A stretch of 61,134 nt of DNA, counting the filler, from Sluysia triapertura (lineage: Eukaryota), in assembly GCA_046118255.1 (NCBI GenBank). It is 5 parts of 5 records of this genome, joined end to end, with 100 filler letters (N's around TTAATTAATTAA, not from the genome) between each part and the next. Parts side by side here need not be neighbours in the genome. Positions count along the whole stretch, not along the records: positions 1 to 11,968 come from JBJNIA010151827.1; 4 more parts are not named here. The stretch is one strand, 5' to 3'. The position numbers and the translations under genes are program-made. Positions 1 to 61,134 of the stretch are shown one piece after another (positions within the stretch are counted from its first letter, which is position 1; the number at the start of each line of letters is the position of its first letter). A model generated the notes under the pieces. That model was given only the letters and a program-made list of their open reading frames with translations, was not told the origin of the DNA and did not search any database.

Positions 1-70
<70 letters not shown>
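1..70. repeat. (AAT)n microsatellite
   Basis: Perfect AAT run. Similar runs at ~1451-1508, 4141-4194, 30192-30233, 33322-33364 and 37237-37292. Confidence 0.98.
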
Positions 71-71
<1 letters not shown>

Positions 72-250
72 GTTTAACCTTTTGATTACTAAATTTTTAT
101 TTGATTTATTATTATAAAGTAACCAATAAAAATTGAGAATAACAATTTAATAGAAAATAATGTTAGTACAAAGCACTAAATTTAAAAATATTAGTTAAAT
201 TATGCTTTTTATTAACTTATATTACACAATATATACTATTTAATCTAGTG

Positions 251-1440
251 TGTGGTAGGCTACCAAAAGAGGGTTACACAAAAAGATGTCTTGCAAAAGT
301 TAGAGATTCAATATATGTAAGTGAATACAGTTTGCATACGCAAAACTAATTACATTTGTACTTTTTGAACACTCTTTAACACTAATTCTACCAAAGGTGT
401 TAAAAGACACCTTTTAACATATTTTAATTTGAAATTATTTTCTAAGATCATTTTTTTTCAATTCCTGTTTTTTACTTTTCGTATAATAAATTGTTATCAT
501 TTTTCTTCAGCTCATCTTAGACCTAAATATGCGTAGCTGGTATAGAAATAGGTATACACAAAATCGTGGTATTCAGAAGATGTACCGCTTCACTAACTTA
601 ATTAACACAGGTCGTCAAAAGGTTCAAGAGTTATAATCAATATCTATTGGCAAATGTAAATAACTAAGATTAATTAAAAAGTTTTTGTGTAGTAATATTT
701 AAAATTTAGCATAACTAAAAATCGAATGTATAATTTTACATAAACATCACTTATATATGAAATAACATCACAAACAATTAAATAAATTTAAATTTATTTA
801 CTAAATATTAAGTATAAAGTATAGCATTAAAAATAAACACAAATAATGTCTAATTTAATTGGCTGTACACCTAGGACATAACAGTTCACAAACAGATTCT
901 GGAACATAGGAATCTATTTTCTTCGAACATATCAAAAAAAGTCATAAAACATTTGTAAATAATCATTTAAAATCATGAAATTAAACACACATTTTCAAAA
1001 TTTTAGCAATTCAATCTTACCAAAATAGAAATCGTTCTTATAAAACGTTTTTGATAAAGATACTTTATATTATTACTTTTTAATCCATTTGTCTTTCCTT
1101 CTTAACATTCAATGGCACACCATTATTCTGACAGCTTGCACCAAATGACTCGTTATAACAATGATATGTTTAGTATATCATGAAGCTCTAGTCCACACAA
1201 TAATAAACCGAAATACATTCAAAGTACTACAAAACATACCAAATAAATTATAAAAACATAAAAATAACTAAATTTCTGACTTAAAACCTTTATAAAAGTT
1301 CTATTTGGAAAACCAACAAAATATTATTCAAAATATAATCATAGTAAATCGATATTTATCAAATTAATTGTTTCTACAATCATCAAATAATCGTCAAATT
1401 TAAGACATCAATTGTCTTCCAGGTTGAAAAGCATTTGTTT
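251..1440 (+). mobile_element. Putative end of a TGTGG-family element (right boundary unknown)
   Basis: Starts TGTGGTAGGCTACC, resembling the TGTGGTGGCCAAC ends elsewhere. Hairpin AAAGGTGT-taaaag-ACACCTTT at ~393-414. C/A-rich strand skew. Broken frame 'RFWNIGIYFL' loosely resembles 'RMYENIGYIYLL' of the 14609 copy. Confidence 0.4.
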
Positions 1441-1448
1441 ATTTGTAC

Positions 1449-1508
<60 letters not shown>

Positions 1509-2699
1509 GAGTATTATGAAATCATGCAGAAAATGCTAAATACATAGATTATTTGACTATCCATCATAAAGAAAAATTTGGAATATTTACAATACACTTA
1601 TAAAATCAAGTCAAGTCTAAATTCTGAAGCTTTAGGGTGCTAAATAAAAAGTAAAATTTAGATAATTTCCAAATAGTTCATTGTTAAAATATAACCAACT
1701 ATTTGTAGAGAAAATGTCTTGTTAGAGCCTTGAAAAGATATTGTATAAAAGATATTAATTTAGACAATGTCAGTACCCAAAAATAGAATTTATTTCTTCA
1801 TAGTCTTCAAGTCATTTGACGTTTCCTGTTAATCAGTTATATGTAACAAAACGAACATTTGCGTTTATGCATTTTCATTATCTAAGCGATATGTAGATAA
1901 GGTGTTGTATGAGATATTTTTTTATTTATTCGCACTTTTAAAATAAATTTAACATTTTAATTTCTTTGCCCATGTTTTAGAAATACTTGGTCGTACAAAC
2001 TTTTCAGGTAGACACATTTTAGACCCAATCCGCCCCATTACTAAGAATATAATAAAATTCTGTAATCTCATTTCATTGTAATAGAGTATTTATAATAATT
2101 ATAATTATAATGTAATAATTATAAATTTTGTCTCACCGTCTAACATGACGAAAACATTTTTATGATTTATTACTGTTTCGAATTTTGAAATTGTGAATTG
2201 TTTTATATAGAATTATGATTCATCCATACATTTTCAAAATCAAGATTATCGTTTGATTGTTGATTTTAAATGTGTGCTTGTAAAATGTAACCAAGTAACA
2301 AGAAAGCAACCACTGCATTTAAGTTTTAATATCTTCAAAAATACCTACATTAAAACAGAATAATTTTTACCAAGCCACATTTCACATTTTTGTTAGTGAG
2401 ACGTACTTTTGCTTCTAAACATTATACAATGCTCTATCTTTAGTGATTTAATCTTGAGTTATTTTCAATTTTTTCCGATTATTTGTCATATTCATTTTAA
2501 ATTTTGTAAATGTTTTGAGCGGAAACAATTTCTATTCGTTCAATCAGTGAACAAAACAAAGATGCATCTTCACAATGTGAATTCAGACGAACATACAAAA
2601 ATAATTGTTAAAATAGCGGTTTCTACCAAAACATAATTGACTTTGTAAGGTGTATTAATATTTAACTTTATCATTTCATTACTTACTATTGATCCAAAT

Positions 2700-3433
2700 T
2701 AGATTCACCGATTAATCAATGTAAGACAGTCTGATTATTGAATAAAGATATGGGGAACACAGGAATTCCCCAACTGTATTTCAGCGAAAATCGATAAAAG
2801 TATGTCATTTGTATCTTTCGCAAGAGTATTTATATAAAATTCATAGACGTTCCGCTAGAATTGTGTACTACTTATAAAAAAGCAGTTAATAAAAGTCAAA
2901 ATTGTTCAATTCTTATTTAGCAGACAAAATTCGTTATATTCATTGACCTCTTCGCAGAAAGTACGACTTAGTATGATCAAGTAAAAAAACTGAAAACGAC
3001 CACATTCAGAAAATCAATGATCATGGTGATAAATAGAATAACTGTTCCTTTTCTATGTCAGACTTTCCAACTTAAATATCATAATTTATGCAGGAGACCC
3101 TGTTACAGAAGTTAGAAACAGTTTTCATGTAGATTTTAGCGTTTGTTTTGTTTGTTACATTCTGGAAATTTAAATTTTGCCATGCCTACGCCAATCAGGA
3201 AGTATAAGTCAGCAGACGTTCTAAAATCGTTAGAAAAGCAAAGAAAACACTTTGCAGTTAGTGAAACTCCACGCCGTAGTTGTGTTGTGTGGGCATATGA
3301 TAAAACACTTGTTGGAAAGTATAGAAAAACAAAGACCACAAACGATTGTACAAAGTGTTGTAAATATGTTTGGTGTGTTTATTTACGTACCAAGAATATA
3401 ACCAATTCACAATTCATCTTCATAATTTATTAA
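2700..3433 (+). pseudogene. piggyBac transposase relic (C-terminal Cys-rich domain)
   Basis: RRSCVV...KTTNDCTKCCKYV resembles the piggyBac CRD. Near-identical DNA at ~40857-40910. Left boundary approximate. Confidence 0.65.
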
Positions 3434-4139
3434 ATTTAAATATTTCGTTTAATTAGTACTGTTTTGACATACTCAACTGCACCAATCAAAATATTCATGT
3501 ATACAAAATTAATATTAGAATAGATAAAAAAGCAAAAACAAAAATCAAAAATCAAAAAAATAAAAAAACAAAAAAGTATCTTCACTACCGTCGTTATGAA
3601 TACGAATTTTTAATTCTTAAAATAAACTAAAATATTCTTAGATGTACACTCTAAGAAAAGATGGGAAATTGATCATTTTAAAAATAGTTTACAAAAATTA
3701 TTGATTTTATACACTAAAAATTATGAGAATCAATGCGACTTACCAAAAACAATGATAAATAGATATCTTAGAAGAAATCTATTTATTAATTTAGTAAGAC
3801 CCTTCTATCAAATAAAATAATAATAAAACTGTTTACGTTACATTTTTTATACATACACAAATAACGTGTTTACCACTTCATCCCGAAAACATTAAACTAA
3901 AATATTTTCTTTATACAAGAAACATCATTTAGAAATGGAAAAATTGTATTTTTAGAAAGTAATATAAAATAAACTATTATACTAATGTTGTAATAAATCT
4001 TCAATTTCGTATTCTGGTGACGAATCGATCATAGAGGAATTATTTTTAATTTGATCATATTCTATTAAATTTAATATTTCTGAATTTGGAACAGATTCCA
4101 GTTTTATCGGCTTTGGTTTTGGAACTTCGTTTTTGTTAC

Positions 4140-4197
<58 letters not shown>

Positions 4198-4199
4198 AA

Positions 4200-4560
4200 G
4201 AGAAATTAAATTTACAAAATATAAATAAAACGTCACAAAAATTATTTAAAGTATTACAAAAAAATTTCAAAAATTAAATTTCATTCTAATATCTATTACT
4301 CCGTTGTCGCCGATAATGCGACATTACAAATATAAACTATAAATCAGTGTTTTGCTTACGTTATCAATTTAAAAGAATTCGTTAATGTTACCTATAATGT
4401 AATCTATATCAGTCACAAGGCTGGAGTGGAAAAAGTTTAAAATAATTTTTATTGTAGCTTTATAAGCTAAAAGAAATAACTTAAAAGCACTGGATTTCTG
4501 AGAAATTTCAAAGAAAAAGCTTAAAAAATCAAATAAGATAAAAAACTTACAAGTCAAATA
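4200..4560 (+). pseudogene. hAT transposase relic
   Basis: Broken frames give SVVADNA and CFAYVINL, matching the hAT TDNA and CxxH (CFAHxLNL) motifs. Confidence 0.45.
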
Positions 4561-4621
4561 GAAAAAGGAAAACTAAAATAGAATTAATTTGCAAGTATAT
4601 ATCGAACGGAAATACCTGTAT

Positions 4622-5054
4622 TGTTACGTTCACTCTTTACGCTTTGCTTACAGTCAATCTTATGTTAAATTTTATTATTAATCAATAATTCATAATATGT
4701 TTATAAATTTTTGTATAATATGTTTATAAATTTTTGTATAATATATTTAATACAAATCTTGATTCATTTAATTTAATGCAAATTAAGTAAGATTTTATTT
4801 TAAATTTTAATAATTTTAATACAATAATTTTAAATTCTTTTAATGTAAAGGAGTACGTTCGTTTTAATTTATTATCTTTGTTTTAATTTGTATTGTTTTC
4901 ATGATCCCAAGGTCATTCATTTTGTATAAATAGATAACTATTTTTACCATAATAAACCATAAGTAAATCTTTCTAAAAATCTTTCTTACTCCAAGAGAAA
5001 GAAAAGCTTCCGTAGCTATTTTGATTTCCAGAGGATCCCATTTTTGTTAAGACA
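4622..5054 (+). mobile_element. Solo LTR (~433 bp)
   Basis: TGTTACG...TAAGACA termini. TATAAATAG at ~4925 and AATAAA at 4951. Flanks GTAT/TTAT are an imperfect 4-bp TSD. Related sequence at ~28340-28460. Confidence 0.6.
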
Positions 5055-5308
5055 TTATCTCAGTTTTATATTATTAAGTCTTTTCACAGTATTTATAACT
5101 GTTTATTTAAAATCCACTTAAAATCTGAACATCATCTCGCTACTGCTTCAAAGTAGCATATTAAAATTATTTTGTAAAATCAATTATTTAAGAGATTATT
5201 CTAAGAAAAGATAATCTTTCCAAATTTATATCATAACCTTACATCTGTAGTAAGTTTTTATTCATTTGTTAATAAAATATTTTGCATTAATTGTTAATTT
5301 TTGACGAC

Positions 5309-5499
5309 AGGTTCTAGTAGGAATCTTATCAAAATCTACCAAAATTTCTTTTGTAAAAGGTTCGATTTAGAACCTAATTAAAATCTTTTTATAACCGATA
5401 AAGGTTCATTTTAGGAACCTTATTAAAATCATTAATTTAAAGGTTCAATTTAAGAACCAAATTAAACTATCAACATGTTCAAAGTAAGAACCTCATTAA
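5309..5499. repeat. Array of five palindromic repeats AGGTTC-N6/7-GAACCT-(t/a)ATTAAAATC with non-repetitive spacers
   Basis: Unit starts at 5309, 5358, 5402, 5441 and 5475. Confidence 0.85.
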
Positions 5500-5545
5500 C
5501 CCCTTAATGAACGCCCGTGTTAATACGTTTCTGCGCGTTAAGGGG
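5500..5545. mobile_element. 46-bp piggyBac-type mini element
   Basis: TTAA|CCCCTTAA...TTAAGGGG|TTAA, with a TTAA TSD. Inserted into the TTAA of the fifth palindromic repeat. Confidence 0.8.
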
Positions 5546-5640
5546 TTAAAATACAACTAAAGTGATTTATCATTTTTTGTATTAATAAGAAAATTGAATA
5601 TTAAAAAAGCTTTACCTGAAAGTAGTACATTTAATTAACG

Positions 5641-5743
5641 CCTCCATTTACTTAAAATTTTTGATAGAAAATCCAACGGCTGGCCCTAACCGGTAAGCCC
5701 AGTACGTTGTTGAACTCATGTTAAGCTAAGCGTTTTATTCTAG
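5641..5743 (+). ncRNA. Candidate structured RNA/cis-element, copy 1
   Basis: Homologous to 48434-48531. Stem CAACG-GCTGG / CCAGT-A-CGTTG has compensatory changes relative to copy 2. Confidence 0.55.
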
Positions 5744-6042
5744 AATCGTAGCTCACAGGAAGATATTTTGAATCCAACTAGAAGACGAAAGAGAATTATT
5801 ACGGTTATATGTTTTTTAAATTCTTACCTGTGTTAATAAAATACTAAATTTAGTCTTTTTATCGTTAAAACTGCCATGTTTAAAAGGCCTAAAGCCTAGT
5901 TTAGTAATTAAAAATGTTATTGTTTTAATGTTAAATTTTAATTGCTTTTTATTAAAAGAAATTCCTAATCCTTTTTAATATACAAATAAATAAAAATAAT
6001 TATAATTTATTAATTTTAAAATATAAAAAGCCTTCCCCTTCA

Positions 6043-7436
6043 AAGACGAAAGAGAATTAGGTTGCTAATAGTTTCTCAAGACGACAGTGAAGAAAATAAT
6101 GAACAAGAAAATATTGAAATTTGGAAGAAAATCGAAACAGGGTCCTTTCTTGGGAGACCAGCTGTTCATATTATTTTCAAAGTGTATCTTGTCAAGAGAA
6201 ACATTTTATTTACTGTTTGAAAACCGAATTACGGAACACATAAAATGTTTTGGGAAAAGAATAAAGTTTACATAGAGATAAATTAGAAGCATTTGTAGCT
6301 ATTTTGTATATACGTCGTGCATATGAGCATTAAAATGTCATAGTTTGTATGGAATAAGAAATGGGTATTTTCATTTCTTGCGCTTTTGATAAATTCGCTT
6401 TGGTATCAAAAGTTGACGAACAGATCTTCCCAACTAAAGTTAAATGTAGGTTCATCGATTACATATATGGAAAAAGACGAAACCTGACCGGCATCTATTT
6501 CACTTGGTGAGTTTGTGGTTTACTGGCATTAAACTTTTTCAGAAAAAACCTCTTTAGTTTGAACTCCCAAAATCTACAAAAATATAATAGGATAAAATGA
6601 AACCCTTCTCACTGCAACATGACACATCTTTAACAATTTATGAAAGTAAGCCAAACAAAAAAGTATTTTGACTAAGTTCAAGACATAAATCTGTGCAAGT
6701 GGAAGATAGCAATAAACGTCTTCAAGAAACAATTAAATTTTATAATAGCACAAAATTTGGGATTGATATAACTGATCAAATGGCTAGAAAATATAGTGTA
6801 AAATATAAATGCCGCAGATGGCCTATGAACGTATTTTATAATATCCTCGATTTGATCGGAATAAGAGCATTGGTTCTATACAAAGAAATGTTTTATTCCA
6901 GTTAGAAGAAGAACTCACAGCTGAGTATAAAGAACGCCAAGATAGAACAACAAATATGGCGACATATTCAACAGTAAGATCACTTCCTTTTCAAAAAGGA
7001 AAAAAGCAAATAAAAGGTAATAGAGAAATTAGAATTTGCTCCCAGTGTAAGAAATATGCATGCGGAAGGTTCAGCAACCATTCATATATTGAATACTGAA
7101 TAATGAAATTTCTTTTACAGCGTTTTATTATGATTATCATTTTTTATAATGAAGATTAAATTTTTTGTTGTGCCTTTTATACTTTTTATTTTTTAAATTA
7201 TTAAATTAAAACTCAATAACTAAATAAATTAAAAATATCGATATATTCTCCAATATTATCGCAAGATTACAATAAATTTTCTTTATAATAATAACAATAC
7301 AAATTATTCTTTAATAATAAATCTTTTAACAAATCACTATAAATCACAGCTTATCTATGATAAAGATTTTATAGACATGGATTATTTGACCCGTGCTGTT
7401 AAGAATAGGTATAGATAGACCGACGGTGTGTTTGGT
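6043..7436 (+). mobile_element. Degenerate piggyBac element
   Basis: ETIKFYNSTKFGIDITDQMARKYSVKYKCRRWPMNVFYNILDL at 6693-6905 is the PGBD catalytic C-terminal motif. CRD remnant at ~7035-7065. End ...GGTGTGTTTGGTG followed by TTAA at 7437-7440. Confidence 0.85.
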
Positions 7437-7784
7437 GTTAACATTTTATAATCTCGAAAACACCGACAAACTTTATTTGGACAGTTTAAATTTTGCTAGA
7501 AGGAACTAATGGAAGACCTTATTTAAAAATTTTAAGTTTAAATTCATGAATCGTGGCTGAAATACATTTAAATTACTGAATAGTAAGTGAATTTTATTGT
7601 ATACTCCAAGTTTATGAATTAATGAAGAAATTGTTAATGTATGTAATCGATTGATTGTAACTATATTTAGAAAAGTGTGTCTTATTAATTTGTACGATTT
7701 ATAAATATCAGTTTAAAATTTATTGATTAATTTTTAATATTCGTAAGATTAGGATAAGAACAAATTCTAGCATTCTTAATAATC

Positions 7785-7850
7785 TGCCAGGGTTTTTATA
7801 CTACGGGTCCGAATTATCTACCACTTAAATGGCAAAAGTGTAGAATAAAA
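7785..7850 (+). pseudogene. mariner transposase C-terminal scrap
   Basis: QGFYTTGPNYLPLKWQKC resembles the mariner FYxxGIxxLPxRWQKC motif. Confidence 0.5.
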
Positions 7851-9564
7851 CAATTCTTCATATTTGTAAATTTTCCTCTTTTGCTAGAAATTCTGATTTT
7901 GATTCCTGATTCTAATTTCATTTTACTGTTATATATTGTACCAGAAATTAAGATATATATGTATTACTGACAAATACTAATACTACTATTAAAGTATATA
8001 TTTCGTGAGTCGATTGAGACTAATTAAACATCTTATTTTCATTGTGATTATCGTTTAAGTAAAACAAACTTCAATGAAACATTTTATTATTATTGAAAAT
8101 TGTTTTAAGCAGTATTTTTTGTGTCAAATTTTTGTATTTTCTAAATACATTTTCTATATTTAACTTTATATATAACGAACAGTCTAATAAACATTTCTTC
8201 ATAAAACAAAAAAATGTGCTAAAGTATTTATTTTTTGAAATTATCTACTAATGTTTGATCCACTAAGCCTTCTTTGAGTTGACATTAGGTCTGTTTTTGA
8301 AACATTCAAGGCATCCAATTCGTAGTTTTTGTGTCTTTTCTTAACAAACCACTCTTACACTAAGCCATTAGGTTGGTGCATAAATTCGTGCGGTTTTATG
8401 TGTTGCATAGAAAACACACCAACTTCTTGTTTTAACTGATTTGAATTATCTAAATCATTTTAGGCTAACATTCACTTTCATTACTCTCCTTAAAATTCTA
8501 GATAAAAATGAACATTTTCGGCATCTACAGATTTTCATGTCGAACCATCTTTCTGGTGTCAACGTGGATTGAAGAATTTTTCGACAAAAAATCACCAAAC
8601 TTCTTCAAACTTGGGATTTACAAATGGCCAGAACGATGAAAGGAGGTGGTCGATTTTGGCGGAGAATATCTCACCGATTGAGACTGCAATATTTGTAAAG
8701 GAGTTTGAAGTCCAAACACCATTTGTTTTGTAGTTTAATAAAGATTATTAAATTTATATTATAACTGTAAACAAATATTAAATTATTATTGAATGAATTA
8801 AAATTATTAAGAAGTTCTAAATCAATTGTTAAAAGGTTATTAAAGATTAATTTATTTAGTCTTACAAAATCTTAACATTATTAAATTTTCTTTTATTAAA
8901 ATAAAAAAAATAAAATAAAAATAAAATCCGAGAAATGTATTATACATGAACTTTATGTAAATAATACGAATTTGCTTTAATAAACACAGTTTATGTAATA
9001 GTGGATGTTGATATATCTTTGACAATGTTACGATCCATACACTAGAACAAAATTTAAACAGATATGAACATAATGCACTAAAAATGATAATCACCAAAAT
9101 GTAGAAATAAGAATAAAATATGATCATATTTCTTTGAATAAGTTTTGTGTGACTAATATGACATAAAATAGTGATATACACAAGTGAGTTGGAACTAAAG
9201 TAATAAAATTAATGATAACAAAATTATTGATTAGTGAAATTACACATAAAACTATTAATGTAGCAGAATTAGTGAATGTGTGTGTGATGTGTGACAATAT
9301 TATTGTCTCTAGGATATTCAAGAAGGAACTTTTATGTTTAATATCGGCTCTAATTCATTACATGTAGCTATAAATTGTCAATGCAAGAAGACAAAAAATA
9401 AATAGTGATATTATCGCATTAGCTCTTTCAACTAGATCAGTGACATCTTTTTATAAACCTCCAAGAAATCTTATACACCACTTACGTATTAGCCATTAAG
9501 TGAGTAAGTCTAATATCGTAAGGGACTCGCGCAAAATCTAAATAAAACAATTAAATTAAAGATT

Positions 9565-9855
9565 TTAAATCTTCACATATATATAAATATTATCACCTAC
9601 TGTCTGAACTTTAGCATTATTGTTATTACATTCTTCTTTATCTACTTCATATCTATAATTATGTGTTCGAACTGCTTTGTATTTGCAGGAATTCCTTTTA
9701 GCTAAGATATCTTTTATTGAGTTGATACATAGAAAAGTATTGCCTAAATCTAACTTTAATTGAATTGAAGCAGGTAAACAATTCTTTAAATCATAAGAAA
9801 TGATTTCATACTTACTGCTAGATAATTCATTAACTTTACTTAGTATATTATTCAT
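9565..9855 (-). CDS. Intronless 96-aa ORF of unknown function (element cargo)
   Basis: ATG-to-stop ORF with normal complexity, downstream of the hairpin promoter module. Confidence 0.4.
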   Translation of the reverse strand: MNNILSKVNELSSSKYEIISYDLKNCLPASIQLKLDLGNTFLCINSIKDILAKRNSCKYKAVRTHNYRYEVDKEECNNNNAKVQTVGDNIYIYVKI

Positions 9856-10044
9856 ATTTTAGATCGATTAAGCATAAGACTTTTAACTAAAATGATCTTT
9901 TGAAAAATGTTCGTGACTATTGTTCAATTTGATTAACAGAAACAGACTCCAAATTTATTGAAATATTCTGTCTATATTCGTTTGATAAGAAATTCCTTGT
10001 ACGAAAATTTTTAAAAGTGTGATTAAAATTGTGATCATTTGTTG

Positions 10045-10157
10045 TTGACCAATCAAGTGAGAATATTTTAAATGATTATTTAATGGTCAATAAAAATTAC
10101 TGTCTGTCACCATGCAAATTTTCACAAAAACAAATAAAGTCTGAGACATAGTGACAG
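10045..10157. promoter_or_regulatory. Double-hairpin CCAAT module A
   Basis: IR TTGACCAATCAA/TTAATGGTCAA (10045-10090), then IR CTGTCACCATG/CATAGTGACAG (10104-10157). Confidence 0.5.
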
Positions 10158-10485
10158 GTATGAATTAATTTTATGATATATATAATTGAAAAACTGCCAT
10201 AATTTGTAGTTCGGATAACTAAAATTTGTTATGATATTTAATATAATGAAAATAATATAATTTTGATAATAATAATTAGTAATAATAATGATAATAAAAA
10301 TGTAATAATGTAATTAATAATAATAATAATAAAATAAAATTACGCTAATAACAATTAATAAAAATAAAATGGCATACATTTCATAAAAGTCTTCTTTTTC
10401 TTTATTCTTTTACAAGAACTTAATGATTATATATTTGTTACACATAATTCTGTTTTATATAGAATGTATATCATGCATGACTTTC

Positions 10486-10815
10486 TTAGAGTTCTTGCTT
10501 ATTTGTTCTTAACTCTTGTTGAATAAATAAGTTTCTTGTAGTTTCTAATTCTCTGAATGTTTCAATTACTTTACTAATCTTTAGCTCTTTATACAATGTT
10601 AAAGTAACTTCAGCTTGAAGTCGTTGAATTTGATGTCTGAGTTTCAAAATGATTGTAGAAGGAATAATGCACGTCGTAATAAAATAAAAGAAATAAAAGA
10701 AATATGAAAAGAAGTATAATAAAAAATTAATGAAGTTGGAGATGTTAAAATAAATTTCATTTATTTTATTAATATTTTGAAATTTAAAATGTAAATTTAA
10801 TGATTTTTCATGCAA
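10486..10815 (-). CDS. Terminal ORF with a hydrophobic segment and coiled-coil tail
   Basis: Starts ~80 bp inside the TGTGG end. FLLYFFSYFFYFFYF is followed by heptad-like LRHQIQRLQAEV...ELETTRN. Confidence 0.3.
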   Translation of the reverse strand: MHEKSLNLHFKFQNINKINEIYFNISNFINFLLYFFSYFFYFFYFITTCIIPSTIILKLRHQIQRLQAEVTLTLYKELKISKVIETFRELETTRNLFIQQELRTNKQEL

Positions 10816-11009
10816 TTAATAGTTGAAGTGTTGTAAAAATGTGACTTTTAGTGTAATGTGATGAATTAAAATTTTGAATGATAAAGTTGGCCACCACAAT
10901 TTGTTTTTTTCTAATGATTTAATAAATTCATTTTGTTATATGGAATTTTTTTCATGGTTTTTATTCTTAATCAGTATGCATTTTTCATAATTTTAAAAAA
11001 CCACAATTT

Positions 11010-11343
11010 GAAGTGAAGAAGTTATTATACACTCTTTTTGAATCTTTAAACTCATTTTTATTGAAAATATCAACTTTATTTTTTAAGAATTTTATTTATG
11101 ACTCTAAAAGGCTAGATCTCGCTGAGAGTATAAAAGCTCTTAATTTGGTCAATAAAAATAACTTTTCCTACTATTTTTTTCTTATTATTCATTATTCATT
11201 TAAGGGTTGAAAATTGTGAAGTAAATTTTAATAAAATTTGACATTAAAACAAAATGTTTTCTGAGTTTATTTATTATATTTTTGAAGCACCAGTTCCATT
11301 TTTTCAAAAAATGTGGGGATCATTATGTTAGATTGCCACCACA
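11010..11343 (-). mobile_element. Truncated TGTGG-family end
   Basis: Minus strand begins TGTGGTGGCAATCT at 11343 and replaces the mariner right TIR. Confidence 0.45.
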
Positions 11344-11968
11344 TTTTATTTCACAGTGATATATTTCGGACAGTGACATTTAATTAATTTTATTCAAAAA
11401 CATGTGATTATTATTATTATTATTATTCATTTTTATTGTTTGATATTATTATTCTATTAACATTCATTTTTATTAAAATATTATTTGATATCATTATTTT
11501 ATTAATTTACTTATTATTATAAATTAAAATTATATTATTAAAAAAATAAGAAAAATAATTATTAAAAAATCGTATATTAAAAATTAAAGAAAAATAATTA
11601 CTATTAAAAATCGTTATTAAAGAAAACAATTATTTAAATTGTTTTAAATATGGATTACAATATGGAGGTAAGTTAATTTAGTATTTAAACAGGTTAAATT
11701 TATGACAATAGGACTATAAGAAAATTTCGACAATAAATTTGGACAATAAAATTTCAACAATAAAAGAAAAACGAAGACGATTTGATATTCACTATGCAAT
11801 CCATGAAAAAGTAATTTATTTATGTATAGGCTTTCTTTAAGTTCTAATTTTAAACTAATAGAACATAAAATACGACTTAACTTTCTATAGTATATGTCAG
11901 ACCGTGAAAAGGCTGACTTAAAATCTTTTTAAACTCCATCGATCTAAGTATTATAGTTAAGGTCTAAA

Positions 11969-12068
11969 NNNNNNNNNNNNNNNNNNNNNNNNNNNNNNNN
12001 NNNNNNNNNNNNTTAATTAATTAANNNNNNNNNNNNNNNNNNNNNNNNNNNNNNNNNNNNNNNNNNNN
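11969..12068. other. Artificial scaffold-joining spacer
   Basis: 44N-TTAATTAATTAA-44N (stops in all six frames). Identical at 24093-24192, 37137-37236 and 48305-48404. Confidence 0.97.
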
Positions 12069-12450
12069 GGTGAAAGGGTACCAAGTGTTTGTACCTTAAA
12101 GTAGTCTTGGAAGACTTTTTCCGAATTTGGGCGATATTCTTGTATAACGATTTGTTTGAGTTCGTCATAAGGAGATTTTGAAACGATGCACGTTTGAATT
12201 TTTGGATTGATTTTACTTAGAAGTGCTTGTGGTAACATCGCTAGGGTGTGATTAAACTTCGTAGTTTGGTGTTTAATCGCACTGGTTTTGAACATGGCCT
12301 CAACAATCAAAAACTACGTGCTTGGATAACCTGTGTCATCCAAGAAAAATTGAGACGACGGATTACTGATGTTTGTTAATTGATCTTGAACAGTACGTGA
12401 TGGAAGTTCAGGTTCGTCGTCAGTACCGCCAGGTAATTGGTGATTAATTG
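12069..12450 (-). pseudogene. gag: Ty3/Gypsy Gag capsid N-terminal domain (DUF7041-like)
   Basis: PST*FLIVEAMF...TKFNHTLAMLP...PYDELKQIVIQEY...QTLG matches the PxxWFxxxEAxF...TKF...PYxxLK...LGDxxPS pattern. TAG replaces the expected Trp. Confidence 0.8.
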
Positions 12451-14609
12451 ATATGATAGTCCCCGTCTGAAATGTCGTAATCACTAAACCTTAGGTGGGG
12501 ACGTAATGAACGTAATGCCTTACGGCGCCTCGTTGACTTATGGAGTTTTGAATTTTGAGGCGCGAATTTTACTTTTATGTGTATTATTTGATGGTGGCTC
12601 CATTGATCTCAGTGTATACGTGTCGTTCGAATGTCGTAGTAAAGTCAGTTATTGACCCTGGTAAGATTTGTTTTTGCTTTAAAATTGACCGAGGTGTTAT
12701 TGTTTTGGTGTGCTTCTTCTGATTTGTGACTTCCTTCTGAATAATAGGTTCTATTCTGTTTGATTTTTTGATTTGAACTGTCTGAATTCGGTTAGTAGAA
12801 TAAGTTTTCGGTTTGTTGTTTGAGCGTATTCTTAGAAGTATTGACTTGTTTAAGGTTGGATTTCTTAGTCTTTTCGTTTAGTATATTGACTTTAATATTT
12901 GTGTTCTTAGGTGATTGTTTCGATACATCCTTGAATATATTAATTTTTTGTTGGTCTGTTGGTTTGAGATGTTTTGTTGTTTTTGATCTTGGCTGTTGTA
13001 TTTGTTGATTATACTACTGGAAAGTTGTTTGAATGTGTTTTCGAACGTATTAAATTTTTTAGAATCGGATTTGATAATCCTTTGATTTGCATTGGCCTTA
13101 ATGGCACATCTAAATTTGGGACCTTCTTTACAGACTTGTGCGAATGATTTTTTACCATTTATTTTATACTTCTTTGTGGACCAGTTAAATAGTATTTTAC
13201 GCTCCTGGGTAGGTTGTAATTGGATAAACTCTTTTTTATTGTCTTGACTTAATTTGTAGCGCGATTCGAAGATGTGGCTGGGGTGGTGGAAAACCCATAA
13301 CATAAAATTTTATTAAGATTGTGAGTAGGTGTTATCCAAATAAAAGGTTGATTGTTTAAAAGATTTTTGAGTCTTATGATCATGATAAAATTTGTTGTTT
13401 GTTTTGGAAGATGAAATTGGTATTATATTGTTTGTTGATTGTTTAGTGGCATTGTTGTATGTGTGAATATTTGTCATTTTTGTAGAGTTTTGTGATAATC
13501 TATCATTATAGGATGAGTTAATGAGATGATTTTGAATTTGGTATTTGTAAGGCAATTTATCATTTGTTTTAGTTGATGAAAATTTTATTGTATTATGTTT
13601 TAATTGTTCTGAATTGTTATTATTTAGGTGTGTGTTGTTGTTTCTATTCATTGGGAGATTTTGTGAAGACTTGACGTTATTACATGGGTTGATGACATGA
13701 TTTTGTGTTTGTGAAGCTGTTTATTATTTATTTTGGATGGTAAAGAGTGTGTTATATTGTTCTTTGGTTGTTCAAGACTATTATTTTGTACGTATATGTT
13801 GTTTTGTTATTTACAAGATTTAGTGAAGGTTTGATGCTATTGTATGAAATGTCCTGTACTGGATGTTTGTTATATGTTTCGAATAGTAAAGGTTGCAATG
13901 CTTTATTTAGTGGTTATGTGATGACATTATAATGTGTACTGGAGTCGCTGTTTTTATTAATGATTGTATTTATAGATGATTTGATGGTATTACATAAACT
14001 TGTGATGTTTTTCTGTATTTTATCTAGCTTTGTTTTATTCAATTTATGTTTAGTACCTGTTGCGATGCGTGAAGGTATATCGTGGAGTACATTCTTTTGT
14101 AGTTGGAAGGTGATGTTTTCTGTTTGGGTTTCTATTCTGATCTACGTTTATATTCAGAAATGTATGGTTATTTTGTGATTTTATGGATGTGTTAGTTGTG
14201 TTTTGTTGAGACTTATTACTACGATCTGTGAGATTACTAGATGAAAGTATCGATGTTTTGATATTATTATATTTGAGAAGTCTCTTGTGTACAAAATATT
14301 TTTCGAGTGCAGTTTTGATGATACTTTTAAATATATTTATATTGTTATATATAATTTTATTTATATTATTTATATACTTATCGAGAAGATAAATATAGCC
14401 TATGTTTTCGTACATTCTAAAAAGTAATTGTGTTATCTTGAAAAAAGATATAATTATGGGTATGTTAATATTGAATTATGTAAAAAAAAGTGTTTATAAT
14501 GAATTTAAAAATATGAATTGTAGCTTTTGAGGGTGAGTGTAATTTTCCTTTGTTGTGTTAAAAGGAAAATTTTTTTTAATTTATCAAAAGTGAAAGGTTG
14601 GCCACCACA
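12069..14609 (-). mobile_element. TGTGG-family element with a decayed long Gag ORF (runs off the scaffold)
   Basis: End TGTGGTGGCCAACC at 14609. A chain of same-strand N/T/K/Q/H-rich ORF pieces (14050-14415, 13313-13651, 12878-13303) leads into the Gag domain. Confidence 0.75.
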
Positions 14610-16197
14610 TTGAAGCATCATTTATTCATAAGCTTTTAACTTCACTAAAATTCGATCCATATTTTTAATTAAAATAAGGTAAATTGCAACATCCTCGCAA
14701 CCAAATTGCATAATTGATATTTGTAATTTCTTCATATATTTCTTATATTCTTAAAAAAATTCATTGATTAAAGGTTGTATCTCGATATTTAAATTTTGAT
14801 ACATTGAAATTTCAATGAAATAACATGTATTTCTACAAGTTAATTTAAAATAATAAGTAATATAAATACTCCTCCATGAAAAGCAAATGTGTATATGATT
14901 AAAATTATCTAAGAAAATTCAAAATGCAATTTAACGGTTTCGGTTACATCACATGGCTTAAGACGCGCATCAGGAGGGTCCGTAACTATGACAATGTTTG
15001 CATAACTAGGCCTTATCTCTTTAATACAATTAAGATCTGAGTAATGCAATTAATCTATTATCAAATTTTCGGTTAACTTTTGGTGGTATTTTTAGATCAT
15101 TTTCTGTGGGTTAATTACTTCTATTTTATTCAACAAAATTAAAGTAATAAATAAATGCAAACGATTTCATTTGTACTTACGAAGGAGAGTTTTAAAGGTT
15201 TGCCTTAGATGAAAACAAGTAGATTGATCTTCTTCGGAAATTAGAAATTTTATTAGTTGCAAAAGAGACTCAATCTAAAAATGGTAGAAAATTTCGAAAT
15301 AGAATAAAGGAACATAACGAAACTCTAATTCAAAATATTTTGACCTAAATTAGTTAGACTTAAAATAATACCACCAATTTTAATTATGAATAGAGAAATG
15401 AATTATTTTTTAGAAAATTTTACGATTTTAAAGAATCCAAAGTGACACCAATGCCTTCATAAGAAACGAGTTACTAACTGCTTGATTAAAACTATCAAAA
15501 TTTATTCTTGCTTTCGAAATATCTTGTAATTCTTGATCACGTTGTCTATTTTTCTAGTAATAATAAATGCAGTATTCTGAACGATCAAATTTATCCGAAA
15601 TTAATTTTTCAGTGAAGGCCATTACGATGTTCTGATATTAGTTGTGTATTCTTCTTGAAGGAAAGATAATGTTATTATGTGACATTTATGTAAAAATACA
15701 TGTAACAATACGCATTTGTGTGATATTGACATTTGTTTTTAGACGTAGTTACTGGAGGCACTTCGTATGAGGTTGACATTGTTCGCGAACGATTAGGTAT
15801 TAAAAGCTATGAGTACCATTTTTCTCGTAATAAGGTGTTTGTTTTGTATTATGATCGCAGATTAGGAATACAAATGTATACAGAAATAATAACGATTATA
15901 TTAAGTTTCGAAATATGCGTTAAAACCTTAGAAGCTATCATGTTAATGTGTACTTTGGGTATATTTTTTACATTGGAAAGATGATTAGTGATTCTAGACA
16001 GGTCAGAAAAATAATTGTATTCTGTTATGTCTTATTCCTTTTTGGGATGCCCTATTAGTTTTAAATTAAATTAACTGAAATTTTGTTTACTTAATGCGAA
16101 ATTCATTACTAAGCGTTGACTTTATAATCATTTTACAACCAATTTCATTTAACAATTGAATATTAGAGTATTGAGTGCTTTATCGAAAAATACGAAT

Positions 16198-16889
16198 TTA
16201 TTTTAACAAATTCATGTTAATGAACCCTATTAAATAAAGACAAATCGTAAGGTATTTATACAAAAAGGAATGAAGCGAATTGCAAAAACTAACATTTAAA
16301 CACTTATTGTCGAGACGACACCTTACTTCATTTTGCTGTTCGGCGTTTACGTGATTTGTACCGGAATCTTCATTTATTGGCTGTTTTATTCTTCCTTGCT
16401 CATTGTGAATGAATAAACCTAATTGAACTCGTCGTAGCGTAAATTTCATATAATTTATTTTGTAGCCTATATTAGAAAACAACCTAATTCTCTCTATTAC
16501 TCTAACGACATTTATCGCATTTATTCATGATCAAGACCTTCATTTCATTTATTGATAACGTTCATAGCACCTGGTTTATAATTCGAATTTTAATTTGTTC
16601 ATTGATGGTATTGATCGCATTTGCTTGATTATCGGTATTTACATTTTGCAGACTGGTGGCTTTCATCTCGTTTACTTTATGATTAATACTTTCACTTGGT
16701 TCCTTGATGGTATTTGCAATATCTGGTTTATTTCGTACATTGATGCCATCGATCACTTTACTTTATAATCGGAATTTCCATTTCGCTTACTTTAAAATCA
16801 GTACATTCATTTCGTTCCTTGATAGCATTTGTTTTATCTAGATGCCCTTCAGTTGCTGTCCTTTTAGACTTTAAGTAATTTATTAGCAT
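16198..16889 (-). pseudogene. Frameshifted intronless ORF with repeated coiled-coil units and a CCCH finger
   Basis: Repeats KTNAIKERNE..KVSEME, IANTIKEPSE..KVNEMK and QANAIN..INE. CRLDNKCLNVSFCNSLH is C-x5-C-x5-C-x3-H. Confidence 0.5.
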
Positions 16890-17225
16890 TTAATAATCTT
16901 GATAATTAAAATTTTATTTTTTGCTAAAAATTAAAGTTTTCCAATTAAATTTTACATAAATTTTTTTATTACCCTAAATTTATATTACAACTCTTTTTTT
17001 ACTTTTAGATTATTTAAATTTTTTTGTCAATGTAGCTTTATTTTCGTATACTAACTCTTTTTCTTTTAATACACACATTTATACACCAATACTTTAATAC
17101 ATACATACACTTAATTTATAGCTCAATTAGTTTTTCCCATGTCCTTCAATCATATGAGAACATAGTTATACATAAATTTTACGTGTTTGCATAGGCAGTG
17201 AAATATGAATTAGCACAGAAGCAGC

Positions 17226-17280
17226 CAAATCACATTTGATTGGATTTAGAAATTACTACGTAATTTAGCAGCCATCTTGT
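17226..17280. promoter_or_regulatory. Hairpin/CCAAT module between divergent ORFs
   Basis: CCAAATCA..TGATTGG inverted repeat, AAATTAC..GTAATTT inverted repeat, and GCCATCTT (YY1-like). Confidence 0.35.
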
Positions 17281-17947
17281 AACTTAATTTTAATGCATTT
17301 GATTTTATTATTATTGTAGGGAATTCATCACACAAAGTTCATCACAAAAACACTTTACATGTGCACAAATTATTAAACAAATTACTAAACTCATTCAAAA
17401 ACAAACATGATCATCGCATCTAATTATTATTACAATTCAGATCGTATTAAAATACATAATAATTATAGTCATTATTGTCATATAATATGATCATATAGTA
17501 ATAACTTTTATAATAAATTTCAATGTCAACAATTCTGTATTAATAAACAATATATCCACGTAAATGTTACCATTATTATTATTTCTTTTAACTTTATTAT
17601 CAACCTATCTTTCTATTTATATCTAAGTTTATTTTTTAAAATGTTTTAAAATTTTTATGGTTGATAATACTAATATTATTTTGACAATGATGGTTTATTT
17701 TACTCAAATTACTGAATTAAATTTTCCTAAAACACTTTCATGATGTTGTGAACAACAAGACTAATTTATATTCTATTCTTATTGTGACGAATTGTAATAC
17801 TAAAATTTGTATTGTTGAATCGATAGATATTTTCAAACCTCGATATACGTGCTTTATTGTTCGCTATCTATATACATCAGATATTTGGGAATCATTTCTA
17901 AACGAAATTTCACAATTTTTCAGTTCGAAAAGTTTTTCAACCGATTA

Positions 17948-18988
17948 ATGGCAGTTAGCTTTAATTATCAATATAGTATGTTTGAGAATTGTACATTATT
18001 ATGTGATTTAACTGATTGTCAGAAAGATTTACACTTCTATATCATGGACAAATTAAAAAATTCATTAGAAACTCGTAATTTAATAGACTTTGTTGAAGCT
18101 GTTACTCAAGGTATTCTAGTCAGTCAGCATCCATGTTTGTTTCAGTATGATGAGTCGATTGAAGATAGACGATTTTATCAAGTGACAATGAACAAATTTT
18201 ATCAAGCAATTAATATTGATCTTACAATTTACAACATTGTCATTCCAATCAATTATACAATTAATAATGATTTATTAAATATATTTAAGTATAATGCTCC
18301 TAATAAGTTAATTTTTACGGATAATTTGAGTATGGTTGATGAATTTGAGTTTTTAGAACCTTCAACAAGTTTTACTATCGATTTCACTGAAATTATTTTA
18401 GAAAATGCTGCTAAATATGAATCCAATCCAAAATTTTTAGATAAGCAAGATATTGAAATGATTTGTGGAGAATTTAATAATATACCTATTTCAAATAGTG
18501 AAAAAGTACTCTATTCGTGTACAAAAATTTCTAAAACTATTCAGTTGTATCAAGAATTGAAACGTTTTCATTATTTATTTAGTGCATTTAAAAAGTTGTT
18601 TAAGCCTATGTATGATGACTTAAACATCAGTAGGAATGATATAGATGCTCTCAAAAAACTTTGTTCTATTCTAAAGTTATGTTTACAAAACTTACACTGT
18701 GAAAGTCTGAAATTTGTCAATCACTATGAAATTGTGAAACAATTTCAAATTCACAAATCAGTTCATTCATCATCATCATCATTATCACCATTAATTCATC
18801 AAAAAATTGAACAATATCTATATGATAAACTTAAAAATGAATTACAAATTAGTATTGTAAAATATAGGAAATATTTCGGATTGGATAAAGAATATGTTAT
18901 GTCTGGAAAATTTAAAGTTTTCGAATCGTTATTTAACAAAATCATGAAGGATTCATCTATCGATCGAATTGTTTTATCTCAATTTTGA
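17948..18988 (+). CDS. Intronless ~346-aa ORF of unknown function
   Basis: Over 1 kb open frame in very AT-rich DNA, globular composition. A frameshifted upstream YCDE/CNTKIC segment (17687-17830) is weakly B-box-like. Confidence 0.7.
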   Translation: MAVSFNYQYSMFENCTLLCDLTDCQKDLHFYIMDKLKNSLETRNLIDFVEAVTQGILVSQHPCLFQYDESIEDRRFYQVTMNKFYQAINIDLTIYNIVIPINYTINNDLLNIFKYNAPNKLIFTDNLSMVDEFEFLEPSTSFTIDFTEIILENAAKYESNPKFLDKQDIEMICGEFNNIPISNSEKVLYSCTKISKTIQLYQELKRFHYLFSAFKKLFKPMYDDLNISRNDIDALKKLCSILKLCLQNLHCESLKFVNHYEIVKQFQIHKSVHSSSSSLSPLIHQKIEQYLYDKLKNELQISIVKYRKYFGLDKEYVMSGKFKVFESLFNKIMKDSSIDRIVLSQF

Positions 18989-19086
18989 ATTATTAAATTA
19001 AGTTCATATTCACTAAAAAATAAATTACAATATTTAATAAATTATGATAAAAATTAATTAATAAAAAAATCAATAATTTACTGCAA

Positions 19087-19965
19087 CTGAAACTGATACA
19101 ATAATTTTGTTTCGTTATGTTTGGGCTATCAACTCTTTCAGCATGGGATTATAAAAAAGTTCAAGAATACGTTATTAAAAGGAATCATTATGAAACTTGT
19201 GTTATTCCTTGTAATTTTGAACTTATAAAAGATAAAATAATCTACGAAACTCATCCCACAAATTTTTTATGTTTTGGCGATTACGATATAAATCGTTACC
19301 CGATAAATGGCTCACTAAATCGGGTTTGCTCAGTTAGTTATCGATCTTGCAATCTTAAAGACAAAGATACTCAAACAATAAATTATAGTCAGTGTACTAC
19401 GCTAAGACACTATCATAAGACGACTCAAACTCAGACAAATATTTCTAATTGTCAACAAGATGAAACTAAAGATAGAATGATGCTTTTATCGAAATATGTA
19501 CGAACAGTTAAAAATCCGATTACGAAGTATAGTGATAATTGGTTTAATCCAATTTCAACTGATTCTATGTTTCATGGTGCATTTTCATTTCCAACTAATA
19601 AGTCACTTTATCCTCCACGTATTCAGTATAATTTATCATCATTACAATATCAAAGGCCTCTCGGTATCAATAACGTATATTTCTCACATGAAAATTCTTG
19701 TACCAGTCCTATCCTAAAACACGTAGTTTTATTATTGTTATTAATTACATATTTGTTTTATTATTGCTTAATTTTTTTAAATAAGATAACAAATTTTGTT
19801 AATGTGTTAAATTTTGTTAGGGATTTAAATTCCTTAGTTATTTCAGGCCTTACGCCTATTTTCTTAAATATAATAGAAATATGTTTCAAGAGTTTTTGTT
19901 TAATTGGAATCATTTATAATAAAAATTTAAAACTAAAAAAAATAACTTTATCTTTCTTAAACTAA
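19087..19965 (+). CDS. Putative membrane glycoprotein (signal peptide disrupted by one stop)
   Basis: In-frame KLIQ*FCFVMFGLSTLSA signal-like leader. 8 Cys and 5 N-x-S sequons precede the hydrophobic VVLLLLLITYLFYYCLIFL. Confidence 0.55.
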
Positions 19966-21870
19966 AATATTTTTTGCCCTCCACACAACATTTATTGAAG
20001 AGTTAGGCATAATTGCCCATAAATAGAAGGAGTAAGAGAAAACTTTTGCATTAATAAGGGGATTATTTACTTTCAAATTCTGTAGCTGCGTCTAGTATAC
20101 GTTCTAAATCGTAGACTACAGACGAACCCGCTTAAAATTGTTATAAGATTTAGAGTATAATTTTTAATTTAAATTTTAAAGTTTAATTTTTGGAGTTATA
20201 TTTTAAATTTTTCGTCATTATTTGGCCATTTCTGTCAAAAATTTTTTTGGAAAGAAGTATACAAGTTTTACAGATAATCCATTTTTCAAAAGTAACTTAT
20301 GGTGACGTTATTTAGTTAATAATTGATTAAGTATATTGTTTTAAAATATTTTATAATATAAATTATCAATTTTTTTAAAGTAAAATTTATTACAGAATTA
20401 AAGTTCTATAATAATAATTACTAATCATTTATTGGTACTATTATTGTTAATAAATTTATAGAATTGTTGTAGATAAATTACCTAAAAATGTGTTAAAATT
20501 AATTTTGTTGTAATTATAGAATTTTAGTGTTAAAAAATTATTTTTGTCTTCTTTTAAATGCATTGTATCTTGTTATCAAATTGATTATTAATGACTATGG
20601 AAAAAGATATAATATTAAAAAGTGTATAAAATAAACGCAAAAGAATTTTTTGTATAAGAATTGCATTAAAATATATCATGAAGAATTCCGTTAAGCTGTC
20701 TATATTAACCTCCACATTTCAGGATTCAAAATTAGTTTTTTCGACTACGATTTAAAGAATTTCGTTTTAACATATTCAAGGAAAAACTTTAAAGAATTAC
20801 ATATTCTTTTATACCTCCATCACTTGCATTTTCTTTCAAAAAGCGCGTAAGTCCGGTGTCACATAGGTGTCACATAAATCAAAATATATTATTATTAATC
20901 AAATCAAATTTTCACATATATAATATATTAACCCTAATTATATATAGTGTTAATAATTTTTATTATTATCAAACTATAACCCAATAATTTAACAAATTTG
21001 GAATTTCGATAAAATCACAATTTTAAAATGAAAATTCTTTTATAACAATACACCTCGATAATACAAAAAAAACAAATTATTCTTTAATAACAAAACGTCT
21101 TTTATTATCAAATTTAAAATTATAAATCTCTTAAAATTAAAAATCACTACCAGACGTGATACAACTCAAGTAAAATAAATGTTGATGCCAATATTAACTA
21201 AAATATAATGAATAAAAACAAGTTACTAACCCTTATTTTAGTCGGTTGCTAAAGAATAAGCCCCAATTTCACCGATTTCCACAGACGAATTGTGGCATTC
21301 TTCCTAAAGCTAAAAAATTTTCAATTTTGTTACTGTCTTTCCCTATTCTTGTCTTGTTTTGTTCTGTTTGTCTACGCAAATGTAGCAGTTATAAGATCAT
21401 TTTGGAAATTGAAAATTGGACCAGACAGAAATTACAAGGGTACATTCTTTTTATTTGGTGATAGCCGATCAATTGTACTCATCAAATTTCGACAGTAATT
21501 TCCGCCTGAGTCCAATTTCATTATTTTTTAATTATCTAAAGCTAAAGGGATTTGTAGTAAACAATCCCCATTCTCTTCTCAACATCATTAAATTAAAATT
21601 TAATATCATTATTATAAGCTAGTTTATTAAGAACATAATTTGTCAACTTAAATTGAGGATAAAATTAATGGAATATTTTTTTCTATAGGAATCTTTTGTA
21701 CAATACGTTATGAGACAACTACACGTTGCACGTCAAGTTCAATAACATAGTTAGATTAGTATCGCTTTAAACATCAATTTAATATATACTTTACTTATAC
21801 TTACTGAACATTTTTAACTATAATTTTAAATTATAAAAACTAATTAAAATAACTAAGTTATACTTTATCT

Positions 21871-22005
21871 ATGTCGTTGTACTTCGCAACACTTTTCATT
21901 GTAAAGACTAATAAAACTCATCATTAAACATTAAATCTAATATTAAATCTAATGTACCATGAGCAAACATTTTTATTAAGTTATTAAATTAAACAAGTTT
22001 TTTCT
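21871..22005 (+). repeat. Dispersed repeat; second copy at ~23512-24012 is interrupted by a hAT MITE
   Basis: Shared CTTCGCAA..CTAATAAAACTC..CATGAGCAAAC..AAATTAAACAA blocks. Confidence 0.7.
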
Positions 22006-23577
22006 AATTAAATTTTATATATTTTAAATTTCCTACTTTGGATTAACTTAGTCCAAAACCTACTAAATTACGTCCATTCAATTACGTTAATAGCTTTAAT
22101 TCAGTACATAAAGCTGCAGTTTATTGACTATGTTTATTCATCCAGCAGCTACTCATGGAGGTAAATTATCTTTTTGATAACATTTATCTTACCTTGGCAC
22201 ATATCTTCTTTATCTTTCTTATTCCTTTCTTTTTATTCTTTGTTTTTGCTACTCTAAGGTTCTTAACTTATATGTACTTCTAATCTTTCTAATGCGCATA
22301 AATTTCACATACACACAATGCAATGACTTTATACGTATTTTATTTTAGGCCATTTGTAAATGTATAAAATTTAAAATTGATAAATTTAATATATAATAAA
22401 TGATTTATTGAACGTAAATTTTGGAAATATTAATTCATATTTATAATTTATATTATATTTTTATTTTATTAAAATTCTTTAACAAAAACAATTTAGAAAA
22501 CACACGATTAAAAACTTTTGACGAGCAAATAACAAAAGTAATAATAGAATAATTCAATAATATATGTATTATCAATTTATGAATAGATTTTAATAAATAT
22601 TTTAATCCAGGATTAATTCTTTGATGAAAGGAACTTATTTTAAGTATATACAACCAGTTACAAGAGAATGTCAAATTGCTAGAAGATTATGAAATATTTA
22701 AGAAAAAGCAAAGTTCTTTCTGTTTCAGAAATATTATGGTGAATGATTTACCTTAAGCGCTTCTGAGCACTTTCGCAGTAGATATGAGCGCAATATAAAT
22801 TAATATATTATTATTATATTAAGGCAAAATGAATTAATGCCGAATTCTTATCAAGAATAAACTTACATCATCATCATAAAAAATAAATTTTCCAATAAAT
22901 AGACGATCCAAATGTGTTTTGAGTAGAAATATAATTTTACAAATACCAAAGTGCCGAATATTATAACAAGTCGATCCTCACGGTTTCCAAAACAATAAAT
23001 TTCACTGACGATTTTATAATTCTTTGTAGTTATTGTGTGGATGCTTCTAATATTTTTATGTTTTTATACTTTTTCTGATTATAAGCTTATTCCAAATAAA
23101 TAAATAAATATTTTTTTAATGAAATAAATAAATAACTTTTAAATATACGGATAATGTAATTTTAATGAATAAACAATACTTTGATTGATAATAATTTTTC
23201 TAAATATTTATAATAATTTTTATGTGAGATACACGAATTCAATTAAATTATGAACTACAATTTCAATATACATTTATGATAATTTCATGTGAAAATAACG
23301 TTAATTTAATTAATGATTTTTACAATTTTTATTTACCAATTTTACAATTAATTTTATAATTTTATTTTACATAATTTACATAATTTTCAAAATTTTCTAA
23401 TTTCAAATAATAATATTTAATAATTTTAATATTATAATTATTCATTATTTACATTATTATATTTACATCATATTAACAATCATATTTACATTATAAAAAT
23501 AACTAATTTTACGTTGATGTGCTTCGCAATACTTCATCATTAAAAACACTAATAAAACTCGATATTATACACTTAAT

Positions 23578-23946
23578 TAAGGTGACCAAACGTCCCGCTT
23601 TTTCACAATTTGTCCCGCATCCCGCGACGTTTTTCAAAAGTCCCGACTTTTAGAATTAAGTTCAATTTTATATTTATGAATCCTAGGGGCTACGACGACT
23701 AACATATTGCTTTTGCTACCCAGTTACATTATATTTGTCTCTCAGATGATACACTTCCTGTTAGTACTGCGTGCTAGCAAGCTAATTAAACAAATAAATA
23801 TTACAAATCTGCTACTTATCATAGAAAATTAATGTAAGTCTTATGTTAAAAATAAAAAAATATTTATTCTGTATGAAAATTTTTGTTGATACTTTCCCCT
23901 ACTTCAAAGTTGTCCCGCTTTGCCCATCTAGAATCTGGTCACCTTA
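23578..23946. mobile_element. hAT (Blackjack/Tip100-like) MITE, 369 bp
   Basis: TIR TAAGGTGACCA/TGGTCACCTTA. 8-bp TSD CACTTAAT/CACCTAAT. Subterminal GTCCCG repeats. Confidence 0.9.
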
Positions 23947-24192
23947 CACCTAATCCAATATCATTTTATCATGAGCAAACTTTTTTATTGAATTATCAAA
24001 TTAAACAAATTTTAATTAACCCTTCGTAACTCAATATCTTAAAAAAACATATATTTTGTGTGAAACGATAGCTTTTTGTAAATAATAAAACANNNNNNNN
24101 NNNNNNNNNNNNNNNNNNNNNNNNNNNNNNNNNNNNTTAATTAATTAANNNNNNNNNNNNNNNNNNNNNNNNNNNNNNNNNNNNNNNNNNNN

Positions 24193-24269
24193 TAATTCAA
24201 TTTCATCAAGTGCCTCCTCCAATTCTTGTGTTCGAACAGCAAGTTCTTTGCGAAGTTTCTTCTCCGTAT
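24193..24269 (-). CDS. Internal exon of a coiled-coil protein (truncated by the scaffold end)
   Basis: tttcag acceptor, then TEKKLRKELAVRTQELEEALDEIEL. Weakly reminiscent of CEP290 but not assignable. Confidence 0.55.
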
Positions 24270-24599
24270 CTGAAACACATTTAAATTCTAGTTATGTTAT
24301 AAATATAAAACTACGTAAATATGTTGATTAGCATAAAACATTGTGGAACAAAACTGTTTCTGACGACAGGATATATAAAAACAGATAAGTAAATTTTAAC
24401 AGTCAAAAATTTCTGATTTTTAATTAATTTATTCTTATATAATATACTAAACATTAATGAAAAATAAGGATATAAATTGTTACGTATTTTTTACTAAATA
24501 TCAAGTCGTCAAGGATGAAATTTGTAGACAAAAAGGCAAAGTTCGTTGATAACTTACAAATATAATAAATTGTTTTATTCATCAAGTTATGCACCTATA

Positions 24600-37339: not shown

Positions 37340-38071
37340 TTTAAAATCAACGACATAATTTTTAAGAATTTTTATAGCTGCCAATTGTATTGAAGTTTTC
37401 TTAAATTGATAAATTCGAGCTTCACCATCAGATGATCGAATAACTTTAATAGTTAACGTTTCTGGTGCCATTTCTTTTAGTACAATTAATACTATTCCCA
37501 AATAATGCACCAATAATAAAGAATCGGTCATTCTACTGGCCAATTGAACTGCCGATTGATAAGACAAAACAAAAGACAATGTAGTGGCAGTGGAGCGCTG
37601 TGAATGTCGACCAGTTGAGGATGGTTCTAATAATCTTATACCGTAAAATAACCAAAATACAACGGTAATGATGAATGTAAGAAATAGTAGAAATGATCGT
37701 AGGAATGTAAGTCGTGGTAAATTATTTGTATAATAGTATGGAATATTGTTATTTTTCGTTGTATTGAAATGTGGTAATTTATTACCATTGGATAAACCAG
37801 CAGTTGTGTCTCGTCGCATACGACTATTATTAATACAACAACACGAACAGAAGTAACTGTAAGATTTGGTGTGAAAACAAAAAGATTTGGCTTGTTGAGA
37901 AGCATTATTATTAGCTAAAACGGTGTTTGAACATGCTAATGATTTTCGTAGACCACAATCGAAATTATTTCTAAGAAATGTCAGATATGTAGCAGCACCG
38001 ACCAATATCAGTTTGGCTGTAAGAGCAATTAACTGTGATTCGCAATCGATGTCACAAATTACGTTTTTCCA
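37340..38071 (-). CDS. vangl: Van Gogh/Strabismus (Vangl) exon, 244 codons
   Basis: WKNVICDIDCESQLIALTAKL...LPRLTFLR...FWLFYGIRLL...DSLLLVHYLGIVL...KVIRSSDGEARIY...SIQLAAIKILKNYVVDF. tag/gtaggt splice sites, phase 0. Confidence 0.93.
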
Positions 38072-40699
38072 CTAAAACATAAAGAAAATACTATGTTATT
38101 GTTAATAAATAAACAAAATTTTCAAAAATGTTTACTGTACTAAATAAAATTTTTGTCATCATGAAACGAATGTACAACAATATAGTTTAATCACTTAATC
38201 GAAAATACAATAGTAAGACTATTAAAGAATGGCATTAGAGACACATATGCTTAATCGTTTGATGTTAAGAGTTTTATAAACTATTTGAAAACTATCTTTT
38301 CTCATAATATCAACAAAGATTTATCACCACAAATCAAAAGAGAATTGATATGTTCTATTGAAGCAGCCTTCTGTGAAAATTAGGTGTTCTAAAAATACGT
38401 AAAATGTATTTATTATAACAATAATGATAATGATAATAATATTAATTCTAAATTTATTTAATTCAAATAGCACACATTATAAATAAATTAAGAAAAAGTT
38501 TTACAAGTTTCTTATTAATTTCTTGCACCAATGCAAATAATACAACAAAAGAACATTGTGAGTTCCTCAAAATCATCTTGAAAAGTATTAAAAGAATGGT
38601 GAGAGGCAAAATTTCATTTTTTGATATTTTTATATGAAATGAAATTTTGAAAATACATTTTTTTATAGTTAAGCTATATATTTTTAATACGTGTATAACA
38701 AAAAAATCCGTTTGAAATAAAATAAAAATACAAAATGAACATCTAAAATAACTTGCAACATTCCAAAGTAAGAACGGCAGATAAATATACGGTTTTTGTA
38801 AAATGGAAATGAAAAAATAAATACTAACAAAGACAAACCAATACATAATCATTAAATAAATGCAGATGAAATTATTTTAAAATAGAATTCAAAACATCAT
38901 TGAAAACAATTATAAAACTGTAAGTTTTTGCTGATAAAAAACAAAATATTATATTAATTATAAAATATTTGATATTGTTGTAAATCTGATAATCAAACTT
39001 TTAGAAAACTGATTTTACAAAAACTATTTGATGTTATCGTTAAACAAATGTTACTGTAACTAGAATAATTAATGTTTTTAAAATTGTGTTCACTGTTTGA
39101 TATGTTTTGAATATTGAAATTTGAGACTGAATTTTAAAATTCAATTATACAATTCCCATTTTCATCTCCACTATCAGAGACAAATTCAGAACTAATACCG
39201 CGCGATGTAGAGTGAAAGTAAAAAATTATTTTCAATAATAAATACTTTTTTTTAATTTTAATTTAAATTATTTATTACAAATCAAATTAATATTTTCTTT
39301 AAATTGTTATAGAGACTCTCACAGACATTTTAAATTAAATTTATTTTAAAATTTTCAATTTTTATTAATGTTATTAATTGATATTGCATTTATAAATTAT
39401 AAAGTTAAATTATAATTAATAATAAATAAATAATGTAAAAAAAGTTAAATAATGATAGAAATTATTTATTTTTATTAAAAGAATAAATTTCAAAAATATA
39501 AAGTTATGATTATAATTATTATATTAAAAGTATTAATTATTGTTATTGATTTATGTTTTTAGTAAATAAAAATATTTCAATTTAAATTGATATTAAATAC
39601 ATTAATTTGATGTTTGTAATTAAAATATTATGAAAATTTAAAAATCTAATATGATACAATCAGGAAAATAAATATATTAAAAGTAAAAAATATGTTCCAT
39701 TTAGTTATTGCAATTATTAGAGAATACGTTAGTGAGTTACATACATTTACTAATGTTTTTTTAACTTAATTTTATATTTACTAATTATTACTAATCAAAA
39801 ACTTTAAAAATTACACAATCAAAATATCCTAAGAGTATTATTATAAAATCTTCATCGTTAGAGAGTCGCCGTTTAATAGAAATAGTAGTCAGAAAACAAA
39901 TTAACTAATAAATAAACTAATCCATTTTGATGAAAAAGAATTATCACAGAGTATTTCTTATAAAATGTGGCTAAAGTGTCGTTATGATTGAAGTAAATTA
40001 ATTTTTAATGAGCACTGTCAAATGTTAATATATAAAAAAATTAATAGGAAACAAATATTTCAAAACATTGTAAAGAAAGAACCATTAAAAATCTTGAAAC
40101 ATGAAAAATATAAATACAAAGTCATGAATAAATGGATAACAATAATTTTCGGAATTACTGCAAATCGTACCGATATTACTTCACTGAGAAAATTAAAAAT
40201 GGTATAAAATAATAATAATATTAATAATAATAATAATAAAGTTACAATTCATATTATCATATCAAAATACAATGATTTTATTTATATCCATAGAAATTAA
40301 AATAAGCTTAAAATATTGAATTAAAAATTTAAGATAACATCCGATAAAAAGGTAGCTAAAATACACAAAATGAATAATATTACCAATAAATTAAAATAGT
40401 CTTATTTAAAATGAATTCTTAGCTAATTTCAACCATGTATTCAGATGTTCGAATAAAAACATTGGAGTTGGTTAGTTCGAATAATTTACTCTAGATACAT
40501 TCATAAAGTACTTTTTCCAGGGTTTTCCAGGGTCTCGAAAAACTTTACTGTTTCTTACGGAATGGCTGCTGAACGTTTTTATCGGTCACAATTTTACTTT
40601 TACTTCAGTTTTAATACCATCCTTATCCAAAAACTCGACTTAAGTAAATACAAGTCCATATTTATCTACAATAATTGATAACTCCGAATTTTGAATTCT

Positions 40700-41170
40700 G
40701 TCTAACATATTTTTAATCTAAATAACTCTAGCGCAGCCATTCGATCGAAAACGACCTCAATCAGAAAATAAATGATCCTGGTAATAAATAGAATAACTGA
40801 TCCTTGCTTATGTCAGAGTTTTACACTTCATTATATTAATTTATACAAAAGGTGTATAGAAAAACAAAGACCACAAACTATTGTACAAAGTGTTGTAAAT
40901 ATGTTTGCCGAAACTGCTTCGAATGATATCATACACGCTGAAATATCAAGTGGATAGTATGTATTATAGAAGTTAAATTTTTGTGACTGTTTTACTGTAT
41001 ATTTGTCTCCAATTTGATTGTTTTTGCAGGTTTTTTTAGTGTAACATGTTGAAGAATAATTCTATGTTTTTATGTCGTGTATGACTGAATTGTGTCTTTT
41101 ACACGGTATTGTGCACGTTCTGCTCGAAGAGAATTACAAATTGGCGTATCACATGCCATGTGCTGCTTAA
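40700..41170 (+). mobile_element. piggyBac relic
   Basis: CRD DNA shared with ~3320-3370. Ends near ...GCTGC followed by TTAA. Boundaries approximate. Confidence 0.5.
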
Positions 41171-43935
41171 TTTCTTAGCCACTAGTAATCTATGAAATCG
41201 TTCACCTGAATTTGGCAAAAACAATCTGACTGCCATAGAGTTAAATATTTTTCGTTTTTGAGAATATGAAATTTTCGTCCAAATAAATTACACCTTTTCT
41301 ACATCCGATTCGTTAATTCCGAAAATATTGTTAAATGACATTCCTTTAATTGTCCATCCTTTGTTTAAAATACTATTTTGTTTTTTCTAATCCCATCGAG
41401 TTCCAATTAACACTACAGATTTTCTAATCAATTGTTTCAAATTATTGAAATTCTTCCAAGGTATCGGAAACACAGTATCGTTTGTAACGTCAAGTTTTAA
41501 TTATACAAATTTCAATGTAATTCTGCATAATATTTATTTCATAGATACTACTGAAAATAAAAGGTCAAATGGTACGAAAATTAATTAAACTAAAAACATT
41601 TTCATACTCATAATCGGAGAAATATTTTCCTAAATAATAGTCAAATATATTAAAATTAATAATAACTTCACATATCGTGGCACATAAACTAGAGAAACAC
41701 ACAATCAAAATATTATTAAAATTGATAATATAAAAATTATTTCTGTACCTCAATGAAACAAGCAATTCTGCACAATGACAATGTAAACTTAACAACTAAA
41801 ACAGGCATGCATTATTGTGGTATGATTAAATCCTAGTGAGTTTTGATTTAGACATGCAGACTTAATATTTTTTCAATTATAACATAAATTAATTATTATA
41901 TATTAAAAAAAGAAAATAAGAAAATATTTCTAACATAAAGTACACAGCTTATAAAATTAATTTTACTGTAAATATAAAATTCTTTTTAAATATTTTCCTT
42001 AACAACACTGAACACGTTTTATATTTAGTTTTAATTAAAATTAAAAAAAATTAATGAAAAAAAAACTTTAAATAAAGTATTCAATTGTGATATTGTTTTT
42101 AGGAAAAAAGTTTTAAAAAAAACGAAATTATATTAAAAATATTTATTTTAAAATTTAATAAGGAAAAAAAAACGATTATTTTTTTAGAAAAAGAAACAAT
42201 ATGAAATATAAAATAAAACAAATAAGTTGTTCTATTTTTATTTACAAAAATTATTTTCTAAACATGTGCTTGCTTTTCGTTGTATAATAACAACAATATT
42301 AATAATAATAATAATAATGATTATATTAAAAATAATAAATTGATGATGATAATAATAACAATAATAAAACTATGATTATATTTAAGAATTAAAATATATG
42401 AAATTGCTTTATTTACACAAATTTTTAAAAATTTCATTGTATTTTTTTAATACTATTTCTTATCTTAAAAAATTAGTATTTTATTGAGGACAAAGAATTT
42501 ACTAAAAGATATATGTAACAATAATTTTTACCTAAACTTGTACTTTTGTGTTTTCATTTTCTTTAACGTGCAAATTTTGCTTAATATAATAATAATAATA
42601 ATTATTATTATTATTATAATAAATTATATAATATTTTAATAATTAATTAAATTTATATATAATATTCATTAATAAAACTTTTGAATTAATAATTTTAAAT
42701 TCCTTTAAATCAAATGCTATGTCAAAAAATAAAACCATTTCTCAATTATGAAATTATATCATTGTTTATATTTTTTTAAAATTGAATTAAATTTTTCAAT
42801 AATTTTAAATTTTTAAAATTCAATTTTATATATTTCTATTTTAAAAATTAATACGACCATAGGAAAAAAGCGAAAAAAAAATTATATAAAGTAGTCAGAC
42901 ATAAATATGTAATATTAAAACAACAAGCTATTTATATTTGTATTAAAATAGATAAAAATAAATCAATGTTTTTGTTTCCACTTTTACCTTAAATATTTAT
43001 TTTATTAATTTAATTTTTGATTAATTTAATTTAATTTCCCAACTAATATCGTTACAAAGTTTTAAATTGTGCTAGAAGAAATGTTCACCGTTGATGTCAT
43101 TTATGATACCATTTAATTATATATTAAACAAATCATAAGTTTAACAATGTATGGGAAACTGAGAAATATAAAAATACATGTACTCAAAAATAATCATCGT
43201 CGATAATTTTTTAAATTTCATTTCTGTTAAAATAATTTCGAAATAATATGACGTCGAAATATTTGAACAAAATATTATTTTAAATTTTAAATAAAATAAC
43301 AAACAATATTATTTTTTGCTAAAACGTTTTCTAACCTTTTTGTAAATAAACAACAATGTATCATTTAATAGTCAAAAGTGATGTACATTTTATTTGAAAT
43401 AAAACTTAATTTTATAAAGCTTTTTCAATTTTACATCTTCGACCATATGTAAACATTTGAATATTAAATTTATTTAATTATCAATTAATTAATTATTATC
43501 ATTTAATTAAATTTATCTAAATATACCTTAAAAAGAAACTTTATTATAATTATTTTATTAGGTTCTGAAAAAGTTCTTGACATAGAAAGACACGTTATGC
43601 CAAATCCATCCTAATGACAAGATGTTGCTCCATCTAAGTCGTACATGATTTACATAAAATGTTTTCAATACACTGACACCTCATTATACCGAATACAAAC
43701 TGCATTACATTATTCTATTTCCATTCTCACAAACGCTTTTCTTTACATCAAATCCACTGCACACATAATCATTTCATTACAATTAATATAAATCACAAAT
43801 TTGAAACCACAAAATTTTACAATAAAATCAACCAAACCAAAATTATAAGATATATAAGTTTCCATTCGTTTAATAATTTCACAACGAACATCTAGATCAC
43901 ACATTTCAATCAATATTTTCATTTTCGTATCTTTA

Positions 43936-45100
43936 ATGGGTTTTATAGAATCTGAATCTAGAAATTACAATTATGACATTAATTGGTCAATTGATAATCA
44001 AGATTGTCTTATTCGAGTATTACAAGACTAACACGAAGAATATACATTATCTATGATTTTAAGTTAAGTTTTATCTCTAAATTATATTTGAAAGAGTATT
44101 CTCCAGTTTATGCACCCATGTTAGACGTGTCTCAATACAGCGATCCATTTTTGGATTTTTTAAACAAAATTTATGTTATTACTTACTAAAAGTCACATTC
44201 GTTCATCTAATTTGTATCATGTATTTATCTAATTATAGTGATCGAAGTTCGATATCTCGATCAAGGCACTTCCTCGATTTCAAAACAATACTAGTGAATT
44301 AGCATCTATGTAGTGCTAACTTCATAAAACCTGAAGTTACTTCGGTCTTAATAGATCATGATGTAATGACTTTAGATAGTATTGGTTTTGATTTTTATTG
44401 TCACTTATCAGAGATGATTTATTTGAAATGACATTTTCAAAAATTAGAATATTAAATAATTTAAATATTTAAAAGATTTTGTTTTCCATCCGAAAGTCCT
44501 ATCGGACGAGAGATATATGTAATATGGAAAAGATTAGGTCAGAAATTAAATCAATTTGTAACAAAAGAATTTTGTTTAAACATGAAGCTTGTTAGGCCTT
44601 ATGTTTAATTTCTTAAATCTTAAAAGCAATTGGCAGTAAAAAATGGTTTCTATAATTGAAGATAAAAAGGTATATATTCATAATGCTCAATAAAATGAAT
44701 TACAAACGACCACCGAAACATTAGCTTTATCTATGGAAGCATTTAAGAATCGAACTACAACAATAACAAATTTAAACTTGTGTAAAATCTACAGAATTTG
44801 TCCTAAGCTTTGTAGGAAGTAGTCATGAAATTCAACTTTCGAATAAAGACAAAATCGATATTTTCCCAAATAGCATTTGATTTTGCCTCCCTGATAAAAA
44901 TGAATGATATTGTAGAAACATGTGATCAGAAAATAATATAGTTCAAATAATGTGTTTGAATGGTTGGATGAAATGAATGGTGATGATATACCACTTTGAA
45001 ACCCAATATGGAAGTTATTTTTAAATTTGAAATTCGACAAAATGAATTGGCCAGAACTACATATGAATCAAATCGAAGAACTCTTAAATTGATACGGTCT
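43936..45100 (+). pseudogene. Intronless BTB/POZ-BACK protein, possibly with an N-terminal MATH domain (SPOP-like); frameshifted
   Basis: Stitched frames: IIEDKKVYIHN...EFVLSFV...IAFDFASLIKMNDIVETCDQKII / SSNNVFEWLDEM fit the BTB and BACK patterns. YDINWSIDN near the start is MATH-like. Confidence 0.5.
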
Positions 45101-45406
45101 CGAGGAGCAAAATTATGTACATCTGCAGATAAACTGGACTCTGAAGCTTGTATGGATATGGATCATTATTTTAAGTATGTCATTTTTTATTTGTTTCGAT
45201 GTTTGTTAGTGATTCTTAGGATTGTTAGTGATTCTTAGGATTGTTAGTGATCTATAATTTTGATTTAGTCTAAAGTCTTAAATTTTTGTTTTTGTTATAA
45301 ATTTTTAATAGAAGAACGCGTATCTTATTATTTTGTTTTGTGTTGTATTTTAATAATGTTTTCGTAAAGAATCTTAATTTTATAAATAATTTTAATAAAC
45401 AATTGC

Positions 45407-46036
45407 CTAAATTAGTTTCAACACCTTAAGCGATTTTATTAACCGTTTGATTCGAATAAATATTAGTTTAATCCATAGACTAAATGCCTCATGTTTCAAA
45501 TTGAAAATCCTTTCAACAGTTCGAGACAGACAGTAATTTGACGAATTATAAATGTAATGGTACAGAAATTTGCAATAACATTCTGCAAACACTTTTAGAA
45601 AAGTTATATTGAATATTCATGAAGCAAATTACACATTTTCTGTATTGACTTAATTTTTAACATTTAGTCAGTGTAATTGTTGTCAGTAAATTTCAGACAA
45701 TACCACTGATTTTCATACCTCTTATTAAAGCAGCCATTTTTATCTGCAGCAACTATTTTGTTAAAGAAAAATTCAATATTCAATTTGGACAATAAAGAAG
45801 TTACAAGTGACACTTACTGCAATTTAGCATTTAATGATTTTTAATGATTCCAAACGTTATTCTTTCTAAGTATTATAAATAATTCTCCATTTGAATGTAT
45901 TTGAAGTGTGTTCATATCATCAAGGTATAAATCTATCATGCAAGTCCTGATTTAGAGTTGTTCAATAACTTAGAGTCTCTGAATAAGTTTCTGAAATTTT
46001 ATTGAAACATTCAACACCGAATAGGAACTTTATCAT
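45407..46036 (-). pseudogene. Intronless ORF with a degenerate RING-like finger
   Basis: KCVICFMNIQYNF / VFAECYCKFLYH...YCL across one frameshift. Confidence 0.4.
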
Positions 46037-46399
46037 AAATTTTATAAAAATTATAAAATAAATTTACTTTTCAAATTTAAATCTATACGATTTTGTTAAA
46101 ATTGATCAATTCTATCTAGAAATATTGAGTAGAAACATTTTTTCAAACAAAATAAATTTAATGAAATATTTATTATAACATTATTTATTATTCAGATTAT
46201 TTTTTTATTGATTTAATTCTTTTATTAAATATTAGTGGCAAAAGTTAATAATTATGAGCAATATATTGTTTTGAAGTATTAAAATGTATATTAAAAACAT
46301 GTCTAAAAATTGGACAAACATAAAAATTTTGTTTCAATATGTTTAATAATAATAATAATAATAATAAATCATTGTTAACAAATCATGATCAAAATAATA

Positions 46400-47990
46400 A
46401 TTCAGAATCTTTGAATAATATACATCATTTTGCTGTATACATTGTAACTTCCAAAGAAGCACCTTTTTGGCTATTCATCATTAAAATTAAAATCAAATGA
46501 TAATCTGTCATTTGATGACGAAAAATTTAAAAAACAACTATTGGATATTCACACAAAAAAAAGAAGAATTCACAATAAAACACAAATCTATATAAGCATA
46601 TCTTTAACATAGATGATAATGATGAAAGCCATTATTGATTAAAGATTTGGGGTGTTGATGTATTCGTTTATTATTTGATCGACATCAACATAAATTTTAT
46701 TAATATTATTTAGTTTAAATTCGTTTATATTTCTATTACAAGCATTAACTTTCAAATCATTATACCATTTTTTTAACAGAAGATTACAAAATTTAAAAAA
46801 AAGAAACTCATGAATGAAAATTTATTATTATTTATAAAAACTAAGAAAATGTATTTTGATGCTATATTCCTATTCTGGCTACAGAGTCCTGTCCTTGAGC
46901 AAATATCTAAAATGAAATGTGAATTCAAATTATAGAAGGAATACATAATAAAAATAATTACATCTTGGTGCTTGGAAGGCCGATGGATAACTATTCTAGT
47001 AGAATAATTATTATTTGTCCAATAAAAATTTGAGTGCCATACTAAAGTCGTGCCATCGATACTCGCTTTATTGTCATTATCACGACTCTGCAAAGTTTGT
47101 AAAATTGCCGATGTTACCTTTTGATCCTGGGGCAGCACACAATTAGCATACTCAGTTTGACTTGAATTAACTTTAATATTTGTCTTGTACTACCAAAATT
47201 CTGATGTATCTATTGATTTTAAGATCGATCCATAATTATGAACATGAAATTAATGATTATATTGTCATCCTCGAGATGAATAAGGTAACTTGTCGAATGC
47301 TGGATAGAATTACTACAAACATTTGTATCTTCCTTCATATTTAATGTAAAATAAAATAAATAATTGCCAAACAGTATTAATGATTCATTCTGAAAAGAAG
47401 TGAAATAATGGAATAAATATACATCATATGCTAAAATATTATGTCATACTACATAGTTTAAGTTTTCTTTGTTACAGCCGTAGTACTTAAGAAAATCGAT
47501 TAAGAAAATCATGATTCTATTGAACTTATTCATTCGGATTAGTGTAATTTTACATCTTTGTTCATTAAACATATTCTCTTCAAGTAATTGAGAATTAAAA
47601 AACATAATATATTTCATTGAAACGATCGTTATTAGTAACTGAGTTTGATCTTTCATAAATGATTAATGATTATTATATACATTAATTAGATCCGTTGGTT
47701 CAAAACTATTAATTTGAATCGATTTTCTTTCATGTTCCAAAACTGAAAGCTTATATTTCCAATTATGTATAGTAATTGAACAACATAACTTCGATGGGAT
47801 ATAATGTTGTACTTCAAATAACTTTTTAATTTCCTTAACTATATGACGAAGTGGTGCAATAAATTCGATTACATAAATAAGTTTCAAATTAAGTTGTGAT
47901 CTTGTATCCGTTTGATTTTTCCTCTACTTGTACTTTTTGCTTTTATTTTGCTTTAATCTTATAAAACTAAATTGTGATTGTCGTATACCA
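46400..47990 (-). pseudogene. Long decayed intronless ORF(s) of unknown function
   Basis: Chain of same-strand ORF fragments (47663-47887, 47444-47656, 46773-47138) with coding-like complexity. Confidence 0.4.
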
Positions 47991-48021
47991 ACGCTGATAT
48001 ATAAGTTAGCTCCTATTAGTG

Positions 48022-48193
48022 GTCCAATCAGAATGACTTTCACGTGAAAAGTCAGTGTAGTACTGATTGGACGGTTAAAATTAAATTATTCTATTGTGAC
48101 GAGGCACCAAAATTTCATTTTTGATAAAATAACCACTATCAATGATGACAGCACAAAATGTGTAATAACTCAAAATGTCACCATTGATAGTGG
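48022..48193. promoter_or_regulatory. Double-hairpin CCAAT module B
   Basis: Perfect IR GTCCAATCAG/CTGATTGGAC around TGACTTT-CACGTG-AAAAGTCA. 17/18 IR CCACTATCAATGATGACA/TGTCACCATTGATAGTGG. Confidence 0.65.
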
Positions 48194-48433
48194 CAATATT
48201 TTAAACGAGTTTCGAAAATTAAAATTTTACAATTAATGACAAAAATATAATAATAACAACAATAATAATAACCGTAGCAATATTAATGTTATTATTATTG
48301 TTGTNNNNNNNNNNNNNNNNNNNNNNNNNNNNNNNNNNNNNNNNNNNNTTAATTAATTAANNNNNNNNNNNNNNNNNNNNNNNNNNNNNNNNNNNNNNNN
48401 NNNNTAGCCTAAGTTAGTAAATAAGAGATTTGA

Positions 48434-48531
48434 CCTCCATTTTTACTCTTACGATAAAATCCAACGCTTGGCCGTTAAGTCGGTAAGACCAAGACGTTGG
48501 TGAACTCACTGATATCTAAGTTTTATTCTAG
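48434..48531 (+). ncRNA. Candidate structured RNA/cis-element, copy 2
   Basis: CCAACG-CTTGG[CCG ttaagt CGG TAAGA]CCAAG-A-CGTTGG. Lies ~40 bp before a possible LTR end/PBS (AACA-TT-TGTTGGAG, ~48565-48578). Confidence 0.55.
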
Positions 48532-50231
48532 CATTAGCATACTACATATTTCTTGCAATACATTAACATTTGTTGGAGTTACAGTGACGTTGACGAACTC
48601 CTCGTTGATTTGAATTTAGACTCATTTTTAATAAATTTTTTTATAATTTTTGAAAAAAACAATATTAAAAATTTTTTTACCAAACCCAATACTAATACGA
48701 ATGCTGCCATTTTTATATTTTTCGGGTTCGCCTGCAGTCACTTATTTATATCTGAAAGGAAGACAAAGCTACAGGATTTGAATGATTGGAGGGGCATGCT
48801 CATAATCTACTAATGTCAATAAATGCAAATTTTAACAATTTTCCCTTAACTCCATATTAATTAAATTACAGGTTAGACAACAAAAATTATATATTCTCGT
48901 AATTAATTACACAATAAAAACAATTAACTAATATCAAAATGCATACAAATTAATGATGCATATCTAAGTCTTTACAGTAAAGTTAACAAAGTAAGGTGTA
49001 TGTGACTTCTTGCTATTATAATAAGGGAAAAACTATACAAATAAACTTACGGCTGCATGAAAATAAATCAGGAGAATATCCAAAGTTAGCTGATGCGGAA
49101 GCTGATTTGTCAAGACTAGTTGAACAATTGATTACGATTACAAAAACTATATTTTTATTTGTAAATATTATTATTGAAAGTTGCTCGTGTAATCCGATAA
49201 AATAATATCAATTTACTATAGTATTTCAAGAATTAAAAATTGCCTTTTTCGAAACTATATAATTTTTTACGTAATTTAATAGTAGTTTCATTTGAAATTT
49301 GATGTTTCGAAATATGCGCTTTTTAAAATTATTATTAATTAATTTTATTATTATTATTTACATAGGTCGTGACTATATTTTTAGAAATAATTAACCTTTA
49401 CAATACTAATACTAATAATAAAAGTAATAAAAGGTAAAAGATAAAAGTAATAAAAGATAGTAACAATAATAATAAAATTATAATCTTAAATTTAAGATGA
49501 TATTTGAAAATGGACATAATCATTTAGTCCATTGCAAGATTTTCAAGATTATTGTTATTGTACAAAGAAATAACAATACAACATATTAAGTAATTTAGAA
49601 ATATTGGAAGATTAATGGAATTAAAATAAACTGCAATAATAGTAACAAAACTGATAACAGCAATTGTAATTTATTTTAGGGTGTAAAATATTAGGGTTAC
49701 GAAAGATATTAATATCGTGTAAAGAAAATTTGCATTTTGAGTATGAGAATATAAAAATAAAATGATGCGTGATTGTTGATGTGATTATGATTGTAAACGT
49801 GTTATTGTTTGTGAATGGATGGTTTTTGGGTTTTGCCTCATCACAAGTATCACTATTGTTATTTCGTATTATTATTGAATAATAATAATTATTATTATTA
49901 AGCTGCTGAACTTAACTGAACTTTAGTATTAGAGCTTTAGCCTAATTTAGTTACTGTCCTACGTAAATTCCATATAATTTATAAAATCAAAATAAGTACA
50001 ATGCAAACAATGTACTTTAGGCATTTGAATAAGAAAATAATTAAATTATTAGAATAATAATTAATTAATAATTATAATAATTAATTAACCATTAATTAAG
50101 TTATTAATGATACTGAATTAAAAAGCATAGTGAGTAACAGTCTCTATCATAGGAAAATAACTTCATAATTATTTTTATTTAATTTGCGTTATGTTCGAAC
50201 ATATGAATAATTTTGTAATTTATTTTAATTA

Positions 50232-50874
50232 TTAAAAATTAACGAACTGTAATATTTGGTCCGCATATCGTTTCAAACCATATCTTTCGTAAGTTCGTAA
50301 GAAATCTGATATTGATATTGTAGGTGGAAAATGGGGTGAAGAAACATGAAGAGAAATAGCATCATTATTTCCAAGTTTGTTTAATAAAATTATTATATTT
50401 GGTGATTCTTGAATTATCCAACCTACATCATTTCTGTGATAGAAACGTTCAGATATGATTTCATTTTATTTATTAAAAACTTCTTCGCACAAGGTTCCTT
50501 TTAAAACTTTCAAATATGTATTGTTATTAAACAAATCCTTGGGTGTTGACTTAGTTCCATCTTTAAATGTCACTGTATAAATAATATAATGTTCGTTTCC
50601 TTCAATAACTCGAATAGTAAAGTTTCTACAAAGTGAAAAAAAATCATTTAAAAGTTCTGTTTAAAAATACTGTTAAGTTAAATAAATATTTTAGGGTACT
50701 AATAATGATGTAAATTTAAGTTGTAAATAATTATGTAATATATTCATATTTCTATATTGCGAATTATTCTTTTGAAAATTTTCGGTTAATTTGTGATCGA
50801 GCTCTGAATTGAGATTTATGTTGAAATTAAATTGAAATGAAACTTTATGTGTTGAAATTGAATTGCGTTTTCAT
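50232..50874 (-). pseudogene. Intronless ORF of unknown function with stops/frameshift
   Basis: About 140 codons with one stop (NDFFSLCRNFTIRVIEGNEHY...RYGLKRYADQILQFVNF). Perfect 11-bp hairpin upstream at 50954-50980. Confidence 0.45.
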
Positions 50875-52699
50875 ATTAAGTAACATCATATTTTTTTATA
50901 TCTAACCACGGCATAAAAGGGATTTATCGAAGTATGTAAACGATAGTCGAACCTATGGTGCATACAAATTATGCACCATACAAAATAATAATGTTGTAAG
51001 AACCCCATAAGCCCAAAAAAGTTTAAATAAAATTTGTTGCGCATACTTTACAATGTCCAAAATTATCTAGATATCCACAAATATTCACTTTAAGATCCAA
51101 AAACGCCTTTTTAAATTTTCTAAAAGTAATTATAAACATCTCTAATAACAGAGCGGATACGGGAAACTCAGACAAATATGAAGAAATAAGGCACGATTTT
51201 TCAAACTTAAATAGAATTTAAAAATATTATGAATCATACGTAAACGTCAATAAAACATGAAAAATCCACTAATAGACACAAACAAATACTACCTAGCAAA
51301 TCGAATATAAATAAATAGAATACATAGTATGAAAAATGATATACAGTCAAAATATATCACCAAAATAGTAATATGTACTGTAATTAACCAGTCATATTAT
51401 AAAATCCAGTACATATAGATTACTATGGAGTTAAATTGGTTAACTAGTAAAATGTAGAATTAAATAGAAGTTGATCATAGAGAAGATCTTATATGATGAA
51501 AATTAAATGGTTCTTGGTTATAAATTCTGAACAGAGAAAAATAGTACATAAAGGTTAGAATTTTGTAAATAAAACATAATTAATTGAAGGTTATATATTT
51601 TATTTGGTACAAATGTTATGAGTTATAAATTTATTTGGTTGAGAATTTATTTGGTACTAAATGTCGTAAGACAGCTTTAATTTGGTGGACAAAGCTGAAA
51701 TATTTAATTGGTGTACAAAATTATTGTGTCATTGCTAAAATTAAGTGCAGTATAAAATAATTTCAATTAAAATAAAATTAAAGAATTTTCTTTCTTTATA
51801 AATTAATCAATAGTTGCGTTTTGATTTTATGATTTGCAAAAATATTTGAAGCAAAGTTTTGTTAATAAAAACGCTCCTGTTTCAGCCAATCGAGAAACAA
51901 GTTAAAAGTACTCACGATTACGTATAATAATTTCAAAAGTATAAAGTTTAAAATCCACTGAATAAAGATAATCAAACGTGAAAGTTTTAATTAATTGTAA
52001 ATAAAGCTATTTATAATCTTACAAGTATAATAATCATTATCATAATTATAATTCTCAATAAATTTCGTTAACAAACGTATTTTACTTAAACCATGTCATC
52101 GCATTTATTAGACATGATAGAATTTTTCAAAAATCAATAAATAAATAAGTTTTTAACATTTTCATGTTAATAATGGTCAAAAAGTATAATAATAAATTTA
52201 AAATAATAAGAATAACAGTAATAATAACGTACAATGATAATAATAATTTAGCTACCAGTTGGTATCATACTGTTGATCATACAATAATAACAAAGTTGTA
52301 GTGTGATACTAAATCAGTCAGAGTAAAACACAATATTTTCAAGTATACGAGTCAACAATTATTTTACTCATCGTTTTAGTTATCGAATCAGATGTAAATA
52401 AAAAGAGAAAAAGAAAAAAGAGCATTATTTTGATACCAGCACTCATTTTAATTAATTGCTTAATTAATCACGTATTTTAGTTCAGTGCTATCTTGGCTAT
52501 ATAAGTTAATTGATAATTGTTATTGAATTTTGAATTTTATTGAGTTGTTGAATTTTTAAGTTTATTGATAAGTTTATTGTTTTGGTTTGATTTTTTAATT
52601 TGTGAGTAATTACGTTAAGTTTTAAGAATAGATAGTAATAATAATCCTAAGAAGAAATTTAAGAGAACTTTAAGAAGTAACTCATTAGAAAGGTTTACA

Positions 52700-53770
52700 A
52701 TGACAGTACCACTTGAAGAATTTAGAGACTGTGTCTCAACTGAATCAGAACATTAAACCCAAAGTAATACTTCCCGAAATGAGCAAGTTTAGTGGCACCG
52801 AGGAGCTTCGTGACTTTTTGTTTGAATTTCATAGCTTATCTGAAGCTAATCCCTGGACACAAATAGATAAAATTAAGAGGATCCAATATTACGTAACCGG
52901 TGTTGCAATACAAAACTATAAAGAAATAAGAGATGAATTTAAACAAGAATGGAATTCATTTATTGATGTCTTTAATGAAGAAATAGCATTAGAAGATATA
53001 GGTAAATACTATGCAAGAATGCTTAATATAAGGGTGCAGAAACCGCATGAAACAATCTACAAATTTGCCTGTGCGCTTAGAAGTTTAGCGTCCAGGGCTA
53101 GTGTTACAGATAATAGAAGAGAAATAACATTAATAGATAAGTTTAAGAATGGGCTACGTCTCGAACTACGAATTTATGTAAATTTAATTGAGGATTTGCC
53201 ATTTAAAGATATAGTTAAAAAATATGAAGTATTGAACGTACTAGTAATGAATGCAGAAATAATATAAGCTATATAGATGATCACAATAAAAATACAGGAA
53301 ATAATTTTAATGAATTCCCTAAGCATAAGTATAAGAATTCTTTTGAAGACAATAATTTTAATAGTAATAATAGTGGTTTTAATAATAGCAGTAAGGGTAG
53401 TAATAATTTTTGAGGAAATAACAGAAGTTCGAATAATTTTAGAAATAGTGCAGGAAGAAATTACAATAATCTTGGTAAAAGCAATAGAGAATTTGAGCAA
53501 AGGCAACCAAATAATATGGGTTCAAAAGAGTATGAACAACGCTCGTTATCAAGATGGCCTAATAATCAATCTAATAATAATAATAATACTTTTACTGTAA
53601 GAGATAAAAGTCCTGCACGATCAAACTATAATAATAATTATAAAACAAGAACAAATATAGAAGGCGATATAGTTTGCCATAATTGTGGTAGGCATGGGCA
53701 ATATGCTGGAAACTCTAATAAGTTAAAATCAAACACTCGTGAACAATCAGACTATCAAGTCAGTAGAACC
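52700..53770 (+). pseudogene. gag: Ty3/Gypsy gag (retrotransposon Gag domain, Asn-rich linker, degenerate CCHC knuckle); no pol follows
   Basis: KFSGTEELRDFLFEF...W...QKPHETIYKFACALRSLA...DKFKNGLRLELR. CHNCGRHGQYAGNS knuckle. Confidence 0.9.
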
Positions 53771-55499
53771 ACCCACATCCGTAATCAAATTAAATCTTCC
53801 TACCACTTATTTCGTTTTGCGTCTTAATTATATAAATTTTTAAATCCATTATATAATTATTGCATGCGTTGCAAAGATAATAAAGTAAAACAAATGTATA
53901 AATTATGAATGTGAATGTATAAATTTATGAAATATGATTAATAAGATCAAACCTAACTAAAAGCAAATGAAATGTTTCCTATAGATATCTTCGATTACTT
54001 TTTAATCTTGAAAAGTCAATTATAAATTTATCTCAATTTTATTTATCTTCATGTGACATTTTTCTCTAATTTTAATTTAACACATATGTCGGCAGATTAA
54101 TTATGTTTCGTTTTCATTATATTTTAATTTTACGTTAAAATCTTAAATATAGAAATATTCTTAAAATCTTGAAAATATTTGAATTTTCTATAATTTACGA
54201 TCCGCATTCGTAGTTGTTTAGTCACAAAAAGTAATTGGTCCGTTTTGAAATATTTCAGAAACCATCGCAAAGCATTTTCTTCATAGATTATATTTTAAAT
54301 TATTAATTTATAAAATTATATTTACTATAAACAAAAACAGAAACAATTTAAAACAATTAAAATAACATACTGATTTAAAGAGTAAACAAAAGGTAACCAT
54401 TGCGATTTTTTACTAATGTAGGTACTTAACAAGACTGGAATATGTTTAACATTTAAAAAAGGATCTTTGATTGTTAAACGAAGATATCGCATAAGAGTCA
54501 AAAATTCCATTTCTCCAATTCGTAGTTACAAATCATAAAAATGTTTACTTTTGGTCAGTCTATTTTTACATTTTATATACGACATTTATAAAAGTAAAAT
54601 TATAATTATTGATCTATGACAAAAGTATTTTAAATGAAATTTTTAATGTATTTTTAATTTTTTATTATTAAATTAAAAAGGCTGATAAAACGAAAAGTAA
54701 GAATGTAAAATGAATTAAAATAATAGTACAACAATTGATTATTTTGAAAAATTTTACAAACTATTTATGAATCGACTAATTCATCTCAGAAAATAAAACA
54801 TACAAAAAATTTCTAAAATCGGACACAAATTACATATATTATGCAATGTTGCTGTACCTTAAAAAAACAACTTGGTTCGATTGAGTTCATGTAATCATAG
54901 TCAGGTTTTGATTAAATTTCAGTTTAGAATAGTAAATTTTTCACTTTTGGAATGATTAAAAAATAGTGAATTGAATATTTTGGAGGAGATTCTCGAAATG
55001 AATTTGAAATGTTTGCATAATATTTTCTTTAGGAGACTTAGCTAAAAAATATAAACTGATGTTAAAGCTTATATGAACGTTTTATTTTTGGTATGATTTG
55101 TATAAGACATGCTGAAGATGTGGTATTTATTAATTTCAAGTTATTTCAAATTATAAATAGCAACTAAATTAAGTATCACACAGTAACAGAAAAATTTCAA
55201 TTTATGCTTCTATCCTAAACTGAAATTTATGAACGGAACAATACTTCTGCTACACATGAAAAGTTCAAAGATATGTTTACGGAATAGATTTAAAAATATA
55301 TTTAGAAAATTATCCAATATATATAATAAGAAAAAAAACAATAATAATGACAACGTTTATGTGATTATTATGTTCATTAATACAGAATTGTTGAAATTTA
55401 TTATGAAATATTGTCATAAAAATTATTATTAAAGTTATTATAAAAGTTGTTATTCGACATTTATTATATAACAATAATGGCTATAATTGTTGCACATAT

Positions 55500-55803
55500 T
55501 TTAATATAATATGAATCGTAATAACAATAGCGATAGTTCATGATAATTAGATGGGATGGTCGTGTTTACTTTTAAATGAGTTTAGTAATTTGTTTAATAG
55601 TTTGTGTATGTGAGGAGTGTTTTTATGCGATGAATTATGATGAATTTTATGTGATGAATTCCCTACATTATAAGGATGAGTGTTGTAATGTTGTAAATGA
55701 TACAGATGTGACTTGTTATAATGTAATTTTTTGCCATGAGGTTTGTGTAGATGAATGTTATGATTGATGTGATATATAGGTAGATGTAAGTTGGGCCGCC
55801 ACA
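55500..55803 (-). mobile_element. TGTGG-family end
   Basis: TGTGGCGGCCCAAC at 55803 followed by C/A-rich sequence shared with 17315-17425. Confidence 0.6.
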
Positions 55804-57228
55804 TTCCTATGTCTAATGATCTTATCTTTTTAGAATTTTTCTCCAATGTTAACAATTTTAATACATACGATGTTGAATTTTATTTTCCTACTTTTAAAGT
55901 AATTGTGTTCTTCAATATTTATAATTATTTATTTTATAATTGATTTCAAATACGAATTTTCAAATAAAAATTATATGAATATTTTAGCTCTAAAATAAGT
56001 GTTTAATAATAATTTTGAATCTCGAAGATATTGGAGTTTTCTAACCGTATGGAACATATTAACATTAGATAATTTATAATTTTCTGAAGATATCAAAATT
56101 TTTAACAGACATTCAGCTACCCCAAGAAGATTACAATTTCGACTTTATTTTAACCATTGGACATTCTCGAAGATATTAAAAAAGATATTTCCAGTTTTAA
56201 ATAAAATAAAATTAAATCATTTTACTATTGCTTATATGTTGGTAAAAATAAATTTTTGTAATACTAATTATATTGATTTAGAATTTTCTTAGTAAATATT
56301 TATTATAGTTTTTTGTAGTTTCCTATATATAGAATAAAAATAAAATGGGATGAAATTAGGGCCAACAAGATTAGATTAAGTACTTGGATAGAAGAATTTA
56401 ATTACTATCAAACTCAATAAAGATTAAAGTTGAATAAAATTTGTGTAAAGCCAGTAATATAAAATAAGATTAAGTATTTTCTTGAATATCGGAACACGTA
56501 CAAAATTTAAATAAATCTGAGGAGTTGGAATTTCTATTGAGTACTTCTATCTCGAATAACTGAGACGAGTATTCGAGTTCACATTTCCAGATAAGGCAAA
56601 CATAATAGACAAGGTATAGATATCAATTACAAAGTTAATAAATGTGTCTCCAGTTGAATTCAAGTAGTAATATAAAGTGAGAATATTATTAAACAAGTTT
56701 GAATTAATACTAAAGAATAAGAGTTCATTACACGCACATACAAATTCTACAAAATAAATTAAAAATTGCTAAAATTTTTTTACAGTATAATTTACAAAGT
56801 AATAAAAAATCTCACATTAATATTCAAGATAACTTAAAATAAAACAAACCAAATTGCAACATTTGCTTATTAAACTTTCACGAAATCAATTTCTAAATTT
56901 TTGTTTGAATAACCTAGGAGTACTGTAATTTCCATGTGCGAAGTCCGTACCTACAAAAAAGTTATATAATGAAGTATTTCGTGCTTATGACTTTCGGACA
57001 GATTTTAATAGGATTTGTATTGATAATGATTTTGTTAAATATATTAATATTATATTACAAAAGTAATTCGAAAATTTTTTAAAGTTTTTGAGAATGATTC
57101 AGGATTAATCTTTATAACACAAATTATCCAAGTTTACTTTACATTTTAATAATCACATTATTTTACTTTACTCATAATGAAGTAAAAACCAATTAAAATT
57201 AAAAAATAATGTTTAGTCCAATTTGTCA

Positions 57229-58470
57229 CTAATCCTTATAAGAATACTGTAAGTTGACATAAAATTTAATTATATGAGCTATGTCAAAAGTCTGTAATTT
57301 TAAGTTTTCTTTATAAATAATTAACTTATGAATTTGCTTAAAGGGTTTTATAGTTATTAATTTAGTGTTAACAAAGGCATTTGCATTAAAATTTATATAA
57401 CAAAAATAAAGAAGTGTTGGGTTATATTTTACATCAATGACTATAACAATAAAACTTCTATTACTCAAAAGATAATTAAAATTATTGACTAAAATATTCA
57501 TCCTGGAACACTCTGCCAATTTCATCGATTGTCGCTTCCTAAAATAACATAAAGAATAAGTATCAAATAATAAATGATTATCAAAATATAATATTACTTT
57601 AATTCTATTGTCGTTTAAATATTGGATTGATTGAATGTCCTCTTCATATTTCCTGTAGCGATCTTTGCTTGTTTGATAACGGATTTTATCGAAATCTAAC
57701 ATGGATTGCAAGAGACTTTGAATGCTTTTGATATGAACTTGAAATAATAATGCATTGTTGTTGACACATCTCATTTGATCAACAGAATGAAAATGCTTAC
57801 AAGAATTTCCAAATTTAATGCATTTACCTGACATGTCTGTCTGGAACGGACACTGAAAAGATTTGAACCCATGATCATTGTCCTTATCATCAAAGATAAC
57901 AATACGGTGTCCGACAATATGATGGGGAATATTTGTAGAAGAGAGCATAAAACTGAATTTTCCAAATATATTTATATTTTCATCAGCAATTTTGTTATGT
58001 ATAGATTCATTTCCACCACTTTAAAAAATTAATAGAGTTATTTGAGGAAACCATTTTTTGATGACTCTAGGCAACTGTCTGGTAAAATTTTCAATTACGA
58101 TTAACATAGATTTCTCTTGGTTATGATCATTACTTTGTTTATTTAAAGAAATACGGTCTATAAAAATACCTCCTTGGTCTAATGCGGATTGGCCAATGTC
58201 GTGTGTAGTAATGTATTCAACTTGCCTGTAAGCATTGTGGAAACTTTGACTAATAGTCTTGAGTGTAATTGAACCAATTTCATCAAATTTTGACGGGATT
58301 AATGTTTTTTTTACTAGTATCCTTGAATCATTAAACGATAATTCAACTTGTGGTCGAAATCTAGGTTGTTCATAAGATACAAAATCAATATCATTAGAAA
58401 TAGTCATTAGATTTTGATATTGATTTGTAAGCGATACTTCATCCATAAACTTTGACGATATTTTGAACAT
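57229..58470 (-). CDS. Intronless ~413-codon ORF with a CCCH-type finger and one premature stop (58021-58023)
   Basis: ORFs 58021-58470 and 57229-57948 are in the same frame and the linker between them is open. CPFQTDMSGKCIKFGNSCKHFH. Confidence 0.7.
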
Positions 58471-58633
58471 CTAATGTTTATCCAACACTATCGAAATTAT
58501 AGACTCTTTATATTTTTTTGCACTGCTCAAAAAATTTTTAAACTTGAATAATAAAATAATGAAAATTCTCTTTTTTACTTTTTCTCTGTCTTTTATTGTA
58601 CGAATAATTTTTGTTTGCTTTGAAATTTGTTTT

Positions 58634-58782
58634 TGATTGGACGTCAAACTACATGTACCAATGCAGCACCAACACCAATGTATATGAAAAATGCTGATAA
58701 TTATGTCAGACACTCAGCAACTGTCAACAGTCGACAGTTTATACTATATTTTGATTGAGTTAAATTGAATTACTGTCGACTG
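58634..58782. promoter_or_regulatory. Double-hairpin CCAAT module C
   Basis: TGATTGGACGT...ACCAAT, then a perfect 11-bp IR CAGTCGACAGT/ACTGTCGACTG. Confidence 0.55.
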
Positions 58783-60081
58783 GTCCTAGTTACTGCCACT
58801 AAAATGGTCCTATTTATAAAATGGTAATAATAATGATAATAATTATTATAATAAAATAGTTAATTAGAATAAAATAGTAATAATAATAATAATAAAATAT
58901 TAACAAAGAAATTAATACAATAAAAATCTAAATGTGTATAAATTCTTCTTGATATTTTACACGAACTTTCTTTTATTTAAAAAATTACAAAACATTTCTT
59001 TACATACAATTAAATGAATTTAATTAAGATATAATTTGTTGATTTAAAATACCAAAAATGTTTAAAAGGTGTAAATACTTAAGTGTGAGAGAATTTAGAA
59101 CTTGAAATGTTTTGAATCAATTTTAAGATAAATATTTGCTAATTTAAGGTGTAAATTGTGATTCTAATGTTGCGAGATAAAGAATAAAAATGTTTTATAT
59201 GAATTTTTGAATATACTTTGATGTTTTTGAATGTAAGTAAGGTTTGGATGTTTGAAGATTGTGACTTGAAAATGTATTGAAATGAGAATAGTTTTTTTAT
59301 GGATCTGGAGAAAATAAAATGCGGCAAAGGTTTTGATACATTCTAAAAAGGTAGTTGTATAAAGTTAACAAATGTGATTATGATTCTATTGTTACGGAAT
59401 GTGCGGTATGTTGAATTAAATTAGAAATGTTTTAACTTGGTTTTTTAAGTATATGTTTGATGATTTCCATGTTGAATAAGATTTTATGTTATGGAATTTT
59501 ATATTTAGAATGTTTATAAGTATTCACAATTATGTGTTAAGTATTTATTAAAATTGTAAAAAGGATTTTGTTTGTTAAATTTGTAAAAAGTTTTTTTAAT
59601 TGTTATTATTACATTAATATTATAAAAATATTATAAAAGATTTTAGAAAAATTAAATTAATAAAAAATTATTTTTGTTTTAAATATTACAAAAATTAAAA
59701 TTATTAAAGTTGTTCAAATTAAATAAAGAAGATAAAGAAGTAATTATTTTGTTTTAATTTTTATTTAGGAAAGAAAATATTAAATTATTTTTAAAGATAA
59801 AGAAATTAATAAAAAGAAGATAAAGAAATTAATAAAGATTATAAGCCATATTGAAGGTAAAATTGATATAAATATGATACAAATCGTAGAGAGATTTAGA
59901 AAATTCTTAAGGCAATTAAACTCAAGGAAAATATTGGAATGGTAAAGAAGAGTTTTGTTAAATTAAAAGAAGAGTTCCTGAATAAATTTTTATCTTCCAT
60001 GTCCAAGTAATTAATTTTTGTATAAGTTTTTCTTAACTGTTTCACTTTATAAGGAAACGTAAAATCCATTTTTATTTTAAT

Positions 60082-60424
60082 GCAACACCTTAATACGGGT
60101 TGAGAAAACTCAATTTTAAAATCCTGCGAAACGACCAACTGAGGTTGAGTCAGTTAAATAAATTATTATTTATATTATAATTCTTTATAAGAGTTCCTCT
60201 AAGCATTAATTTTTATTTGTGTTGATTAATATACCTTAAAAGTAACAGAGTGCTTTTAGTCATTAATTTAATAAACTTTTAAAATTCGTTTTGTTGAAGC
60301 AACACCTTAATGTGGGTTGCGTAATCTATAAAATCAATTATCAGTTTTAAAGCAACACCTTAATACGTGTTGCGTAATTATAAAATATATAATTTCAATC
60401 AAACAACACTTCGTAAAGGGTTGT
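60082..60424. repeat. Array of four palindromic repeats GCAACAC-CTTAATAC-G(T/G)GTTGC
   Basis: Units start at 60082, 60299, 60352 and 60403, with non-repetitive spacers. Confidence 0.85.
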
Positions 60425-61134
60425 ATCATAAAGAGTTCCAAGTAATTGGACATAGTCATATAAGATCTATGTCATAAATACATAGTTTTTTCTAACGTTG
60501 ATTAAATTAAGTTATAAAAATCCTAATAGTACGTCTCCAATAGTGGCATAAATCGTATATATTAGGCGAACCGACTTCTTAGATATTTTGTAAGATTAAG
60601 TTTTTTAAAGAAAACACTTGCATATGGAATATTCAGAAGTGGCTTTGTTGTGTGTTAATGAAATAAAATTTATAAATATTAGGTTGACCACCACAATCTA
60701 TTAAATTATTCAGTAGTTTCAGTATATTTCAAAACTTAACTATTAATGTATATTATGTTGAAATTTATCTTACCTTATGCATCTTATCTTGAAAATAATA
60801 TAAAAATATTTTTTATACTGTTTTGCGTGTTTTTAATATATTATTAATGTTTCGTAACTTTATTTGGTTCAAATTGGCACCCATTAAAAAGTTAAATGTT
60901 AATAGTTGTATGGTCTTAGGCCGACATTAAAAATTACAAAATTAAAACGGGTTAAAACTTACAAAATTCATAAATCCATTAAATAAAATAATAAGATTGA
61001 TAAACGTTTATAGTGATAAGTAAAGCGTAATCAGAAACAATAGAAAGCTCTTATGAGTTTTACTTGGAAATACTTCTAAAAATAGACTAAAAATAATTAA
61101 AATAATAAAATTTTACTTGAAAATGTTTCTAAAA

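Follow-up and report, generated by a model that had tools for sequence, protein, structure and literature searches.

Features of the window and the insertion of unit A

The DNA analysed here (the window, 61,134 nt including filler) comprises five scaffolds of the Sluysia triapertura genome (GCA_046118255.1) joined end to end. Its base composition is approximately 75% AT, and the scaffold size of about 12 kb limits the extent to which whole elements can be seen. The window contains sequence ends beginning with TGTGG or TGTAGGG, orphan ORFs, a split MITE and a broken Gypsy-type Gag (Table 1). Pfam scans covered 95 ORFs and 24 read-through frames in the window. None of these contained a pol domain (PR-RT-RH-IN), which for unit B would be expected past the scaffold end; ubiquitin domains were likewise not detected among the window ORFs. 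Neither paired direct LTRs around gag-pol (on scaffolds of this size, with B cut by a scaffold end) nor a PPT was detected in the window, and Rfam, tRNA and NCBIfam searches returned no matches.

Table 1. Positions of the ends, ORFs and associated features, counted from the first nucleotide of the window.
Feature	Position	Strand	Details
Candidate far end of A2 (weak)	4844..4854	+	Second copy of A's far-end motif, TGTAAAGGAGT
Left half of split MITE (target DNA)	8367..8693	+	Mariner MITE
Unit A	8694..10898	-	2,205-bp insertion, ends TGTGGTGGCCAAC...CTCCTTTACA (TGT...ACA); splits mariner MITE
Decayed orphan ORF in A	9568..9960	-	4 stops in 131 codons, p=0.02
Putative promoter-like region of A	10040..10400	-	AAT-rich tract, inverted TGACAG pair (10104, 10152), CCAAT box (10049)
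Terminal ORF of A	10489..10815	-	109 codons, 0 stops, p=0.002 vs shuffles
5' att-type end of A	10886..10898	-	Fits TGTGGYG
Right half of split MITE (target DNA)	10899..11007	+	Mariner MITE
att-type end A2	11331..11343	-	TGTGGTGGCAATC
Broken Gypsy-type Gag, DUF7041	12069..12439	-	PF23055, E 5.4e-10; one in-frame stop; cut by scaffold end
Long decayed N/T/K/Q-rich ORF of B	12587..14475	-	~600 codons over three frames; begins <200 nt from end
Candidate far end of 2,018-bp unit B (weak)	12592..12601	-	GGAGCCACCA; 4-bp flank repeat TCAA
5' att-type end of B	14597..14609	-	13/13 identical to A's end
Second end type and shared terminal segment (unit C)	17315..17600	+	TGTAGGGAATTC; sharp start; C>G skew 0.52
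C-ORF1, intact intronless orphan	17948..18988	+	346 aa
C-ORF2, intact intronless orphan	19117..19965	+	282 aa; hydrophobic stretch near residue 203
Candidate far end of C (weak)	19972..19990	+	Unit ~2.67 kb; flanks agree at 4/5 only
Unbroken MITE copy (empty site)	26298..26745	+	Reference for A's insertion
Second TGTAGGG-end copy	55331..55667	-	136 nt within E; C's ORFs do not follow
att-type end E	55791..55803	-	TGTGGCGGCCCAAC; skew 0.63
D ORF, intronless orphan	57229..58470	-	413 codons, one in-frame stop, CCCH-like finger
Putative promoter-like region near D	58600..58900	-	AAT tract, inverted repeats, TGACAG, CCAAT; z -3.0
att-type end D	60683..60695	-	TGTGGTGGTCAAC; ~60 nt loosely similar to A and B

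Unit A is the sole firmly delimited unit. Both of its ends are fixed because it splits a mariner MITE of which an unbroken copy is present at 26298; the two halves together are 92% identical to that copy (363/395). The target duplication is 3 bp as read, or 4 bp assuming the loss of one A in an A-run. We found no terminal direct or inverted repeat in A beyond AT noise, which matches the expectation for a solo LTR, and no inner LTR copy. Unit A is likely a solo long LTR, or else an internally deleted element; as alternatives, internal deletion or a compound insertion could equally account for it. The family search for the ORFs of A and B comprised Pfam and NCBIfam only. The terminal ORF of A has a moderately hydrophobic stretch (maximum KD19 of 1.88) and could not be assigned to a family, with no Pfam match above noise, and the decayed ORF likewise had no family in the Pfam scan.

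A second end, A2, lies close to A and has no likeness to it outside the motif. Unit A and the site at 4844 both end in CTTTACA, agreeing at six of seven positions with the CsRn1 3' motif MSYYAMA, and the far-end motif occurs twice in the window (0.02 expected). If 4844 is the far end of A2, the span would be 2,199 bp after subtraction of a nested piggyBac, a mini-element and a MITE. None of its pieces can be aligned with A, the flanks of the candidate ends agree at 5/6 positions, and neither A2 nor C has terminal inverted repeats better than AT noise.

The TGTGG ends and the Gag adjacent to unit B

The end coordinates given by the sequence-only reading were correct, and the motif is commoner than expected by chance. 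Allowing two mismatches, the 13-mer of A's 5' end has five matches in the window (0.17 expected; 0 of 100 shuffles reach five), a pattern chosen from the same data in which it was counted, and one of the five, at 33014, is accounted for by a Tc1-like element (31113-33015), whose inverted-repeat end it forms. The 8-mer TGTGG[CT]GG has five copies against 0.40 expected, with a maximum of two in 60 shuffles. The 7-mer TGTGGYG has seven copies, with 2.9 expected and a shuffle maximum of seven, and is thus not enriched alone. Five ends were considered credible (A, 10898; A2, 11343; B, 14609; E, 55803; D, 60695), all on the minus strand and located on three of the five scaffolds rather than on four as had been claimed. 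All five fit TGTGGYG, published as the 5' integrase motif for Gypsy LTRs of the CsRn1 clade, and all ends fit TGTNR. A firm partner end is known for one of seven 5'-type ends, that of unit A. Several other matches were rejected as members: 33014/33015 (the Tc1-like end), 32713 (inside the same Tc1-like element), 34997 (within a dynein exon), 38331 (no other support) and 251, where the likeness is limited to the motif (best p=0.05 among 45 pairs). The remaining weak end, 19985, could be no more than the far terminus of the unit starting at 17315.

Interior similarity among the TGTGG ends is gone within about 60 nt (A-D p=0.01, B-D p=0.03, A-B p=0.93), which speaks against the single family that had been proposed. 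No ORF is common to more than one unit, and the idea of exchangeable cargo gained no support from this comparison. The C/A skew described after each end is present at three of the five strong ends (0.57, 0.49 and 0.63) but not at 60695 (0.13), 11343 (0.03) or any of the three weak ends (251, 19985 and 32713). A scan of viral contigs with the end motif gave no matches; a single match in a metagenome contig (L001) was confined to the 22-nt pattern and was taken as chance.

At the end of B, C>G skew rises from -0.02 outside to +0.50 inside. The long ORF of B has three stops in 378 codons, compared with 21 in shuffles, and none in 141 codons; Pfam scans found no family for it. The candidate far end of B was equalled in 5 of 200 shuffles (uncorrected) and is one of seven ends tested. 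The DUF7041 Gag, a domain that may mark CsRn1-type Gags, lies on the strand of B's end, 2.3 kb further downstream, and is lost before its C-terminus. The reported passage from one end into a Gypsy Gag is confirmed as adjacency at 14609 (PF23055, E 5e-10). We infer that B's end and this Gag belong to the same element. A search for homologs of the Gag returned none. Gag scans matched L002, L003 and L004 over only 25-45 residues, and the candidates L002 and L003 were discarded, having no tblastx support against the window. B has no room for a short LTR followed by a PBS, because its ORF begins less than 200 nt from the end and the next TGG is found only beyond 1.2 kb. A PBS would be expected in B and not after a solo LTR; no tRNA-Trp PBS (up to two mismatches, sense strand) was found after any candidate LTR end, B included, and the two loose matches are either on the opposite strand or unrelated.

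The TGTAGGG ends, end D and their neighbouring ORFs

The TGTAGGG end type is present in two copies, at 17315 and 55667, whose terminal segments are 88% identical (246/280). They have about 340 nt in common and then diverge, a pattern that truncation fits as well as exchange of interiors. C-ORF1 had no relatives and no family in homolog, Pfam and NCBIfam searches, and Atlas gave nothing usable; C-ORF2 had no family in Pfam and NCBIfam, the only searches applied to it. Two single-sequence AlphaFold models had pLDDT values of 33-34 (34 for C-ORF1) and did not enter a fold search, and PDB sequence searches with two proteins (P0001 and P0002) returned nothing. No far end was found for E. Another Gag is located at 52779-53827, on the strand opposite to end E and unlinked to it.

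The D ORF lies 2.2 kb from end D, for which no partner was found. At D, the alternative is a solo unit of 226 bp flanked by a 5-bp repeat, and D may be a solo LTR of that size unrelated to the ORF. No homologs of the D ORF were present among 1.84 billion representatives; in Atlas it had only leads, at 0.76, one of which is CCCH. C-ORF1 and the D ORF are the two orphans that were searched by sequence, and no relatives were found for either. The CCCH-like finger of the D ORF scores below the cutoff for PF25427 (23.4 bits against Pfam's 31.1) and, at its distance from end D, is the sole hint of the targeting of host ubiquitin and RNA pathways that had been suggested.

The ORFs of the units far exceed chance expectation for 75% AT DNA. 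An AAT-rich tract followed by TGACAG, CCAAT and an ORF occurs in both A and D, in the order previously reported for them, but also at a third site (48146/48065) with no end motif, and the promoter-like regions of A and D do not align to each other. Such clusters numbered three where 0.53 would be expected (p=0.014, post hoc). The third site belongs to a region (46776-48150) with the promoter pattern and orphan frames and without an end motif. The double hairpin stands for D (z -3.0 vs shuffles) but not for A (z -0.06); conversely, the terminal ORF is upheld in A, where 109 codons contain no stop, and fails in D (p=0.67).

Long LTRs as the possible origin of the units

In the available text of the papers describing it, the CsRn1 clade of Gypsy elements (CsRn1, PwRn1, AgCR and CsRn1_Cv1) occurs in flatworms, an annelid, cephalopods and insects, and its LTRs measure 146-383 bp in described cases, with no mention of ORFs in LTRs (PMC3601003, PMC2582038, PMC3630058). 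The 5' LTR motif is given as TGTGGYG and the 3' motif as MSYYAMA, with integrase specificity in the terminal 8-15 bp (PMC3601003), and the target duplication as 4 bp (PMC2582038). The window resembles this clade in the 5' motif (5/5 ends); A's far end comes close to the 3' motif (6/7), and its duplication would fit 4 bp after one slip. It differs in that A has 2,205 bp and contains ORFs. The ends are of retroviral-integrase type, as proposed, their position links them with a Gypsy-type Gag, and ORFs are found within at least one unit that is delimited. On balance, the TGTGG(T/C)GG ends are probably integrase sites of several diverged CsRn1-like Ty3/Gypsy families, present here as remnants whose LTRs of about 2-2.7 kb carry orphan genes, with unit A being a solo LTR approximately six times the usual length for the clade.

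Under this interpretation, the first step is the entry of A into the MITE, which is directly recorded there by the TGT...ACA ends and a short duplication. By analogy with established LTR biology, a Gypsy integrase would have inserted it, and 13 nt could stay fixed while the interiors of the families no longer align because the integrase reads only the terminal 8-15 bp. Two long LTRs would have flanked gag-pol, and recombination between them would have left the solo unit; B would represent either the 5' terminus of one such element or a solo unit next to a Gag remnant. The ORFs lie inside the unit in A, and presumably in B, C and D, on the strand reading inward from the TGTGG end. They may have been transcribed from an internal host-type promoter (TGACAG and CCAAT), in which case a solo LTR would leave behind an expressible orphan gene; most copies of the ORFs here would since have decayed. 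The similar sizes of the weaker candidate units (2,199, 2,018 and ~2,670 bp) favour long LTRs. Against them we count the 3-bp duplication of A as read, the weak far ends and differing duplication lengths of the B, C and A2 candidates, the promoter pattern at a site without an end, and the lack of paired LTRs, PBS, PPT and pol in the window.

A possible but less favoured explanation is that these are ordinary short-LTR CsRn1-type elements, with A internally deleted or compound and the ORFs of C and D being host genes or unrelated mobile genes near the ends. It would suit the loss of likeness after ~60 nt, the 226-bp candidate at D, the lack of a common ORF, the second TGTAGGG copy without C's ORFs, and the end-less promoter pattern and frames at 46776-48150; however, the MITE-fixed boundaries of A enclose ORFs with no second LTR copy inside, and B leaves no room for a short LTR and PBS. 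A single family of giant elements with exchangeable cargo aimed at ubiquitin and RNA pathways, akin to planarian Burro, is improbable. Burro/GYPSM1 is described, in the accessible part of the source, as a Gypsy element of more than 30 kb with a ~4,900-aa polyprotein, an N-terminal Gag, MATH, BIR, BCL2, ankyrin and Env domains, accessory ORFs and ubiquitin-related domains (PMC6431247). The accessory ORFs and the AT-rich invertebrate host are shared, and the TGTAGGG copies that diverge after a common start and the single CCCH-like finger could be read in its favour. Its domains were not found in the 95 ORFs and 24 read-through frames, the interiors are unrelated, B's Gag lies 2.3 kb in rather than N-terminally, and no unit above 2.7 kb could be delimited on these scaffolds (one firm unit of 2.2 kb, weaker candidates of 2.0-2.7 kb); the motif at the ends suggests the CsRn1 clade instead.

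It is similarly hard to credit that the units are non-autonomous DNA transposons that have captured genes, have asymmetric ends and are mobilised by an integrase resembling that of Ginger or of IS3/IS481. In the consulted sections of one report, Ginger shares TGTNR ends with Gypsy and captures extra domains, and IS3/IS481 have TG...CA ends and 3-5-bp duplications, which would suit the 3 bp of A (PMC2836005). Ginger1 and Ginger2 require a transposase and terminal inverted repeats (~40-270 bp), but such repeats are absent from A, C and A2, Pfam scans of A, B, C and D detected no integrase domain, and what follows B's end is a Gag rather than a transposase. Least probable is that the motif represents TG plus an 11-nt tRNA PBS (TGG and 8 nt), the units being internal regions minus the 5' LTR. 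The conserved block is presumably as long as a short PBS, and B shows a short leader, the long ORF and Gag after the motif, as would follow a PBS; yet at A the MITE target directly abuts TG, making the motif the terminus, and it matches the published att motif.

Multi-kb LTRs and orphan ORFs alongside gag-pol are already known, as far as the available text shows, from Ogre (LTR of 1.9-6.5 kb, with one or two extra ORFs in the internal region; PMC6431247), Isis-like elements (2.57 kb; PMC3630058) and Retrosat2 (>3.2 kb, with the orphan ORF0; PMC3485330), but these belong to other clades or hosts and the extra ORFs of Ogre are not in the LTR. We found no description of ORF-bearing long LTRs of this kind among the open full-text papers searched. 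If the ORFs lie outside short LTRs, what is seen here would be an ordinary nest of decayed transposons. Genes in or overlapping U3 are found in MMTV (sag), HIV (nef) and foamy viruses (accessory genes); these are vertebrate retroviruses with characterised proteins, whereas here the proteins are orphans and their placement in an LTR is conjectural. If the ORF-bearing unit is an LTR, it would indicate an invertebrate Gypsy lineage with accessory genes in the LTR, as in some retroviruses, and the intact ORFs of 346 and 282 aa, together with one of 413 codons, would illustrate a concrete route to orphan-gene birth. More tentatively, and with considerable doubt, the units may reflect a CsRn1-like radiation in which LTRs have grown to 2-2.7 kb with their own promoter and intronless orphan genes that differ by family, each solo LTR dropping a complete expressible gene. 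If this is true, the LTR itself would serve as a gene cassette from which orphan genes arise in an invertebrate.

Termini with a shared TGTGG motif

All results rest on the sequence of the window, which consists of five scaffolds linked by N spacers and has a G+C content of 25%. TGTGGTGGCCAAC has five matches there at two or fewer mismatches (0.17 expected), and the motif TGTGG[CT]GG marks exactly the five credible ends (0.40 expected), which are confined to three scaffolds, not spread over the four claimed in the sequence-only reading. One of the five TGTGGTGGCCAAC matches, 33014, was rejected as a family end: it is CAGTGGTGGCCAAA, one arm of the inverted repeat of an unrelated element (31113-33015), which has a second copy at 34127-34598 and which, judged from its ends, we take to be Tc1-like. 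The CAGTGGTGGCCAAA-type inverted ends of both copies mimic the studied motif, and the longer one has internal repeats of about 90 nt (31972-32225).

Scaffold spans, credible ends and Pfam-supported features (window positions)
Feature	Position	Strand	Basis
Scaffold 1	1-11968
Scaffold 2	12069-24092
Scaffold 3	24193-37136
Scaffold 4	37237-48304
Scaffold 5	48405-61134
End of unit A	10898	-	TGTGG[CT]GG
End A2	11343	-	TGTGG[CT]GG
End of unit B	14609	-	TGTGG[CT]GG
End E	55803	-	TGTGG[CT]GG
End D	60695	-	TGTGG[CT]GG
Decayed piggyBac remnant	5836-7441		PF13843 match 6672-6902; TTAA-CAC ends at 5836 and 7441
Host exon, Nramp	29477-29884		Pfam match
Host exon, outer-arm dynein heavy chain	34885-36946		Pfam match
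Host exon, Strabismus/Vang	37238-38071		Pfam match

Past the 13-mer, similarity between the ends is slight: nucleotides 13 to 63 give p = 0.01 for A-D and p = 0.03 for B-D, with no signal for A-B (p = 0.93), A-A2 (p = 0.93) or A-E (p = 0.49), and further inward the compared ends show none. One giant family, as originally proposed, is unsupported. C/A-skewed sequence had been reported after each end; the C>G skew does reach about 0.5 or higher after A, B and E, not after D, A2 or the weaker ends 251, 19985 and 32713, and values above 0.5 are seen in 2% of background windows. At seven of seven ends (10898, 11343, 14609, 17315, 55667, 55803 and 60695) an A stands two positions outside the 5' TGT, a post hoc observation that possibly reflects a target preference.

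A second end type, TGTAGGGAATTC, had been overlooked. It lies at 17315 (+) and 55667 (-), where it starts a segment whose two copies agree at 246 of 280 positions (88%) and whose likeness fades past about 340 nt. Two intronless ORFs, both intact and 346 and 282 aa long, follow the 17315 copy (unit C); at the 55667 copy both are missing. Position 19985, previously listed among the weaker ends, can at best be the far end of the 17315 unit (flank match 4/5).

Unit A in a split MITE

The intact mariner-type MITE at 26298-26745 has its counterpart in two pieces, 8367-8696 and 10899-11000, with 363 of 395 aligned bases identical, and the comparison provides a natural empty-site test, as 2,205 bp (unit A) separate the two matched halves. 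The insert starts with TGTAAAGGAGT and finishes with GGCCACCACA. On the sense strand of the element, the target duplication reads AAT; it would be AAAT had one A dropped out of a run of four. At 60 nt the ends of A are neither inverted (p = 0.88) nor direct repeats (p = 0.64); at 300 nt both tests alike give p ~0.02, which we read as AT noise. The interior includes an open frame of 109 codons and a decayed one, along with an AAT-rich tract and TGACAG and CCAAT sites.

TGTAAAGGAGT is found again at 4844 (two copies in the window against 0.02 expected), and 4844 and 11343 may be the two ends of one unit; once the piggyBac remnant, a mini-element and the MITE are subtracted, the span measures 2,199 bp. 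The pairing is only suggestive, since none of the four pieces of the span aligns to A above shuffles. Two other piggyBac-related fragments (2992-3430 and 40747-40907) match one another, and a 54-bp hairpin at 5496-5549 with TTAA-CCCC...GGGG-TTAA ends resembles a minimal piggyBac MITE (fold z -3.3). Elsewhere, two scaffolds share an unexplained repeat, some 110 nt long (5640-5760 and 48434-48540), with 78% identity across 82 nt, and 23577-23945, with GC-rich ends (AAGGTGACCA...TGGTCACCTT) and internal GTCCCG repeats noted by eye, is probably a small hAT-like element.

Gag, orphan frames and promoter-like clusters

At B, the same 13 nt as in A open a strongly C-skewed block. The next 2 kb are taken up by one frame that has 3 stops over 378 codons, where 21 are expected, and by two frames adjoining it. 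A DUF7041 Gag (Pfam match) comes next and runs to the scaffold end, which bears out, as adjacency, the claim that one copy leads into a Gypsy Gag. We take DUF7041 to be a CsRn1-type Gag; the term had no match in our literature search, and a word search returned no relatives of this Gag. TGG is absent from 14604 to 13338, so no short LTR plus primer-binding site (PBS) precedes the B ORF. At 12592 lies a candidate far end flanked by a 4-bp repeat; it was reached by 5 of 200 shuffles and was the sole stand-out of seven ends tested. Two layouts fit B: a 5' end whose LTR or leader is 2 kb long and carries ORFs, or a solo unit lying next to a Gag remnant. A second, broken Gag at 52704-53827 (+) (Retrotrans_gag, E 0.0014) has an N/R-rich tail, a degenerate zinc knuckle and G>C skew; it is without pol and on the strand opposite to E.

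The D ORF (58470-57229; 413 codons, one stop) encodes a CCCH-like finger below the Pfam cutoff and lies 2,225 nt from end D. No far end was found for D, which could alternatively be a solo unit of 226 bp flanked by a 5-bp repeat. A palindromic unit built around ATTAAGGTGTTGC occurs three times in the region after end D (60060-60370). The D ORF had no matches in 1.84 billion representative sequences, and no relatives of the 346-aa ORF of C were found. Pfam searches of 95 ORFs and 24 read-through frames (25 of 120 listed frames, low-complexity or opposite-strand, were left out) detected no ubiquitin-related, Burro-type or pol domains, and the 14 regions compared had no ORF in common save translations of the segment shared by the two TGTAGGG ends (17315 and 55667); the proposed ubiquitin targeting and cargo exchange, respectively, are left without support.

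TGACAG and CCAAT sites form three clusters, in A, in D and at 48146/48065, where 0.53 would be expected (p = 0.014, post hoc). The 48146/48065 cluster is preceded by an AAT tract at the scaffold end and followed by a 234-codon frame that has 2 stops. No end motif goes with it, and the pattern may therefore belong to host promoter grammar. The surrounding 46776-48304 (-) is laid out like A and D but lacks a known end: AAT tract, TGACAG, paired CCAAT boxes flanking an E-box, and beyond them orphan frames, intronless and decayed. The host dynein is nearest to DNAH5-type outer-arm chains; together with the other host exons it makes the host an animal that has motile cilia or flagella, possibly a planarian.

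Relation to CsRn1-like Gypsy elements

The available text of PMC3601003 gives TGTGGYG and MSYYAMA as the integrase motifs of CsRN1-clade LTRs, puts the mean LTR length at 330 bp and places integrase specificity in the terminal 8-15 bp; TGTGGYG is fitted by all five ends and MSYYAMA by the far end of A at six of seven positions. In the portion of PMC2582038 consulted, the clade is marked by a duplication of 4 bp, a PBS for tRNA-Trp and a CHCC Gag, and LTRs measure 146-383 bp among the rows listed. Excerpts of PMC3630058 describe 180-bp LTRs for a CsRn1 element and 2.57-kb LTRs for an Osvaldo-type element. No tRNA-Trp PBS was found after candidate LTR ends in the window, and the Gag of B is cut by the scaffold end before its C-terminus and any pol; the units are therefore described as having CsRn1-like ends and are not filed as CsRn1 members. 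As far as the extracts go, Burro differs from these units in size and domains (PMC6431247), and Ginger requires inverted repeats, unlike A (PMC2836005). The literature search, which covered open full text, found no description of long or ORF-bearing LTRs in the CsRn1 group, and the parts seen of PMC5408684, PMC11410931, PMC12471100, PMC12801592, PMC8220671 and PMC3485330 leave our reading unchanged.

We are fairly confident that these ends are genuine termini of the integrase type and that they probably belong to several diverged CsRn1-like Gypsy families. The best full reading, to which we give somewhat better than even chances mainly from unit A and the layout of B, is that the LTRs themselves would be 2-2.7 kb long and carry the ORFs.

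What the first reader, a model, noticed from the sequence alone, without database searches (positions are those of the whole stretch)
5641..5743. Conserved ~100-nt structured element with compensatory base changes (second copy 48434-48531)
Seen: two diverged copies on different scaffolds keep CCTCCATTT, CCAACG, TGGCC, CGGTAAG, ACGTTG.TGAACTCA, CTAAG and TTTTATTCTAG. The stem covaries: CTTGG/CCAAG versus GCTGG/CCAGT (T-A to C-G, C-G to G.U), with a conserved bulged A, a small inner hairpin and a 5-nt TAAG(A/C) bulge. That bulge can also pair with upstream CTTA (TCTTAC/GTAAGA in copy 2), a possible pseudoknot. The G.U favours a plus-strand RNA. I cannot match it by eye to hammerhead, HDV, twister or pistol cores. 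Inference: an uncharacterised retroelement RNA motif (packaging, priming or dimerisation signal, or a new ribozyme).
Basis: partly seen in the sequence, partly recalled or inferred. Interest (0 to 1): 0.78.

Follow-up and report, generated by a model that had tools for sequence, protein, structure and literature searches.

The report
Retrotransposon LTR tRNA-primer docking module
The conserved ~100-nt structured motif is the U5 end of a retrotransposon long terminal repeat: a covarying hairpin flanked by short boxes complementary to the host tRNA that primes reverse transcription, which is a known kind of retroelement signal in a new and unusually clear form.

Summary
Window 5641-5743 is the most conserved part of a ~1.1-kb repeat (about 4663-5757). 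Exact-pattern hits number 1184 for this hairpin type and 763 for a second, sequence-divergent but isomorphic type; reversed-pattern controls gave 0. The three-helix hairpin (5673-5710) shows compensatory changes in P2 within the first type and in P1 and P2 between types. Recurrent G.U pairs favour the + strand.

The repeat is an LTR, not a LINE/SINE tail, which was my first reading. In at least 150 loci, LTRs of many families end in ...ACA/GCA and are followed, after 8-10 nt, by an 18-nt primer-binding site complementary to a tRNA-Met(CAU) gene of this genome. One such locus continues into a gag-like ORF.

The box just 3' of the hairpin (GAACUCAC) is the reverse complement of that tRNA's T-arm 5' half. 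An upstream box (GACCUCCA) complements tRNA nt ~40-47.

A prediction held. The second hairpin type carries GAACCCAA, which complements the tRNA-Lys T arm, and is followed by a tRNA-Lys PBS (12 hits, control 0).

The module is therefore a U5 signal for tRNA-primed reverse transcription, resembling the HIV-1 primer activation signal. The proposed pseudoknot and a ribozyme are not supported. TSDs, LTR pairs and the polypurine tract could not be checked.

The parts
4663..5757 (+). One LTR copy, apparently solitary. No PBS follows it and no TSD was recognised. It starts with TGTTAAA and ends with AGCTCACA. The 5' limit is approximate.
   Evidence: Homology to other copies runs from about 4665 to 5747-5757. 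The 3' end is sharp and shared. The body is 68-85% identical between copies, the last ~110 nt 92-97%.
5641..5646 (+). Box A, CCTCCA (GACCUCCA in other families). It is complementary to tRNA-Met nt ~40-47 (UGGAGGUC).
   Evidence: An ACCTCCA-like box lies 25-35 nt upstream of the hairpin in 45 of 76 copies, against 2.2 in shuffles. The tRNA sequence is and its reverse complement.
5673..5710 (+). Three-helix hairpin: P1 5673-5678/5705-5710, P2 5679-5683/5699-5703, P3 5684-5685/5692-5693. It has a UAAGC bulge at 5694-5698 and a bulged A at 5704.
   Evidence: Pair counts and controls, RNAalifold, MFE of the hairpin alone, and the isomorphic second superfamily.
5712..5719 (+). PAS-like box, GAACTCAT in this copy (family majority GAACTCAC). 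It is the reverse complement of tRNA-Met nt 49-56 (GUGAGUUC: T-stem 5' strand plus UUC).
   Evidence: 49 of 82 distinct copies have GAACTCAC and 9 have GGACTCAC, which keeps a G.U pair.
5734..5742 (+). TTTATTCTA, the 5' strand of a U5 inverted-repeat stem. In full elements its partner (TA)GAATAAA is the first internal sequence, just 5' of the PBS. That partner is absent after this solitary copy.
   Evidence: A TTATTY box lies 15-30 nt past the hairpin in 69 of 76 copies, against 21 in shuffles. The junctions ...ACA|(TA)GAATAAAC|TGGTGCCC are listed.
5750..5757 (+). LTR 3' terminus AGCTCACA (ends in CA). Unique flank starts at 5758.
   Evidence: Copies share sequence up to ...GCA or ...TCACA and differ beyond it.

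Best explanation
Window 4663-5757 is a long terminal repeat of an LTR retrotransposon, and the finding is its U5 end. In the genomic RNA, the R-U5-PBS leader carries in 5'-to-3' order:
1. box A;
2. the covarying hairpin;
3. an 8-9-nt box directly 3' of the hairpin;
4. a stem that pairs a U5 box with the first internal nucleotides, with the LTR terminus in its loop;
5. an 18-nt primer-binding site (PBS).

Three of these are complementary to three separate parts of one host tRNA, which is tRNA-Met(CAU) for this superfamily:
- the PBS pairs with the last 15 encoded nt plus CCA;
- the post-hairpin box pairs with the T-arm 5' half (nt 49-56);
- box A pairs with nt ~40-47.

Shown: the LTR-PBS junctions, the three complementarities, and their switch to tRNA-Lys in the second superfamily.

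Inferred: the boxes unfold and hold the primer tRNA so that reverse transcription starts efficiently, as proposed for the HIV-1 primer activation signal. The hairpin would act as the rigid spacer or protein-docking element that presents the two boxes to adjacent tRNA segments.
For: 1. Junction to a PBS. CTGGTGCCCAGAGTGAGGACCAG occurs 672 times with at most 2 mismatches (control 0). At least 150 of these lie 45-75 nt after ACGTTGNTG of many different families, always as ...ACA/GCA + (TA)GAATAAAC + TGG.... About 26 of the first 50 exact units listed reappear.

2. Primer identity. TGGTGCCCAGAGTGAGGA is the reverse complement of the 3' end (+CCA) of a tRNA gene with a CAT anticodon loop at C215247:3129-3170.

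3. Coding sequence downstream. In L017 the order is LTR end, PBS, ~470-nt leader, then an ORF whose best Pfam hit is Retrotrans_gag (E 3.4e-4). LTR-type RT hits are abundant in the genome.

4. Two further complementarities. GAACTCAC and GACCTCCA are both present in the reverse complement of the known 45 nt of that tRNA. By chance this is about 6e-4 for the 8-mer alone.

5. A prediction that held. The second superfamily has GAACCCAA/GGACCCAA after its hairpin, complementary to the tRNA-Lys(UUU) T arm seen in L085/L086. It is followed 55-85 nt later by TGGCGCCCGAA, the tRNA-Lys PBS: 12 hits, control 0. Its own stem, ATAATTGTTC/GAACAATTAT, sits at the same place.

6. Hairpin covariation and G.U pairs that work only on the + strand.

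7. Conservation pattern. The U3-like body is family-specific (72 first-look candidates) while the U5 module is shared (2026 candidates). Contigs of a DNA run diverge exactly at 5668/5669 and 5718.
Against: - No target-site duplication was found for the few copies where both ends are in hand.
- No pair of matching LTRs, no polypurine tract and no pol gene was linked to a module-bearing LTR.
- The gag hit is below Pfam's cut-off (21.2 against 24.1 bits), comes from one locus, and that ORF is frameshifted.
- The spacer between LTR end and PBS (8-10 nt) is rather long.
- Box A for the second superfamily rests on one copy (L097).
- The tRNA-box pairings are inferred from complementarity only. No RNA data exist for this organism, and even the HIV-1 PAS interaction is disputed in probing studies (PMC1865047, discussion).
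- Nothing shows what the hairpin itself binds.
Confidence: 0.72

Rival explanations
1. It is the same LTR U5 region, but the hairpin is a packaging or dimerisation signal bound by Gag/nucleocapsid. The tRNA-complementary boxes beside it would then be an independent feature.
For: The hairpin keeps unpaired GGUAAG/GGUAAA and a bulged purine across both superfamilies although their primers differ. So these bases do not track the tRNA. I found no complementarity between the hairpin loops and the known 45 nt of tRNA-Met.
Against: The hairpin is always wedged directly between the two tRNA boxes, with the PAS-like box starting 1-2 nt after P1. In retroviruses, packaging signals usually lie downstream of the PBS (general knowledge). 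No palindromic loop suited to kissing dimers is conserved.
Confidence: 0.13
2. It is the 3' tail of LINE-dependent non-autonomous retroposons (SINE-like), recognised by a LINE reverse transcriptase for target-primed reverse transcription. This was my working idea up.
For: The 3' end is sharp and lacks poly(A), 5' extents vary, copies are non-coding, no TSDs are seen, and a NeSL-like LINE is very abundant.
Against: None of the 40 LINE 3' regions carries the module in sense orientation. The 'tRNA-like tails' of that LINE are target-site flanks: L080 sits inside a tRNA-Tyr gene. The module is followed by a tRNA PBS and gag in full copies. The excess of tail over body is explained by family-specific U3.
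Confidence: 0.04
3. It is a self-cleaving ribozyme or RNA-processing signal that defines the element's RNA end.
For: It is a compact conserved structure with invariant unpaired bases. A stem (TTTATTCTA/TAGAATAAA) brackets the exact LTR end.
Against: No Rfam ribozyme family matches at E up to 10. The LTR end is made by reverse transcription and integration, not by RNA cleavage. The variable loop holds no conserved catalytic core.
Confidence: 0.02
4. It is a DNA-level signal, such as an integrase or other recombinase binding site, or a single-stranded DNA hairpin of a rolling-circle element.
For: It is an inverted repeat near an element terminus. Both strands fold, and the minus strand is even slightly more stable for two variants.
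Against: Conserved G.U pairs would be A.C mismatches on the other strand (pair 13-45: 59 GU, 9 AU; G.U pairs also in P2 of superfamily 2). The hairpin lies 45-85 nt from the end, beyond usual att sites. Helitron TC/CTRR termini are absent.
Confidence: 0.03

Closest known systems
HIV-1 primer activation signal (PAS) and anti-PAS (PMC1865047, PMC3675109, PMC3185550)
   Same: An 8-nt motif in the leader upstream of the PBS is complementary to the T-arm of the primer tRNA. It has the same non-colinear topology relative to the PBS, and PAS and PBS change together when the primer changes.
   Different: This is an invertebrate-type LTR retrotransposon, not a retrovirus. The primers are tRNA-Met(CAU) and tRNA-Lys(UUU). 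There is a third complementary box (box A, against tRNA nt ~40-47), and a dedicated covarying hairpin sits between the boxes. The box is not obviously masked by pairing. Function is untested.
Avian retrovirus U5-IR stem, U5-leader stem and U5-T-loop interaction (recalled from Aiyar, Cobrinik, Leis and colleagues; cited as ref. 3 in PMC1865047; not read here)
   Same: A stem made of U5 sequence next to the PBS, plus a short U5 stretch pairing with the primer's T arm.
   Different: Here the stem joins a U5 box to the first 8-10 internal nucleotides and encloses the LTR terminus. The sequences are unrelated.
Yeast Ty1 and Ty3 extended primer complementarity (from memory, not checked here)
   Same: An LTR retrotransposon RNA pairs with more of the primer tRNA than the 3' end alone.
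   Different: In Ty1 the extra boxes lie downstream of the PBS and pair with initiator tRNA-Met T and D arms. Here they lie upstream in U5 and flank a hairpin.
Stringent-type LINE/SINE 3' tail stem-loops, such as eel UnaL2 (PMC1636434) and zebrafish ZfL2 (PMC4176376)
   Same: A conserved hairpin with functionally important bulges near a retroelement end, presumably read by the reverse-transcription machinery.
   Different: Those lie at the RNA 3' end and are bound by LINE ORF2p for target-primed synthesis. This one lies in the 5' leader of an LTR element beside a tRNA PBS. No LINE shares it.

Membership tests
LTR of an LTR retrotransposon (U5 region) | A primer-binding site complementary to a host tRNA 3' end lies just inside the 5' LTR | tested here: met
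   At least 150 LTR-end/PBS junctions. The PBS is an 18-nt complement of tRNA-Met(CAU). The second superfamily has a tRNA-Lys PBS.
LTR of an LTR retrotransposon (U5 region) | Termini 5'-TG...CA-3' | tested here: met
   All families end in ...ACA or ...GCA. The 5' starts TGTTGTG and TGTTAAA were seen in only a few copies.
LTR of an LTR retrotransposon (U5 region) | gag/pol coding region follows the PBS | tested here: inconclusive
   One locus (L017) has a frameshifted ORF whose best hit is Retrotrans_gag, E 3.4e-4, below the cut-off. No pol gene was linked.
LTR of an LTR retrotransposon (U5 region) | Two direct LTR copies flank the internal region, with a polypurine tract before the 3' LTR | not tested
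The contigs are short and break in the repeat.
LTR of an LTR retrotransposon (U5 region) | 4-6-bp target-site duplication | tested here: inconclusive
   No consistent TSD in the few old copies with both ends. One possible AATAG/ATAG in L026.
Retroviral-type primer activation signal | A motif upstream of the PBS is complementary to the primer tRNA's T-arm 5' half | tested here: met
   GAACUCAC(G) against tRNA-Met GUGAGUUC. GAACCCAA against tRNA-Lys UUGGGUUC.
Retroviral-type primer activation signal | The motif co-varies with the PBS when the primer tRNA differs | tested here: met
   I predicted a tRNA-Lys PBS for superfamily 2 from its post-hairpin box. It was found 12 times, control 0.
Retroviral-type primer activation signal | The motif enhances tRNA-primed initiation | not testable with these tools
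   This needs primer-extension assays.
LINE/SINE shared 3' tail | The same tail is present at the 3' end of an autonomous LINE | tested here: not met
   40 3' regions of the abundant NeSL-like LINE lack it in sense orientation. No RT ORF lies upstream of any module copy.
Known Rfam families, including hammerhead, HDV-like, twister, pistol, hatchet and tRNA | A covariance-model match | tested here: not met
   No hit at the locus at E up to 10, nor in other copies and their flanks. ARAGORN found none.

The most novel reading that the evidence does not exclude
The U5 module is a three-site 'primer clamp'. Box A and the post-hairpin box pair with adjacent stretches of the primer tRNA (nt ~40-47 and 49-56), and the rigid hairpin bridges the far ends of the resulting stacked helices. 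The tRNA would thus be held fully unfolded on the template before the PBS duplex is extended. If so, natural switches between tRNA-Met and tRNA-Lys lineages in one genome give comparative evidence for the disputed PAS mechanism. They would also define a new RNA architecture for primer selection in LTR retrotransposons.
Probability: 0.35. Interest if true: 0.6.

Novelty: new variant of a known kind. Interest (0 to 1): 0.4.

Why it matters
It turns an apparently mysterious structured RNA into a readable part of retroelement biology. It also offers something useful. One genome holds two large LTR lineages with isomorphic U5 hairpins. Their flanking boxes and PBS switch together from tRNA-Met to tRNA-Lys.

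That is the kind of natural covariation that the primer-activation-signal model, worked out and still debated for HIV-1, has lacked outside retroviruses.

Practically, the 50-nt module is the main reason this assembly breaks into short contigs. It is also a handy marker for annotating LTRs and primer usage in this AT-rich genome.

Tried and rejected
**Readings tried and rejected**
1. LINE/SINE 3'-tail reading. I held it until and rejected it for the reasons given under the rival explanations.
2. A shared TTTGCA terminal motif between the module and the NeSL-like LINE. Withdrawn: those LINE 'tails' are tRNA-gene target flanks.
3. Template-jump chimeras to explain the junctions in L034 and L097. 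Simple LTR insertion into LINE copies explains them.
4. The GGTGCCC unit as the 5' head of the same element, or as a ribozyme. It is the PBS, and Rfam finds nothing there.
5. The pseudoknot between the UAAG bulge and an upstream CUUA. Not supported.
6. Similarity to tRNA, 5S rRNA, spliced-leader RNA or pistol, judged by eye. There is no model support, so I dropped it.

**Searches that gave nothing**
7. Metagenome scan for the module: no hit.
8. Literature search for the motif strings: nothing relevant among the papers listed.
9. TSD search: nothing consistent.
10. RNA evidence: only one DNA run, held as contigs. No empty-site allele was seen.

**Tools and limits**
12. Relatives of the LINE protein are at most 39% identical and unnamed, so the organism was not identified.

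The only model made is a 55-position profile of the U5 motif.

Full report
**Setting.** The piece (window 1-11968, contig C151827 of a 619-Mb assembly in 263,945 contigs) is 19-32% G+C and has no long ORFs. The organism was not identified. No RNA run is available; the only run found is DNA held as contigs.

**Observation.**
- The stretch has no Rfam match at E up to 10, no tRNA, and as a whole folds no better than shuffles on either strand.
- It is highly repeated. A genome search gave 2026 first-look candidates, and the 40 scored were 92-100% identical over the 103 nt.
- The flanking ~1 kb upstream is only 68-85% identical between copies, and homology stops sharply at 5747-5757.
- A probe from the body (4840-5140) has only 72 candidates.
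- Contigs of the DNA run diverge exactly at 5668/5669 and at 5718, and summed contig depth peaks there (depth is not a copy number).

**Structure.** The core pattern CCAACG..CGGTAAG..ACGTTG occurs 1184 times against 0 for the reversed control. Its flanks differ between subfamilies while the 39-nt core plus GTGAACTCAC stay identical.

I collected 82 distinct copies from many families. I scored a hairpin of P1 (6 bp), P2 (5-6 bp) and P3 (2-3 bp), with a bulged A and a 5-nt UAAGN bulge.
- 89.6% of cells are paired.
- The covariation score is 0.148 against 0.077 for shuffles (0 of 500 reach it) and at most 0.055 for slid partners.
- Three P2 pairs change on both sides.

RNAalifold recovers the helices on its own, and the isolated hairpin folds as drawn.

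A covariance model then found diverged copies with P1 CCUACG/CGUAGG, P2 GAACG/CGUUU and a UAAAU bulge. This second superfamily has 763 pattern hits against 0 for the control. Its P2 variants TGAACG/CGTTTA, CAGACG/CGTTTG and CACTCG/CGATTG still pair.

Conserved G.U pairs occur only in the + orientation: pair 13-45 is GU in 59 copies and AU in 9, and superfamily 2 also has G.U pairs in P2. The proposed pseudoknot fails: CTTA is upstream in 17 of 76 copies against 27 in shuffles.

**First reading, later rejected.** The sharp 3' end without poly(A), variable 5' extents, lack of ORFs and lack of TSDs suggested LINE-dependent retroposons.
- I found an abundant native LINE on C227447. It encodes Ulp1 protease, RT, a CCHC knuckle and a restriction-like endonuclease. 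Its best solved relatives are R2 proteins, so it is NeSL-like as in PMC4640811.
- None of 40 of its 3' regions carries the module in sense orientation.
- Its 'tRNA-like tails' turned out to be target flanks. The copy in L080 sits inside a tRNA-Tyr gene, next to an intact one.

**What it is.** Five module copies of different families in my loci are followed by the same sequence, (TA)GAATAAAC then TGGTGCCCAGAGTGAGGACCAG.
- Genome-wide this unit occurs 672 times. At least 150 of these lie 45-75 nt after the hairpin, across dozens of families that all end in ...ACA or ...GCA.
- TGGTGCCCAGAGTGAGGA is the reverse complement of the last 15 nt plus CCA of a tRNA gene with anticodon loop CTCATAA, that is tRNA-Met(CAU), at C215247:3129-3170.
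- In L017 the order is repeat end, this primer-binding site, a ~470-nt leader, then an ORF whose best Pfam hit is Retrotrans_gag (weak, E 3.4e-4).
- LTR-type RT matches dominate the genome's RT hits.

So the repeat is an LTR and the finding is its U5 end. The family-specific 'body' is U3, which explains the excess of module copies over body copies. The junctions with LINE fragments in L034 and L097 are LTR insertions into LINE copies.

**How it probably works.** The box that starts 1-2 nt after P1 is GAACUCAC(G), exact in 49 of 82 copies and GGACUCAC in 9 more. It is the reverse complement of tRNA-Met nt 49-56, the T-stem 5' strand plus UUC.

Box A (GACCUCCA; CCTCCA at 5641-5646) lies 25-35 nt upstream of the hairpin in 45 of 76 copies against 2.2 in shuffles. 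It is the reverse complement of tRNA nt ~40-47.

The conserved TTTATTCT(A) box pairs with (T)AGAATAAA, the first internal nucleotides. This makes a stem just 5' of the PBS with the LTR terminus in its loop.

I then tested a prediction. Superfamily 2 has GAACCCAA/GGACCCAA after its hairpin. That is complementary to the T arm UUGGGUUC of the tRNA-Lys(UUU) sequence seen as a LINE target flank in L085/L086. It should therefore use a tRNA-Lys PBS. CGTAGG followed 55-85 nt later by TGGCGCCCGAA occurs 12 times against 0 for the control. A different but equivalently placed stem, ATAATTGTTC/GAACAATTAT, precedes the PBS. Box A in the one superfamily-2 copy with upstream sequence (GACCUUCAG, L097) matches tRNA-Lys CUGAGGGUC with one G.U pair.

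The complementarities and their joint switch are shown. Two things are inferred by analogy with the HIV-1 primer activation signal, an 8-nt leader motif complementary to the T arm that enhances primer use (PMC1865047): that the boxes pair with the tRNA during initiation, and that the hairpin is the scaffold presenting them.

**Gaps.**
- No TSDs were found.
- The role of the invariant GGUAAR bulge is unexplained. It does not follow the tRNA, so a protein contact or a packaging role remains possible.

**Verdict.** The element is not a new class of RNA. It is the U5 primer-docking region of LTR retrotransposons, a new variant of a known kind, of moderate interest because of the clean co-variation of hairpin-flanking boxes with primer identity.

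Noticed in passing
window 5500-5545 (flanking TTAA at 5496-5499 and 5546-5549): A 46-bp insert with CCCCTTAA...TTAAGGGG inverted ends at a TTAA site. It is absent from the otherwise 95%-identical copies L010, L014 and L016. It looks like a piggyBac-type MITE stub or excision remnant inside this LTR copy.
   Followed up: partly
G000:C227447:5415-8735 (L115+L070) and about 3900 first-look relatives: A very abundant NeSL-like LINE encoding Ulp1 protease (PF02902), RT, a CCHC knuckle and a restriction-like endonuclease. The nearest database relatives are only 39% identical, and the best solved relatives are R2 proteins.
   Followed up: partly
L080:100-200 and 723-808; L085, L086, L078 and others: Copies of that LINE sit inside tRNA genes or tRNA-like sequences. 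One is in a tRNA-Tyr gene beside an intact intron-bearing tRNA-Tyr gene. Others sit in tRNA-Lys(UUU), a tRNA-Ala-like sequence, and a high-copy tRNA-like unit ending in ...GTCTAACA. This is the target specificity reported for planarian LIN families.
   Followed up: partly
L069, L071-L074 (contigs C222240, C221406, C229359, C244070, C232333): G+C-rich contigs carry intact L2-like and RTE-like LINE ORFs that look vertebrate-like and unlike the AT-rich host genome. This could be host or contaminant DNA in the assembly, or horizontal transfer. I do not take them for human and did not pursue them.
   Followed up: no
window 5346-5470: Three tandem hairpins, AAAGGTTC-N6-7-GAACC, lie in the U3-like part of the LTR. 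Similar hairpins occur in the CTTGG-type families (L049, L056). Their function is unknown.
   Followed up: no
G000:C63639:591-615, C87077:5180-5204, C196190:101-125: In three elements the complementarity to tRNA-Met runs on from the 18-nt PBS through the T loop to the T-stem 5' strand, at least 25 nt in all. It is as if more of the primer had been copied.
   Followed up: no
window 1-70, 1450-1510, 4140-4200, 11408-11427; several LTR junctions (L013, L016, L119, L145): (AAT)n/(ATT)n microsatellites are frequent and often abut LTR ends. I did not test whether this exceeds chance.
   Followed up: no
window 3872-3950: A weak RAGATH-27-like match (27.4 bits against a gathering score of 76.1, E 2.9). 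Most likely chance in AT-rich sequence.
   Followed up: no
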